A stretch of 64,000 bases of DNA from positions 576,001-640,000 of the forward strand of contig CAVPJU010000010.1 in the NCBI GenBank assembly GCA_963705505.1. Direction: 5' to 3'. Origin of the DNA: an uncultured bacterium (lineage in GTDB: Bacteria > Desulfobacterota_D > UBA1144 > Nemesobacterales > UBA2774). The notes under the pieces are model-generated. The model worked only from the letters and a program-made list of their open reading frames with translations, had not been told where the DNA came from and made no database searches. The stretch's first letter is position 1. Each line of letters opens with the position of its first letter. Shown here piece by piece: positions 1 through 64,000 of this stretch. The position numbers were made by a program, and so were the translations under genes.

Positions 1-2
1 AG

Positions 3-188
3 GGTGATAAGGCCGTCTTGGGACTTCTTCGGTTTAACCCCTTTCCCGATAAGCCACCGAAATATGTTCGCGCATTATTATATGAATATCATTTCACTAC
101 TCCTGAGGAACGGAGCCGGACCGGCGCTATTTGGAACCGACGGCTCATAGGACTTTATTTCCCGCCGGTTTCGCTTAGATACCAATGA
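3..188 (+). CDS. 3' end of lipase maturation factor (LMF1) family membrane protein, partial
   Basis: Manual translation of frame 3: GDKAVLGLLRFNPFPDKPPKYVRALLYEYHFTTPEERSRTGAIWNRRLIGLYFPPVSLRYQ*, the typical LMF C-terminus (NPFP..PP.Y.RA..Y.Y.FT). Confidence 0.85.
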   Translation, partial: GDKAVLGLLRFNPFPDKPPKYVRALLYEYHFTTPEERSRTGAIWNRRLIGLYFPPVSLRYQ

Positions 189-288
189 CGAGTACCACGG
201 AGTCTTTGAAGCGATAAGCGGAGAATGAAATGGCGCTTCAGCTTGTATCTTTTAGTATTTTCATTTGGTCACAGATTTGCTCACATTT

Positions 289-1917
289 TTAATCGCCCTT
301 GCTTCGCTGAGACCGAGTTGCTAATGCTGCTTTCAGAGCCGGGTTGTCTAACATTAAAGATGCAGTGATAGCTCGTGCGGTCTCCTTTGAATGAACCACA
401 TCCGCCAATAGCGCAATGGTTAATGCGCGTCGCGCGCGCCGGTACTCACCGAGGCGTGCGTATGCAGGGATATCGCTCAAGACACCTAGATCGATTTCGA
501 CCGGGCCGGGTGGTTTAGGATAGCCAATTTCACTCTTATTCAGACCTCTGAATTTCCGCGTCAGAGCCTTAATACATTTCTCCCTATTTTTAGTGTATAC
601 GGGATCGAGCTTGAGCTCCGCACCGGCAAAACCAACAATCAGAGACGGCTTGGCTATTACGTTTGTTCGCACGTTGCCGGTGATAGACCCATCGGTAACC
701 GAGCAATCTACAGTCACGTCGAAGTTAGCGCCAATTCCAATTGTTTGAAGAGCAATAGAATTGTTCGACAGCCTGCATAGCAATTTTACGGTCTTATTTC
801 CAAACTTAGCGACCCGACCCTCGTATGTACCTGCTATGACATTTAATGATAAGGTCGTATCCTTAGTTACAGAAATTCCCCCGACTGTCCATGCAAATAC
901 CGGCTGCCTGTAGCGCTGGGTCTCTACTCTCAGTAGAGCTGTTTCGTCGTGCTTAACTATGGTAAGACTGTAATCGCGGTCCTCCAAGCAGCACTCCGGC
1001 TCTATATCACAAAGCCTTGTGTCGTCTGCACTCGGACGGAATGTCCCGTGAATTTGTTCGCTATGGTTTACCTTAATAGAACCAACTATTCTTGCTCGAT
1101 AGTCGCGGTCGATCGGGATGACGGTCGCAGAGTGTCGGTTCGACCAGTAAGCGGTGACATGCGCACCATTTACCCAAGCGGTCTGTCCCAGTTGTCCTCC
1201 GCCTTTTACGGCGGCATCGGCGATTTCCCCTTTTTCAGAGTTGTTAGCATACCAGCCGTCGGATTCAGGATCGGATAACAGCTCAACCAATTCATGTGTA
1301 AATACCGCAACCGTGTCCTCCGGATCAGGAGTTGGTGTGCTGACCCATGCAACCCAGTACCAATCCTTATCGAAAGGAAAGTTATAGTCATAGTCGTTAG
1401 TATGTTGCCCGAAAGCTCCGATTGTCTGTGTGAACCCCCCCGGCATGAATACAATAAAGGCGATCTTTTCGTCATCCGGGTCCGGGAATACATCGTCGTC
1501 GATCAGATCGTCGATCAGGTCCGGTACCGCTTGCACGTCATCATCGGAGTTGAAAGCCATGGGTGGGCCGGGTTGTGTGACAATTGTCGCACCCCGCCAG
1601 TGGGGGCGCTCAATCCCGTACTGAGCCAGCTCCGAAAAATAGTCGCTTGCGAGAACTGCTTGCACACGCGACTCGATGAGGACACGCCGGGCTATGCCAT
1701 CTGCGGAGTTCCACCATCCACCCCAAAACAGAAGCTGAACCGGCATCCCGCTGCCGATCGGCCCGCCGTGAAAATCTACTGACGTGCCCGGAAGCGCTGA
1801 ATCGTTGAAAACAAGCAACGGCACGTTGGGATGCGACCACCAGCTTTCGATCTCACGCTCGCTGACGATATACGTTGTTAAACCTGAAACATCGTAAATG
1901 ATACGAGGAATTGTCAT
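289..1917 (-). CDS. Hypothetical 542-aa protein: N-terminal Phi-1/EXORDIUM-like HExxE domain plus beta-rich C-terminal region
   Basis: Long ORF with GGAGAGG RBS; motifs FHGGPI..VQLLFWG and THELVELLSDP..GWY..GEIAD. Confidence 0.65.
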   Translation of the reverse strand: MTIPRIIYDVSGLTTYIVSEREIESWWSHPNVPLLVFNDSALPGTSVDFHGGPIGSGMPVQLLFWGGWWNSADGIARRVLIESRVQAVLASDYFSELAQYGIERPHWRGATIVTQPGPPMAFNSDDDVQAVPDLIDDLIDDDVFPDPDDEKIAFIVFMPGGFTQTIGAFGQHTNDYDYNFPFDKDWYWVAWVSTPTPDPEDTVAVFTHELVELLSDPESDGWYANNSEKGEIADAAVKGGGQLGQTAWVNGAHVTAYWSNRHSATVIPIDRDYRARIVGSIKVNHSEQIHGTFRPSADDTRLCDIEPECCLEDRDYSLTIVKHDETALLRVETQRYRQPVFAWTVGGISVTKDTTLSLNVIAGTYEGRVAKFGNKTVKLLCRLSNNSIALQTIGIGANFDVTVDCSVTDGSITGNVRTNVIAKPSLIVGFAGAELKLDPVYTKNREKCIKALTRKFRGLNKSEIGYPKPPGPVEIDLGVLSDIPAYARLGEYRRARRALTIALLADVVHSKETARAITASLMLDNPALKAALATRSQRSKGD

Positions 1918-2243
1918 TTAACCTCTCCTTTCTCGAAATGGGGCAATAAAACAATCACATCCATGTACATAATGCTCTTATGACAAGAAAATAGCTTAAC
2001 GATTGACTCGTAAAACCGCATCCAATAGCACCGACCAAATAAAGGCAAAGTAGAATCAACGACAAGTCAGTCAAGTAATTATTCTTTATTACATTCTTCT
2101 ACCCAATATTCCACTCAAACAGCTGCCAACTAAGCGCACAGTAGTTTTCAGTCCGAGTTAATGCAATAGTCAGACGGCTATATTGGCTAGCTGGATCATG
2201 CCACTGCTTAAAAGAGCTCAGCCCACTCTACTGTGGATGTTCT

Positions 2244-4736
2244 TCACGAAGTTTTTGTGTCGCGCTGCGCTTCCTGAAGCACCGCATTCCATAACTCAGG
2301 CGCCTCGCGCATCGCAAACTCGACCCGCATGTCAAACGTTGTCGCAAGGGTAGAGGTGCTCAATGAGCGAGTGGCGAGCTCGCGGATCGATTCATGCAGG
2401 AACTCGATCGGGTCACCCGGTCCAATCGGGGCCCGCTCGGCGAACCTTCGCAGGAACTCTCGCCACTTCTTGGCGGCCTCTTCGATGGCCTTCCGCTCTT
2501 CAGTGAAGAATTCTTCAGGAACTAAAACCAGTTGGTTAACTATTTCGGAGACGAACGGGGTGTGAATGTGTTCGATCAGCCGCTGGTCGGAAAGAACATC
2601 CGCTAGGTTCTCGGAAGCGGTCTCACCGGAATAGACAGCCTCCTCGACGACGACATGGACCTGAAAGGGACGGTCTTCCGGTCGGCCGAAAAGCCTGACC
2701 TCCAGCTGGTCCGCCGTCCAGTTGAGCTGCCATTTGACCGTGACGCCTTCGTTCTTCACGTGACGGCGCTCGGCCTTGTCGAGTGAAACATCGGTCAGGG
2801 TAACAAGGTCGCCAATATCCAAGAGCTCGTCACGGCCCATGTCGACCAGCGGCGCAGGGTCGCTCATCACATGCATGGGGGCTTGTGTCAAGTCTTCACC
2901 CGAAAGCAAATGAATGGACACACCTCCGGTACTGACCATATTTTTCGTACCGCTCTCGGAGGTAAACTTTGCGGCAAGATTTTTTGTCCCGACATCGATG
3001 AATGAGCTCCACGGCGAAACCACGGGTACATACCAGTCGAATGTTGAAGCCTGCAGAGTTGCGTCACCGCTGCGGGTCACGGTTTGGGAAGGGCTCGGAC
3101 CCTCATAGAGTACGACCTCCGAGAGGATTGAGTTCTTCCTCAGTTCGGTCCGCAAGCGATTGCAGCGCGGATCGCCTTGTGTCGGCTCGTAATCTGTCTG
3201 CCATATTTCGCCGACATATTCACGGCTATTCCAGCCCTCTTTGCCGAAAAGCGAGTTGGTCGTTCGGAGAACGATACGGTAACGAAATGCCGGCACGTAG
3301 CCGGGCTCCTGTGTGGTGATGCGTATGCGACTGCGCGCGTCGTAGCGCTTTAGCGTCGCATCGTGTTTAATGACGCCAACGAGAGCTATGGAAGGACTCG
3401 TCGCAACGGTCGGCGTTTCGTCTCGAAAACTGCGACTGTCTTTGACATACCCGGAAACTGTCTGACTACTGCTAGGCGGTGTCGAAAGGAAGCGGAGCCA
3501 CGCCGCCGTGTTGATCAGACGGAACATACCTGTCGCTACCTGGAGGTTGGCATAGTCTTGTCGGGCTTGTTCATTCGCTGCAACGGCGACATCGTCGAGT
3601 TGTGTTGCCTGAGTGGGCCAATGATAATTGAAAAGTCCGCGTGGGCCGGTGTCCTGACCTGCCTGGAATTCCGCGCCGAACCGCTCCCACAGGAAAGCGT
3701 CGTTGTAACGGACTAGGTCGAATGCGCCGACCGCGTAGGTCGGCGGCGCCAGGTCCCAGCCCTTCTGTCCTCCACCCATAGGTATCTCGAATATAGACCA
3801 CGTCTGCTGCTGAAGGACTGTTGTGGGCGTATACTCCGTGCGGGAAATAGATTCGTCTTGCATACGCAGAACGAAGCGATCTATGGCTTCTGCAGTCTTG
3901 CGCAGCTGGCTCGCATACATCCCGGCCGACCTGAACCAAGGCATCGCGATATGAACAAGTGCCGTAAATGTCGTAGCCCCGTAGATCAGCATCGGCACTC
4001 CGAGACGATAGTCGAAGACCGTAACATTTGGCGACTGCATCGGCACAGGTGCAAGTGATCCGTCTGAGCGTTCAAATACGAGAAGCTGTGAGGCGAATGC
4101 CCGCCCCTTGTATGCATCAGGATCGTAAGTCGTTGCCCATTCCTGATCCCTTAGTCGTGAAAGGGGCACAGCAAGCTCATCGACGATGGACCGCATGGTG
4201 GCGAAGATTTGAGCTCGCGCGGCACCGGTCGGCTTCGAGACTATTAGCTGAGTCAGCAATCCGCGCACACGGTCGATCCTTCCGTCGAAGTCGGAGTGCA
4301 TCTCTATCATCTTGTCGGCGCGCTGTATCTGCTCAAGGCCTTGCAGCTGGTTCTTGATGTTGAATAGCGTTCTTGCAAGCTCGGGGCTCATGCCGTCGTC
4401 TGCAGTCATCAAATCCATGATCGTCATGAGTATCCCGAGAGCCCACATATAAGTAGCGACCGCCGTGGCGACAATGCCCGCGACCCCGGCGATCTTGCTG
4501 AGGAAATTCACGATATCCTTGGGGACGCCCCACTCCATCCATTTTTTCTTGGCGTCATCATCGCGCGGCAGTATGTCGGAGAGGTCCTTGAATGCGTCTT
4601 GGAGCTTTTTCGTATCGAGCTTGAAGCCCCCGGGTGCCTGGTATATCTGGGCTCCTGTAGGCGCTCCGAAAACAATATTGCCGGACGAGTCGAGGTAAGC
4701 ACCTCCGCCGAGGTGAACGGCAAAGCTGGTAGTCAT
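2244..4736 (-). CDS. Hypothetical 830-aa protein
   Basis: Long ORF with GGAGG RBS; hydrophobic segment near aa 80-110 followed by amphipathic helices; no family recognised. Confidence 0.8.
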   Translation of the reverse strand: MTTSFAVHLGGGAYLDSSGNIVFGAPTGAQIYQAPGGFKLDTKKLQDAFKDLSDILPRDDDAKKKWMEWGVPKDIVNFLSKIAGVAGIVATAVATYMWALGILMTIMDLMTADDGMSPELARTLFNIKNQLQGLEQIQRADKMIEMHSDFDGRIDRVRGLLTQLIVSKPTGAARAQIFATMRSIVDELAVPLSRLRDQEWATTYDPDAYKGRAFASQLLVFERSDGSLAPVPMQSPNVTVFDYRLGVPMLIYGATTFTALVHIAMPWFRSAGMYASQLRKTAEAIDRFVLRMQDESISRTEYTPTTVLQQQTWSIFEIPMGGGQKGWDLAPPTYAVGAFDLVRYNDAFLWERFGAEFQAGQDTGPRGLFNYHWPTQATQLDDVAVAANEQARQDYANLQVATGMFRLINTAAWLRFLSTPPSSSQTVSGYVKDSRSFRDETPTVATSPSIALVGVIKHDATLKRYDARSRIRITTQEPGYVPAFRYRIVLRTTNSLFGKEGWNSREYVGEIWQTDYEPTQGDPRCNRLRTELRKNSILSEVVLYEGPSPSQTVTRSGDATLQASTFDWYVPVVSPWSSFIDVGTKNLAAKFTSESGTKNMVSTGGVSIHLLSGEDLTQAPMHVMSDPAPLVDMGRDELLDIGDLVTLTDVSLDKAERRHVKNEGVTVKWQLNWTADQLEVRLFGRPEDRPFQVHVVVEEAVYSGETASENLADVLSDQRLIEHIHTPFVSEIVNQLVLVPEEFFTEERKAIEEAAKKWREFLRRFAERAPIGPGDPIEFLHESIRELATRSLSTSTLATTFDMRVEFAMREAPELWNAVLQEAQRDTKTS

Positions 4737-5056
4737 GGTAACCTCCGTCAGATCTCTTCAACAAAATGCTTTAAAGTCGTAAAATGGCTCTCGATCGGCT
4801 ACGAGGGGGCCGAAACAACCGACATTCCGCGAACCAAACTAAGATCGAGATAGCACCCTGTCGGGCCACTTGATCAAAGCCCTTATCTTTGAGTTCCTTA
4901 TATTCAATGTTAAAGGCTGACATGCCTTTCCGACCAAACCCGAATATATAGAGATCTCCGATACAGACCGCTTACTTGGTATGCCCCAAGATAACATTGG
5001 AAACACAAAAGGATGGTATTAATTAGAGAGGAAAGAATTAAATGATTATCTCCCTA

Positions 5057-5146
5057 ACTCGGTAACCCGACTACCTAAGTACCAACAAGTTCCTCAGGTT
5101 CTAGGCTTTGCGTCCCATCCTCACAAATGGTTTGCCTTTATCGATC
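5057..5146 (-). ncRNA. c-di-GMP-I (GEMM) riboswitch
   Basis: Minus strand reads GAUCGAUAAAGGCAAACCAUUUGUGAGGAUGGGACGCAAAGCCUAGAACCUGAGG...UAGGUAGUCGGGUUACCGAG; has GGCAAACC-stem-GNRA loop-GGGACGCAAAGCC and the 3' GGUUACCGA. Confidence 0.92.
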
Positions 5147-5165
5147 AGGACATATAATGGCTGAG

Positions 5166-5195
5166 ACTTTAACACAATTCGCAGCTAAAAGTCAA
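5166..5195 (-). promoter_or_regulatory. Sigma70-type promoter for the riboswitch leader
   Basis: TTGACT-N18-TAAAGT with an extended TGn element, about 20 nt upstream of the riboswitch. Confidence 0.55.
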
Positions 5196-5267
5196 TGATG
5201 ATTACTATGAGACAAAACGACCCTATGATTGAACGAGCGAAAGGGACGAGTGGTATAGAATGAGGCA

Positions 5268-5344
5268 TGGTCGGGGTGAGAGGGATCGAACCTCCGACCT
5301 CGGCGTCCCAAGCGCCGCGCGCTACCAGACTGCGCTACACCCCG
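5268..5344 (-). tRNA. tRNA-Pro (anticodon TGG)
   Basis: CGGGGTG..CACCCCG acceptor stem with encoded ACCA; anticodon arm CGGCG-CTTGGGA-CGCCG; T loop TTCGATC; 77 nt. Confidence 0.97.
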
Positions 5345-5563
5345 ACCGGGGAAAAATGATTATACCCACGATAAGGAAAACAACAAGATGTAAACGGGGA
5401 GACTCCGGGGGCAGCAGGGGCAACACTCACTCACGGCAAAAACTTCAGTGTCGGAAGAGGATTGAGCGGACATTTTTATCGTAAACATCCTTTACCCGGT
5501 CTCGGCACATGAGGAAAGGAGCGAGTCTCAATCCTTTACCGGAAGCGGGCGGGCGATGCAGAA

Positions 5564-6106
5564 CTATTTCATATTCTTCATATATTCTATATACCTTTCT
5601 CTGCCGGAGCCGGTCTTGTACGAAGAATATCCGATGGGGTTCTTCTCGTAATAGTTCTGATGGTACTCCTCGGCGGGATAGAATGCCATCGCCGGTCTTA
5701 TGTCCGTTACTATAGGGGCTTTGTATCTCCCCGACTCGCCGAGTTTCCTTTTGGACTCTTCGGCTGTCTTCTTCTGCTCCTCGTTATGGTAAAAAATAGC
5801 CGTCATATAGTGCCTGCCCCTGTCGACGAACTGACCGCCGTCGTCAGTCGGGTCTATATTGAGCCAGAACACATCCAGAAGCTGGTCATAGGAAATCCGT
5901 TCGGGATCGTAGGTTACCTCTATAGATTCCAGGTGTCCCGTCCTGCCGTAGCACACTTCGTGATAATTCGGGTTCTTCTCCTTCCCGCCCGTATACCCGA
6001 CCGTGGTCGAAATAACTCCGTCAAGCCTGTCGAACGGGGGCTGCATGCACCAGAAGCAGCCTCCGGAAAAAGTAGCCTTCTCGTAATTTTTGCCCGTCAT
6101 TTCCAT
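5564..6106 (-). CDS. msrA: Peptide methionine-S-sulfoxide reductase
   Basis: GGCFWC, GQFVDRG and AEEYHQNYY motifs. Confidence 0.96.
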   Translation of the reverse strand: MEMTGKNYEKATFSGGCFWCMQPPFDRLDGVISTTVGYTGGKEKNPNYHEVCYGRTGHLESIEVTYDPERISYDQLLDVFWLNIDPTDDGGQFVDRGRHYMTAIFYHNEEQKKTAEESKRKLGESGRYKAPIVTDIRPAMAFYPAEEYHQNYYEKNPIGYSSYKTGSGRERYIEYMKNMK

Positions 6107-6197
6107 GGCTCTCCTGTCCGTACCATTTTATTGATTATAAAATGAAAAGTATACTCACATAGGATCTGCTAAAAAAGCTGCATCTCATCTCTATTAC

Positions 6198-6225
6198 AAT
6201 ACGCCGAAATAAAGAGAAAGGATTC
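6198..6225 (-). promoter_or_regulatory. Putative ECF sigma promoter, copy 1 (msrA)
   Basis: GAATCC-N16-CGTATT; same motif and spacing at 42688, 50076 and 50973. Confidence 0.65.
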
Positions 6226-6261
6226 AGGATATTTACATCTCGTAAAAATCACTGAGTACGA

Positions 6262-6687
6262 TCAAGAGCGGGCACCCTTCACCCCGGAAATGCGCGCCCG
6301 AAGGAGGTCCCTTGTCACGAGATAAACTATCGGAATTCCGAGGAGGAGTTTAACGAGAGACCACCCGAACGGCTTTCCGAACGAAGCGTAGTTCGCGCTT
6401 AAAAAGTCTGCGGAGAGCACTAGTCCCCTGTTGTATAAGCCGATCAGTGTAAGGACAGAAACAACTATGAGATACAGCCACGATAGAGCCGTTAGGTAAT
6501 TACCCCACCTCTTGCCCGACCAGAGCAGAATACCGCCCGCCGTGCCGCAGACACCTCGAAAGACGATCGCGTTCACGACTATGAATACGGCCCCTGGCGG
6601 AAGATTCCCGAGCTTGTACAGTACGTAGATCCCCGTGAGCCCGGCGAGTCCCTCCAGTAATGTGAGAACTGCTATGATCTTCTTCAC
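6262..6687 (-). CDS. Hypothetical membrane protein (about 4 TM segments)
   Basis: Hydrophobic segments; starts 7 bp after the tricorn protease gene ends. Confidence 0.7.
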   Translation of the reverse strand: MKKIIAVLTLLEGLAGLTGIYVLYKLGNLPPGAVFIVVNAIVFRGVCGTAGGILLWSGKRWGNYLTALSWLYLIVVSVLTLIGLYNRGLVLSADFLSANYASFGKPFGWSLVKLLLGIPIVYLVTRDLLRARISGVKGARS

Positions 6688-6694
6688 AAGCTGA

Positions 6695-9600
6695 TTATCC
6701 GGCTCCCGACCTGTCCTCGTACTGAGGCCTTACGGGTTTCTTGGGCGGATTCTTTTTAAGCAGGTCCGTAATTACTTTGATCGCCTTATCGAGCTGAGGG
6801 TCAGGGGAATCGTTCAGATTAGCAGGCAGGTCCTCGACTTTATAATCCGGGTCCACCCCGTATCCTTCCACATCCCATTTACCGTGGGAGTTCCAGAAGG
6901 CGTAGCCGGGCGCGGTGATATACCCGCCGTCGATAAGCCCCGGATTCCCGCTGATCCCGATAAGCCCGCCGAGCGTTCTGGTCCCTACGAGAGGCCCGAG
7001 TCCCGCCTTCCGGAAGTAATAGGGAAAAGCGTCCCCGCCCGAGCCCGACCACCCGTTAATTATCATTACCTTCGGACCGTTATTCGAGACGCTCGGTGTT
7101 TTCTCGTCTTTAAATTCGCGCACCGCCCAGTAATTCAAAAGCGGTCTGTTGAGGAGCTCTATAAAGCGGTCGGGAACCTGCCCTCCTCCGTTGAACCTCT
7201 CGTCCACGATAATCGCTTCCTTTCTGGTCTGGGGAGTAAACTGACGCACCAGCTCGTTCTGGCCGAAAACGCCCGTGTCCGGGACATAGACGTATCCGAC
7301 CCTCCCCTCCGTATCTTTATCCACCTTCTTCTTATTCCCGGAAACCCAATCGAGGTACCTGAGCTTCTGGTCTTCGGTTTTGGATATAACCTTTACGGTT
7401 ATTTCCCTGGCTCCTTTCATGTCCGGCGAAGCGTTCACCGTTAACGTGACCGTATCGCCCGTGAGTCCCTGAAACGCCGCCCAGGGGTCCTCCGCGGTAT
7501 CGAGGGATTTGCCGTTTACAGCCAGTATATAGTCACCCTCCCTGACTTTGAGACCCGGCTGGGCAAGCGGGGAATAGACGTCCGCATTAAACTCGCCGCC
7601 GCTGTAAATCTTTTTTATACGGTATGCCTCATTCTTCTTATCCTGCCCGAAGTCTATACCCAGAAGGCCGACCGGAACCGACTCGGCTTCCTCTATGTCC
7701 CCTCCCCCTACATACGTGTGAGACGAATTGAGCTCGCCCACCATCTCGCTTATTACGTAATTCAGGTCTTCCCTGTCTACTACATAGGGCAGGAGGCTCG
7801 CGTACCTTTCTTTAACAGCCTGCCAGTCGACCCCGTGCATATTCGGGTCGTAGAAAAAGTCCCTCTCGATACGCCACGCGTCGTTGAATATCTGGGTCCA
7901 TTCCTTTCTCGGGTCTATAAAAGCCTTCATCCTGGTCACGTCGATCTGACCGTCTCCGGGCTTTTTCCCCTCCGAGAGGTCGATAATGCCGTACATATCA
8001 CCCGAACGGTATAGAGCCTTCGCTCCGTTTGAGGAAAGTGCGTAGTCGGTTATACCCTGTATTACGGTCTTTTCACTCCTGTCGCCGAGGTCAAAGTACT
8101 GGAGTATGCCGCTGGGCGGGTCCTGCGGATTGCTCCCCGCAGGCGGGAACCGGAGATAGACGATCTTTCCGTTAGCCGCGTTTAACGGCCCGAAGTTCCC
8201 CGCGTTCACGGGTATTTTGACCGCTCGCTCTTCGATGCCGTCGAAGTCGATAACGACACCGCCGTCATTCCCGGCATTCTCCTGTTTTGCCTGCTTCGCC
8301 GCGTTCCCTGAGACGTACTCATCTTCGTTCCGCGGGGCGAGAGGGGACATCGTGTCTTTTTTCAAAGTCAGGGCGTAGATCTGTGTGGAGTTGGGGTATA
8401 TCCAGGTGTCGTCCATATCCCCGTAGACCGGTGTAAAGCTCCGGTCGGAGTAAAAATACAGGTACTTCCCTTCGGGGTCGAATACGGGACCGTTGTTGTT
8501 ATAGAAATTACTCGTAACCCTCCTGGTAGTGCCGTTCTTGGTATCGTATATGAATACGGATTTGAGATCGTTCGGGGTATTCTTCGCGTAAGCGAGCCAC
8601 CTGCTGTCAGGCGACCATGAATAGGAGCCGATATTCTCAAAATCGTCCTTATCGACCTCCTTCGGAAGCTTCTCGCCCGTATCCACTATATAGAGCCTTC
8701 CCGTCTTGTCGGTGAACGCGAGCTTCCTGCTGTCGGGCGACCATTCGGGCTTGTAGCGGTAAACCTTCCCGTCCTTCGTAATCCTCTCCTCCTGCCCTTC
8801 CCCGTCGCTCTGCCTTATGTATAACTCGTACTCGCCCGTCCTGTCCGAAAGGTAAGCGATGTATTTCCCGTCGGGCGACCAGGCCGGGAAGCGCTCGGCT
8901 ATGCCTGAAGTATTCGTCAGGTCGCGCACACTCCCCTCCCCCGCGGGAACTGTCAGGACCTCACCCCGGGCTTCGAAGAGGGCCCTCTTGCCTGTAGGTG
9001 AAATTGAAATATCCGAGATATTATCCGAGAGGTCCTTGAGTCTTGGACGTATCTCGGGCAGGTCATAAGGGACCCTGACAGAGACCTCGCTCATGCTCTC
9101 GTCGGAGAGGCTCAGCAGGTAGAGCCTGCCGCCGTTCTCAAACACTATGTCCTCAGGACCGAGGCTCGGCCACTTTACATCGAATTCAGTAAAATTGGTG
9201 ACCTGTCTCGTCTTCTTGGTATCAGTCTCAAAGACCCACAGATTCAGTTTTTTTTCCTCGCCTCTGTCCGAAAGGAAGTAGATATTGTTCCCGTGCCACA
9301 TCGGGGTCGTATCCGTGCCGGGGAAATCGGTGAGCTTGTCGAGCGAACCCGACGCGAAATCGTAGACCCATATGTCGCTCGCCATGCCGCCCTTGTATCT
9401 CTTCCATACACCCCTCATGGGCGCCACGTATTCAAACGCGAGCTTCTTCCCGTCCGGGCTGAAGCTCCCGAGCTCGCCGTAGGGGAGCGGCAGGACTTCG
9501 GGCATACCGCCCTTCTCCGAAACCCTGAACAACCTGTTGTAGCGCTGGGTCGGGCTCATCATATTAGAGCGGAAGAGTATGCTCTTCCCGTCGGGGTACC

Positions 9601-9976
9601 AGTCCACAACAAGGTCGTCGTCGGGGTGGTGAGTCAGCCTGTTCGGGACCCCGCCCTCAGACGGCATGGTATAAACATCGGTATTGCCGTCATAATTCCC
9701 GCTGAACGCAATTTCTGTCCCGTCCGGCGAAAATTTGGGGAAGAGCTCGCCTCCATTTGGCGAGCTTAGCCTGGCCGCGACTCCCCCTTTCTTGGGTACC
9801 ATCCATATGTCTCCCGCATAAACGAAGACTATTTTATCGGCGCTCACATCCGGGAACCGAAGCATGAGGGCGTTGGGCTTCGTTTCCACATTCGCCGGTG
9901 CTTCCTTAGGCTGTGCCGATGCCGGCATGATTCCGGTCAATATGGAGAAAAATAGAATGAGAAACATACTTTTCAT
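6695..9976 (-). CDS. Tricorn-like S41 protease, secreted
   Basis: Signal peptide, PD40/beta-propeller repeats, PDZ region, GELNSSHTY, DERFNGGG and SGSGGDAF catalytic motifs. Confidence 0.93.
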   Translation of the reverse strand: MKSMFLILFFSILTGIMPASAQPKEAPANVETKPNALMLRFPDVSADKIVFVYAGDIWMVPKKGGVAARLSSPNGGELFPKFSPDGTEIAFSGNYDGNTDVYTMPSEGGVPNRLTHHPDDDLVVDWYPDGKSILFRSNMMSPTQRYNRLFRVSEKGGMPEVLPLPYGELGSFSPDGKKLAFEYVAPMRGVWKRYKGGMASDIWVYDFASGSLDKLTDFPGTDTTPMWHGNNIYFLSDRGEEKKLNLWVFETDTKKTRQVTNFTEFDVKWPSLGPEDIVFENGGRLYLLSLSDESMSEVSVRVPYDLPEIRPRLKDLSDNISDISISPTGKRALFEARGEVLTVPAGEGSVRDLTNTSGIAERFPAWSPDGKYIAYLSDRTGEYELYIRQSDGEGQEERITKDGKVYRYKPEWSPDSRKLAFTDKTGRLYIVDTGEKLPKEVDKDDFENIGSYSWSPDSRWLAYAKNTPNDLKSVFIYDTKNGTTRRVTSNFYNNNGPVFDPEGKYLYFYSDRSFTPVYGDMDDTWIYPNSTQIYALTLKKDTMSPLAPRNEDEYVSGNAAKQAKQENAGNDGGVVIDFDGIEERAVKIPVNAGNFGPLNAANGKIVYLRFPPAGSNPQDPPSGILQYFDLGDRSEKTVIQGITDYALSSNGAKALYRSGDMYGIIDLSEGKKPGDGQIDVTRMKAFIDPRKEWTQIFNDAWRIERDFFYDPNMHGVDWQAVKERYASLLPYVVDREDLNYVISEMVGELNSSHTYVGGGDIEEAESVPVGLLGIDFGQDKKNEAYRIKKIYSGGEFNADVYSPLAQPGLKVREGDYILAVNGKSLDTAEDPWAAFQGLTGDTVTLTVNASPDMKGAREITVKVISKTEDQKLRYLDWVSGNKKKVDKDTEGRVGYVYVPDTGVFGQNELVRQFTPQTRKEAIIVDERFNGGGQVPDRFIELLNRPLLNYWAVREFKDEKTPSVSNNGPKVMIINGWSGSGGDAFPYYFRKAGLGPLVGTRTLGGLIGISGNPGLIDGGYITAPGYAFWNSHGKWDVEGYGVDPDYKVEDLPANLNDSPDPQLDKAIKVITDLLKKNPPKKPVRPQYEDRSGAG

Positions 9977-10243
9977 ACAAAGACCTCGCGGATTAGCTGT
10001 AGAATAGATTAGTCGTTCCCGTATCGGACGGGACTATCGCCAAAATCAATGCAGACCGTCAAAATATAAACTCAACGTTCCTTAAAAATATACCTCAATT
10101 AATAACATATATTAGTTTTGGAGAGTTTCAGGATGCCGGAAGCCCCGAAAAGCCGCCGGGGGCATTTTTTCAAAGAAATTACGAAAAGAAACGGGAATTA
10201 CCGAGTGCCCGGAAACAAGAAAAACTATTTTCAAAATCCGGCA

Positions 10244-11362
10244 TTAAGGTTTCCCGCTTATCTCAGAATAGTCCGATTCGAGGCTGTCCGTTTGCCTGCG
10301 CCTCTCGATAGCAAGCTCTATCAGCCTGTTCACGAGCTGGGCGTAGCTCACTCCGCTCACCTCCCAGAGGCGCGGGTACATGCTTATCTGCGTAAAACCG
10401 GGGATCGTGTTTATCTCGCTTACGAAAATTTCGTTCGTCCCATCCTCAAGCAGGAAATCCACCCTGCCGAGGCCGCTGCAGTCAAGGGCCTTGAATGTGC
10501 GTACGGCATAGTCCCTGAGCTTCTCCCGAGTCTCCTCGTCAAGCTCCGCAGGGGCGATCAGGCCCGTCCCCTCTTCGAGATATTTTGCGGTGTAGTCGTA
10601 GAACTCCCTGTGAGGCACGACCTCCCCCGGGCATGACGCCTGCGGCTCGTCGTTCCCCAGCACGCTCACCTCTATCTCACGGGGCTTCCTGACGGCGCGC
10701 TCGACGATCACCCTTTTCGAGAACCGGCATGAATATTCGACGGCGCCTTCGAGCTCGTCTTCCGTTTTTACCTTCGTGATCCCGACGCTCGAGCCCAGGT
10801 CGGCCGATTTGACGAAACAGGGAAACCCTATCTCTTTACGTATTCTCGATCTTACCGCTAACTTCCCTGTTTCCCAGTCATGTTTGTAGAAACCGATATA
10901 TTCGACAACGGGGAGCCCCGCGGCCTTAAGCAGAGCCTTCATCACTATCTTATCCATGCCCACGGAAGATCCCAGCACCGAGGCGCCGACGTACGGCACC
11001 CCCATGAGCTCGAACATACCCTGTACGGTCCCGTCCTCTCCGTAAGTCCCGTGAAGGACCGGGAAAATGACGTCGACCTTATGCTCGGACAGTAATCCCC
11101 TGTCTGATATCTCGTAAAACACAGGGTTTCCGGGACTGAGCGAAGGGGATAAAACCGAATCCCCGAAGAACTCTAGCCCGCCCTCTCCTAGCCATGAGGA
11201 TATAGACGCCTTTCGCCACGTCCCTTCTTTCTCTATATAAATCGGGAATACTTCGTACTTTTCAGGGTCCAGATTCCTGATTATCGACTTCGCCGAGAGG
11301 AGCGATACCTCGTGCTCCACAGACCTCCCGCCGAATATCACACCTACGGTTAATTTCGACAA
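10244..11362 (-). CDS. ddl: D-alanine--D-alanine ligase
   Basis: GGRSVEHEVS, LHGTYGEDG, GSSVGI and EINTIPGFT motifs. Confidence 0.96.
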   Translation of the reverse strand: MSKLTVGVIFGGRSVEHEVSLLSAKSIIRNLDPEKYEVFPIYIEKEGTWRKASISSWLGEGGLEFFGDSVLSPSLSPGNPVFYEISDRGLLSEHKVDVIFPVLHGTYGEDGTVQGMFELMGVPYVGASVLGSSVGMDKIVMKALLKAAGLPVVEYIGFYKHDWETGKLAVRSRIRKEIGFPCFVKSADLGSSVGITKVKTEDELEGAVEYSCRFSKRVIVERAVRKPREIEVSVLGNDEPQASCPGEVVPHREFYDYTAKYLEEGTGLIAPAELDEETREKLRDYAVRTFKALDCSGLGRVDFLLEDGTNEIFVSEINTIPGFTQISMYPRLWEVSGVSYAQLVNRLIELAIERRRQTDSLESDYSEISGKP

Positions 11363-11527
11363 GTATGCTATACTCCTATTATATAAATATCGGGAAAAAT
11401 TACTAACGGGTTACCTAAACCCCGTACTGTTGTCAATACCGGGTCCTGATGGCTTGCAAATAAAAAGTCTTAATGTAAAATCCAAACAACGCATTATAAG
11501 GTAATCAAAATTAAGGAGGCTAGAAAT

Positions 11528-12724
11528 ATGCAGAAAGTAGTGATTAGCGAACCGCTAAGGACTGCAATTGGGGCTTTTGGCGGCACATTGAAAGAAATAA
11601 GTCCGGCAAAGTTAGGATCTACAGTAGTAAAGGAAATACTTGACCGCACAGGGATCGATCCGAAGGAACTAGACGACTGCATTATGGGGAACATCCTGTG
11701 CGCGGGCCAGGGTATGAATATTTCAAGACAGATCTCGATCGGAGCGGGAATCCCCGTAGAAACACCCGCATTCACTATCAACAGGGTCTGCGGCTCGGGG
11801 GTACAGTCAATCGCGCTCGCGGCGCAGGCTATAAAGGCCGGTGACGCGGAGGCGATAATCGCCGGCGGCACCGAGAACATGAACCTCGCCCCCTTCTATC
11901 TCCAGAAAGCCCGCTACGGCTACAGGATGGGCATGCCGAAAGACGAAATCGTGGACGGCATGGTATATGACGGCCTCTGGGACATATTCAACGACTACCA
12001 CATGGGCGTAACCGCCGAGAACCTGGCGGAAAGCTACAACATTACAAAAGACGAGCAGGACGAATTCGCATACAAGAGCCAGATGAAATGCAAGGCGGCT
12101 CAGGACGAGGGTAAATTCAAGGACGAGATAGTACCGATAATGATCGCCCAGAGGAGGGGCGACCCCATTCCTTTCGAAAGGGACGAGCACCCGAAAGGCG
12201 ATACGACTCTGGAAACTCTAAAGGGTCTCCGCGCGGTGTTCAAGGTGGGCGGTACAGTCTCTGCCGGTAACGCGTCCGGCATCAACGACGGCGCAGCGGC
12301 CGTCCTCGTCACATCGGAAAAGAAAGCGAAAGACCTGGGATTAAAGCCGGTAGCCTCTATCATATCTTACGCTGTCGGCGGAGTAGACCCTTCGATAATG
12401 GGCATAGGCCCTGTCCCCGCGATCCAGAAGGCGCTCGATAAAGCCAAGCTTTCGCTCGACGACATCGACCTCTTCGAGCTGAACGAGGCTTTCGCGGCCC
12501 AGTCGCTGGCGGTGCTGAGGGACCTCCCGATACCCGAAGAAAAGATCAACGTGAACGGCGGAGCGATAGCGCTCGGACACCCGATCGGCGCTTCCGGGAC
12601 GAGGATACTCGTCACGCTGCTTCATGAAATGGGCAAGAGAAAGAAGGTGAAACGCGGTCTCGCGGCGCTCTGTATCGGCGGCGGCATGGGGATTGCGATT
12701 ATAGTCGAGAAGGAAAAGAATTAA
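11528..12724 (+). CDS. Acetyl-CoA C-acetyltransferase (thiolase)
   Basis: INRVCGSG, NEAFA, GHPIGASG and CIGGGMG motifs. Confidence 0.95.
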   Translation: MQKVVISEPLRTAIGAFGGTLKEISPAKLGSTVVKEILDRTGIDPKELDDCIMGNILCAGQGMNISRQISIGAGIPVETPAFTINRVCGSGVQSIALAAQAIKAGDAEAIIAGGTENMNLAPFYLQKARYGYRMGMPKDEIVDGMVYDGLWDIFNDYHMGVTAENLAESYNITKDEQDEFAYKSQMKCKAAQDEGKFKDEIVPIMIAQRRGDPIPFERDEHPKGDTTLETLKGLRAVFKVGGTVSAGNASGINDGAAAVLVTSEKKAKDLGLKPVASIISYAVGGVDPSIMGIGPVPAIQKALDKAKLSLDDIDLFELNEAFAAQSLAVLRDLPIPEEKINVNGGAIALGHPIGASGTRILVTLLHEMGKRKKVKRGLAALCIGGGMGIAIIVEKEKN

Positions 12725-12743
12725 AATTTAGCTAATCAACCGG

Positions 12744-12765
12744 GGGGAGGGAAACCGCCCTCCCC
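12744..12765 (+). terminator. GC-rich hairpin after the thiolase gene
   Basis: GGGGAGGG-N6-CCCTCCCC; weak T tail. Confidence 0.45.
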
Positions 12766-12806
12766 TCGCTCCTTACGTACTCTTCTCTTTCCTGCACACC
12801 CAACAC

Positions 12807-12929
12807 TGTCATTTCGACCAACGGGAGAAATCTATTCTTGTCTTTCAATCCCCTTGGGATTTATATGGTTTGCTGAATTTGCGAGAATAAAAGGTAAAGA
12901 CGAGATCCTGAATCAAGTTCAGGATGACA
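12807..12929. repeat. Inverted pair of short REP-like palindromic elements
   Basis: TGTCATTTCGACC..GGGAGAAATCT at 12807-12833 and GAGATCCTGAATCAAGTTCAGGATGACA at 12902-12929; TGTCAT/ATGACA outer ends. Confidence 0.55.
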
Positions 12930-12994
12930 AGTAAGAAGATAAAAGCGAGACTGCCTCACTATCTGCTCAAAATGACTTGCTTGTTGAACAACGG

Positions 12995-13447
12995 CTAGGG
13001 CTGGATCACCAGCGAATATTTCCGCGGCCTGAACAGCTTCTTAAATTTCTTCGGCACAGGGGCGACCTTGCGCTCGGCATAATTCATGAACACGATCCCT
13101 GTCTTCGCAATGGCAACCAGCCTCCCCGTCTCCTTTTCGCTGAGCCTATAGACGAGATCGCATCCGTACTTGGTAAAATCGCACACGGCTATCTCGACCG
13201 CCATCGTCTCCCCGTAGAAGCTCTCGGATTTATAGACGATCGCGACGTCTGACAATACTATCCCCGGCCCGTCCACGTCGAGCTCGGAGAAGCCGTAATG
13301 TATGAAAAACCTGACCCTCGCCTCGTGTGTGAGAGACAGTATCGAATCGTGCCCGAGGTGCCCCCCGTAGTTAATATCGCTGATTCTCAAGTCTATTTGA
13401 GTAGAAAACACGGAGCTCCTGGGGAACTCCATCTTTATCCTCGCCAT
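12995..13447 (-). CDS. Hotdog-fold acyl-CoA thioesterase (4HBT-like)
   Basis: RISDINYGGHLGHD..HEAR motif. Confidence 0.88.
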   Translation of the reverse strand: MARIKMEFPRSSVFSTQIDLRISDINYGGHLGHDSILSLTHEARVRFFIHYGFSELDVDGPGIVLSDVAIVYKSESFYGETMAVEIAVCDFTKYGCDLVYRLSEKETGRLVAIAKTGIVFMNYAERKVAPVPKKFKKLFRPRKYSLVIQP

Positions 13448-13624
13448 GTGAGTGTCCTTTCAAAATCGTATTGTTTGCTTTTCATAATCGGATGAGAAAT
13501 TCGGAGACTTCCGGAAATAAACCCTCGCTTCCGCGACCGATTTAAAATTCCATTTGACATCCTGCCGAATCATTTGCTAAATTTGTATTATACTTAACGA
13601 AACGGCACGGGTGAACAACGCACG

Positions 13625-14176
13625 ATGACAATCGGCAAAATCAACTCTGCTTCCATAAAGTCGTTCTTCAGCAACCTCGTCAACATGAGCTTCCTCGACC
13701 TCGGGAAGGAAAAGGACAGGGACGCGGCCGGATACCTGATAGACATGCTGACCGAGTTCGCCCGCACCGAGAGCCTTTATAAACTAAGCGACGCCGAAGG
13801 GAAAAGAATCCAAACGATCGTAGAGATGCTCCTCGAAAGCAAGAATGCCGCTCCCGATAACGCCGGTTATGAAAGGGAAGTGAGGAAGTATGTGGGGGAT
13901 TTCGCACTATTCATGAGCGGCATATTCAGGGACTATGTGAACAGGGGCTCATACCTCCGCTACTATATGAACGAGGGAATGAAATCCTACCTGGTCGTCT
14001 CGCGGCTCGACCTCGAGAGGGGCGAAGGCAACCCAATAATGTTCAGCAAGCTGTCGAGGGAGTTCGAATTCTACTCGGGGGCGCTTGACTACATGAGGAG
14101 GGTGTATTTCGGCCCGGAGAAGCCGGGAGACCCCTTTCATGGCTTCGCCGCCCATCTTTCGAGAATCAGGCACTGA
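13625..14176 (+). CDS. Conserved-looking hypothetical protein
   Basis: ORF with a TTGACA promoter-like element at 13554; motif R..GDFALF.SG.F...YY...G...Y. Confidence 0.7.
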   Translation: MTIGKINSASIKSFFSNLVNMSFLDLGKEKDRDAAGYLIDMLTEFARTESLYKLSDAEGKRIQTIVEMLLESKNAAPDNAGYEREVRKYVGDFALFMSGIFRDYVNRGSYLRYYMNEGMKSYLVVSRLDLERGEGNPIMFSKLSREFEFYSGALDYMRRVYFGPEKPGDPFHGFAAHLSRIRH

Positions 14177-14225
14177 GCCTGCTCCGATAGATTCCCGTCG
14201 CAATCTTTTGTCATAGCGCCAAAGT

Positions 14226-15275
14226 TCATTTCCTGAAATGAGGAAGTATCTCCTTTGACAATACCTTGAGCGATTTCTCCCTGTCCGGACTGAAATCCCT
14301 CAGGATAAAGTGATCAACGCCGACGTCCGCATATTCCTCGAATCTTTCTATAATGTCCCTCTTCGAGCCCGCAGCAACGAAATCGAACACGATATCCCGC
14401 GAATAATATTTATCGCCCATCTCTCTGAACCTCCGCATCATCTCGGTGTCGTTGGGCATTATCTTCGTGTATTCGAGCCCCTTGTATTCGTCGTCGATCT
14501 TTATATCGTAACCTGCCTGCAGTAGAAGCTCCGGCCATATAAGGGCGTGCTTAATAGGTTCGAGCGATTTGTAAGCCTCGTCCTTGTTCTCGGCAATGGA
14601 AGTGAATATATAAAGCGTCTTCTCGGGACCGCCCTCTCCGTCTTCCCTTTCCCGCGCTGCCTCCCCCACCGCCCGGGCTTTCTCGGCGAAGAGCCTCGGG
14701 GGCATAGCGTTCGTCACCCATCCGTCCCCGTACCTGCCCGCGATCCTGAGCGCTCTCGGCCCCGTTGCTGCAACGTATATGGGGACTCTCTTGCCGTTTA
14801 CGGGCTCTATCCTCAGCTCCGCTTCTTTGAGCTTGTACATCTCGCCATCGAAATTTACAGGCTCCCCGCTCCAGAGTGCGCGCATGATCTTTATCGACTC
14901 CTCGACACGGGTGAGGGGCCTATCCCAATTGATCCCGTAAGGATCGAGGTTCATCTTTTCCCCGTAGCCGACGCAGACGAAAATCCTCCCGTTCGAAATC
15001 CTGTCTATAGTGGCGAGCCGGTGCGCGAATACGGCCGGGTGCATCCTGTGCGCGTCCCCTACGGTGCCCATCCGTATCTTCCCCGTTTTCATCGCGGCCG
15101 CGGTCACTACGGACCAGACCTCGGGTGTAACCCTCTTGGCCATGAAAACGATGTGGTCGGGGAACCAGACGGTGTCGAACCCGGCATTCTCGGCGGTTAT
15201 CGTGAAATTGATCAACCCTTCCACGGATTCGCCGGGGACGGGCGCGGTGATACCGAATTTTATGTTTTTACTCAT
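14226..15275 (-). CDS. LLM-class (luciferase-like) flavin-dependent oxidoreductase
   Basis: AENAGFDTVWFPDH, DRISNGR and GRYGDGW motifs; start moved to MSKNIKFG. Confidence 0.9.
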   Translation of the reverse strand: MSKNIKFGITAPVPGESVEGLINFTITAENAGFDTVWFPDHIVFMAKRVTPEVWSVVTAAAMKTGKIRMGTVGDAHRMHPAVFAHRLATIDRISNGRIFVCVGYGEKMNLDPYGINWDRPLTRVEESIKIMRALWSGEPVNFDGEMYKLKEAELRIEPVNGKRVPIYVAATGPRALRIAGRYGDGWVTNAMPPRLFAEKARAVGEAAREREDGEGGPEKTLYIFTSIAENKDEAYKSLEPIKHALIWPELLLQAGYDIKIDDEYKGLEYTKIMPNDTEMMRRFREMGDKYYSRDIVFDFVAAGSKRDIIERFEEYADVGVDHFILRDFSPDREKSLKVLSKEILPHFRK

Positions 15276-15446
15276 TATTGAAGCCCCCCATTTATGGTTC
15301 ATAAAGCTCAGAAATTATACACAAACTTATTTTAACCTCTTAACTTGATTTTTGTAAAACCAATAGTTATTATTTCCTACCCTAAATACACCACAACAAC
15401 GAATTCCCACCTAAACGAGCGGGAAAGAGGCGGAGGTAGCAGAAAA

Positions 15447-15686
15447 ATGGATAGATTGGAAAAACTCGAAAAAGAACATGCTAGCAAACATGTCGACATA
15501 GAATCCAAACGCTTTTTCTTCGATGTGAAGGAAAACCACAAAGGCAAATACCTGAGAATCACGGAGCTCAGCGGGGGAAGGTCCTGTATAGTCATCCCTC
15601 TCGGGGGAATTAATCTCTTCAAAGAGAGACTCGGAGAGGTTATACAGGAAGCGGAAAAGCTCATCGACTCCAACGGGAGCATGTAG
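15447..15686 (+). CDS. Single PUR-repeat nucleic-acid-binding protein (Pur-alpha/BpuR-like)
   Basis: ASKHVDIESKRFFFDVKEN.KGKYLRITE..GGRSCIVIP; GGAGG RBS before the ATG at 15447. Confidence 0.85.
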   Translation: MDRLEKLEKEHASKHVDIESKRFFFDVKENHKGKYLRITELSGGRSCIVIPLGGINLFKERLGEVIQEAEKLIDSNGSM

Positions 15687-15690
15687 TCCC

Positions 15691-15715
15691 TTCCATTCGG
15701 TATATCCGAATGGAA
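15691..15715 (+). terminator. Hairpin after the PUR gene
   Basis: TTCCATTCGG-TATAT-CCGAATGGAA, perfect 10-bp stem. Confidence 0.55.
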
Positions 15716-15795
15716 AGCTGCGCTTCTCACCAAAACGGTCAAAGAAACTACGCCGCTTGGCTAAGCGGACAGAAGAGTTTTTTACACCTTGTGAT

Positions 15796-15840
15796 AAAAG
15801 AAATGCGCCCGGCGAGGGCTTGCGTCCCCACCGGGCATAT
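15796..15840 (-). terminator. Intrinsic terminator of the Cys-rich lipoprotein gene
   Basis: Minus strand ATATGCCCGG..CCGGGCGCAT followed by TTCTTTT. Confidence 0.55.
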
Positions 15841-15860
15841 GTATGAACTTTATCAAGAAG

Positions 15861-16611
15861 CTATTCGCATTTGAACTCGTCTGCAGGCTGAGGGTTCCCT
15901 ATCCCGCATGCCATCGCAGCATTAATTGACGGGAATAGGTCGAGCGTACCGGCAGACCACAATTCGGTACAGCGGGATTTGTTGCATTGACCGCCGCGGG
16001 TTACGAACGTATGGCTTGGGGCTACACTGGCAGGAAATACAGGGCATCTGCAAATGACCTGCGTCGGATCCTCGGGGTCTAATTCACATGGCTGATTATA
16101 GCAGTCAGCAAACGTTAACTGAGCATCGAATTCGTCCTGGTCGCATGTGAGCACCCTATTATCCGAATTGTTGAACTGGAACGAATAGGTCGAGATGCTC
16201 GAAGTGCCCACGGCCTTCCTGTCTTCGCACGGCGCCTTCCCAATGGAATTACCGTTAACGAGAGGACACTTGCAGAGAGCGTGCTCGATAATGTCCCCGA
16301 CCGTGCCCTCGCCCGACCCGATAACAGACGTTGCGCTCTCGAAACCCGTCAGGGTCACTTCGCCGAGGCCCTCACAGGGCGCCGCGATACAGAGTCCGTA
16401 AAACTGCTGGCACATGTTGCCCCCCCAGCACCGCCGGATTCGAGAATGGATTTTCGGGACTGCACAGGTTCTGGACGACCGGCTCCTGGCTATTTGAGGA
16501 ATTGCACCCGGTTCCCATCAATACGACAAGACAAAGGGGAATACATATTGCGAAAAAGGAAAAAGACAGCTGTTTTAAAGATCCAAAGAATTTGACTTTA
16601 ATAAGCGACAT
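15861..16611 (-). CDS. Cys-rich secreted or lipoprotein, frameshifted in a G7 run near 16420-16426
   Basis: Two overlapping ORFs join if one G is removed (NPAVLGG|NMCQQFYGLC); lipobox-like MGTGC. Confidence 0.7.
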
Positions 16612-16880
16612 CTTACTCCTCCTTTAAATTGTATTATTTGGTGTTAATTGCACCATCGATGTGCTAAAAATAAGGCTGATTAATTAAATTATCAACTGGT
16701 ATGAAAGATATAAATTTTATATTAAGACGGTAAATTAGATAAAAAAGGCGGGAAAATCGGATAAACAGAAAATTCAAACAGATATGCGGGAAAGCAGGAC
16801 GAGTTAAAACATTAATTTTTTATCATCGGCTTTACTACCTAATCCTTAAACATAACCCTCTGAGTTTTCAAAACTCAGGT

Positions 16881-18143
16881 TTACCCCTCAAATTCCGGAA
16901 TCGTCTCCCCGCTCAGCATTTCGTCATAGGTTTCCCTCTTCCTGACAACCCGGAACTCTCCCCCCTTTACGAGGACCTCAGGCACACGGGGACGCGTGTT
17001 GTAGTTGGAGGACATAGCGAATCCATAGGCCCCGGCGCTCATTACCGTGAGCAGGTCGCCGCTTTTTACAACTGGGAACTTTCTGTCCTTCGCGAGAAAA
17101 TCCCCCGATTCGCAGATGGGCCCCACGACGTCCACTTTCTCTTTGGCCTTGGCAGGCCCGCTCACGGTCAGTATCTCATGATACGACTCGTAGAACGCGG
17201 GACGTATGAGGTCGTTCATTGCGGCATCGACAATTACGAACTTCTTCGCCGTCCCTTCCTTAAGGAATAAAACCTTCGTCACGAGAATCCCCGCGTTACC
17301 TATGAGAGACCTCCCAGGCTCGAGCACCAGCTTATACGGCTTACCGCCGACAGCGCCTGCAATCACTTCGGCGTACTCCTTCGGATGAGGCGGTATCTCG
17401 TCCATCTTGTAGCTAATTCCGAGACCGCCGCCGATGTCGATATATTCTATTTCGATTCCGTTATCTATAAGATCGTCCGCCAGGCGCACGAGCTTCGTCA
17501 ACGAATCCACAAACGGAGTGAGCTCGAAAATCTGAGAGCCAATGTGCGCATCTATAGCGGTGACGCGTATCCCGTCCATCGAGCTCGCTTCCTTATAAAC
17601 TTCAAACGCCTTCCCTATCTCGATCCCGAACTTGCTCTTTTTAAACCCGGTGGAAATGTAGGGATGGGTCTTAGGGTCTATGTCCGGGTTGACGCGGAGC
17701 GCCACGGGGGCTTTGCATCCGAGCTCCAGTCCGATCTTGTTCAGGAGGCGCAGCTCCTCGACGGATTCCACGTTGAAGAACAGTATCCCGGCCTCGATCG
17801 CCGCCCTCATCTCTGCTTCAGTTTTGCCAACACCCGAAAATACCACTTTCGACGGGTCTCCCCCCGCACGCTGCACTCGAACGAGCTCGCCCAGAGAAAC
17901 TATGTCGAATCCCGCTCCGAGCCCTGCGAAAGAATTCAGTATGGCGAGATTGGAATTCGCCTTAACCGAATAGCACATCAACGTCTCGATACCTGAGAAT
18001 GCGTCCTTATAACTGAGGAATGCGTCCTTTAACACCGCGTAGCTGTAGATATAGCAGGGCGTGCCGACTGATTCGGCAATTTTCCTTACGGGGACGTTCT
18101 CGACATAAAACTCACCGTCTCTATATTGATAAGAAAGATGCAT
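16881..18143 (-). CDS. lysA: Diaminopimelate decarboxylase
   Basis: YSVKAN, HIGSQ, EPGRS, GPICESGD and GAYG motifs. Confidence 0.96.
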   Translation of the reverse strand: MHLSYQYRDGEFYVENVPVRKIAESVGTPCYIYSYAVLKDAFLSYKDAFSGIETLMCYSVKANSNLAILNSFAGLGAGFDIVSLGELVRVQRAGGDPSKVVFSGVGKTEAEMRAAIEAGILFFNVESVEELRLLNKIGLELGCKAPVALRVNPDIDPKTHPYISTGFKKSKFGIEIGKAFEVYKEASSMDGIRVTAIDAHIGSQIFELTPFVDSLTKLVRLADDLIDNGIEIEYIDIGGGLGISYKMDEIPPHPKEYAEVIAGAVGGKPYKLVLEPGRSLIGNAGILVTKVLFLKEGTAKKFVIVDAAMNDLIRPAFYESYHEILTVSGPAKAKEKVDVVGPICESGDFLAKDRKFPVVKSGDLLTVMSAGAYGFAMSSNYNTRPRVPEVLVKGGEFRVVRKRETYDEMLSGETIPEFEG

Positions 18144-18256
18144 TAACCGAATTCTCCTTGGAACGAGCCGGGAAGAAATTTACACAAACTATTTCAAATG
18201 AAAACAGGGAATAATAAAGCTGCAATCTATCCGGATTTCATATCGAACATCAGCGA

Positions 18257-18850
18257 CTACAATCTCCCCTTCAAATATTCGTCAACATAATCGAGCCTGT
18301 CGTTCCCCCAGAACATCTTGTCCCCGATGAATATCGTGGGCGCTCCGAAAGCCCCGCGGGCCGCGGCTTTTGAAGTTTCCTGCCTGAGCCTGTCTTTAAT
18401 ATCCTGCTCGCCTATACGCGCAATAAACCAGTCGGGGTCGATCCCTATTCCGGCGACCGCCTCCTTGAGCACGTCGTCCTTGCTCAGGTCCCTGCCCTCA
18501 GTCCAGTAGAGCCTGAACATCTCATGGTTATATTCCGCTAATTTGCCCTTTTCCGCCGCCGCGAACGCACCCCTCATGGTCTTCACGCTGTTTAGTGGGA
18601 ATACGTCGGGAAATTTGAATTCCACACCGAAATGTTTGGCGGAGTCCCTAGTGTCCTGCTTTATATATGCGAATTTGTTGCCGATTTCTATCGCGGGCTT
18701 CACTCCGGTGTCGTTGAACAGGCCGCCGAGTAAAAAGGGCTTCCATTCGAGCTCTGCGCCGTTTTCCTCACATATCTTCTCTATCCTCGTCGAGGCTATG
18801 TATGTGTAAGGACTGCTGAAATCGTAGTAGAATTCTAGCTTCTTTCCCAT
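18257..18850 (-). CDS. 2-hydroxychromene-2-carboxylate isomerase / DsbA-like (GST kappa) protein
   Basis: YYDFSSPYTY, GAFGAPT and FWGNDRL motifs; start at MGKKLEF. Confidence 0.9.
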   Translation of the reverse strand: MGKKLEFYYDFSSPYTYIASTRIEKICEENGAELEWKPFLLGGLFNDTGVKPAIEIGNKFAYIKQDTRDSAKHFGVEFKFPDVFPLNSVKTMRGAFAAAEKGKLAEYNHEMFRLYWTEGRDLSKDDVLKEAVAGIGIDPDWFIARIGEQDIKDRLRQETSKAAARGAFGAPTIFIGDKMFWGNDRLDYVDEYLKGRL

Positions 18851-19014
18851 TCTTCGTCTCCGGAACGCATTAGTGTAAATGGGATTATATGAAATTAGGG
18901 GTTTAATATCAAGAAGCCGGGAATCCGGTCGGTAACCCAGTATTCCGTATTCATCACTGATTGACCACTGTGCCTCCTGTGATAAACTCAAATATATATT
19001 TATAACCAGCCAAA

Positions 19015-20970
19015 ATGACGAGCAATTTTTCATTCAACGGTCTCAGGGTAACGGCGTTTGAAAGCCGTAGGGCAAAAGAGATAGAGAAGCTGATACTCTA
19101 CCACGGCGGGGTGCCGAGAGTAGCGCCTTCCATGAGGGAAGTCCCTCTTTCCGAATCCGCAGAAGCCGTAAAATTCGCAGGCAAACTCACCCGGGGCAAA
19201 TTCGACATAGTAATTTTTATGACCGGGGTCGGCACGCGCTCACTGGCGGAGGCTGTATCCAAAAAATACCCGCTCGATGAATTCACGAAGGCCCTCGAAA
19301 AGACTACAATCGTGGCGCGCGGCCCGAAGCCCGTAGCCGCTCTAAGGGAGCTGGGACTAAAACCGGATATCACCGTCCCCGAGCCCAACACGTGGCGTGA
19401 TGTTTTAACGACTCTCGATAACGAGCTCGGGATAAGCGGCAAAAACGTCGCCGTCCAGGAATACGGCATCTCTAATGAAGAGTTCATCAAGGAGCTTAAA
19501 AACCGGGGCGCTTATGTTACCGCGGTCCCTGTTTATAAATGGGACCTGCCCGAAGACACAAAACCGCTCCGGGAGGCTATAAGGTCGATAACCGACAGGC
19601 ACGAAGACATATCGCTCTTCACAAGCTCCCAGCAGATTTACCATTTATTCAAGATAGCTTCGGAAGAAGGCCTGGCCGACCGGCTGAAAGAGGGGTTCAA
19701 GGATGTGGCGATTGGCTCCATTGGGCCCACGACGACGGAAACGCTTACGAGGTTCGGCCTTTCCCCTGACTACGAGCCCGACAGCCCCAAGATGGGGAAC
19801 CTGATACGCGAGATGGCGAGGTGCGGGAGCGAGCTTTTGAGGAAAAAGAGAACCGCTCACAGAAACGGCGTGGACACGACCAGCTGGCACCGCGTTCAAA
19901 TGATCTGGAACGGGGACAAAGAAAAGAAAAGAAAGGAAACTACCGGCAACTCGGCTTTCATGAAAGCCTGCCGGAGAGAAAAGACCGATTTCACACCCGT
20001 CTGGCTCATGCGCCAGGCCGGCAGGTTCATGCGCGAATACAGGGAACTCCGGGCTAAGGTGTCGTTCCTCGACCTGTGCAAAACCCCGGAGCTCGCGGCG
20101 GAAGTAACCCTTAGCGCCGTCGACAGATTAGGCGTAGACGCGGCGATAATATTCTCGGATATCCTCCTCATAATCGAGCCGCTCGGAATCGAGCTCGAAT
20201 TCTCCAAAGGGGAAGGACCGAGAATCCTAAAGCCCGTCCGCTCTGGAAACGCTGTAGAGCGTCTCCGGGAATTCGACCCCGAGAGCATGAGTTTCGTATA
20301 TGACGCCGTCTCTATCACGCGCCGGGCGCTCGACCCGGAAAAGGCGCTCATCGGCTTCGCGGGCGCGCCCTTTACCGTAGCCTCCTACGTAATAGAAGGC
20401 GGGGGATCACGGAATTACGAAAACACCAAGGGGATGATGTATAGGGACCCTGAAGCATGGCATACGCTCATGGAAAAACTGACCGGCGCGATAGGGATAT
20501 ACCTCAACAGGCAGATCGCATCGGGCGCTGACACCGTTCAGCTCTTCGACAGCTGGGTCGGATGCCTGTCGCCCGACGATTACAGCGAATACGTTTTACC
20601 GCACATGAAGAAGCTCATCGGCTCCATCGCGAAAGGCGTCCCCGTGATAAACTTCGGCACCGGAACCGGAGCGCTTCTCAAGATGATGAAGGAATGCGGG
20701 AGCACGGTCATCGGCTTCGATTGGAAAGTCGATATAGCCTCAGCCTGGAAGACGGTCGGATACGACGTAGCCGTACAGGGCAACCTCGACCCTGTAGTCC
20801 TGTTCGCTTCCCCCGCCGAGATAAAAAAAAGGGCTAAGGATATTCTCGACAAGGTTTCGGGAAGGCCGGGACACATATTCAATCTCGGTCACGGCATACT
20901 CCCCCGGACTCCCGTAGACAACGTGCTCGCGCTCATAGACGCCGTTCACGAATACTCAGGCAAAGCCTGA
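19015..20970 (+). CDS. hemE: Fused uroporphyrinogen-III synthase (HemD) and uroporphyrinogen decarboxylase (HemE)
   Basis: N-half: ARGPKP, VYKW, FTSS, SIGPTT (HemD); C-half: PVWLMRQAGR, FSDIL, QGNLDP, NLGHGI (HemE); one continuous ORF. Confidence 0.92.
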   Translation: MTSNFSFNGLRVTAFESRRAKEIEKLILYHGGVPRVAPSMREVPLSESAEAVKFAGKLTRGKFDIVIFMTGVGTRSLAEAVSKKYPLDEFTKALEKTTIVARGPKPVAALRELGLKPDITVPEPNTWRDVLTTLDNELGISGKNVAVQEYGISNEEFIKELKNRGAYVTAVPVYKWDLPEDTKPLREAIRSITDRHEDISLFTSSQQIYHLFKIASEEGLADRLKEGFKDVAIGSIGPTTTETLTRFGLSPDYEPDSPKMGNLIREMARCGSELLRKKRTAHRNGVDTTSWHRVQMIWNGDKEKKRKETTGNSAFMKACRREKTDFTPVWLMRQAGRFMREYRELRAKVSFLDLCKTPELAAEVTLSAVDRLGVDAAIIFSDILLIIEPLGIELEFSKGEGPRILKPVRSGNAVERLREFDPESMSFVYDAVSITRRALDPEKALIGFAGAPFTVASYVIEGGGSRNYENTKGMMYRDPEAWHTLMEKLTGAIGIYLNRQIASGADTVQLFDSWVGCLSPDDYSEYVLPHMKKLIGSIAKGVPVINFGTGTGALLKMMKECGSTVIGFDWKVDIASAWKTVGYDVAVQGNLDPVVLFASPAEIKKRAKDILDKVSGRPGHIFNLGHGILPRTPVDNVLALIDAVHEYSGKA

Positions 20971-21007
20971 CACCGAAGACAGCTGTCATAAAGGATGATC
21001 AATATAG

Positions 21008-21940
21008 ATGCGGAATAAGTTCGACGCGATACTCCTTCTGGGATACGGAGGGCCGGAAAAACCGGAAGATATACGCCCGTTCCTCGAGCTCGTTGCGAAG
21101 GGACGGCCAATACCGAAAGAGAGGCTCGATGAGGTAGCCCACCATTACGAGCTCATTGGGGGGAGGTCCCCGATCAACGAATTTACATTTAAGCAGGCAA
21201 AGGGCCTCGAAGAAAAGCTCGAAGACGCGGGAATCGAAATTCCCGTGTTTGTCGGAATGAGGAACTGGCACCCCTTCATACCCGATACGCTCAAAGAGAT
21301 GTCCGCCCGCGGAGTCAGAAAGGCCATAGGCATGATTATGGCCGCCCACCAATGCGAAGCGAGCTGGGAAAGATACGAGATGGACGTCACGGACGCGATG
21401 GCCGAAACAGGTGTCGGGATCGAATTCAAATACACGGCGCCTCTCTTCGACCACCCGCTATTCATCGAGGACTCAGCCGACAGTGTGAAGGAATGCTTCG
21501 AGGAGATCCCTACCGGGGCAAGGAAGGACACGATGATACTTTTCTCCGCGCACAGCATTCCCGTACCGATGGCGGAAAGCTCCCCATACATAGAACAGCT
21601 CATGACCACGGCGCGTCTCATCGCGGATAAACTCAAACACGATAAATGGAGGCTCGTATATCAGAGCAGGAGCGGCCGCCCCCAGGACCCCTGGCTCGAG
21701 CCCGACGTATGCGACGTCATACGCGAGATCGCGAAAGAAGGGGTCCGGTATGCGATAGTTCAGCCGATAGGGTTCCTCTGCGACCACGTGGAGGTGCTCT
21801 TCGACATAGGGATCGAGGCCAAGGAAGCGGCGGATGAGGCGGGGATAAAACTCATCCGTGCCAAAACCGTGAATGACGACCCCAAATTCATTGCGGCGAT
21901 GGCTGACGAAGTAAAACAAACTATTGAGAGATCCGACTGA
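21008..21940 (+). CDS. hemH: Ferrochelatase
   Basis: GGRSP, FSAHSIP, YQSRSG..WLEPD and DHVEVLFD motifs. Confidence 0.93.
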   Translation: MRNKFDAILLLGYGGPEKPEDIRPFLELVAKGRPIPKERLDEVAHHYELIGGRSPINEFTFKQAKGLEEKLEDAGIEIPVFVGMRNWHPFIPDTLKEMSARGVRKAIGMIMAAHQCEASWERYEMDVTDAMAETGVGIEFKYTAPLFDHPLFIEDSADSVKECFEEIPTGARKDTMILFSAHSIPVPMAESSPYIEQLMTTARLIADKLKHDKWRLVYQSRSGRPQDPWLEPDVCDVIREIAKEGVRYAIVQPIGFLCDHVEVLFDIGIEAKEAADEAGIKLIRAKTVNDDPKFIAAMADEVKQTIERSD

Positions 21941-21991
21941 CATCTTTGTCCGTAGTACAGTTATATTCACACTTGACGAGAAAAGGACGTA

Positions 21992-22471
21992 ATGCCCGCT
22001 TACGAATTCGTGACAATCTGGCGTACCAAAGCTCCTCTGGATAAGGTATGGAATGAGATTTACTATTCGGAGAGGTGGCCCGAATGGTGGAGGGGAGTCG
22101 AAGAAGTAACCGAGCTGGTCAAGGGAGACGACCTCGGCGTCGGCAGTGTCCGCCGCTACACGTGGAAGAGCACGCTCCCCTACAGGCTCACCTTCGAGAC
22201 CGAAACCGTTCGCGTCGAGCCTATGTCGGTCATAGAAGGTATCGCCAGAGGTGAATTGGACGGCAGAGGGATATGGAATATTTCCTCAGATGGTGAGTAT
22301 ACGACAGCCAGGTACGACTGGCAGGTGGATACAACCAAGGCCTGGATGAACCTCATAGCGCCTCTCGCAAGACCTCTCTTCAAATGGAACCACGACATAG
22401 TGATGGGCTGGGGGGCGAAGGGGTTAGCCAAGAGGCTCGGTATAGCCGTAATTGAAGATAAAGGGCGCTGA
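21992..22471 (+). CDS. SRPBCC (START/polyketide cyclase-like) protein
   Basis: WPEWW, GELDGRGIW and WNHDIVM motifs. Confidence 0.85.
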   Translation: MPAYEFVTIWRTKAPLDKVWNEIYYSERWPEWWRGVEEVTELVKGDDLGVGSVRRYTWKSTLPYRLTFETETVRVEPMSVIEGIARGELDGRGIWNISSDGEYTTARYDWQVDTTKAWMNLIAPLARPLFKWNHDIVMGWGAKGLAKRLGIAVIEDKGR

Positions 22472-22495
22472 GAGTATAATCCCCTACCCTCGCAC

Positions 22496-22951
22496 ATGAA
22501 CTGCATACAGAAAGAAATCATCCTTTCCCCCAAAAAGCGCGGGTTTCACCTGGTCACCCGTGAAATCGTTCAGCGGATACCCGAGCTCTCGGAGTTTTCG
22601 CTTGGCACAGCGCATATTTTTATTTGCCATACCTCCGCTTCTCTCACGATTAACGAGAACGTCTCCCCTGAGGTGAGGGAGGACTTTGAAAGTCACTTCA
22701 ACGAATACGTCCCCGAGGAAGCGCCCTACTACCGGCACACTCTCGAAGGCCCTGACGACATGCCGGCTCACATCAAGGCCTCGATTCTGGGAAGCTCCGT
22801 GACCGTCCCCGTCAGGGACGGCGGGTTCAATGTCGGCACATGGCAGGGTATCTACCTATGCGAGCACCGCAACGACGGCGGGCCGAGGAAGTTGATCGTA
22901 ACGATTATAGGGGAGAGGGAAGTCAAAATGAGATGCAGAAAAGTGATATGA
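22496..22951 (+). CDS. yjbQ: YjbQ/UPF0047 family protein
   Basis: HTSASLTINEN, DMPAHIK and GTWQGIYLCEHR motifs. Confidence 0.92.
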   Translation: MNCIQKEIILSPKKRGFHLVTREIVQRIPELSEFSLGTAHIFICHTSASLTINENVSPEVREDFESHFNEYVPEEAPYYRHTLEGPDDMPAHIKASILGSSVTVPVRDGGFNVGTWQGIYLCEHRNDGGPRKLIVTIIGEREVKMRCRKVI

Positions 22952-22975
22952 CTGGTATGAATCGACTGGCTGAAT

Positions 22976-23320
22976 TTATCTCCTGCCTATTAAAAACCCG
23001 GCAAGAAACCCGACCGCCAGCAGTGCCGCAAGCTTTCTCCCACTCGTGCAGGGAATGAAACGAGTGCCCTCTTCGGTCACTTCGATTACCCCCACGGGCT
23101 TTGCCCTGACTCCGGCGCCCGCCCCTCCGCCTTCCCTATCAGACCCATCTTTTTTATCTTCCTTTTGTTCGCCGTAGCCTGCGCCGAAACCGTACATGAC
23201 CTTTGCGACGGGGATGATCGTCTTCCCCTGCGCCTCTATCGGCTCGCCGTACACCGCCTTAACGCTCGCTCCCCCGTGAAGCCGCTCTGAAAGAGAATCG
23301 AAAAAATCCTTTATGCTCAT
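22976..23320 (-). CDS. YtfJ/GerW family protein
   Basis: VYGEPI..TIIPVAKV.YGFGAG..GGGAG..PVGVI. Confidence 0.85.
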   Translation of the reverse strand: MSIKDFFDSLSERLHGGASVKAVYGEPIEAQGKTIIPVAKVMYGFGAGYGEQKEDKKDGSDREGGGAGAGVRAKPVGVIEVTEEGTRFIPCTSGRKLAALLAVGFLAGFLIGRR

Positions 23321-23553
23321 TAGCAGTCCCCCCTTACCACGATTAGAAATGCCTTTCGGGTCACGATCTCAGTAAAATCCGCATCACCCTGATAAATGAA
23401 TAGTTTAGTAAGAAATACGGATTATGTAAATCAGGGCCATTACTACCTCGGAAAATTGTGTTAATTCAGTTGTTAAAGAGCCGGTCGAACAGTATAGTTA
23501 ATACCGTCTTAAAATTATAAATACAGCGGAATATAACATCTTTCGGAGTATCC

Positions 23554-24774
23554 ATGGCTGAAATAACACGAAGCAAAACACGGGTCAGGGGATTCGAGAA
23601 TGAGGAAATGGACTTTCAGCTAATACGGCAGATGGGCTCTTCCTCATTCGGAGGAGCCTCGGTCGGCGAATGCCTCTCCGCAGCAGCGCGCATTAAAGAC
23701 GGAGATCCCGGAAGCTGGGTGGACGAATTCGCGAAGCTCGCCGAGTGGCAGCAGAAGGACGCGCACAAGCGCGCATCCAAGGGACACACAACGAGTGCCC
23801 GCGACCAGTTTTTAAAAGCCTCTAATTCCTTCCGCGCCGCCGAGTATTACACGAGCCCGCTCGACCCGAGGCACAGGGAGTTAGGATTAAAAGCCCGCGA
23901 CTGTTTCATCGAAGCCATGAAATACGTCTGGCACACGTTCGAGGAGCAGATGCTGACCTATAAAAACATCGAGCTCCCCGTCTACATAATGAGCCCGAGC
24001 CCGGAAGCGCAGAAGAGAAAGACCCTTCTCATAGTGAGCGGGTTCGACGGCACGCTCGAGGAGGAGTATCTGATGCACGGGTACCCTGCGGTCGAGAGGG
24101 GATATAATGTCATACTCTACGCGGGTCCGGGGCAGATGGACCTCTACCGGTTCTTTTCGAATACACATTTCGAGCCCGATTTCGAGAACGTGACCAAAAC
24201 GGTAATTGACTTTATCGCCGACAGACCGGAAACAGACCCCGCCAGGCTTGCGCTCATGGGCATAAGCGTAGGCGGATATTTCTCGGCAAGGTCCGCAGCG
24301 CACGAGCCCAGGATAAAAGCCCTGATCCCGAATTCCCCCATATTAAACCTGCACGATTACCTGAGCGCGTTTATCGGATACGACCCCGCCGAGATACCGG
24401 ACGACCAGAATTTCACATTAGAGGATATACCCAATATTCCGGACGATTTTTTCCCTCCGGAAGCGAAATCGAGGACAATAAACCTGATGGTGCGCTACGG
24501 ACAGCCCACGTTCAGGGATACGTTCATTTATCTGAGGGAATTCGTCGTCGGAGACGCGATCAAGAACATCAAATGTCCCAGCCTGGCGCTCGAAGGCTCA
24601 GGTGAGGGCGGAGAGCCGGAGAAGCAATTCAATGAGTTCGCTGAAAAGGTCTCGGGACCGGTCACGAAATATCAATTTACGGAATTCGAAGGGGCCGACA
24701 CACACTGTCAGGTTGGCAACCCCTCTTATGCCGCGGCAGTCGCTCTGGACTGGCTTGACGAGGTTTTGGATTGA
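23554..24774 (+). CDS. Alpha/beta hydrolase (FrsA/2,6-dihydroxypseudooxynicotine hydrolase-like)
   Basis: GASVGEC, SGFDGT, nucleophile elbow GISVGG and HCQVGN. Confidence 0.85.
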   Translation: MAEITRSKTRVRGFENEEMDFQLIRQMGSSSFGGASVGECLSAAARIKDGDPGSWVDEFAKLAEWQQKDAHKRASKGHTTSARDQFLKASNSFRAAEYYTSPLDPRHRELGLKARDCFIEAMKYVWHTFEEQMLTYKNIELPVYIMSPSPEAQKRKTLLIVSGFDGTLEEEYLMHGYPAVERGYNVILYAGPGQMDLYRFFSNTHFEPDFENVTKTVIDFIADRPETDPARLALMGISVGGYFSARSAAHEPRIKALIPNSPILNLHDYLSAFIGYDPAEIPDDQNFTLEDIPNIPDDFFPPEAKSRTINLMVRYGQPTFRDTFIYLREFVVGDAIKNIKCPSLALEGSGEGGEPEKQFNEFAEKVSGPVTKYQFTEFEGADTHCQVGNPSYAAAVALDWLDEVLD

Positions 24775-24815
24775 CCGCATTGCGAATGTGAAATTTAATT
24801 CCAAGTGAGGGATAT

Positions 24816-25181
24816 ATGATTTTAGATCACATCGGCATACCCGTAAGCAATTTCGCAAGATCAAAAGACTTTTACACAAAAGTCCTAAAATCTCTTAATT
24901 GCGGGCTCATTATGGAAGTAGAGGGAGCCGCGGGATTCGGCACGAAAGGAAAGCCTGAATTCTGGTTCGGCGAAGCTCCCGTCCACGACAAGGTTCATAT
25001 CGCTTTTGCAGCGAGGAACAGGGAGCAGGTAAGAAAATTTTATGAAGCCGCTCTTGCAGCCGGAGGAAAAGACAACGGACCGCCCGGAATTAGGGAACAT
25101 TATCACCCGAACTACTACGGGGCTTTCGTTTTCGATCCCGACGGGCACAACATCGAAGCCGTCTGCCACGACCCCGAGTAG
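24816..25181 (+). CDS. VOC/glyoxalase family protein
   Basis: LDHIGI, HIAFAA and YYGAFVFDPDGHNIEAV motifs. Confidence 0.92.
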   Translation: MILDHIGIPVSNFARSKDFYTKVLKSLNCGLIMEVEGAAGFGTKGKPEFWFGEAPVHDKVHIAFAARNREQVRKFYEAALAAGGKDNGPPGIREHYHPNYYGAFVFDPDGHNIEAVCHDPE

Positions 25182-25290
25182 TAATGCTATAAAACAAAAC
25201 TGCTAAAATCAGAACCCAACTGAGGAACGAATTAAATTTTAATTGACGCAGAGGAGGGTACACTTTATAAAAACATCGAGCGAGCTCTTT

Positions 25291-26137
25291 ATGAAGCACA
25301 TCAAAATCACTCCGCACAGCTATCATATTCTTTTAGCACTGGTCTTCGCCGCATCCGGTTTTTTCTTCGTTAATAACGAACATGCCCAAGCCGGCCCGGA
25401 GAAAAACATGCCAGAGATAATAAAGCTCGGGAAATGGACAGAGGGCGGTCTTACGGAAATTATGGTCGAATCCTCAAAACTCGGGAGCGCGGGCGAAAGG
25501 ATAAATTTTATATCCGAGAAATTTCTGGGCACCCCTTACGTGGGCTCGACACTCACAGGGAGCGTAAATACGCCCGAGGTCTTTACAATCGACCTCGAAG
25601 GTATGGACTGTTTCACATTCATAGATTACGTCGAATCGATGAGCCTTTCCCGGTCGTTCCCGGAATTCAAAGACACGCTCAGGAAGATAAGGTACCGCGA
25701 CGGCGTGGTCGCGTTTCGGAACAGGAACCATTTCTTCTCTGACTGGCCCCTCTATAATTATGAGTATATCGAGGACGTGACCTCCGCGATCGGCGGAGAT
25801 AAAGCGATAGGAGTCTCGAAAAATCTCAACCGTAAGAAGGACGGCACGTATTACCTGCCCGGAATCCCCGTAATAAACCGGACGATCCATTATATACCGT
25901 CGCCTGCTCTCGATAATGTCGTAATGAGCAAGTCTGCAGACAGGGGACTACGCCGGCATCTACACGGATAAAGAAGGACTCGACGTTTCCCACACGGGGA
26001 TAATCATCAGGAAAGGCGGCGTAGTCTTTTTAAGACACGCCTCCTCGAAGGAAAAGAATCAAAAAGTAGTCGATGAAGTGCTCAGCGAGTACATGCAAAA
26101 TAAACCGGGACTGGTCATTTACAGACCGGTCAAATGA
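25291..26137 (+). CDS. DUF1460 (NlpC/P60-like amidase) protein, frameshifted near 25933
   Basis: FLGTPY, DCFTFIDYV, RNHFFSDW; the C-terminus LQTGDYAGIY..GLDVSHTG..HASS..YRPVK* continues in the +1 frame. Confidence 0.85.
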
Positions 26138-26147
26138 GAGACATAAA

Positions 26148-26813
26148 TTGAATCCCGAAGACCTGGTTCTGGAAGCGACGGATTATTATTACAAAGGCGA
26201 ATTCGAGCGCGCGATCGAAGCCCTCGATAAAGCGATCGAGCTCGAACCCGGATTCGCGGAGGCCTGGTACAACAAGGGGATAACGTTTTCCGTCATGGGG
26301 CTCGTGGAAGATGAAATCAGCGCTTACGATAACGCGTTGAGAATAAATCCGCAGTATGCCGAGGCATGGAATAACAAAGCTTCCGCACTCGGGAGAATGG
26401 GAAGATACGAGGAGGCTCTCGAAGCAGCCGGGAAGGCGGTGGAATTAAACCCGGGGTTTCCCGTAGCCTGGTGCAACAAGGGAGCCGCCCTCAGCGGACT
26501 CGGTCAAGAGCTCGAAGCAATCGAGGCATACGACAAGGCAATAGCAATACAGCCGAACTATATCGAAGCATGGTATAACAAGGCGGTGTCACTGCACAAC
26601 CTCGATAAGCACAAAGGCGCGCTCAAGGCCTACGACAGGACGCTCGAGCTCGATCCCGGCTATCCCGACGCTCTCTATAACCGGGCGGGGCTGCTCGTCA
26701 AAACCGGTGAGAGGGAAAAAGCCGCTTCCGACCTGAAACGGGCTATAGAGCTCGAGCCGCTACTCAAAGAAAAGGCACTATCGGATGACGAGCTAAAGAC
26801 CCTGCTCTCTTAA
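26148..26813 (+). CDS. TPR repeat protein
   Basis: About five 34-aa AWYNKG/AWNNKA repeats; TTG start just after the DUF1460 stop. Confidence 0.88.
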   Translation: MNPEDLVLEATDYYYKGEFERAIEALDKAIELEPGFAEAWYNKGITFSVMGLVEDEISAYDNALRINPQYAEAWNNKASALGRMGRYEEALEAAGKAVELNPGFPVAWCNKGAALSGLGQELEAIEAYDKAIAIQPNYIEAWYNKAVSLHNLDKHKGALKAYDRTLELDPGYPDALYNRAGLLVKTGEREKAASDLKRAIELEPLLKEKALSDDELKTLLS

Positions 26814-26883
26814 TCAAAACTATTATTTTCAATAAAAGATGCTAACATTATCGTTCCCACACGGATTATAGAGGAGGCACATT

Positions 26884-27306
26884 ATGGCCATTAACGCAAA
26901 AGAGCTCACAGACCTCTCGAAAGAGAGTATGAAAGCCAGGTTAAACCTCGATAAAATTCTCGATTTTGTCGACCTCATAAACAAAAACTCCGAAGAGCTA
27001 GAAGGAGAGATGATCCAGGCTTGCGAAGGGATAAAGGAGCTTGCCGAAAAGATAGGCCCCTACATCGACGAGATTAAAAACCGGATAGAAACGCAGCTCG
27101 ATAAAATACCTGTCGACCCGGAAGAGACCAAAGACGCGGCCGAGAAGCTCTTTCTTTATCACGGAACCATACATCAAGTCATATCTTGGGCGGACGTTCA
27201 AAAGAACGCTCACAAGCCAAACTCTTACTGGTGGCGTTACTGGGTGGACGTGCTTGAGAATGTCATGCAGATGGAAGTTGCGAAACAGGCGGGAAATAAA
27301 GAATAA
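26884..27306 (+). CDS. Hypothetical helical protein
   Basis: GAGGAGG RBS and a clean ORF. Confidence 0.75.
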   Translation: MAINAKELTDLSKESMKARLNLDKILDFVDLINKNSEELEGEMIQACEGIKELAEKIGPYIDEIKNRIETQLDKIPVDPEETKDAAEKLFLYHGTIHQVISWADVQKNAHKPNSYWWRYWVDVLENVMQMEVAKQAGNKE

Positions 27307-27509
27307 TACGCAGCATAAGCATCTCCTCTCTTTTTTTATTGTCGCCGCATCCGAATCGTGGATATTGAAGTTAAATTAGCGAGGAGGGCTTCCCACTTTC
27401 CGCCCACGGCGTCCGGTCCCCTCCCCTCGTTAATCACTTCACCGCCCGTGCCTCCCGCAGATGCCAAGAATATAAAAACGGCAAGCATGGATAACGCGGA
27501 TAATCCGGA

Positions 27510-28487
27510 TTAGTTCTCATTTCCGGAAATGAATTCCTCCGCTAACTTAAGCACATCCTCCGCACAGCCCCAGGAGAGCGTGAACCCTCCGCCGCCGTGC
27601 CCGTAATTATGTATTACAGTCCCGCCGCCCGGGAGCTTTTCAGGCTCGAGCCTGACCTCATTCCTTCCCGGACGGAGCCCGACTCTATGCCCGAGGACCT
27701 CCGCGTCGGCTAATGCGGGCTCAATCGCTATGCACTTATTTATAATTTTATCCGCGGTGTCGGGATCGACTTTGAGGCTCCAGTCATTTTCTTCCGCTGT
27801 CCCGCCGAGAATGCAATCCTCGTTCCTGGGGACTATGTAGATAGGCGCGAGCCTGCCCGATTCGACACTGATAATGCGCTCTAAGCCAATATTCCTCACC
27901 CTCACTATCTGCCCGCGGATCGGGAATGTATTTACGTCGTGACATAAGTTCCCCGAGCCGAGGCCCGTGCAATTAATGAGGAGAACCCCGTCCCCGGATA
28001 GCTCATCGAATGAATCCGCTTCCCTATTCAGCTTTTCTATTTCCCCGCCCAATTCGGCAAATCTATGCAGAAGATACCGCATATAAACGGGGGTTTCTAT
28101 GCGCGGGACTTCAGTGACGAACCCGTCTACATATCCTGGGGGAAGCTCGCCGGGCCCGGCTCTGCGGAAGGACTTCACAGCCGGCTTCCAGAAGGGTTCG
28201 TCCACATGCTGGTCGAATATTTTAAGCAGCCCGGACATCGAGATACCGCTTCCGGACTGGAGGCTCAGCTCCAGGAATTTTATATATGAAAACGCCGCCC
28301 ATTTAAGGACCTTGTCCCGGGGCGCGACCTTATATGGATACCAGTATGCGGGGGCCACGTCCGACGTCGTGTGGGGAGGAAGAGAATAGGCCGCGATCCT
28401 GACATCAAATCCGTTTTCGAGGAGTCTGATACCCGAAGTCAGACCCGACACGCCGGAGCCTAAAATAATCGCTCTTTTGTCTCTCAT
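27510..28487 (-). CDS. D-amino acid oxidase family FAD oxidoreductase
   Basis: GSGVSG, INCTGLG, RGQ, GLRPGR and HNYGHGGGG motifs. Confidence 0.92.
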   Translation of the reverse strand: MRDKRAIILGSGVSGLTSGIRLLENGFDVRIAAYSLPPHTTSDVAPAYWYPYKVAPRDKVLKWAAFSYIKFLELSLQSGSGISMSGLLKIFDQHVDEPFWKPAVKSFRRAGPGELPPGYVDGFVTEVPRIETPVYMRYLLHRFAELGGEIEKLNREADSFDELSGDGVLLINCTGLGSGNLCHDVNTFPIRGQIVRVRNIGLERIISVESGRLAPIYIVPRNEDCILGGTAEENDWSLKVDPDTADKIINKCIAIEPALADAEVLGHRVGLRPGRNEVRLEPEKLPGGGTVIHNYGHGGGGFTLSWGCAEDVLKLAEEFISGNEN

Positions 28488-28494
28488 AGCTTAA

Positions 28495-29292
28495 CTATTT
28501 TCCCTCCCTCGCCTGCCTCACCATTTCCACTATTATTTCCCTCGCCTGTTCCTTGCTCCCCGCTTCCCTTATAAAACCTATCCGCCGGCTGAATACTTCA
28601 GAGCCTGATTTAAGGCGCACTTGGAAACCGAGCCTGTCAACGGACGTCATCGCGGCTTCCTCGGCTTCCACCCCGGCAAACTTCTTTGCGAGCAGTAAGA
28701 CGGCCCCACTATGGTCTTCGTTCATATGCCTGATTATCCCCTGAGAGTCATCCGCGAGGGGATCGACTTTTGCCCCGTAATAATCCTCAGCAGTCACCCA
28801 CCCCATCGCACCGAAACCGCCTACGAAATATATATCGGCAACCTCCATTCGGAAGAAAAAGAAATCATCGAAGTCGACCCAGTAGCTCGCGTTCCTGTAG
28901 CGTGAGAGATAGAGCTCCCTCGCCTCGCGAAGCTCGTTTTCAGGGACTTTCGATACCTCGCCCATGAGTGTAACCCTTGAGGCATCGAGCGGGTCTCCCT
29001 GTGTGTTGGTCTCCGATATAAAGAGGCTGGCACGTGGGTCGCGCTCTATATTCTGAGTATGCACAGCCATAGTGCTTATAAGGAAAATCGGGCGGCCTCT
29101 CCCGTCAAGACCATAGGGCATGAGTGAGCCGAAGGGTGAGCCTGGGTGCTTCTTCGAATTCGTCGAGAGCGTCCCCGTCCTGCTCCTGTAAACGAGGGTC
29201 CTCACCCGCTCCGCATACGAAGGCTCGGGCGGGGTCTCACGGCCGCCTGAAGAAGACGTCCATCCATGCTGTTTCGATTGGGGTTTAGACAC
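28495..29292 (-). CDS. HugZ-like split-barrel protein (PNPOx-like plus DUF2470)
   Basis: PFGSLMPY, HTQNI..DPRASL, VGGFG and HMNEDH motifs. Confidence 0.88.
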   Translation of the reverse strand: MSKPQSKQHGWTSSSGGRETPPEPSYAERVRTLVYRSRTGTLSTNSKKHPGSPFGSLMPYGLDGRGRPIFLISTMAVHTQNIERDPRASLFISETNTQGDPLDASRVTLMGEVSKVPENELREARELYLSRYRNASYWVDFDDFFFFRMEVADIYFVGGFGAMGWVTAEDYYGAKVDPLADDSQGIIRHMNEDHSGAVLLLAKKFAGVEAEEAAMTSVDRLGFQVRLKSGSEVFSRRIGFIREAGSKEQAREIIVEMVRQAREGK

Positions 29293-29486
29293 TTTAATTT
29301 TCTCCTGCGATATCCGAGTCTGTTAAGATTGTCCTTACAGAATCCTGGACCGTCTGTCATCGTTTAAACACTTCATTCTTTTGAAACCCGAGTAAAATTA
29401 TACCTCACCGCAACAACCTGTTTCTCTCAGGCTGTATTTTCCCCGCTTTTCCGTAACTTTATTTTATTTGATTATAATATCAGCCC

Positions 29487-30506
29487 ATGGTCAAGTTCAT
29501 CGATGAAGCGAAGATATACATAAAGTCAGGAGCGGGAGGCAGGGGCTGCGTTAGCTTCAGGAGGGAGAAGTACGTCCCGCGGGGAGGTCCCAACGGAGGG
29601 GACGGAGGGAACGGAGGGGACGTCGTGATGATAACTAATGAAAATATGTCGTCCCTGCTCGACCACAGGTACAGGCAGCACTACAGGGCGAAAAGGGGCG
29701 AGCACGGGAAGGGAAAGGACATGCACGGGAAGAACGCCGATACCCTCTACATCCCGGTACCGGTAGGAACGATTGTCAGGGACTTCGACACGGGCGAGGT
29801 ATTGGGAGACCTCACCGAGGCAAACGAGACTCTCCTTGTGGCGAAGGGAGGGCGGGGCGGAAAAGGGAACGCGCGCTTTGCGACATCCACCAATCAGGCG
29901 CCGAAGACGGCAGAGCCCGGCGGCGAGAGCCAAGAGCGGACGCTGCTGCTCGAGCTGAAACTCCTTGCGGACGTCGGCATAATCGGCTTCCCGAATGCGG
30001 GGAAATCGACGCTCATATCCAGGATTTCGGCTGCCCGTCCCAAGGTGGCCGATTACCCGTTCACAACTCTTGTGCCGAATTTGGGCGTAGTCAGCTATGG
30101 AGATGGAAAAACGTTCGTTGTAGCCGACATACCGGGCATTATTGAAGGGGCTCATGAAGGGGCGGGGTTGGGTATCCAGTTCCTCAAGCATATCGAGCGC
30201 ACGAAGCTCCTCATACATCTGCTCGACCTTTCTCCTGTTACAGGGAGAGACCCGGTGGAAGATTATGAAACGCTTAACAGGGAGCTCAAAGCTTACAGCA
30301 GGGAGCTCTCAAAGAAGCCCCAGATCGTAGCGCCCAATAAAATCGACATAACGGAATCTCGGCTGAAACTGGACGAGGTGAAAAAATACTTCGACAAGAA
30401 AAGAATTAAAATTTACCCGATATCCTCAGCGACCGGAGAGGGCTTGAAAGAGCTCGTCCGCGAGACCGGAAAGAGACTGGAAAAGCTTATTCCTGAAAAA
30501 GAATAG
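29487..30506 (+). CDS. obgE: GTPase ObgE
   Basis: Gly-rich Obg domain, GFPNAGKS, YPFTT, DIPG, NKID. Confidence 0.97.
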   Translation: MVKFIDEAKIYIKSGAGGRGCVSFRREKYVPRGGPNGGDGGNGGDVVMITNENMSSLLDHRYRQHYRAKRGEHGKGKDMHGKNADTLYIPVPVGTIVRDFDTGEVLGDLTEANETLLVAKGGRGGKGNARFATSTNQAPKTAEPGGESQERTLLLELKLLADVGIIGFPNAGKSTLISRISAARPKVADYPFTTLVPNLGVVSYGDGKTFVVADIPGIIEGAHEGAGLGIQFLKHIERTKLLIHLLDLSPVTGRDPVEDYETLNRELKAYSRELSKKPQIVAPNKIDITESRLKLDEVKKYFDKKRIKIYPISSATGEGLKELVRETGKRLEKLIPEKE

Positions 30507-30569
30507 TGCTCCCAAGTAGTTTACGTACAATATTAAAGGAATCTATCACTTGGTCTCGCCGGCCTACGC

Positions 30570-32033
30570 CTACTCCTCCGGAGGGCACTCACCCGCAAAA
30601 CACGCCTCGAACACCGCCATCATCCCGTTATCCTCGTGCTGGCCGATGTGGCAGTGATAAACCGCCTTTCCTTCTATAACGGGATCCGTGAAATCGATGA
30701 CGATCACGACCTCGCCGGGTCCTTCCCAATTCGGGTCCTGCCCCTCGTATGGGAGATTCACCGTATCCTGTCTGCCTACGAACGGCTGCGGCACTCCGTT
30801 AACCTCGCACACCTGAAAGTCAGTCAGGTGTATATGGAAGACGTGCAGCTCTTGAGAGGTATTCTGAATGGTCCACCTCTCGAGTCCGCCTATCTGAACG
30901 AAAGTATCGACCCGTTCGGGATCAAATTCCTTACCGTTTATGAAGAAGGTATCCCCGTTCTCAGTCTCCGAGAACACGAAAGTCCTGTCCTTCTGCACGG
31001 GCTGATCGCACAGGTCCTCGACGACCGGGAATTCTTCCTGAGGGATAGGCAGCTCGATCGGGTCCTCCACGGGATCGCCTTCGACGACCATTGTTAACAT
31101 TGTTACTCCGCCATAATGATCACCCTGGGGGCCCGTATTTATTTTCTTTGCCCTTAACCTGTAAATGCCCGGCTTGCCGCCCTGCACGAGAACCCCAACC
31201 CGGGACGCGGTGGGCATATATTCCTCGTCCTTCACCACGGTCTGGTTGTGCCTGTTCCCGTCCCTTTCTATCTCGAAGAACTGGTGCCCTTCGAGCTCGA
31301 GGTCGTAATAATGGTCGGCGCCGATATTGGCGATTTGCCAGAACTGTGTTTCGCCGGGACGGATGGAGAGCACGGGGTTGGTTTGTCCGTTGACAGTGGC
31401 GTTTGTAGGCGCGCTTATGTCGACGTTTTCCGATGGCACCTGTCCGTCGATTATCTGAACGTCCTTCAGGTACATTACCTGGTGCTTAATCCCCGCCAGC
31501 TGGGGGAAAGGGTCGAGTATCCCGTTTACGATCAGACCCCCCGAGAGTCCGCTCATTATCTGAAACTCGGTCAGACCGTAAAGGTGTGAATGATAATAAA
31601 ACATGCCTTCGGGATGGTTTTCCGGTATCTGTACCTCGTAGTCGAAGTCCCCTGTAGGAGGGATCATGATGAAAATATCGTCGGAAGGGCTCAAGGGGCT
31701 CACGTTCATCCCGTGATAATGCACGTTGGTCATCTGGTCGATAAAGTTATTCACGTGGAGCCTGATAGTATCGCCGGGGTTTACGATGAGCACAGGGGGT
31801 GTATACAGGCCGTTATAAGTTGAGCTCGTGAATTGCTTTCCGTTCACCTCGTTTAACGAAAAATCAACATTGAATACCGCATCGAGCACTCCATCCTCGC
31901 TCGATATTATAGGCGGATTCCTGAAAGGCTCTCCGAGCGGCTTTTTGTTATTATTATCACATCCGCTCACAGATAAAAAGGAGATCAGCAGAAGCAATAT
32001 TATGGTGCCTGCAGCACCGGAATAATTTCGCAC
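30570..32033 (-). CDS. Multicopper oxidase, lipoprotein
   Basis: HYHG, YHSH, HVFHIH and HCHIGQHEDNGMM copper motifs; lipobox VSGC. Confidence 0.93.
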   Translation of the reverse strand: MRNYSGAAGTIILLLLISFLSVSGCDNNNKKPLGEPFRNPPIISSEDGVLDAVFNVDFSLNEVNGKQFTSSTYNGLYTPPVLIVNPGDTIRLHVNNFIDQMTNVHYHGMNVSPLSPSDDIFIMIPPTGDFDYEVQIPENHPEGMFYYHSHLYGLTEFQIMSGLSGGLIVNGILDPFPQLAGIKHQVMYLKDVQIIDGQVPSENVDISAPTNATVNGQTNPVLSIRPGETQFWQIANIGADHYYDLELEGHQFFEIERDGNRHNQTVVKDEEYMPTASRVGVLVQGGKPGIYRLRAKKINTGPQGDHYGGVTMLTMVVEGDPVEDPIELPIPQEEFPVVEDLCDQPVQKDRTFVFSETENGDTFFINGKEFDPERVDTFVQIGGLERWTIQNTSQELHVFHIHLTDFQVCEVNGVPQPFVGRQDTVNLPYEGQDPNWEGPGEVVIVIDFTDPVIEGKAVYHCHIGQHEDNGMMAVFEACFAGECPPEE

Positions 32034-32077
32034 GGGACATCCTCCTTATTCCTGATTTTCTTAATTGTAGGGATTTT

Positions 32078-32707
32078 TTACTTATGTTGCAATAGCTTTT
32101 TTATATCGGAAGCGATGCCCTCGGGGTCGAGCTTATAATGAGGATAGGTCAACAGAAGGATTCCGTCTCTGTCGACGAGGAAAACGGTGTTCGTATGCGT
32201 CATGAGATACTTGTCCCAGTGGTCCTTCTCGCTCCTCCCGTAAACTTCCTCGTGCTTGACAATCTTCACTCCGTACTCATGTGCGGTCTTTTTAATTTCT
32301 TCGGGTGTTCCTGTCACGCCGATAAACCCCTTATTGAAGAACGGGATATACGATTTAAGTCTTTTCGGCGTATCCCTGTTTGGGTCAACCGTTACAAAAA
32401 GGACCTGAACGTTTGCTGATTCATCCCCCAGCTCTTCCATCACCTTGTTAAGTTTTGAGAGGGTAAGGGGGCATACGTCGGGACAGTTCGTATATCCCCA
32501 TTCGATCAGCACCACCTTATCATGAAAGTTGCCGAGCGATACGGGGTCTCCGTCCTGATCGATCAGATTGAAATCCGGGGCCCGCATGTGATAAACCTTT
32601 CCGTAATATTTGTCGGTTCTTTCGTATTTCACATACAGGTAAGCCGTAAGCGCCCACCCCGAAATTGCAGCTGCAAGTATCACGAGTAAAAGGAGTTTAT
32701 TTCTCAT
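32078..32707 (-). CDS. SCO1/SenC copper chaperone
   Basis: CPDVCP, VDPNRDT and a conserved His; start at MRNKLL. Confidence 0.92.
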   Translation of the reverse strand: MRNKLLLLVILAAAISGWALTAYLYVKYERTDKYYGKVYHMRAPDFNLIDQDGDPVSLGNFHDKVVLIEWGYTNCPDVCPLTLSKLNKVMEELGDESANVQVLFVTVDPNRDTPKRLKSYIPFFNKGFIGVTGTPEEIKKTAHEYGVKIVKHEEVYGRSEKDHWDKYLMTHTNTVFLVDRDGILLLTYPHYKLDPEGIASDIKKLLQHK

Positions 32708-32813
32708 GGCCGGGAAATTCCATACATTATAACCTAAACGGGAGGCATTGAAGGAGGGGGGGCTATATTTTATTAGTAGAATATACAAGCAAATTCGATT
32801 AAACTTTCAGATT

Positions 32814-33242
32814 ATGAAACTTACGTGCGTGAAGTATCTCGCAGCTATTTTTGTGTTTTTGGGGGCTGTCTCTTACGCTCAGGCACCAGACGACTCCAAT
32901 AAATTCAGCTATGACAGCAATCAGGTCCTCCACCCGGAATGGTATATAAAAGTCTCCGACTGGTCCTTTTATACCGCCGCAAGGGTTGCGATATTGAGCT
33001 CGGTCACAATAGAGAACACGGCCGACGTGCCCTACAAAGACATACGTGTAAAGCTCATCTATACAACTTATTCCCAGCCCAACGCCGGCATTGTTGCCAC
33101 ATCGACCGGAATGCTCCCGATAACCCTTCCCCCGAAAAGCAAAAGCACGTATCTGAAGAGCGGACAAACTATGGGTGCGGGAAATCAGGATTATGATTTA
33201 AGCGACATACAGGTTATATCGGCGACACCGATAAAAGACTGA
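32814..33242 (+). CDS. Hypothetical secreted beta-rich protein
   Basis: Signal peptide ending AQA; Ig-like strand pattern. Confidence 0.7.
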   Translation: MKLTCVKYLAAIFVFLGAVSYAQAPDDSNKFSYDSNQVLHPEWYIKVSDWSFYTAARVAILSSVTIENTADVPYKDIRVKLIYTTYSQPNAGIVATSTGMLPITLPPKSKSTYLKSGQTMGAGNQDYDLSDIQVISATPIKD

Positions 33243-33286
33243 GCAAAACGCCGGATATCGAGCACGGAAAATATATTTACACCGAA

Positions 33287-34012
33287 ATGAGCGAGACTAT
33301 CAAAAAATCACCCCCCGGAATATTGTCCATTGTTCATTCGCTGCTTACGGCGGCAGCAATCTGCCTCATTGCTCTCTCCATAGATTACAACTCCGCCTCC
33401 GCGGCTGACTTTTCTTCCGGCTCCGACAGACCGCTCATTCAAAATGACGAAAACGACATTGCGCCTCCCCCCGTGCCGGATACGCCTCAAGCGCCGGGGC
33501 CCGACGATATACAGGACGATGCCCTCTCTCCTGACAGCGTAATTTCCGACCCCGACCCTCCCATAGACGAAACCGAACCCTATGTCGTGGAGCCCGAGCC
33601 CGCGGAACCCGAGAACGGGGAAGAACAGCAGGAATATTATCCCGACGCGAATGATCCGGAAGCTTATATCGATCAGCCGAGGCTTCTGGCGGACGAGCCC
33701 GACCCGCTCGTAGATCAACCTGACCCTTTAGTCGACCAACCTCATCCTCTGGTAGAGCAGTCTGACCCGCTCGTCGATATGCCCCCTCCATTGGTAGAGC
33801 AGCCCGACCCGCTCGTCGATCAGCCTGCGCCGTTGGTGAAGCAGCCCGACCCTCTTGTCGCTCAACCCGCGCCTCTGGTGAGACAGCCACGGCCGCTCGT
33901 AAAAGAGCCCCCGGCTCTGGTCAACCATCCTCAACCGCTTGTCAATATGCCTGAGCCCCTGGTGCGCCAGCCCGATCCGCTCGTCAACCGGTCTGCGCCT
34001 AGAGTTCAGTAG
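33287..34012 (+). CDS. Secreted Pro/acidic protein with 7-aa (QPDPLVx) repeats
   Basis: Signal-like N-terminus; 14 tandem heptads. Confidence 0.75.
   Translation: MSETIKKSPPGILSIVHSLLTAAAICLIALSIDYNSASAADFSSGSDRPLIQNDENDIAPPPVPDTPQAPGPDDIQDDALSPDSVISDPDPPIDETEPYVVEPEPAEPENGEEQQEYYPDANDPEAYIDQPRLLADEPDPLVDQPDPLVDQPHPLVEQSDPLVDMPPPLVEQPDPLVDQPAPLVKQPDPLVAQPAPLVRQPRPLVKEPPALVNHPQPLVNMPEPLVRQPDPLVNRSAPRVQ
33695..33988 (+). repeat. Coding tandem repeat, 14 x 21 bp
   Basis: EPDPLVD, QPDPLVD, QPHPLVE ... QPDPLVN; third codon positions are diverged. Confidence 0.88.
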
Positions 34013-34079
34013 TCAATCCGCAGGGGGATATCAGGATGATATCGGGTATGCTTGCCAAGGATTGAATGAACGGGCCCTA

Positions 34080-34108
34080 TTGACAATTTTACAAAAGGTC
34101 AATATAAC
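34080..34108 (+). promoter_or_regulatory. Sigma70 promoter overlapped by an inverted repeat
   Basis: TTGACA-N17-TATAAC; TATTGAC-N13-GTCAATA palindrome at 34078-34104. Confidence 0.6.
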
Positions 34109-34136
34109 AAGTTATTAAAGCATCGGGAGAAAATGT

Positions 34137-34688
34137 ATGAAAATATCCGGGCAGATAACGTTTTCGGCAACCAACATATTATTGTCTTTGGCTCTCATAA
34201 GCCTTACTGCATTTTACACATACCCGGGCACTGCTGCCGGAGGGGATTTTTCCTCCGCAAAAGGGAGGACCCTCATACAATACGACGACGATGACCTTGC
34301 GCCTCCGGTGGTCCCCGATACTCCCCAGGCCCCTCAGCCGGGAGATATAGATGACCCCGCGCTCTCACCGGACAGCGCGATATCCGAGCCCGATCCGCTG
34401 TTTGACCAGCCTGAACCCGTGATAGAGCAGCCTGAACCCGATGTAATAGAAGAGCAGCCCGGAGCCGACGAGGGCGAAGACGTGGTTAACGAGCCCGGAG
34501 CCGCGGTCGAAGAACCGGCGCCCCTCGTCAATGGGGACGAGGCCGTAGTAAACGAACCCGATCCTGTTGTAGAAGAACCCGATCCGCTCGTAAATCAGGC
34601 ACAGCCCCTTGTGGAACAGCCTGAACCGGTAGTACCCCAGGGCGAGCCTCTGGGTGACGCCGAGGCTGAGGGAAGGGGTTTGAAATAG
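34137..34688 (+). CDS. Paralog of the 33287 gene, secreted Pro/acidic heptad-repeat protein
   Basis: Shared DFSS..LIQ.D..D.APP.VPDTPQAP.P.DI...ALSPDS.IS.PDP segment and EPDPLVN-type repeats. Confidence 0.75.
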   Translation: MKISGQITFSATNILLSLALISLTAFYTYPGTAAGGDFSSAKGRTLIQYDDDDLAPPVVPDTPQAPQPGDIDDPALSPDSAISEPDPLFDQPEPVIEQPEPDVIEEQPGADEGEDVVNEPGAAVEEPAPLVNGDEAVVNEPDPVVEEPDPLVNQAQPLVEQPEPVVPQGEPLGDAEAEGRGLK

Positions 34689-34754
34689 TAGTAATTCCTT
34701 AAAAACCTGTTAAATTCTCTTTACACAAAAAGACCTGAAAGGAGGTATGGGAAA

Positions 34755-35102
34755 GTGCTATTCGACAGAAAACTCGACTTCAGCGATTCCAAGAAGGAAG
34801 AATGGGAGCTTTTGAAATCAAAAATAGGGACGGGCATCGAGCTGCCCCTTCCCGACTCCGAGCGCTGGTTTCATGCGCGTGTGGACGGGGACGACATCGT
34901 CGTGGAGAGCGCCAGGTTAAATGTACGCCCCATTATGATCCACGATCCTATAAGAATTAACTTCGATGAATTCAGTATTGTCGCCAGACACTACAACAGC
35001 TTCCTCGAGCTCCAGGTGCGCACGATGAGCGACACGCATGAAGTGAGGGACAAGGTAAAGAACCTCCGTTATGTCTTCATGCTCATCTACCATTTGTTAT
35101 GA
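34755..35102 (+). CDS. Hypothetical protein
   Basis: GGAGG RBS upstream of the GTG start; followed by a hairpin. Confidence 0.7.
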   Translation: MLFDRKLDFSDSKKEEWELLKSKIGTGIELPLPDSERWFHARVDGDDIVVESARLNVRPIMIHDPIRINFDEFSIVARHYNSFLELQVRTMSDTHEVRDKVKNLRYVFMLIYHLL

Positions 35103-35115
35103 GCCTTAAATGTCG

Positions 35116-35143
35116 GGTTCTAAACCCCTCCGGGTTTAGAACC
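35116..35143. terminator. Perfect 12-bp hairpin
   Basis: GGTTCTAAACCC-CTCC-GGGTTTAGAACC; no T tail. Confidence 0.45.
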
Positions 35144-35163
35144 GTATCCTAAAGACAAAGGAG

Positions 35164-35451
35164 GTGCTCCCCCTCTTGTACCCAGAAAATTACTACGAGC
35201 TGATGGCCGAATATAACCAATGGATGGACGCCAAGATTTACGATGTGTGCGGCGGAATCCCGGACAGAGAGCGAAAGAAGGATATGGGGGCATTCTTTAA
35301 ATCAATCCACGGCACGCTTAACCATATTTACTACGGAGACACGGCCTGGCTCGAAAGACTCCGCGACAATAAATTTACACCGAGGAAGCCGGGCGTCGAT
35401 ATGTTCGATGATTTTAATGACCTCTCTCCCGTGTCTTCGGAACAAATATGA
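35164..35451 (+). pseudogene. Truncated DinB family protein
   Basis: YNQWM..GAFFKSIHGTLNHI N-terminal half is present; the C-terminal half with the HxxxH motif was not found downstream. Confidence 0.65.
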
Positions 35452-35558
35452 AAGGCACATAAAAACTTAACTTTATCTTAACGGGATCCCTTAACTTTTC
35501 TCGAATAATTTAGTGTGTTGCTTGAATTCTGATAATCGGTATTCCGGAGACCACGCTT

Positions 35559-36257
35559 ATGAAAAATGTTTTCCCGATATTACCCGCGGTTTTATTATCC
35601 ATATTCACCGTCATTTCCGCACAGGCGCAAACGGAGGGCTTCAACGTCAAAACACCCGTTGAAACCCTATCGGATAATTCCTCGAAATTCTTAAATGACA
35701 TTTCGGCGGATGCAAAAATCGATCCGAAAAATTCCATTCCGCAAGATATGATCTGCAGAGCCGAATGCTACCTCGTCATTCCCTCAGTCGAAACAATCCC
35801 CAGCAGGCACGATTTCGCAGGCTCCGGTCTTCTCGGCTGCCGTACGGCCGATTCCGGCAAATTGACTCCGCCGATATTCTTTCAGATCACGAACCTCGAT
35901 TCGTTCAATGAAAGCGGCGGCGGACTGATCATTCTGGTCATGGACAGGAAAGGGGTCAAATCTATTCTCGGCGATCAGCTGCAGTTAACTCCCGACAATG
36001 CTACCGGCGGTAGAGTCGGCTCCGAATCTGATGTCAAAACTTTGAAATCTTTCATCGCGTACGCAAGGCCGGCAGGCAATGCAATTCAGGGGTTCGATGC
36101 ATCCGGCAGCACCCTCGTTTACGGGAGCGGGGACACGTTCAATGCGTATCAGCAGGACATCGACCCTATCGACATAATGTTATTCGGCATCGACGTCCCT
36201 CCGGTATTGAGGGGCTTCAATACATCCCTGGAGGGGTTGAGAAAAGGGTGTAAGTAG
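35559..36257 (+). CDS. Secreted protein, divergent SYLF/Ysc84-like
   Basis: Signal peptide; IPQDMI.RAEC..VIP, GSGLL.CR and SFIAYAR resemble the SYLF pattern. Confidence 0.55.
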   Translation: MKNVFPILPAVLLSIFTVISAQAQTEGFNVKTPVETLSDNSSKFLNDISADAKIDPKNSIPQDMICRAECYLVIPSVETIPSRHDFAGSGLLGCRTADSGKLTPPIFFQITNLDSFNESGGGLIILVMDRKGVKSILGDQLQLTPDNATGGRVGSESDVKTLKSFIAYARPAGNAIQGFDASGSTLVYGSGDTFNAYQQDIDPIDIMLFGIDVPPVLRGFNTSLEGLRKGCK

Positions 36258-36324
36258 ATAAACGACATAGACCCTTCCGGAAGAATAAGCGCGGAGAGCA
36301 TCTTCAACGGTTTCTACAGGGCTC

Positions 36325-36528
36325 CTATTCAAAATAGCAGGTCCCCATGCCGTCCTCTTCCTCAAATGTAGCCTGACAATAGCAGACCCCTATTTGACCA
36401 CAGTCATAGGAAGTGTAGCATTTGTTTCCCTGCTTGCAGTCGTCGCACTTCGCGGGTTTTGCAGAGAGATAAACGCCTGCCGCAGCCGCTGCGATCAAAA
36501 GAACCAAAACAAAAAAAAGCGTTCTCAT
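36325..36528 (-). CDS. Small secreted Cys-rich protein
   Basis: GGAGG RBS, signal peptide or anchor, 7 Cys in the 67-aa product. Confidence 0.7.
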   Translation of the reverse strand: MRTLFFVLVLLIAAAAAGVYLSAKPAKCDDCKQGNKCYTSYDCGQIGVCYCQATFEEEDGMGTCYFE

Positions 36529-36566
36529 TCCGTAACCACCTCCCTATATTTCCACAGCTAATGCCC

Positions 36567-37790
36567 TCAATCTTTGGGCCTTCTCCATAATCTTATCATA
36601 AACACCAGGCCGGACAGTAGGAGCAGTATCGGAAAGTTTCCGTCACCGCCCGAAGTAGCGAGCGCACAGCCCCCGCCGCCGCCATTGTGCTGCTCCCCGC
36701 AGAGTGTGCCGTTGATGTCGCACTGGGGTGTTATACCCTTCTCCCTCTGCCTCTTGTTTAGTCCGAACACCGCTTTATCAGTTTTGTTGTCCGCTTCACA
36801 GCCGCAAATCTGGCTCGCGCAGCAGCTGCATCCTACCTCCGATTCAAGCTTGACGATCTCCGAAATTTCACAGCCCTGAAGCCCCGTGCACGCTTCCCCG
36901 ACGAGCCCCCTGTCATTACAACGCGATGTGCATAACGTAGCGTCGCACGTATATCCGGACTGAAAACCGTCTGACCCTATGCAGCTGTCGTATTCCTCGC
37001 ACACCTGACCGCAGTCCACGTTTGGCGGAGGAGTAGGAATATCCGCGGTAATCAGCGGACAACCGCCCAGCGACTCCGGCGCGTCGGGTATGCATCCCCC
37101 GGGGGGAGGAGCAGGAACAGTGCCGGTCAAGTTAGGGTTGTATGCCGCCGACCAGACGAGGTCGTCACTGAGAGTGCAGGCTTGGTTATCGAGTCCCACC
37201 TGGTAGGGGCCGTCGTACGTCGGACACGAGCATTCAACGATCCCCTCTTCCCCGGTCCTTCGGCATGGGGCCGTCATACACCCGGCATAAAGGGATTGCT
37301 GGCAGTTGGTCTCGCCGATCCCCTCTTCGGGGACACAGTCGAAACTGAAAACAGATACGACGTCCGCATCGGGAATAAAGCTTCCGGTATTTATCGACCC
37401 GCACACAGGTGCCGAGTTCGTAGTCTGACATCCGCTGCCGTCAGCGCCGCATACATCCACCGTAGCGAGATATACGTCCACGTCCAGTATCGCATTTATA
37501 TCCACGAAATATTTCCCGTACGCGATTTCGAAGCATTTACAATTGGCGAAAGTCCCGTCGCCCGTAAGCTCGCAGGATTCGGGTTCCGGACCCGAATAAT
37601 AGCAGAGAGCGTACGGCCCTCCCTCGCACGGCACGAAGTTCGTAGGCTCGAGCAGTATGTCGGCATACGCGGGACCGTAAGGCGTGGTCATCAAGTTGTT
37701 GGGCACAAAATTAAAGCCTGCGTAAGACGGGGTGATAAAGAAAAACGGGACTATTAGCGTAGAGACTATAAGAGCACGGATAGAATTCAT
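36567..37790 (-). CDS. Secreted Cys-rich protein with a GGGGC-TM-basic C-terminal sorting signal
   Basis: 33 Cys; C-terminus GGGGGCAL..FPILLLLSGLVFMIRLWRRPKD (MYXO-/JDVT-CTERM-like). Confidence 0.8.
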   Translation of the reverse strand: MNSIRALIVSTLIVPFFFITPSYAGFNFVPNNLMTTPYGPAYADILLEPTNFVPCEGGPYALCYYSGPEPESCELTGDGTFANCKCFEIAYGKYFVDINAILDVDVYLATVDVCGADGSGCQTTNSAPVCGSINTGSFIPDADVVSVFSFDCVPEEGIGETNCQQSLYAGCMTAPCRRTGEEGIVECSCPTYDGPYQVGLDNQACTLSDDLVWSAAYNPNLTGTVPAPPPGGCIPDAPESLGGCPLITADIPTPPPNVDCGQVCEEYDSCIGSDGFQSGYTCDATLCTSRCNDRGLVGEACTGLQGCEISEIVKLESEVGCSCCASQICGCEADNKTDKAVFGLNKRQREKGITPQCDINGTLCGEQHNGGGGGCALATSGGDGNFPILLLLSGLVFMIRLWRRPKD

Positions 37791-38120
37791 GCCGACACAC
37801 CTCCTTTCACCTAATCCGAATATATATTTAAAGCATGCCGGCTATTATACCGACCGAAGACTAAGACAATTGAATTCTCCCCAATTATTGAGCCCTTTTG
37901 AAATTATGTCAATAATAATGAAGAGGGCCGGATTCATACCATAATAAAGTGACTTATTTCATATAGATTGAGTATTTGCAGAAGAAATCAGGCACCGGTT
38001 AACCTGGACGGCGGCTTGTTGAAAATCATGAACAAAGTATGATAGTGTATTAATTCCGATTCAACTGCCCGGGGGGGCACAAAAATACAGGCTTACCATA
38101 ATGGAAAAAGGAGGGATAAG

Positions 38121-38960
38121 ATGATTGAAAAGGGACAATTTTTCAGAGAGGGGATGATCCGGATATCCCGCTCTATATTCATCTTCACACTTTTAGCCGC
38201 GGGCTGCGGCTTATACTTCTTTAACCCCGGCGCCATCGCCCAGGACGTCAATCCGAACATAGACCCGAAGGCTGCCGGTATCCTTCAGGAAATGAGTTAT
38301 TTAATGGGCAGTCAATACGAATACACTTTTAAAGCCGATATTATGTACGACGATCTATTGGATTCGCGGCAGAAGGTTCAATACAACGCCGAAGAGACGG
38401 TCTTCATCAAGAAGCCCGACAAATTTTATGTCGGCTACGTAAGCGACCTCGGAGGATATAAGCTCTGGTATGATGCAGGGCAGGCGACGCTGCTCGAGGT
38501 GCCGACGAACGATTTTTCTCTCGCGACCCTTCCCGCGTCCGTGGATCAGGCTTTGAATAAGCTCAAAGAGCAATATCAGTTTACCCCGGCACTGAGCGAG
38601 CTCCTTTTTATAAACACCTATAAAGTGATGACCGCCAATGTAATCACGGGCGCCTATTTCGGCCTGAGCAATGTCTTCGGGGCAAAGTGCCACCACCTTC
38701 TATTCGTCGAGAAGGACATCGACTGGCAGATATGGATCGAAGAAGGTAAACGGCCGGTCCCGAGGAAGCTAGTGATAACCTACAAGAATTTGCCCGGGTC
38801 GCCGCAGTTCATCGCGGTATTTAAAGACTGGATATTCGGCAAGCCGATCACGAATTTTGCATTCAAGCCGGATATTCCGAACGTGAACAGCCGCGTGGAA
38901 TTCAATCAAATAACGGGGAACCCCAAATACAAGATAGGAAGTATCAGGGCGTTTCAGTAG
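38121..38960 (+). CDS. DUF2092 periplasmic protein
   Basis: CHHLLF..DIDWQIWIE..PRKLVITYK..GSPQF. Confidence 0.88.
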   Translation: MIEKGQFFREGMIRISRSIFIFTLLAAGCGLYFFNPGAIAQDVNPNIDPKAAGILQEMSYLMGSQYEYTFKADIMYDDLLDSRQKVQYNAEETVFIKKPDKFYVGYVSDLGGYKLWYDAGQATLLEVPTNDFSLATLPASVDQALNKLKEQYQFTPALSELLFINTYKVMTANVITGAYFGLSNVFGAKCHHLLFVEKDIDWQIWIEEGKRPVPRKLVITYKNLPGSPQFIAVFKDWIFGKPITNFAFKPDIPNVNSRVEFNQITGNPKYKIGSIRAFQ

Positions 38961-38987
38961 AAACGGATAAAAAGTTTAAGGAGTGAG

Positions 38988-39018
38988 AAGTGAGCCGGGG
39001 TTAACCGGCTCACTTTTT
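38988..39018. terminator. Terminator between convergent genes
   Basis: AAGTGAGCCGG-N6-CCGGCTCACTT followed by TTT. Confidence 0.75.
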
Positions 39019-39026
39019 ATTTACCG

Positions 39027-39236
39027 TTAAGCCAGTACTACGTTTTGAGCCTGGGGACCTTTTTGTCCTTTCACAACGGTGAACTCTACACGCTGACCTT
39101 CTTCCAGTGTGCGGAAACCGGTCGCTTTGATTTCACTGTAGTGAACGAAAACGTCTTCACCATTCTCGATCTCAATGAAACCGAAACCTTTTGTAGAATT
39201 GAACCACTTTACAGTGCCAATTTTACGTTCTGCCAT
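39027..39236 (-). CDS. Cold-shock protein
   Basis: GTVKWFN, KGFGFI and DVFVH motifs. Confidence 0.96.
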
Positions 39237-39550
39237 TAAGGTTCTACCTCCTATTTTAAATTGGGTTATGCAAGTGGTTCAAAATCTTTCAGATGGTGAT
39301 CTTACATTTGACAAGAACTACTGCAACCTAATTATAATTTTAGCTTATTTAAATCTCATCGTCAACCTCAAGAAAAATATGAGGTTATGTGATGCGGATC
39401 GTCAGAGCAGTCAGCGAAAAGCCGCCTCCCTTTAACATATGTAAGAGGCTCATCCTGTTCTATATAGTCAGAATACGCTCCCCGTTATCGTAGACTGTAA
39501 TGGGACCGTCCCGAGACACCGTTATTGCGAGACAATGCGCCCCTGACAAC

Positions 39551-40240
39551 TCACTCGATCAGGCAATTCGAAAGGAATTCGGGGATGCCCTTCTGCACCC
39601 CGGGCAGGTTTGACCAGCACTCCTCATCGGGCGTACACTCGAGCATGAAGGCCCAGTGAGTGACCTGGTTCGAGGAGGAGCCCGAAGCCATCTGCATATT
39701 GAATGTCCAATCGTTTCCCTTAAGCACCATTTCCCCGACCCCGGTCGTAAGGGAGGGCGACCCTACCGGGACGGAACTAAGGGAGTTAAAAGATATATAA
39801 ACCATGCCGTTCGGCGTTACGGAGCCTATCATGTACTGACATATGGGGGGATGCACACCGATCTGCGCAACTACGGTCCCGAAGAAATATCCGTCCGCAT
39901 AATGATCTATATGCCAGACCGTCTGGTCCGATACGGGCGAATAGCTCTGGGGATCGGACGTATCCCATTCTACCGCCGGCAGGTTCGCCGTGGGTACGTA
40001 CCAGTAGGTCCCCTCGCCCTCTCCGAGCCAACTCCAGCGGGAGGGCTCGATACCGGGGGCCTGGGCGATGCCGCTCAAATCGACCTCAGTCTCTTTGGGC
40101 CCGCACTCGTCAGGACGCATTCTGACGATTCCGCTTCTTTTATTGGCGCAGAGTACATCTGCTCCCGAATTAACGGACCCTACAGTTGCAGAAATTATCA
40201 ATATCGAAATTAAAGCCGGAACATATTTGCGAATACTCAT
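39551..40240 (-). CDS. Hypothetical secreted protein
   Basis: Signal peptide; aromatic-rich WYVP..DQTVWHI..GYFFG region. Confidence 0.72.
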   Translation of the reverse strand: MSIRKYVPALISILIISATVGSVNSGADVLCANKRSGIVRMRPDECGPKETEVDLSGIAQAPGIEPSRWSWLGEGEGTYWYVPTANLPAVEWDTSDPQSYSPVSDQTVWHIDHYADGYFFGTVVAQIGVHPPICQYMIGSVTPNGMVYISFNSLSSVPVGSPSLTTGVGEMVLKGNDWTFNMQMASGSSSNQVTHWAFMLECTPDEECWSNLPGVQKGIPEFLSNCLIE

Positions 40241-40544
40241 CGTTTTCTCCTTTAACCGCTTATCTGCAGGAAGGCTTTTCCTTTCCTCGATACAAATTCT
40301 ACTGCCGAATTGAATCAGCCGCAGAGATCGGAGTAAATATCAGGAAACGAGGTTTTTATCATTAAAATTATCTTCCCCAAATACTTACACAAATCCGCAA
40401 TAAATTCGTATCTTTCTCAGGGTTAGGTAATATTTTCAATGGCTATGGAGGGTTTGAGCCGGGCAGGAAAAGGGCGGATTCCTCAGTTAACGGTAAAGTT
40501 TCGATGCCTTCCAGTGACTATGCATAAAAAAAGGATATAGACTC

Positions 40545-41708
40545 ATGACGAAAAAGCTGTTCCCGCTTTTCGCTTATTTACTGCTCATTCTCTGCGGCTG
40601 CGCCGCCAAGACCGCCGTTCAGAACAATCCGCCGACGGAGCAACAATTTACCTTTAGCTGGGAGTTCGCTGACAGCAGCTCCATGAAACCGAGAGGGGGA
40701 GTGACCCGGGGCGCGCCCGTAACTCTCGACAAGTCCCCCAACCCCGGATGGGTCTCGATCCGGGAGCCGGGATTAACGAAATACGAGCGGGACAGGAGGG
40801 CTATCCTGTCGATGGCCGGAACCTACAGGGTCTCTTTCAACTTCATAGAAACGATACCGCTCCGCAAAGACTACAAGGCGGACCGGCCCTATCAGTCCTG
40901 GGCGACCGAATATATAAAGGTGATCGAGGACAGAGGCAATTTCATAAGCCTCCAGCACATACTCGTAATGTACTTCCTCGATGAAAAAGGGAAAGCAGAA
41001 GGCCCTGCGGTCACGAAGCACTGGCGTCAGGACTGGACTTACCAGGACGAGGACATACTCGAATATAGAGGCAATAACACATGGCAGACGGTCAGAGTCC
41101 CGGGGAATGAAGCGGCGGGGAAATGGTCCCAGGCGGTGTACCAGGTCGACGATACCCCGAGATACGAAGCGCTCGGGGAATGGACATACGATGGAAATTA
41201 CTCGACATGGACGAGTCCAGTAACGTGGCGTCCCCTGCCGAGAAGGGAATTCAGCGTGAGGGACGATTATAACGTGCTGTCCGGCGTCAACCGCATCACG
41301 ATCACTCCAACCGGCTGGGTACACGAGCAGGACAACCTCAAGATGATCGTGGACGAGAACGGCAAGGAGCTCGGAACCGACCCCTATCTCGCAAAAGAGA
41401 TCGGACTCGACCGATACGAAAGGGTTTCCGACTTTAACGACTCGCCCGCGATCCAATACTGGGAGCGTACGGCGCCCTTTTGGGCCGACGTAAGGCAGGT
41501 GTGGCAGGAGATAATAACCGAAAACCCGACTCTCAAGCTCAAAAACAGTTACAAGGATAAGAAGCTATACGAATACCTTTTCGAATACTCCGATAAATTA
41601 GCCGAAGGCGGCGTATACGACGGGACTCAGGGGAAGGAGTACGTCAAGACGACCATATACAATTACGTTATCGAGACCGGCAAAGCGCCCGACAAAACGG
41701 TCTACTGA
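40545..41708 (+). CDS. DUF6607 family lipoprotein
   Basis: Lipobox LCGC; ISLQHIL, KHWRQDW, PLPRRE and GWVHEQDN motifs. Confidence 0.85.
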   Translation: MTKKLFPLFAYLLLILCGCAAKTAVQNNPPTEQQFTFSWEFADSSSMKPRGGVTRGAPVTLDKSPNPGWVSIREPGLTKYERDRRAILSMAGTYRVSFNFIETIPLRKDYKADRPYQSWATEYIKVIEDRGNFISLQHILVMYFLDEKGKAEGPAVTKHWRQDWTYQDEDILEYRGNNTWQTVRVPGNEAAGKWSQAVYQVDDTPRYEALGEWTYDGNYSTWTSPVTWRPLPRREFSVRDDYNVLSGVNRITITPTGWVHEQDNLKMIVDENGKELGTDPYLAKEIGLDRYERVSDFNDSPAIQYWERTAPFWADVRQVWQEIITENPTLKLKNSYKDKKLYEYLFEYSDKLAEGGVYDGTQGKEYVKTTIYNYVIETGKAPDKTVY

Positions 41709-41835
41709 GATCGATAATTAAGCTAATATCGAAATCCTTGAATAGATATCCCGGCCTCTATTGACATAATCCATTAACTTAAGGTATTTAAAAGATAGGC
41801 GGCTGAGGGTAAAAAGGTTGCTGTATTAAAATCTA

Positions 41836-42625
41836 TTGCAGGACAAAACGAAATTGTTTAAGGATCTCAGGAAATTCTTTTATAGAAAAGAAAGTCCGAA
41901 GCCCCGATTCGAGGACATGGCTTTTATCGAAGGTCCTCACTCACGGCTAAGGGAGCTCTGGTTTTTGTTCCGTGTGATGCGGGAGTTCTTGAAGGGATTC
42001 AGAATACTCCATTTCGCAGGCCCGGTAGTCACGGTCTTCGGCTCCGCCAGGACGAAGGAAGGACATCCGAAATACGAGCTTGCGCGGAAAGATAGGGTTT
42101 GAGCTCGCGAGCATGGGTTTTTCGGTAATGACTGGGGGCGGACCCGGCATCATGGAGGCGGCCAACAGAGGGGCGAAGGAAGCGGGCGGAAAATCGATAG
42201 GCTGCAATATCATGCTCCCGATGGAACAGAAACCGAACCCCTACCTCGACATAATGGTGACCTTCAAATACTTCTTCGTGAGGAAGCTGATGCTCCTTAA
42301 ATACTCGTACGCATTCGTCGTGCTTCCGGGCGGGGCGGGCACCATGGACGAGCTCTTCGAGACACTGACCCTGATACAGACAAAAAAGATATATAACTTC
42401 CCGATAATCCTTCTCGGCAGGGAATACTTCAAACCCCTGATGGATTTCCTCGATTTAATGGTTATCGAGCGGACGCTCGACGAGAACGACCTGGGCTTTC
42501 TGATATTGACCGATTCGGTCGACGAGGCCGTTTCCTATATACAGAAAAACATAGTGGACAAATTCGGAATAAAACTGAAAAAAGTACCCAAGCCTTCGAA
42601 GATACTCCTGGAAAAAGGCGTATGA
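41836..42625 (+). CDS. LOG/TIGR00730 family protein, frameshifted near 42089
   Basis: VTVFGSAR in one frame; TGGGPGIMEAANRGA and PGGAGTMDE in the +1 frame. Confidence 0.88.
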
Positions 42626-42687
42626 TCCCGGGCCGGCATCACTCGGCCCGCCTTCCTTAAACGATCCACCCCCGAAGATATAAGCAT

Positions 42688-42715
42688 AAATCCATCACAT
42701 CTATGCCTTCGTCTA
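42688..42715 (+). promoter_or_regulatory. Putative ECF sigma promoter, copy 2 (start of the cluster)
   Basis: AAATCC-N16-CGTCTA, 35 bp before the glucose dehydrogenase start. Confidence 0.7.
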
Positions 42716-42750
42716 ACTAGGCAACTTCAGAATTTAAGGAGAGCCAAGTT

Positions 42751-43858
42751 ATGAAAGCGATAGCAGTGATTCCCGGAAAGCCGGGCAGCGTTCACCTGGC
42801 CGAGCTTCCGAAACCGGACATAAATGAAATCCCGAACGGACGCGGAGTATTGGTGAAGGTGCTGCGAGTCGGGGTGGACGGAACGGATAAGGAAATAAAC
42901 GCCGCGGAATACGGAGCCTCGCCCGCAGGATGCGATTTTCTCGTCATAGGACACGAGAGCTTCGGAATAGTAGAAAAAGTGGGAAAGAACGTTACCGAGT
43001 TCGTCCCCGGAGACTACGTAACGGCTACCGTACGCCGTCCCGGGAGGAAGTATTTACGACAAGATCGGCAAGTACGATACGACGACAGACGACACGTACT
43101 ACGAGCACGGCATCAACCTGCTCCACGGCTTTCTCACGGAGTACTATGTCGAGGATCCCGAATACCTTGTAAAGGTCCCGAGAGGGTTAAAAGAATACGG
43201 CGTGCTGCTTGAGCCCGCGAGCGTCATCGAAAAGGGCATAGCTCAGGCGTACGAGATACAGAGACGCCTCCGCGTCTGGCGCCCGAAGCGAGCCGCGGTG
43301 CTCGGGGCGGGGACAATAGGCCTCCTCGCGACTATGGCGCTGAGGCTGAGAGGGCTGCAGGTACACACCTTCGGCAGAACGAAAGCCCCTTATCTCAACT
43401 CCGACCTCATTCAAGAGATCGGGGCGGCATATCACACGACGGACGACATCAACCTCGTTGAGGCGGCGGAGAAGTACGGTCCATTCGACATAATCTTCGA
43501 GGCGACCGGTTTCTCTCCGATAGTGTTCGAAGCGATGAATATCCTCGGTAAAAACGGCGTGCTCGTGCTTTCGAGCGTGACGGGAGGGGAACGGAAGATC
43601 GAGGTGCCCGCCGACATGATAAACCTCGGTTTCGTACTCGGGAACAAGGTCGTCGTCGGAACAGTCAACGCGAACCGCGAGTATTTCGAGATGGGCGTTA
43701 AAGACATCTCGCACGCGGAGCACGAGTGGCCGGGGTGGATTTCCAAATTCCTCACTCACCCGGTGAAGGGTCTCGAGAACTACAACGAGCTCATAAGCAC
43801 GCTCACCGAAGCGAAAGGCGCGATAAAGGTCTTCTGTGAAGTAGCCCCGATTAATTGA
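42751..43858 (+). CDS. Zn-dependent glucose 1-dehydrogenase (MDR family), frameshifted near 43045
   Basis: GVDGTD, GHES, TVRRP; then GIN..HGF.TEY, GAGTIG and GTVNAN in the +1 frame. Confidence 0.88.
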
Positions 43859-43876
43859 GCACCGGTTCTTACCACC

Positions 43877-44710
43877 ATGATGACAACATTAAAAAAACAT
43901 TGGCCTGAATACCTGATGGAGGGAGCCGGGCTCGGATTTTTCATGATATCCGCCTGTTTTTTCGTGGCGCTCCTGGAGCATCCGTCCTCTCCCGTCCACA
44001 TGGCGGTATCCGACCCGATGACGAGGAGGGTCCTCATGGGTATGGCAATGGGGCTGACCGCCATATCGATTATCTATTCCCCCTGGGGCAAGCAGTCGGG
44101 CGCGCACATCAACCCGTCGGTAACGCTGACATTCTTCAGGCTCGGAAAGGTAAGGGCCGTGGACGCGGTTTTTTACATCATTGCCCAGTTCGCGGGCGCG
44201 GCGGCAGGCGTTCTGATCGCCCACCTGGCAATCGGGAAGATCGCGTCACACCCGCATGTGAATTACGCGGCGACTTTCCCGGGCATGAAAGGGGTGGTAA
44301 TCGCGTTCATAGCGGAAGTAATCATCTCGTTCATCCTGATGACCGTCGTACTCGTGGCTTCCAACACTTCGAGCGTCGCGAGGTATACGGGCGTTTTCGC
44401 GGGCCTCCTCGTAGCGACATACATAACCTTCGAAGCCCCGATCTCGGGCATGAGCATGAACCCGGCGCGTTCCTTCGGATCGAGCCTCTTCGCGAACAGC
44501 CACGCGGGGTTGTGGATCTATTTCACCGCGCCCATATTCGGGATGCTTCTCGCTGCGGAAGCTTACGTCCGTATGAGGGGAGCGAGCGCCGTTTCCTGCG
44601 CAAAGCTCCATCATCAGAATAACAAGCGGTGCATCCACTGCGGCTACCCGGGCGAAGTTAAAGCGGAGAATCCGGCTTTGATAACTGAAAAAGTAAAAAG
44701 TTTGATATAA
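43877..44710 (+). CDS. MIP family channel (aquaporin)
   Basis: SGAHINPSVT and SMNPARS; about 6 TM segments; Cys/His-rich tail. Confidence 0.92.
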   Translation: MMTTLKKHWPEYLMEGAGLGFFMISACFFVALLEHPSSPVHMAVSDPMTRRVLMGMAMGLTAISIIYSPWGKQSGAHINPSVTLTFFRLGKVRAVDAVFYIIAQFAGAAAGVLIAHLAIGKIASHPHVNYAATFPGMKGVVIAFIAEVIISFILMTVVLVASNTSSVARYTGVFAGLLVATYITFEAPISGMSMNPARSFGSSLFANSHAGLWIYFTAPIFGMLLAAEAYVRMRGASAVSCAKLHHQNNKRCIHCGYPGEVKAENPALITEKVKSLI

Positions 44711-44745
44711 GGGATTTTTAAAATAATAAAACAGGAGGAATTACC

Positions 44746-45159
44746 ATGTTTAAATCATTCGAACTGAAAAGAGGTAAATCCGGTCTCGTCTGCTTGCTCG
44801 TGCTTCTTGCGCTCTTCTTCGGAGCGATAGGCAGTCAGGCGGCGGGCAGCATGACGACACAGCCGTTCACGGGCGTAAAGGTAAACGGCGGAACGGTAAC
44901 GCTTACAAAAGAAGGCGGCAAAACCGTCCTCACGCTGTCTGACGATTTCGTAGTCCCCCAGACCCCCGATCCGCACTGGCAGGTAGTCGACTCGAAAGGG
45001 AACGTTTACCTCCTCCAGAGACTGCCGATTAAGGGCGACAAAATAAACAAGTCCATAACGGTGCCGTCGTATGTACCGGATATTGCAAAGGTACAGATAT
45101 GGTGCGCTTACGCGGAGACGCTCCTCGGCGAGGCGCCGTTCGCTTCGCCTGTGAATTAA
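44746..45159 (+). CDS. Secreted DM13-like protein
   Basis: Signal peptide; PDPHW and VQIWC..A...LGEA resemble DM13 motifs. Confidence 0.6.
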   Translation: MFKSFELKRGKSGLVCLLVLLALFFGAIGSQAAGSMTTQPFTGVKVNGGTVTLTKEGGKTVLTLSDDFVVPQTPDPHWQVVDSKGNVYLLQRLPIKGDKINKSITVPSYVPDIAKVQIWCAYAETLLGEAPFASPVN

Positions 45160-45264
45160 AGAGGTTAATCGAATAATGTGGCGGCCGGCAGTGTTTCGAT
45201 TGCGGAGACAGGCCGGCCGGTCAGTCAGTGAAGATAAAGAAAACCCGGAAACGGAGGAAAATAA

Positions 45265-46125
45265 ATGAGAATGATCGAGCTACTTCTAACTTTACTTCTT
45301 TTCATGTCGGCGGTTTCAGCGGACGCGCAGGTGGCGGAGAAAAAATCACTCACGCTCGAAGGCGCGAATACCGTGATCGCGGGCGCGATGGCCGAGGCTA
45401 AAAAGCTTAACGCTCCGGGAGGAGTCATAGCGGTCGTGGACGACGGCGGGAACCTCATGGCGCTCGAGCGTATCGACGGGACTTTCGCAGCGGGCGCTAA
45501 CATATCGATCGGAAAGGCGAGGACTGCGGCGCTCTTTAAGAAACCGACAAAATTTTTCGAGGACGTGATTAAGAACGGGCGCACCTCTATGGTCGCGCTC
45601 GCGGACTTCACACCGCTTCAGGGCGGAGTACCCATAATCATCGACGGCGCGATAGTTGGAGCCGTGGGCGTGAGCGGCGCGGCCAGCGCGCAGCAGGACG
45701 AGGAGCTCGCCATAGCGGGCGCCGACGCGGTAATGAACGGCACGGCGGCAAATACGAACCCCGCACCGATCACGTACTTTGACAGCGCCAGGGTGCAAGC
45801 CGCGTTCGCAAAGGGTATGCCCCTAACCGAAGCCGGAAATTACAAGGTTCATGCGAGCCGCAGGACCGATCCGGGCATGGCGGAGGTCCATACAAAGGAT
45901 ACGGACATCATCTACATGCTTCAAGGCTCGGCGACACTGGTGACGGGAGGAACGGTCGTTGACGGCAAGACGACAGCCCCCGACGAGATACGCGGAAAGG
46001 AGATTGCGGGCGGTGATACACTCAAAATCAATCCGGGCGACGTGATCATCATACCGGCCGGCACACCTCACTGGTTTAAGGAAGTGCAGGGTCCGGTCCT
46101 CTATTATGTCGTTAAGGTCAGTTAA
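45265..46125 (+). CDS. GlcG/HbpS heme-binding protein fused to a cupin domain
   Basis: AVVDDGG, GKARTA, GGVPI..GAVGVSG; C-terminal EVH..PGDVIIIPAGTPHWF. Confidence 0.88.
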   Translation: MRMIELLLTLLLFMSAVSADAQVAEKKSLTLEGANTVIAGAMAEAKKLNAPGGVIAVVDDGGNLMALERIDGTFAAGANISIGKARTAALFKKPTKFFEDVIKNGRTSMVALADFTPLQGGVPIIIDGAIVGAVGVSGAASAQQDEELAIAGADAVMNGTAANTNPAPITYFDSARVQAAFAKGMPLTEAGNYKVHASRRTDPGMAEVHTKDTDIIYMLQGSATLVTGGTVVDGKTTAPDEIRGKEIAGGDTLKINPGDVIIIPAGTPHWFKEVQGPVLYYVVKVS

Positions 46126-46143
46126 CTCCGGGAGAAGACAGAA

Positions 46144-46641
46144 ATGAAAACTATAATAAGCTCTCTGATCCTTTTATTTACCATATCCTCGCCGCTCGCG
46201 GCCATTGCGGAGACACCCGTAAAGCCGGTACTAACCCTGAGCGCCGCGAAGAAAGCTGCAGACGCAGCCGAGCGCGAGGCGGCAAAGAGGGGCGCGACAG
46301 TAGTGATCGCCGTGGTTGACGACGGCGGGCACCTGATACTCCTCGAGCGGCTCGACGATACACAGGTCGCAAGCGTCGAGGTAGGAATAGGCAAAGCCAG
46401 GACCGCCGCCATATTCAGGAGACCGAGCAAGGTGTTCGAGGACCAGATACGCGACGGCCGGGTCGCCGCGCTCGCGCTCCCCGGGGCGACGCCGCTTCAG
46501 GGAGGCATACCGATCATCATAGATGGCAAGGTAGCCGGGGCTATAGGCGTCAGCGGCAATACCCCCCAGGAAGATGAAGAGATCGCAATCGTCGGGGCTT
46601 CGGCAGTCAGCGACTCGTCAGTTAAAGGAGATAAACAATGA
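46144..46641 (+). CDS. GlcG/HbpS heme-binding protein, secreted
   Basis: Same GlcG motifs; signal peptide. Confidence 0.88.
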   Translation: MKTIISSLILLFTISSPLAAIAETPVKPVLTLSAAKKAADAAEREAAKRGATVVIAVVDDGGHLILLERLDDTQVASVEVGIGKARTAAIFRRPSKVFEDQIRDGRVAALALPGATPLQGGIPIIIDGKVAGAIGVSGNTPQEDEEIAIVGASAVSDSSVKGDKQ

Positions 46642-48278
46642 GACTCGAATCAATCATATATGCAGCCGCATTCCTCTTATCCATCGTTTCCGCACTCGTC
46701 GCCCACGGCGCGGTGCCCGCGGACGTGCCGGGCGGAAAACCCGGTGCCGTCATCGATCTTGCGACCACGGAAGGGGTTAATCTCGTAAATGGGCAGTGGA
46801 CATACAGCGACGTCGAGATAACCGAAGTCGATTTCAAAGGACCCGGTGCGGACGGTCAGCCCACCGGGGCACCGATAAAAACGTACGATTATAGTCCGAA
46901 AGCGGGAGTATCGGACTACGATGACTCGAAATGGGAGAAGATAGCGCCCGAGACCCTGAATCAACGCCGCTCGACGGGGAGGATATGCTTTAACTGGTAC
47001 CGGATCAGGGTGACGATCCCCGAGAGCGTCCGGGGTTTCGCGACCGCGGGCTCGACGGTGGTGTTCGAGACCGCGATAGACGACTACGCGGAGGTCTGGG
47101 TGAACGGGGAGCTCCCCCGCTACATCGGTCAGGAGGGGGGCTCCGTGATTTCCGGATGGAACGCCCCCAACAGGCTCGTCATAGGGCGGGACGTCAAGCC
47201 GGGCCAAACCATACAGCTCGCGGTATTCGGTATGAACGGCCCGATCTCGAACCCGCCGACTAATTTCATATGGATGAGGGAGGCAAAGCTCGAGTTCTAT
47301 AAGGGGAGCGAGGTGCCGATCGCAGTAAAGCCGTCCGAAGTGAACGTGGAAGTCGTAAGGCTCGACCCCGCGATGGACGCAGTCGCCGGGCCTAACCCGA
47401 AAATATTCAAGCTAGCCGAAGGCTTCAAATTCACAGAAGGCCCCGTCTGGGTGGGTGACGGAGAATACCTCCTCTTCAGCGACCCGAACAGCAATGTTAT
47501 CTATAAATACTCGAAGGACGGAGACCTCTCCGTATTCCGCGAGCCGAGCGGGTATTCAGGCTCCGACATCGCGGAATATACGCAGCCGGGGTCAAACGGC
47601 CTCACTCTCGACAAAGCCGGCAGGCTTACGATTGACGAGCACGGGAACCACAGGGTCACGCGGATCGAGAAAGACGGCACTGTCACTGTATTGGCCGACA
47701 GCTACGAGGGTAAGAGGCTAAACAGTCCGAATGACCTGGTTTATAGGTCTGACGGCTCCCTGTACTTCACGGACCCGCCTTTCGGACTGCCCAAATTCGA
47801 GAAAGACCCAAGAAAAGAGATACCCTGGAGCGGGATATACCGAATCTCTCCTGACGGTGAAGTCGTCTTATTGAATAAGGAGTTAAAGGGACCGAACGGG
47901 ATAGCCTTTTCGCCCGATGAAAAGTACCTCTACGTCGGCAACTGGGACACGGAGAATAAGGTCGTGATGCGCTACGAAGTCAGGGAAGACGGCACTCTCT
48001 CGGAAGGACAGCGGTTCTTCGATATGACGAGCGCCCCGGGCGAGGACGCGATCGACGGAATAAAGGTCGATGCCAAAGGGAACCTGTATGTCTCGGGACC
48101 GGGCGGTGTGTGGGTGATTTCAGACGACGGTAAGCATATAGGGACTATCATTGCTCCGAGGCACGTCCACAATATGGCATGGGGAGGGGAAGACGGGAAA
48201 ACCCTCTTTCTCTGCGCGCAGAGCGGGTTATATATGATGCGCCTCGGTATTCAGGGCACAAATGTGCATTATAATTAG
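46638..48278 (+). CDS. SMP-30/gluconolactonase with an N-terminal jelly-roll (sugar-binding-like) domain, secreted
   Basis: FTEGPVW, GSNG, NSPND, PNGIAFSPD, DGIKVD; N-terminal WYR..DDYAEVWVNG. Confidence 0.88.
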   Translation: MRLESIIYAAAFLLSIVSALVAHGAVPADVPGGKPGAVIDLATTEGVNLVNGQWTYSDVEITEVDFKGPGADGQPTGAPIKTYDYSPKAGVSDYDDSKWEKIAPETLNQRRSTGRICFNWYRIRVTIPESVRGFATAGSTVVFETAIDDYAEVWVNGELPRYIGQEGGSVISGWNAPNRLVIGRDVKPGQTIQLAVFGMNGPISNPPTNFIWMREAKLEFYKGSEVPIAVKPSEVNVEVVRLDPAMDAVAGPNPKIFKLAEGFKFTEGPVWVGDGEYLLFSDPNSNVIYKYSKDGDLSVFREPSGYSGSDIAEYTQPGSNGLTLDKAGRLTIDEHGNHRVTRIEKDGTVTVLADSYEGKRLNSPNDLVYRSDGSLYFTDPPFGLPKFEKDPRKEIPWSGIYRISPDGEVVLLNKELKGPNGIAFSPDEKYLYVGNWDTENKVVMRYEVREDGTLSEGQRFFDMTSAPGEDAIDGIKVDAKGNLYVSGPGGVWVISDDGKHIGTIIAPRHVHNMAWGGEDGKTLFLCAQSGLYMMRLGIQGTNVHYN

Positions 48279-48315
48279 GCAAATTCGAAGGAGATCAAAT
48301 CCAAAGGACATTCAT

Positions 48316-49314
48316 ATGAAAGGACTATTCAAGAAGATTCATAGAGCGAAACATGCAGGCAGCAAAGACAATTCCGCACGTAACAGATGGGGCATAATTT
48401 TAGCGGGCGGTGACGGCACACGCCTCCGCTCTCTAACGAAATTGATTTCCGGAGACGAGAGACCCAAGCAATTCTGCCGCATACTGGACGAAGAATCCCT
48501 CCTCGAAAAAACTGTAAAACGGGTAGAGATAGGCATCCCCCGAAGCAATATCCTTTTATCACTCACGCGCACGCACGAAAAATTCTACAGCGACCTCTTC
48601 GATACATTCAATCAGAGCCAGCTTGTGGTTCAGCCGGCAAACCTGGGGACTGCTCCGGCGATACTTTACGGCCTCGTACGGATCGCAAGGATGAACCCCG
48701 AAGCCTCCGTCACATTCTTCCCTTCCGACCATTACCTGTCCGACGACGGAATATTCATGAGACAGGTTGAGTCGGCTTTTGAAGGGGTGGAGCGCGAACC
48801 GGGAAAGATAGTGCTCCTCGGGATAACACCGAGCTCAGCCGAGACGGAATACGGATGGATAGAGCCCGAACCCCACAACTATGACAACAACCCGGAATCA
48901 TTAACGAGAGTCAGGCGGTTCTGGGAGAAACCGGAAAAATCGACTGCGGTCGAGCTTCTGCAAAGAAGATGCCTCTGGAATAGCTTCGTCATGACCGGAA
49001 AAGTTTCTGCTTTTCTTAACATGATCAGCACGTCTCTCCCCGGGCTTTACCACGATTTCATGAGAGCGTGCGATATGTTCGGCACTCCTTCAGAGAGCGA
49101 CGCAGTCGAATACATCTATGAGAAACTCACCCCTTCGAATTTCTCACATAGGGTGCTCGAGGTGTCGACGAAAGACCTAATGGTGCTCGCCGTAAGAGAC
49201 ATCGAATGGAGCGATCTGGGTGAGCCGGGACGCGTGCTTTCAACCATGGAGAACATAGGAATACAGACGGATTGGACTCTTAAGAAAGAAAACCTCGTCC
49301 GCAAAATAGCGTAA
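48316..49314 (+). CDS. Mannose-1-phosphate guanylyltransferase-like nucleotidyltransferase
   Basis: LAGGDGTRL, PKQF, GTAPA, PSDH, EKP and WSDLG motifs. Confidence 0.88.
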   Translation: MKGLFKKIHRAKHAGSKDNSARNRWGIILAGGDGTRLRSLTKLISGDERPKQFCRILDEESLLEKTVKRVEIGIPRSNILLSLTRTHEKFYSDLFDTFNQSQLVVQPANLGTAPAILYGLVRIARMNPEASVTFFPSDHYLSDDGIFMRQVESAFEGVEREPGKIVLLGITPSSAETEYGWIEPEPHNYDNNPESLTRVRRFWEKPEKSTAVELLQRRCLWNSFVMTGKVSAFLNMISTSLPGLYHDFMRACDMFGTPSESDAVEYIYEKLTPSNFSHRVLEVSTKDLMVLAVRDIEWSDLGEPGRVLSTMENIGIQTDWTLKKENLVRKIA

Positions 49315-49392
49315 CTCTGCTCCTCCATACACACCGAACAAGAGTAATGTATATGCATGTGGAATAGCATGCATTCAGCAAGGGCAATCACC

Positions 49393-50037
49393 ATGGATAC
49401 TCAAGCCAAGCCGTTCGAATTAGGAAAAAACAGAATAGAGGCGCTGAGTGACGGCATATTCGCAATCGTCATGACGCTCCTCATATTCGAGCTCAAGACT
49501 TCGGACCTGCCGCAGCATGCATCCAACATCCAGCTCGCCCCCGCGCTTTTTAATATGTGGCCGAAGTTCCTATCATACATCGTAAGTTTTATCGGACTCG
49601 GAATCTACTGGGTAGCCCATCATTACATGTATCATTCGATAAGGCACTCGGACCGGATACTGCTCTGGCTCAATATCCTTTTCTTTATGTTCGTCTCCCT
49701 GCTCCCCTTCTCCACTAGTCTCATCAACTCATTCGGCCAGACACAGATAGCCCCCTTATTCTTCGGCGCCAACCTTACACTCATCGGATGGACGCTCTAT
49801 TTCCAGTGGCTTTATGCAAGCTCGAAGCCCGATCTTATCGCGGACTTCGTGACCAGGGAGTATGCGGAGTCCGTGCGTTTCCGGTTCCTTATAATACCGA
49901 TAATAGCGACCGTAACCATGCTCGTATGCTTCTGGAGCGTCGAGATACTGCTGATCGTATATGCGCTCCTCCTCCCGTTCTATACACTTACCGGAAAGCT
50001 GACGCCGCCGCGCGAGGCATCCATCGTAGAACAATAG
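49393..50037 (+). CDS. TMEM175 family K+ channel
   Basis: RIEALSDGIFAIVMTLL, YWVAHH and LLPFST motifs. Confidence 0.9.
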   Translation: MDTQAKPFELGKNRIEALSDGIFAIVMTLLIFELKTSDLPQHASNIQLAPALFNMWPKFLSYIVSFIGLGIYWVAHHYMYHSIRHSDRILLWLNILFFMFVSLLPFSTSLINSFGQTQIAPLFFGANLTLIGWTLYFQWLYASSKPDLIADFVTREYAESVRFRFLIIPIIATVTMLVCFWSVEILLIVYALLLPFYTLTGKLTPPREASIVEQ

Positions 50038-50075
50038 CCACCTGCCCGCAGCTCCAAATTAATAGTGAAGAAGAG

Positions 50076-50103
50076 AAATCCAAATGCGCACGGATTCCGT
50101 ATA
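50076..50103 (+). promoter_or_regulatory. Putative ECF sigma promoter, copy 3 (msrB)
   Basis: AAATCC-N16-CGTATA. Confidence 0.65.
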
Positions 50104-50146
50104 GATAGGTTAAGATATAAAAATCATTAAGGAGAGGAAAATTTCC

Positions 50147-50755
50147 ATGATAAAGACAACAGTAATTGCAGTTATAGCCATTATCGCGATATTCGTCGCT
50201 TTGAACTTGCTCGACACAGATAGAATAATTCGCGCTGATGACAGCGGCCAGCAGAAAGTGAGCGAAACCGGAACCGGGAACAACGCACAAACAAATAATA
50301 GTGGGGCGGCACAAACCGGCTTTGTAAAGCCCTCTCAAGAGGAGCTTAAAAAGAAGCTCACGCCCCTTCAGTATAAAGTCACACAGGAAAGCGGAACCGA
50401 AAGGCCGTTTAACAACGAATACTGGGATAATCATAAGGATGGAATATACGTCGACATAATCTCGGGTGAGCCGCTTTTCAGCTCCAAGGACAAATTCGAT
50501 TCGGGCACAGGGTGGCCGAGCTTCACGAAACCTCTGGTGGCCGAGAATATCGTCGAAGTGAAGGACAATAGCCTCGTTATAACGAGATTCGAAGTCAGAA
50601 GCAAGGAGGCAGATTCACATCTCGGGCACGTATTCGACGACGGGCCTCCCCCTACGGGACTCAGATACTGTATCAACTCCGCATCGCTCCGCTTTATACC
50701 GAAAGCGAATCTGGAGAAAGAGGGCTACGGGGAGTTCCTGGTTTTATTCCAATAA
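50147..50755 (+). CDS. msrB: Methionine-R-sulfoxide reductase with an N-terminal signal or anchor
   Basis: GTERPF, GTGWPSF, HLGHVF and RYCINS motifs. Confidence 0.95.
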
Positions 50756-50797
50756 GCCTGCATCGCCTGAAGAGGCCAATAATTTAATCGACTACAG

Positions 50798-50845
50798 GGC
50801 TGCTGCCGGTAACGATCTCTTCGTTATAAGCAGCAGCCTTTTTTT
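50798..50845 (+). terminator. Intrinsic terminator after msrB
   Basis: GGCTGCTGC..GCAGCAGCC followed by T7. Confidence 0.8.
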
Positions 50846-50972
50846 ATATTTTGGGGCTCAAGGTACGAAGCCCGGGTAAGTGGTTTTAATTCTTCTCGGG
50901 CGGGACATCGCCGGTCACACAGCCGTCCGTTTTGACTTTTTTCAATCTTAATACTCCGTTAATGCAATCCCT

Positions 50973-51000
50973 AAATCCCTCGTATAAGTTCATTCGTCTA
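50973..51000 (+). promoter_or_regulatory. Putative ECF sigma promoter, copy 4 (DM13-GMC block)
   Basis: AAATCC-N16-CGTCTA; extended identity with copy 2 (TAAATCC..TTCGTCTAACT). Confidence 0.7.
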
Positions 51001-51079
51001 ACTTAGCAAATCCAGAAGAGAGGCATGAGATATAACGAGCTTATGCCTTTTCAAAGCATAAAACGGAGGCTTTAATAAA

Positions 51080-51922
51080 ATGAGAAAGGTCATTATCGCG
51101 TTGGGAGTAATCGTAATTATTATAGCGTGGTACCTGTTCAGGCCGGAGAAGCTGTTCATAAACAAGAGCGTGAATGAAGAATTACCGAGCGCTTCCACGG
51201 AGCAGACTAATTCACCCAGGATCCTAACAGAAGGCAATTTCCACGGTGTAGCCCATGAAACGAAAGGGACTGCGGCAATCTACGAGCTCCCGGACGGGAA
51301 TCGTGTGCTTCGTCTGACAAACTTCGAAACATCAAACGGCCCCGACGTGCATGTCTTCCTGGGAGCCGCTCAGGACGCGAACGACAACGACACCGTTACA
51401 ACCGCCGGATATATAGAGCTCGGCTCGCTCAAGGGCAACGTCGGCGATCAGAACTACGAGATCCCTTCAGAGATAGACCTCGGCAAATACCATTCGGTCA
51501 CGATCTGGTGCAAACGGTTCGGCGTTAACTTCGGCACCGCGCCTCTGACAACTGCTTCCGCATCGGATTCGGGACCGGTCGGGATCTATCAAGGCAGCTT
51601 CCACGGAGTAGCCCATGAAACGAAAGGGACCGCGGCGATCTACGAGCTCCCCGACGGGAATCGGGTGCTTCGCTTGACGGACTTCGAAACCTCGAACGGC
51701 CCCGACGTGCATGTCTTCTTAGGAGCCGCTCAGGACGCGAATGACAACGACACCGTCACCACTGCCGGATATATAGAGCTTGGATCACTCAAGGGCAACG
51801 TCGGCGATCAGAACTACGATATCCCTTTAGAGATAGACCTCGGGAAGTACCACTCGGTCACGATCTGGTGTAAACGGTTCGGCGTTAACTTCGGGACGGC
51901 TCCACTTGTAGCATCTAAATAA
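51080..51922 (+). CDS. Double DM13 domain protein, membrane-anchored
   Basis: Two copies of NGPDVHV..LKGNVGDQNY..IWCKRFGVNFG. Confidence 0.9.
   Translation: MRKVIIALGVIVIIIAWYLFRPEKLFINKSVNEELPSASTEQTNSPRILTEGNFHGVAHETKGTAAIYELPDGNRVLRLTNFETSNGPDVHVFLGAAQDANDNDTVTTAGYIELGSLKGNVGDQNYEIPSEIDLGKYHSVTIWCKRFGVNFGTAPLTTASASDSGPVGIYQGSFHGVAHETKGTAAIYELPDGNRVLRLTDFETSNGPDVHVFLGAAQDANDNDTVTTAGYIELGSLKGNVGDQNYDIPLEIDLGKYHSVTIWCKRFGVNFGTAPLVASK
51239..51907 (+). repeat. Intragenic duplication of about 309 bp, offset 360 bp
   Basis: 51239-51547 versus 51599-51907; 100 of 103 aa identical. Confidence 0.9.
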
Positions 51923-53487
51923 TGGAGGCCATGAAAATGTCATCTGACAAACATTACGACGTAATAATAATAGGGACAGGGGCAGGCGGCGGCACATTGG
52001 CCCACGCCCTCGCTCCCTCGGGCAAGAAAATTCTGCTCCTCGAACGGGGAGGCTACGTGCCGCGCGAGAAGGACAACTGGGACACCCGTGCCGTAAACGT
52101 CGAGGGTAAATACCAGACAAAAGAAATCTGGCACGATAAAGACGGGAAGCCCCTCCATCCGCACACGAACTACTACGTCGGCGGCAATACCAAATTCTAC
52201 GGAGCGGCCCTCTTTCGGCTTCGGAAAGAGGACTTCGGAGAGCTCAGGCATAAGGGCGGCATCTCTCCGTCATGGCCCATCTCATACGAGGAGCTCGAGC
52301 CTTACTACACAAAAGCCGAGCAGCTTTACCATGTGCACGGAAGACGCGGGGAAGACCCGACAGAGCCTCACGCGAGCGCCCCGTATCCCTACCCCCCCGT
52401 ATCCCATGAGCCCAGGATGCAGGAGCTTCATGACGACCTCGAAAGAAGCGGACTAAAGCCATTCCATGTACCCGTAGGGGTCAGGCTCGATGAGAGTAAC
52501 CCCAGGAAGAGTCCTTGCATAAGGTGCAGCACATGCGACGGTCACCCGTGCCTCGTAAACGCAAAGTCGGACGCACAGGTGCTATGTGTAGACCCCGCAC
52601 TCGAGTATGAAAACGTATCGCTCCTTACCAACTCCTATGTATCCCGCCTCGAAACGAGCCCTTCCGGACGGGAGGTATCGAAGGTTATAGTCGAGCGGAA
52701 CGGGAGCAGGGAGGAATATACCGCGGACATAGTCGTCGTATCATGCGGCGCAATCAACTCAGCGGCACTCTTACTCAGGTCGGCGAACGACAAGCATCCC
52801 CGCGGGCTCGCCAACGGCTCGGACGTCGTCGGAAGGCATTATATGGGACACGTCAATTCAATACTGATGGCATTATCGAAGAAGCCCAACCCCACGATAT
52901 TTCAGAAGACGCTCGCCCTTAACGATTACTATTTCGGCTCGGAAGATTACGAATACCCGATGGGCCACATCTCTTTTGTGGGAAAGCTCGATGCGGCTAC
53001 TCTGTCGGCGGGAGCACCCGCCATCGTACCGGGGATGACCCTGGATATTATGGCCAAGCACTCCCTCGATTTCTGGATCACGTCTGAAGACCTGCCTGAC
53101 CCGGAGAACAGGGTCACGCTCGATTCGAACGGGAACATAGTGCTGTCCTATACGCCCAACAACCAGGAGTCGCATAAACACCTGATAGCAAAGCTCAAGA
53201 GCCTCATGAACTCGATCGGCTGTCACGAGGAGCACCTTATACCAAGGAACCTCTTCATCGGACAGCAGATACCGCTTGCGGGCGTCGCACACCAGAACGG
53301 GACAATACGTTTCGGCAAAGACCCGGCGTCATCGGCTCTCGATGAAAACTGCAAGGCGCACGAACTCGAGAACCTCTACGTCGTGGATGCGAGCTTCTTT
53401 CCCTCCTGCGGCGCTGTCAATCCCGCACTCACAATCATGGCGAACGCACTCCGCGTTGGGGATCACATGCTCGGAAGGATGGGATAA
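51922..53487 (+). CDS. GMC family FAD oxidoreductase
   Basis: GTGAGG, VGGNTK, CIRCSTCDGHPC, HQNGT and NPALT motifs. Confidence 0.92.
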   Translation: MEAMKMSSDKHYDVIIIGTGAGGGTLAHALAPSGKKILLLERGGYVPREKDNWDTRAVNVEGKYQTKEIWHDKDGKPLHPHTNYYVGGNTKFYGAALFRLRKEDFGELRHKGGISPSWPISYEELEPYYTKAEQLYHVHGRRGEDPTEPHASAPYPYPPVSHEPRMQELHDDLERSGLKPFHVPVGVRLDESNPRKSPCIRCSTCDGHPCLVNAKSDAQVLCVDPALEYENVSLLTNSYVSRLETSPSGREVSKVIVERNGSREEYTADIVVVSCGAINSAALLLRSANDKHPRGLANGSDVVGRHYMGHVNSILMALSKKPNPTIFQKTLALNDYYFGSEDYEYPMGHISFVGKLDAATLSAGAPAIVPGMTLDIMAKHSLDFWITSEDLPDPENRVTLDSNGNIVLSYTPNNQESHKHLIAKLKSLMNSIGCHEEHLIPRNLFIGQQIPLAGVAHQNGTIRFGKDPASSALDENCKAHELENLYVVDASFFPSCGAVNPALTIMANALRVGDHMLGRMG

Positions 53488-53508
53488 GAACGCAAGGATC
53501 AGAATCCT

Positions 53509-54549
53509 ATGAAAGCTCTCGAAACTACAAAAAGAAAATACTTCCTCGTCTGTCTGATCGTACTAATTTTCACATTTGTCGGCGGAAGAGACGCCTCCGC
53601 CGAAAATAAATCCGCCGCGCAGGCGGTGGATGCTGTGGGAATGACCGTCTCCGATATGGACAGGTCGGTCGATTTCTATACAAATGTGCTTGACTTTAAA
53701 AAGATATCGGACGCCGAAGTGTACGGCGACGACTATGAGCACTTACAAGGTATCTTCGGGCTCAGGATGAGGGTCGTCCGCATGCAGCTCGGGGACGAAA
53801 CCATAGAGCTAACGGAATACTTGACACCGAAAGGGAAGCCTTTCCCGCAGGACACAAGAAGCAACGACCGCTGGTTCCAGCACATCGCAATTGTCGTGAG
53901 CGACATGGATAAGGCGTTCGAGCATCTCAGGCGGAATAAGGTCCGGTACGCCTCTACCGCCCCTCAAACAATCCCTGCCTCGAATAAGGCCGCAGCAGGA
54001 ATAAAAGCCTTTTACTTCAGAGACCCGGACGGGCATTTCCTCGAGATAATTTATTTCCCCGCCGGAAAGGGCAATCCCAAATGGCAGGCAAACCATGATA
54101 AACTCTTTTTAGGCATAGACCATACTGCGATTGTCGTCGGGGATACCGAGGAAAGCCTTAAATTCTACCGGGATGCGCTGGGTATGAAGATAGCGGGTGA
54201 AAGCGTCAATTACGGTACGGAGCAGGAGCACCTTAATAACGTATTCGGCGCAATACTTCGAATAACGGCTTTAAAGCTCCCTTCCGGACCGGGGATAGAG
54301 TTCCTCCAATACCTCGCGCCGGGAGACGGACGTCCCGCGCCCGCGGACGAAAAGGCAAACGACATAATGCACTGGCAGACTACGATAGACGCCGAAGACC
54401 CGGCCGGGCTTGCGGAGAGTTTGAGGGACGACGGTTATTCCGTAATATCTCCGGCAGCTGTGGAGGTCCCGGGCGGGGAGCTGGGATTTAAAAAGGGGTT
54501 TATGGTCAGAGACCCCGACGGTCACGTAATGCAGGTCATCGAAAAATAA
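53509..54549 (+). CDS. Secreted multi-repeat VOC family protein
   Basis: Signal peptide; repeated HIAIVV/HTAIVV and RDPDGH motifs. Confidence 0.88.
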   Translation: MKALETTKRKYFLVCLIVLIFTFVGGRDASAENKSAAQAVDAVGMTVSDMDRSVDFYTNVLDFKKISDAEVYGDDYEHLQGIFGLRMRVVRMQLGDETIELTEYLTPKGKPFPQDTRSNDRWFQHIAIVVSDMDKAFEHLRRNKVRYASTAPQTIPASNKAAAGIKAFYFRDPDGHFLEIIYFPAGKGNPKWQANHDKLFLGIDHTAIVVGDTEESLKFYRDALGMKIAGESVNYGTEQEHLNNVFGAILRITALKLPSGPGIEFLQYLAPGDGRPAPADEKANDIMHWQTTIDAEDPAGLAESLRDDGYSVISPAAVEVPGGELGFKKGFMVRDPDGHVMQVIEK

Positions 54550-54570
54550 AATCCCTTCAAGGAGAAAATA

Positions 54571-55138
54571 ATGGATTCCGGGAGACCGATATTTATACCC
54601 GTAATATTGGGAACGACGAGAAAGGGCCGTATGAGCGAGCACGCGGCAAAATTCATGGCGGGTGAGCTCGCAAAGCAGAAAGATGTAGAGACCGAGATCA
54701 TCGACATACTTGACATCCCCCTCCCGAAATGACGACGCCGGTGAGCAGATAAAGGACGCGGGATTCTCGAAAACCGCAATGAAGGCAGACGCATTTGTTA
54801 TTGTGGCTCCCGAATACAACCACGGCTATCCGGGATTGTTAAAACACGCTCTCGATACGAACCTCAAGGAATATATACATAAAGCCGTAGGCATATGCGG
54901 AGTATCGGCAGGCCCATTCGGCGGCGCGAGGATGATCGAGAACATGCTGCCGGTGATGAGGGAACTCGGGCTTGTATCCATATTCTGGGACGTCAATTTC
55001 TCAAGCGTCCAGAACGCATTCGACGGAACGGGGAAGCTCCTGGATGAGGCATACGTAAGACGCGCGGAAAAATTCATAAAAGAGCTCATATGGATGGCAA
55101 AGGTGCTCAGGTACGGACGCGAGAACGTGGAAATATGA
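54571..55138 (+). CDS. NADPH-dependent FMN reductase, frameshifted near 54727
   Basis: MDSGRPIFIPVILGTTRKGRMS from the ATG at 54571; PEYNHGYPGLLK and GPFGGAR in the +1 frame. Confidence 0.87.
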
Positions 55139-55203
55139 GAACTCAATCAAGGACGTAGCGAATCCCCCCTCAAACCGGGCGGGATTAGAAAGAAGGAGGA
55201 CTT

Positions 55204-55383
55204 ATGCCGAAGAAAAAAATGAAGTGCCCCGCATGCGGAGCGGATATGAATAATCATGCCGAGAAAATCAGTTATGACACGGGCGAAGGGAAATACAAAG
55301 CCGACCCCGAATTCGGAGGGATCGTCGAAGAGGTCCATACATGCCCTAATTGCGGGTACGTTATGCTTAAGAGAGAGGACTAA
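55204..55383 (+). CDS. Small zinc-ribbon protein (two CPxCG motifs), 59 aa, not in the ORF track
   Basis: AGGAGGA RBS; MPKKKMKCPACGADMNNHAEK..EEVHTCPNCGYVMLKRED*. Confidence 0.8.
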   Translation: MPKKKMKCPACGADMNNHAEKISYDTGEGKYKADPEFGGIVEEVHTCPNCGYVMLKRED

Positions 55384-55435
55384 GAGTGAGCAATCGGCTC
55401 ATTAAAGCGATAAACAATATAAGGAGAGGAAGAAA

Positions 55436-55630
55436 ATGTCTGAAGCCAAGAAAACAAAACCCGGAGCGGTCAGCAGGAAATCAAAAAAGAATGAGGATAT
55501 GCTCAGGGATATGATCGCAAGGAAGGCGTATGAAATATACGAGGAGAGGGGAAGAGAAGAAGGGAAAGATTTCGAGCACTGGCTCGAGGCTGAAACCAGG
55601 ATCAAGGCTGAGACTAAAAAAACCAGGTGA
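55436..55630 (+). CDS. DUF2934 domain protein
   Basis: IARKAYEIYEERGREEGKDFEHWLEAE. Confidence 0.9.
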   Translation: MSEAKKTKPGAVSRKSKKNEDMLRDMIARKAYEIYEERGREEGKDFEHWLEAETRIKAETKKTR

Positions 55631-55741
55631 ACCGGACCCGGAAGTAGTCCGATCGGTATCAGTCGGGTAACCGAGGTGAATAATTGCACGAGCGATCGGT
55701 TGAGGACCGGTAATATTTGAATGCAGGGAGGGGGTAAACTT

Positions 55742-56089
55742 ATGAGCGTTCTTAAGATCACACTTTATCCGGTGGATTTTGAAACACCCTTCAGTCTGGG
55801 GGACTGTGTTATGTCGATCGCGCTGCTTTCAAAAGAAAGAGGACTGAGCTATGAGCTCAATTCGTCAGGGGCAGTTATCGAGGGCGATAGTCTATCCATC
55901 CTCGATTTCCTCAAGCAGCTTAAGAACGAGGCCCTGGGGAAGCTTGCGGATAAGGTAGTAATGATCGTGAATTTCATTGATAACGACGAATCGGCCGGGG
56001 ACCTACCCGGGACGGAAACTATATATGCCGGCGGCATACCCCGCCCGAATCCTTCGCTCGAGGAAATGGTTCTCGATATGATCGGGTAA
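55742..56089 (+). CDS. Thiamine-binding (YkoF/MTH1187)-like protein
   Basis: ITLYP..GLSYELNSSGAVIEGD pattern. Confidence 0.6.
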   Translation: MSVLKITLYPVDFETPFSLGDCVMSIALLSKERGLSYELNSSGAVIEGDSLSILDFLKQLKNEALGKLADKVVMIVNFIDNDESAGDLPGTETIYAGGIPRPNPSLEEMVLDMIG

Positions 56090-56136
56090 TAAAAGTCTTT
56101 TAATATATCGACGGTAATCTTCGACAGGAGCAACAA

Positions 56137-58834
56137 ATGACGAAAGAAGAAAAAAGGCTTGATGAGGACAGGGAGAAAAAAGGACACTGGAGGAGATGGG
56201 GGCCTTACTTAAGCGAGAGGCAGTGGGGAACGGTGAGGGAGGACTACAGCCCATACGGGACCGCATGGGATTATTTCTCTCATGAACTCGCCCGCTCGAG
56301 GGCGTACAGATGGGGAGAGGACGGAATCGGGGGTATTTCAGACAACCACCAGAGGCTCTGCTTCGCGTTAGCCCTGTGGAACGGAAAAGACCAGATACTG
56401 AAAGAGAGATTATTCGGACTCACGGGCAGCGAGGGGAACCACGGGGAAGACGTAAAGGAATACTATTTTTATCTGGACAACACACCCGTGCATTCCTACA
56501 TGAAATACCTGTACAAATATCCGCAGGAGGCTTATCCATACTCGGAGCTCGTCGAAGAGAACAGGCGGAGGGGCAAGCACGAGCTCGAATACGAGCTCAT
56601 AAATACGGGCGTGTTTGACGGCAACCGCTATTTCGACGTCTTCATCGAGTATGCGAAGGCATCGCCCGACGATATGCTCATTAAGATAACGGCAGTTAAC
56701 AGGGGCGGGCAAAGGGCTTCGCTCCACATGCTTCCGACGCTCTGGTTCCGCAATACCTGGTCATGGAACGGAGGGCAAAGACCTTCTTTAAGTACAGCGG
56801 GGTCGGATAAAACCCACAAGCTCGTCGAAGCGAATCACCACTCCCTGGGAAAGAGGTGGCTGTATATAGAGGACCCGGACGATCTGCTCTTTACCGAAAA
56901 CGAGACCAATTCGGAAAAGCTTTTCGGGATTAAAAACGCCTCTCCCTATGTCAAGGACAGCATCAACGACTACATCGTGGACGGAAAAAAAGAAGCCGTT
57001 AACCCGGCGGGGACAGGCACGAAAATGTCCGCTCATTACGTGCTGGAGATTCCGGGCGGCGGGACAAAGACAGTGAGGCTCCGCCTGACCGATTCTGGAA
57101 AACTGACCTCACCCTTCGGCGCGGAATTCGATACCGTATTCGAAGACCGGAAGCGGGAGGCCGACGAGTTCTACGCGAACATCAACCCCTTCAACACGAG
57201 TGAGGAAATGAAAGCAGTCCAGAGACAGGCTTTCGCAGGGATGCTGTGGACAAAACAGTTCTATTACTATGTCATAGAGGACTGGCTCAAGGGAGACCCC
57301 AAGCACCCCTCCCCTCCCGGCGAACGAAGGAAGGGCAGGAACCGCGAATGGACGCACCTCTATAACGACGACATACTTTCTATGCCCGACAAATGGGAGT
57401 ACCCGTGGTTTGCAGCCTGGGACCTCGCGTTTCATACGATACCGCTCGCGATGATAGACCCCGAATTCGCCAAGCGTCAGCTCACTCTCCTGACGAGGGA
57501 GTGGTACATGCATCCCAACGGCCAGATACCGGCCTACGAGTGGGCGTTCGGAGACGTGAATCCTCCCGTTCACGCCTGGGCCGCGTGGAGAGTTTACAAT
57601 ATCGAAAAGAAGATGTACGGCAGAAAGGACTTTCGCTTCCTCGAGAGCGTGTTCCAGAAGCTCCTCCTGAATTTCACGTGGTGGGTAAACAGGAAAGACA
57701 GGGAAGGGAGGAACGTATTCGAGGGAGGGTTCCTCGGACTCGACAACATAGGCGTATTCGACAGGAGCGCCCAGCTCCCGACGGGCGGGCATATCGAGCA
57801 GGCGGACTGCACGAGCTGGATGGGGATGTACTGCCTCAATATGCTTGCAATTGCGCTCGAGCTCGCTAAAGAAAATCCGAGCTACGAGGACATAGCCAGC
57901 AAGTTTTACGAGCACTTCCTTTACATAGCGAAAGCCATGAATCTGCTCGGAGGCGATATGGACGGGCTCTGGAATGAAGAAGACGGGTTTTACTATGACG
58001 TGCTCCACCTGCCCTGACGGCAAGCATATCCCAATGAAGGTCCGCTCGATGGTCGGCCTTATCCCGCTCTTCGCTATCCAGACACTCGAGCCTGAAATTC
58101 TGGAGCGACTGAACGGATTTAACAGCAGGCTCTCATGGTTTATAGAGAACCGTCCCGATCTGAAGGAAAATGTCGCCTGCATGAAAACGACGGGTATGAA
58201 TGAGAGAAGGCTGCTCTCGATAGTCGGTAAGGAAAAGCTCACGAGCATACTCAGGAAGATGCTCGATGAAAACGAGTTCTTAAGCCCCTACGGAATCCGG
58301 GCGATCTCGAGGTTCCACAAAGACAACCCCTACAAGTTTAATGTAAACGGCAACGAGTACAGGGTCGATTACGAGCCTGCCGAGTCCACGAGCGGTCTCT
58401 TCGGCGGGAACTCCAACTGGCGCGGTCCGGTCTGGTTCCCTGTCAATTTCCTCATTATAGAATCCTTACAGAAGTTCCACTATTACCTGGGAGACGATTT
58501 TAAGGTCGAGTGTCCGACCGGCTCCGGCAAGTACATGACACTCTGGGAGACCGCGGCTGAGATTTCCCGCAGGCTTACGCGCATATTCATTAAAGACGAA
58601 GAGGGAAGAAGGCCCGTGTTCGGAGGGACAGAGATGTTCCAGACAGACCCGGAATGGAGGGACTATATACCCTTCCACGAATATTTCCACGGGGACAACG
58701 GCGCTGGAGTGGGAGCGAGCCACCAGACCGGCTGGACCGGATTAGTAGCCAAGCTCATTCAGCAAACCGGGGAGTATTCACTGCTGCCGGAAACAGGGAA
58801 GAAAAAGGTGTCCGGACGCTGGGACCACACTTAG
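56137..58834 (+). CDS. MGH1-like/GH63 glucosidase, frameshifted near 58013
   Basis: [33 protein letters not shown]; then GGNSNWRGP and GASHQTGWT in the +1 frame. Confidence 0.9.
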
Positions 58835-58893
58835 ACTCATGATATCCGTTCTCTATTTTTTATTCCCGACAGGGCCGGGAGGTAGACTCGATT

Positions 58894-60888
58894 ATGGCAA
58901 TTGAATTCGGAAGGGAGATTTGCTGCGAGCTGGATATAGCGGAAAGAAGGGAATGGCTCGTGACGAACGGGATCGGCGGATTCGCCTCCGGCACGATCGC
59001 GGGGATGCTTACGCGCAGGTATCACGGGCTCCTGGTAGCGGCGCTCAAGCCGCCCCTCGGCAGGAACCTCCTCGTTACGAAGCTCGACGAGACGGTAAGT
59101 TATGAAGACAAGGAATATCCACTCAGCTCGAACCGCTGGGCCGACGGAACGGTCGATCCCCGGGGCTATGTCCAGATAGAGAAATTTTACCTCGACGGGA
59201 CGACCCCGGTTTGGAACTTCGCATGCGCCGACGCCCTGCTCGAAAAACGCATATGGATGGCCCGGGCTGCTAATACGACCTATGTAAGATACGAGCTTAA
59301 AAGAGCCGCGCGCCCCCTCGGTATAAGCATCAAGGCATATGTGAATTACAGGGATTACCACGGTACGACACACGCGGGCGGCTGGAGGATGAAGGTCGAA
59401 AAAGCCGGGAACGGCGTACGGATTAACGCCTATGACGGGGCGGTCCCCTTTTATATCCTCACCGATAAGGCGGACGCTGCACAATCGAACGACTGGTATT
59501 TCGGCTTCGACTTGGCTCTTGAGGAATCGAGGGGGCTCGACCACATCGAAGACCACCTCCACGCCGCGACCCTTACGTACACACTCGAAGAAGGCGATTC
59601 ATTTATCGTAGTCAGCAGCACCGAAGCGGCTCCCGAGCTCGACGGAAATAAAGCGCTCGGGCTCAAAAATAGCTACGAGGAAGGAATAATCGGAAGGTTC
59701 AGGAACAAAAGATCGACATACGCTAAAGACGGAACTCCCGAGCTAAACCATCTGGCCCTCGCCGCAGACCAGTTCGTAGTAAACAGACCTTCCGGGCAGG
59801 ATAAAGAAGGCAAGAGCGTGATCGCCGGTTATCATTGGTTCGGGGACTGGGGAAGGGACACCATGATAAGCCTTCCCGGATTGACTATTGCCACGGGCAG
59901 GCCCGAAATCGCGAAGTCGATACTCAAGACCTTCGCCCTTTACGTCGATGAGGGGATGCTCCCCAACCGCTTCCCCGACGCCGGGGAAAAACCTGAATAT
60001 AATACGGTCGATGCCACGCTCTGGTACTTCGAGGCAGTGCGCGCGTATATTGAAGACACGAAAGACAGCGCTTTTCTGGAAGAGCTCTTTCCGGTCCTGG
60101 AGAGCATTATCGACTGGCACAATAAGGGCACCCGTTACAATATCAAGACCGACCCGAAGGACGGACTTCTTTACGCAGGAGAGGAAGGCGTCCAGCTTAC
60201 ATGGATGGACGCCAAAGTGGGGGATTGGGTAGTCACCCCCCGGATCGGGAAACCCGTCGAAGTAAACGCCCTCTGGTACAACGCCCTTCATTCCATGGCG
60301 GAATTCTCGAAACTCCTGAAAAAGCCGTCAAAAAAATATGAAGCCGCGGCCGACACCGCTCTCAAGGGCTTTTTGCGCTTTTGGAACTACGAATCCGGTT
60401 ACTGCTTCGACGTTATCGACGGGCCGGGAGGGAACGACCCCTCGCTAAGACCGAACCAGCTGTTTGCCGTTTCACTGCCCGAGAGCCCCCTGGCGTCCGA
60501 TAAGCAAAAGAAAGTCGTCGAAGCCTGCGCTCTGAGCCTCCTTACCTCCCACGGACTGAGGAGCCTCTCTCCAGGCCATCCGGACTATAAAGGACGCTAC
60601 GGAGGGGACCCGAGAGCGAGGGACGGAGCGTACCATCAGGGCACCGTCTGGGGGTGGCTCCTGGGGCACTTTGCACTCGCGCACATGAGGGTGTTCGGCG
60701 ATCCTGAAAAAGCGAGAGGTTATTTAGCTCCGATGCTCGGCCAGATGCGGTCGCACGGCGTGGGCAGCCTTAGCGAAATCTTCGACGGCGACGCGCCCAT
60801 GACTCCCAGGGGATGCATCGCCCAGGCCTGGACCGTGGCCGAGGTAATACGGGCATGGACGGATATCGAGAAATATAGCGGCAAATAA
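58894..60888 (+). CDS. Amylo-alpha-1,6-glucosidase (glycogen debranching enzyme, archaeal type)
   Basis: EWLVTNGIGGFA, WFGDWGRDT, TWMDAK, YHQGTVW and AQAW motifs. Confidence 0.92.
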   Translation: MAIEFGREICCELDIAERREWLVTNGIGGFASGTIAGMLTRRYHGLLVAALKPPLGRNLLVTKLDETVSYEDKEYPLSSNRWADGTVDPRGYVQIEKFYLDGTTPVWNFACADALLEKRIWMARAANTTYVRYELKRAARPLGISIKAYVNYRDYHGTTHAGGWRMKVEKAGNGVRINAYDGAVPFYILTDKADAAQSNDWYFGFDLALEESRGLDHIEDHLHAATLTYTLEEGDSFIVVSSTEAAPELDGNKALGLKNSYEEGIIGRFRNKRSTYAKDGTPELNHLALAADQFVVNRPSGQDKEGKSVIAGYHWFGDWGRDTMISLPGLTIATGRPEIAKSILKTFALYVDEGMLPNRFPDAGEKPEYNTVDATLWYFEAVRAYIEDTKDSAFLEELFPVLESIIDWHNKGTRYNIKTDPKDGLLYAGEEGVQLTWMDAKVGDWVVTPRIGKPVEVNALWYNALHSMAEFSKLLKKPSKKYEAAADTALKGFLRFWNYESGYCFDVIDGPGGNDPSLRPNQLFAVSLPESPLASDKQKKVVEACALSLLTSHGLRSLSPGHPDYKGRYGGDPRARDGAYHQGTVWGWLLGHFALAHMRVFGDPEKARGYLAPMLGQMRSHGVGSLSEIFDGDAPMTPRGCIAQAWTVAEVIRAWTDIEKYSGK

Positions 60889-60919
60889 ATGTATCAAGAC
60901 AGGAAAAGCGAAGTATATC

Positions 60920-63166
<2,247 letters not shown>

Positions 63167-63464
63167 ATGTAGTTACAGGTTTCCCGTCCGTAAAAGTATT
63201 TTCCCGAGGGGTATCAAAGTCAATACAACACTAAAATATATATACATCGCTGCGGAGCGAATGGATCCACGAAGTATTTAACCGAAATGAAATCAGCAGG
63301 ACACAACCGATCCTTTACCTTAACGGAATATCACGATATTTCGTAACAACCACTATATTTCATAACCCCTCCTTAATACCCTTTAGCTGCCCACGTATTG
63401 CTATACGGCAAATAATGCAATGATATAGGAGTGTTAGAGCGCTATATCGATATTATTTTGACAT

Positions 63465-63480
63465 TGGCACAACGCTTGCA
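63465..63480 (+). promoter_or_regulatory. Sigma54 (-24/-12) promoter
   Basis: TGGCAC-N5-TTGCA consensus match, divergent from the activator gene. Confidence 0.85.
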
Positions 63481-63560
63481 CTTAGTAGGAACAAATGAAA
63501 TCGCAGATTAAAAAAGCAGAGACGCGAAATCCGAGGAATCAAAAAGAGGAAGGCTCATAA

Positions 63561-63860
63561 ATGCTGATGATATCGAAAATAAAGCAGGACAATGAAAACA
63601 TCACGTTGAAGTTGGACGGGAAGATCGAGGGGATGTATTTAGAGGAGCTGGAGGGGGCATGTAAATGTCACCGCGCCGGAAACAACAAAACGATAACACT
63701 GGATTTTTCGGGTGTGACCTTTATAGACGATAAGGCTTTGGAAGTACTGTCGAGGTTAAAAGACAGACGTTTAAAGATAGTCAAGTGCTCTCCCTTCATC
63801 AAGACTCTGCTGAACGAACTGGCGGACGATGAACGGGAAGAAGGTAGCGTAAAAAATTAG
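63561..63860 (+). CDS. STAS domain protein
   Basis: LKLDGKI..LDFSGVTFID..CSPFIKTLL. Confidence 0.85.
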   Translation: MLMISKIKQDNENITLKLDGKIEGMYLEELEGACKCHRAGNNKTITLDFSGVTFIDDKALEVLSRLKDRRLKIVKCSPFIKTLLNELADDEREEGSVKN

Positions 63861-63882
63861 AATGCCATGCGGAGGCAACGTT

Positions 63883-64000
63883 ATGAGTGCGTATAAATTA
63901 AAGAGCAGGGAAGTCAGTGTTAAGTCGAATATAGGTAATTCGTGTTTGGATATTTCAGAGATGCCCGATGAGAATCTGCTTGACCGCATTGCCGTAAGCG
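63883..64000 (+). CDS. 5' part of a CDS, possibly an ECF sigma factor
   Basis: GGAGG RBS; MSAYKLK..EMPDENLLDRIAVS resembles the helix preceding ECF region 2; cut off by the window edge. Confidence 0.45.
   Translation, partial: MSAYKLKSREVSVKSNIGNSCLDISEMPDENLLDRIAVS

Follow-up and report, generated by a model that had tools for sequence, protein, structure and literature searches.

Predicted ECF sigma factor promoters of methionine-repair genes and a sugar/redox island in a Dadabacteria-type bacterium probably fall into two circuits separated by one -10 base

Results

Genes and sites at the locus

The window, i.e., the whole stretch of 64,000 nucleotides that was analysed, carries four copies of the bipartite motif RAATCC-N16-CGTMTW. 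One copy precedes msrA, three lie in a sugar/redox island that also contains msrB, and an operon with the start of an ECF sigma factor gene follows at the right end. The features are listed below.

5564..6106, minus strand: msrA, cytoplasmic peptide-methionine (S)-S-oxide reductase (TIGR00401 over cut-off; PF01625, PMSR)
6198..6225, minus strand: predicted CGTA-class ECF promoter of msrA (GAATCC-N16-CGTATT)
42688..42715, plus strand: predicted CGTC-class ECF promoter of the gdh block (TAAATCC-N16-CGTCTAAC; 9/9 loci tested, all C)
42751..43858, plus strand: gdh, Zn-dependent glucose dehydrogenase (ADH_N + Glu_dehyd_C)
43877..50037, plus strand: rest of the first block, with a MIP channel, an unknown protein of 137 aa, two HbpS/GlcG-like proteins, a gluconolactonase-like protein (SGL), a nucleotidyl transferase and a TMEM175-like channel
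50076..50103, plus strand: predicted CGTA-class ECF promoter of msrB (AAATCC-N16-CGTATA)
50147..50755, plus strand: msrB, with a hydrophobic N-terminus (TIGR00357 over cut-off; SelR)
50796..50847, plus strand: predicted intrinsic terminator 3' of msrB (-28.6 kcal/mol, z -6.3, U-tract)
50973..51000, plus strand: predicted CGTC-class ECF promoter of the DM13/GMC block (TAAATCC-N16-CGTCTAAC; 10/10 loci tested, all C)
51080..60888, plus strand: second block, with DM13, a GMC oxidoreductase, a glyoxalase, an FMN reductase (frameshifted), an unknown protein, a GH63/MGH1-like glycosidase (frameshifted) and a glycogen-debranching amylo-alpha-1,6-glucosidase
60920..63049, minus strand: GAF + AAA sigma54 activator (enhancer-binding protein; Sigma54_activat, GAF, HTH_8)
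63334..63363, plus strand: conserved GATATTTCGT repeat, a candidate enhancer ~125 nt 5' of the sigma54 site
63465..63480, plus strand: predicted sigma54 -24/-12 site TGGCAC-N5-TTGCA (14/15 Dadabacteria loci)
63561..63860, plus strand: STAS-like protein (STAS_2 E 1e-4, below gathering score)
63883..64000, plus strand: start of the gene for an ECF sigma factor of 222 aa, here called the island ECF, which runs on past the window to G000:C10:640551

A sequence check placed all four 28-mers of the original prediction exactly where it had put them, intergenic and on the same strands, and the TAAATCC and TTCGTCTAACT that it had described as common to the gdh and DM13 copies were found. The downstream genes start 91 (msrA), 35 (gdh), 43 (msrB) and 79 nt (DM13) after the motif. 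Genes were called with a home-made caller that missed the N-terminal half of gdh and one small gene (both added by hand) and may have misplaced starts. The domain matches (PMSR, ADH_N + Glu_dehyd_C, SelR, DM13, GMC) upheld the proposed gene labels. The DM13 copy does follow closely on a terminator, with the strong msrB hairpin at 50796-50840 (0/200 shuffles as good) ~130 nt ahead of it. No U-tract terminator was seen upstream of msrB, which sits within the island and whose product is probably exported, judging from its sequence. A one-base frameshift near 43040 breaks gdh in two in this assembly; the gene is intact (368 aa) in G003 and G007, where the first-block gene order is identical. The metabolic role of the island would be glucose release and oxidation.

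Occurrence of the motif

Four matches lie within the window against 0.12 expected, with 0/100 shuffles equal, but this count is circular because the pattern was derived from those same four sites. Outside the window, the same pattern gave 13 matches at spacer 16 versus a mean of 4.6 (maximum 7) at 22 other spacers, and for upstream-oriented intergenic matches 3 versus 0.36 (maximum 1). The RATCC variant gave 30 versus 11.8 (maximum 18) in total and 8 versus 0.91 (maximum 4) in the upstream-oriented intergenic class. The motif is thus commoner than chance, as the original prediction required, and is so at spacer 16 only. In ten same-genus genomes, RATCC-N16-CGTMTA occurs in 12-22 copies per genome compared with 0-1 for the reversed pattern, a control that underestimates the background; since it was lower than the spacer controls (~5 in this genome), we relied on the latter. 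When 1847 upstream regions were scanned without bias for gapped 4-mers, the CGTCTA form (AATC-N19-TCTA, 21 vs 6.8) ranked 27th, and therefore a blind search of one genome would not have picked out the motif. A sigma70 reading was rejected, as a consensus scan of 42000-56200 returned 6 sites versus 10.6 expected, none of them on the motif copies.

Conservation and the fourth -10 base

Across the genus, the boxes are kept before orthologous genes and the spacers drift: in five ortholog sets, 8-10 of 10 box positions are invariant versus 2-7 of 16 spacer positions. It is very improbable that the copies are chance matches or sites of a non-sigma regulator. Such a reading could draw on the origin of the pattern in the four sites, the ~5 copies per genome at any spacer, the rank of 27th and the 9 of 17 exact genomic matches that were scored as other than upstream-intergenic; it is opposed by this box conservation, by the excess specific to spacer 16, by an orientation that is always toward the gene, 20-260 nt off, and by a geometry identical to that of tested ECF11 promoters. 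The proposal of ECF-type promoters thus held, and the four sites are real, conserved, predicted start signals for alternative (ECF) sigma factors of this Dadabacteria-type bacterium, where they would be used as promoters.

In the -10 box, the base at position four goes with the gene. It is A before msrA (11/11), msrB (11/11), the fasciclin gene (9/9) and the DUF547 gene (7/7), and C before gdh (9/9), the DM13 gene (10/10, including G030 and G040 of another family) and an anti-sigma gene (21/21). Upstream of msrA orthologues, ATC-N17-CGTA was found in 10/10 same-genus and 1/3 other-genus genomes, and the msrB site is present, with A throughout, in 10/10 same-genus genomes plus G013. Before the anti-sigma gene, ATC-N17-C[GA]TC stands in 21/23 loci of two families, other spacers giving 0-3. 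A/C swaps were seen in none of 10 site groups as tallied, or in 1/10 if the second msrB gene (msrB2) is counted as an exception, versus 39/95 comparable spacer columns (p 0.005 and p 0.04, respectively, the kin not being independent). At the msrB2 site the base is C in G000 (15-nt spacer) and G006 and A in five others, and the site of a small secreted-protein gene shows A in 9/9 genus loci and C in three of another family. Genome-wide counts outside the genus did not follow the presence of the sigmas, with p 0.51 for CGTA sites versus SigK-like sigmas, and p 0.04 for CGTC sites versus the island ECF (n=38, kin not independent). Judging by sequence comparison, the sites probably fall into two circuits separated by one -10 base. 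The single regulon of the original prediction is therefore probably wrong, the base being fixed by gene and the CGTC copies following a different ECF.

CGTA sites and SigK-like sigma factors

Other CGTA targets are fasciclin (twice), DUF547/FAD-4Fe4S, TlpA-CcdA-like, msrB2, EgtD-like methyltransferase and DUF4331 genes. Elsewhere in the genome, CGTA sites adjoin SigK-like sigmas, for which the NCBIfam SigK model is the first or second match at 146-169 bits, under its cut-off of 226. Sigma C3 is followed at +1 by an RskA_C protein, with a conserved site 3' of C3-rskA, and C6 by a Cupin_7 (ChrR cupin) protein in a locus that bears two TGATCC-N16-CGTA-type sites; at C8 the RskA_C gene is divergent. 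The top solved-structure match of C3 is R. sphaeroides sigmaE. Inspection of the sequences revealed no HxxxCxxC in the N-terminus of the C6 Cupin_7 protein and no cysteine in sigma4 of C3. No autoregulatory site was found for the SigK-like sigmas in Dadabacteria, and none lies within 1.5 kb upstream of the C6-type sigma in 9/9 loci (L311-L319). This genome (93.6% complete) has no CMAS match (cfa) at E 1e-20, and its photolyase gene has no site in the 500 nt upstream. In other phyla, SigK-like homologues have ATC-N17-CGTA upstream in 12/27 loci, other spacers giving 0-3.

The sigma54-STAS-ECF operon

The activator gene is divergent from the sigma operon, a position kept in relatives and distant homologues. 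An ATTTCG[TA] box lies upstream in 12/12 loci aligned on STAS, similar repeats occur in 8 distant loci, and the GATATTTCGT repeat may be an enhancer. The distant loci show GG-N10-GC in 8/8, as read by eye, and rpoN is present in this genome. The STAS-like protein is possibly an anti-anti-sigma. The ECF gene, absent from the original prediction, is followed past the window by a CGTC-class site (C10:640645) and a gene for a 71-aa zf-HC2 anti-sigma (over cut-off), and further on by one site of the CGTA class (640955) and one of the CGTC class (641573). A complex model of the ECF and the 71-aa protein, with the contact on sigma4, scored 0.79 (best of three controls 0.00) in runs with at least 91% contact agreement and a partner pLDDT of at least 82. 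The score mark was reached by 51/78 solved and 2/108 mismatched pairs, and the score may pass through likeness to solved sigma/anti-sigma pairs. The best NCBIfam match of the island ECF is PRK11922 (154 vs cut-off 204).

Distant homologues (46-51% identity) keep the order activator-STAS-ECF-ZAS, and in nine annotated loci gdh follows in six and MIP in four. These loci carry CAAC-N17-CGTCT (5 vs 1 over 14 other spacers). Their apparent ATCC-N16-CGT excess was set aside, as most of it fell inside the coding sequence of the sigma. Among 251 genomes of another phylum, no close homologues of the distant ECF were found at E 1e-60.

Discussion

Which sigma factor reads which site

We consider it rather likely, from the sequence comparisons, that CGTA sites are read by SigK/RpoE-like sigma(s) and CGTC sites by the island ECF. 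Both sets would share the -35 (R)ATCC and the 16-nt spacer and differ at the fourth -10 base. One or both of C3 (with RskA) and C6 (with the ChrR cupin) would read the CGTA set and thereby set off an oxidative and envelope methionine-repair response. The GAF-AAA activator would start transcription of the STAS-ECF operon from its sigma54 promoter, and the island ECF starting at 63883 would then read the gdh block, the DM13/GMC block, the anti-sigma gene and a further CGTC target, an acyl-CoA ligase/acyltransferase gene. Glucose would be freed from glycogen or glucosides and oxidised, and the ECF would induce its own zinc-finger anti-sigma in a negative feedback loop. The original prediction had linked msrB to the sugar genes through a common regulon; that part is probably wrong, but the link may persist if msrB is transcribed both from a CGTA promoter of its own and by read-through that starts at the gdh promoter. 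The sigma-to-site pairing and the signals are those that we infer.

The pairing is suggested by the anti-sigma loci, where CGTC sites follow the island ECF in 21 of 23 cases, including G030, G032, G033, G035, G036 and G098, in which no SigK-like match was found at E 1e-27. The sole SigK-like gene of G030 is broken by two stops and one frameshift; its island retains two perfect CGTC sites, and its msrAB site reads CGTAAA. At the loop that reads the -10 box, the island ECF has FRTDS, which resembles FRGDS of E. coli sigmaE/AlgU, and C3 has YDPER, which resembles FDPSR of R. sphaeroides sigmaE; PMC7776599 (Table S1) ties these loop positions to the -10 base. In B. subtilis, CGTA versus CGTC distributes promoters among sigmas, although sigmaW also reads certain CGTC promoters (PMC5758882).

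Several observations speak against this two-set model. G004 and G009 have lost the island ECF by deletion, wholly or for the most part, but their CGTC sites are intact. The island ECF has His where, according to PMC7776599, Arg predicts -32 T, and its distant homologues adjoin AAC, not ATC. Two other paralogues here combine Arg at the -32-reading position with a C-type loop, msrB2 and the small secreted-protein gene occur with either base, and site counts outside the genus do not go with the sigmas present.

Some of these points would fit a single SigK/RpoE-like sigma, most likely C3 with RskA, reading RATCC-N16-CGTMTA throughout, so that methionine repair, the sugar island and the anti-sigma of the island ECF are induced together. 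We regard this as unlikely. It would explain the ATCC -35 at all sites, which fits the Arg at the -32-reading position of SigK-like sigmas, the C3 type in 9/10 same-genus genomes, the CGTC sites of G004 and G009 and the two forms of msrB2. However, the base is fixed gene by gene, CGTC sites occur in six genomes (83-95% complete) in which no intact SigK-like sigma was found, the C3 loop is A-type, and the P. syringae ECF11 promoters tabulated in PMC5507510 (Table 3) are CGTA in 18/18 cases, in a motif-selected list scored against TGATCC-N16-CGTA.

It is improbable, too, that the main reader of the CGTC sites is another of the five paralogues of the island-ECF type (C10:524244 or C2:89508), or that several of them share this task, with redundant or cross-wired input. 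These two are the paralogues with the C-type loop and Arg, and the three weaker paralogues in each of G004 and G009 would account for the sites kept there. Against this, all three G030 paralogues have His at that position, as does the island ECF, the best-conserved CGTC site precedes the anti-sigma gene of the island ECF itself, and distant homologues tie the island ECF to CGTCTAA sites and gdh.

It is conceivable, though doubtful, that the Dadabacteria sigma54-driven ECF, from a family for which no promoter is described, moved its -35 preference from GCAAC, the box at its distant homologues, to RATCC, that of the unrelated SigK/RpoE-like sigmas. On this reading the two regulons would be one -10 base apart and a single A/C change would move a gene between circuits; msrB2 and the small secreted-protein gene look like cases of such a move. 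A true one-base partition would show cleanly how point mutation can switch a gene's regulon, and would put the ECF protein-DNA code, which mispredicts the -32 base here, to a natural test.

Comparison with known systems

The CGTA half is the methionine-repair regulon expected of the ECF11/18/19 type, new for this phylum only. The proposed likeness to RpoE-ChrR promoters stood for msrA and msrB and failed for gdh and DM13. As in ECF11 systems (R. sphaeroides sigmaE; P. syringae PSPTO_1043), the core ATCC-N16-CGTA precedes the msrA, msrB, fasciclin and DUF547 genes, and the gene at +1 of C6 encodes a soluble ChrR-cupin protein; the PMC7826278 supplement gives the ECF11 promoter as GTGATC/CGTA. 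Unlike in ECF11, the CGTC sites of gdh and DM13 fall outside the consensus, the first -35 bases vary (AA, GA, AG, TG), no site lies upstream of the sigma, cfa was not found, the photolyase gene lacks a site, and the best family matches of the local sigmas are SigK-like and under cut-off. The same supplement describes RskA or ChrR partners and ATC/CG(TA) promoters for ECF18/ECF19 (the SigK-RskA clade, including ECF19s19 with a ChrR cupin), as seen here, and lists fasciclin, SelR (MsrB) and DUF4331 in ECF18 neighbourhoods, all CGTA targets here. C3 has RskA_C at +1, as in ECF18, but lacks the two conserved sigma4 cysteines of that group; this lineage is unlisted there, and this genome has three paralogues and targets scattered rather than beside the sigma.

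For the CGTC half, a promoter, a feedback loop and a target island can be proposed for an ECF type placed under sigma54. Our search of papers readable without subscription returned no description of such a circuit. The closest described group, a lead by text description only, is ECF270, with a soluble ZAS at +1 in Deltaproteobacteria, Nitrospirae, Ignavibacteriae and Planctomycetes (PMC7826278 supplement), resembling the small soluble zinc-finger anti-sigma and the taxonomic range here. That paper records no conserved promoter or context for ECF270, unlike this locus, at which the promoter, the sigma54 site, the STAS gene and the activator are all conserved. In P. syringae, HrpR/HrpS and sigma54 transcribe the ECF gene hrpL under negative feedback (PMC5263251). 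The -24/-12 site and the enhancer-binding protein, both on the upstream side of the ECF gene, and rpoN, all known here from sequence, match that cascade, which differs in its promoter-occlusion feedback and secretion targets from the self-induced anti-sigma and sugar/redox targets proposed here. The sorting by CGTA versus CGTC behind a common -35, with partial overlap, resembles that of B. subtilis sigmaW, sigmaX, sigmaM and sigmaV (PMC5758882), although the -35 is RATCC here and TGAAAC there and the target genes are unrelated. As a whole, we conclude that the system is a variant of known ECF regulation.

Promoter-like sites in and beyond the window

The original prediction placed four copies of RAATCC-N16-CGTMTW before msrA, msrB and a sugar/redox gene cluster (the island). 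All four were confirmed as intergenic sites oriented toward their genes at 35–91 nt, and the terminator reported ahead of copy 4 is real, lying about 130 nt before it:

6198-6225, minus strand: copy 1, before msrA
42688-42715, plus strand: copy 2, before the glucose dehydrogenase gene gdh
50076-50103, plus strand: copy 3, before msrB
50973-51000, plus strand: copy 4, before the DM13 gene

The in-window count (4 against 0.12 expected) is a circular test. Outside the window, the exact pattern had 13 matches at spacer 16, compared with a mean of 4.6 (maximum 7) at 22 other spacers; for upstream-oriented matches the figures were 3 and 0.36 (maximum 1). The relaxed RATCC..CGTMTW gave 30 matches against 11.8 (maximum 18) at 22 other spacers, and 8 against 0.91 (maximum 4) when upstream-oriented. 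RATCC-N16-CGTMTA has 12–22 copies per genome in 10 genomes of the genus over a spacer background of about 5. Among same-genus orthologues of five gene sets, both boxes are invariant at 8–10 of 10 positions, the spacer at 2–7 of 16. The msrA site is kept in 10/10 same-genus genomes and 1/3 other genera, the msrB site in 10/10 same-genus genomes, the gdh site in 9/9 loci tested and the DM13 site in 8/8 tested plus two of another family; four more distant msrB orthologues gave no strict match. With the low rank of the motif in a blind word-pair scan (27) on one side and these counts on the other, chance matches are hardly credible as an explanation.

The genome under study has further upstream copies:

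contig C6: two, before a fasciclin gene, directly past an ECF and ChrR-cupin pair
contig C3: one, before genes for DUF547 and a FAD/4Fe-4S membrane protein, directly past an ECF and RskA pair
elsewhere: one, before a TlpA-like/CcdA-like pair
C6:307359: one, before this gene, presumably leucyl-tRNA synthetase-like by sequence resemblance
up to 1.6 kb beyond the right edge of the window: three, before a 71-aa zf-HC2 protein (the anti-sigma), a small secreted protein and an acyl-CoA ligase/acyltransferase

Among the matches listed (80 regions around 149 sites, with 129 further matches beyond these), relatives add a second msrB (msrB2), an EgtD-like methyltransferase, the site of which is decayed in the genome under study, and DUF4331.

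Two classes of sites

The fourth -10 base is gene-fixed as A for msrA (11/11), msrB (11/11), the proximal fasciclin (9/9), DUF547 (7/7), msrB2 (5/5), egtD (4/4) and, in the genus only, the small secreted gene (9/9). It is gene-fixed as C for gdh (9/9), DM13 (10/10) and the anti-sigma (21/21); the noted likeness of copies 2 and 4 singles out the C class. This tally excludes loci that lack a site (msrA: G011, G013; anti-sigma: G013, G040). It also excludes msrB2 of the genome under study and of G006, where the base is C, three family f7 sites at the small secreted gene, likewise C, and the ligase sites, four of them C and two T. In spacer columns with an A or C majority, A/C swaps occurred in 39/95, giving p = 0.005, or 0.04 once msrB2 is entered as one swap, among relatives that are not independent. 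The proposed single regulon for msr and sugar genes is unlikely to hold; two circuits are the probable arrangement, with SigK-like sigmas serving a CGTA repair set and a sigma54-made island ECF serving a CGTC island set.

Candidate sigma factors for the CGTA class

The genome is 2.88 Mb in size and 93.6% complete, with the window at C10:576001-640000; it has rpoN and 26 Sigma70_r2 matches, 13 of ECF length. SigK was the first or second match, under the cut-off, of three sigmas, named C3, C6 and C8 by contig. ATC-N17-CGTA lies at most 300 nt upstream in 12 of 27 SigK-like loci, chosen by inspection from 73 non-Dadabacteria loci, compared with 0–3 at other spacers. The C3 type was found in 9/10 same-genus genomes and the C6 type in 7/10. 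Because G004 and G007 are without the C6 type and retain CGTA sites, C3 is the better single candidate reader. The C8-type sigma adjoins a distinct conserved site, TAAACC-N16-CGTATA. This third ECF-type site, (T/G)AAAC[CT]-N16-CGTATA overall, occurs at C8:66765, C8:86856, C6:354576 and upstream of C3:101110, preceding the RskA gene that diverges from the C8 sigma, an exported second copy of msrA, a 148-aa gene and the C3 tandem two-sigma operon.

The suggested resemblance to RpoE-ChrR promoters stood in part: the CGTA sites share the geometry of ECF11 promoters, described as TGATCC-N16-CGTA for tested cases (PMC5507510) and as GTGATC/CGTA in the group descriptions of PMC7826278, but membership in ECF11 fails, neither autoregulation nor sites at its core targets being found. 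In the same group descriptions the promoter is TGCATCTT/CGTA for ECF18, whose neighbourhoods include fasciclin, SelR and DUF4331, and ATC/CG for ECF19, one subgroup of which has a ChrR cupin (PMC7826278).

The island ECF and the CGTC class

63465-63480: sigma54 site, upstream of a STAS gene and the island ECF, in 14/15 loci
63883: start of the island ECF, preceded by the sigma54 site and the weakly matched STAS gene, with a GAF-AAA activator opposite

Orthologues of this ECF occur in 19/101 genomes of the order, and ATC-N17-C[GA]TC precedes its anti-sigma in 21/23 loci (other spacers 0–3). Six genomes with this anti-sigma motif had no SigK-like match at E 1e-27; in five the best C3 match has at most 35% identity. 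The sixth, G030, carries a SigK-like gene (L399, G030:C7:156800-157300) broken by a frameshift and two in-frame stops; this genome's CGTC sites before MIP and before DM13 are perfect, and its msrAB fusion site reads CGTAAA. The fusion itself is located inside the island.

Metagenomic homologues (46–51% identity) keep the activator-STAS-ECF-ZAS order, with gdh next in 6/9 and MIP in 4/9 annotated loci. CAAC-N17-CGTCT lies downstream in 5 cases versus 1 over 14 other spacers, from about three independent loci. Two distant loci (L260:4992-5065, L271:882-955) have CAAC-N17-CGTCTAA and AATCC-N16-CGTAA in tandem before one small gene, which suggests dual input. A second small zinc-finger anti-sigma-like ORF stands between ECF and gdh, shortly before gdh, in L258, L260, L262 and L263. 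The genome under study has a second island-type ECF (C2:89508-93071), likewise with an upstream sigma54 site and a divergent activator-like gene.

The modeled ECF/anti-sigma complex scored 0.79 against 0.00 for the best control, with contact agreement of at least 91% and partner pLDDT of at least 82, the partner sitting on sigma residues 199-214; the pass mark was reached by 51/78 solved and 2/108 mismatched pairs. The score may stem from likeness to solved pairs.

Oxidative or envelope stress would free the SigK-like sigmas, which would transcribe Msr enzymes, the TlpA/CcdA-like electron route and fasciclin. A separate GAF-sensed signal would fire sigma54 to make the island ECF, which in turn would transcribe glycosidases, glucose dehydrogenase, GMC/DM13, gluconolactonase and its own anti-sigma. 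The role in sugar metabolism is suggested by domain names. Because no U-tract terminator was found upstream of msrB, coupling to the island by read-through could occur; in family f7, msrA or msrAB is likewise among island genes.

Counter-evidence and the residue code

Outside the genus, CGTA counts do not follow sigma presence, which counts against two circuits, and overlap between the classes is possible because B. subtilis sigmaW reads some CGTC promoters (PMC5758882). One sigma reading all sites nevertheless seems unlikely beside the gene-fixed -10 base. In G004 and G009 the island ECF is gone and CGTC sites are retained, which counts against the island ECF as reader; the deletion looks recent in G004, where the remnant is 89% identical, or else paralogues take over. 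The deletions are independent (L341, G004:C45; L344-L345, G009:C17): the STAS-ECF genes are missing along with further parts of the island, and the promoters remain. In G004 the gluconolactonase gene now follows the gdh promoter.

The loop reading the -10 base is named in PMC7776599 (Table S1) and PMC6411747. In the island ECF it reads FRTDS, which resembles the FRGDS of E. coli sigmaE and AlgU; C3 has YDPER, like R. sphaeroides sigmaE and close to B. subtilis sigmaW. From these known cases, an FRTDS-like loop would select C and a YDPER-like loop A. Against the island ECF, its residue at the position where an Arg would predict -32 T is His, and two of its paralogues combine Arg there with a C-type loop. 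Two Arg-bearing sigmas adjoin AAAC sites, so the code leaves -32 unsettled here. The rules quoted from PMC7776599 (Dataset S3) link Lys at the -31 position to a preference for C and Gly/Ala at the -34 position to looser specificity; this fits the CC of both classes and the variable first base of the island class. Another paralogue as reader of the CGTC sites, set against the 21/23 anti-sigma loci, is doubtful, slightly more so than a single sigma. We retain the two-circuit reading.

Condition of the island genes

Five island genes are frameshift-split relative to intact G003/G007 copies (LOG-like, gdh, FMN reductase, GH63 and the small secreted protein), plausibly by long-read assembly error:

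window ~42080, ~43040, ~54720, ~57980: frameshifts
C10:641024-641350: frameshift, beyond the window

Two DM13 domains stand in tandem in the DM13 gene (51080-51922) of this genome and in that of G007; G003, G004 and G030 have one. Elsewhere in the window, 19015-20970 encodes a HemD-like uroporphyrinogen-III synthase fused to HemE uroporphyrinogen decarboxylase, with ferrochelatase next.

Comparison with known systems

In the literature searched, no description was found of the RATCC/CGTCTA promoter, the self-induced anti-sigma or the conserved sugar island. The CGTA regulon is of an already known kind. One-base promoter sorting is already known in B. subtilis, and a sigma54-to-ECF cascade is known from HrpL (PMC5263251).
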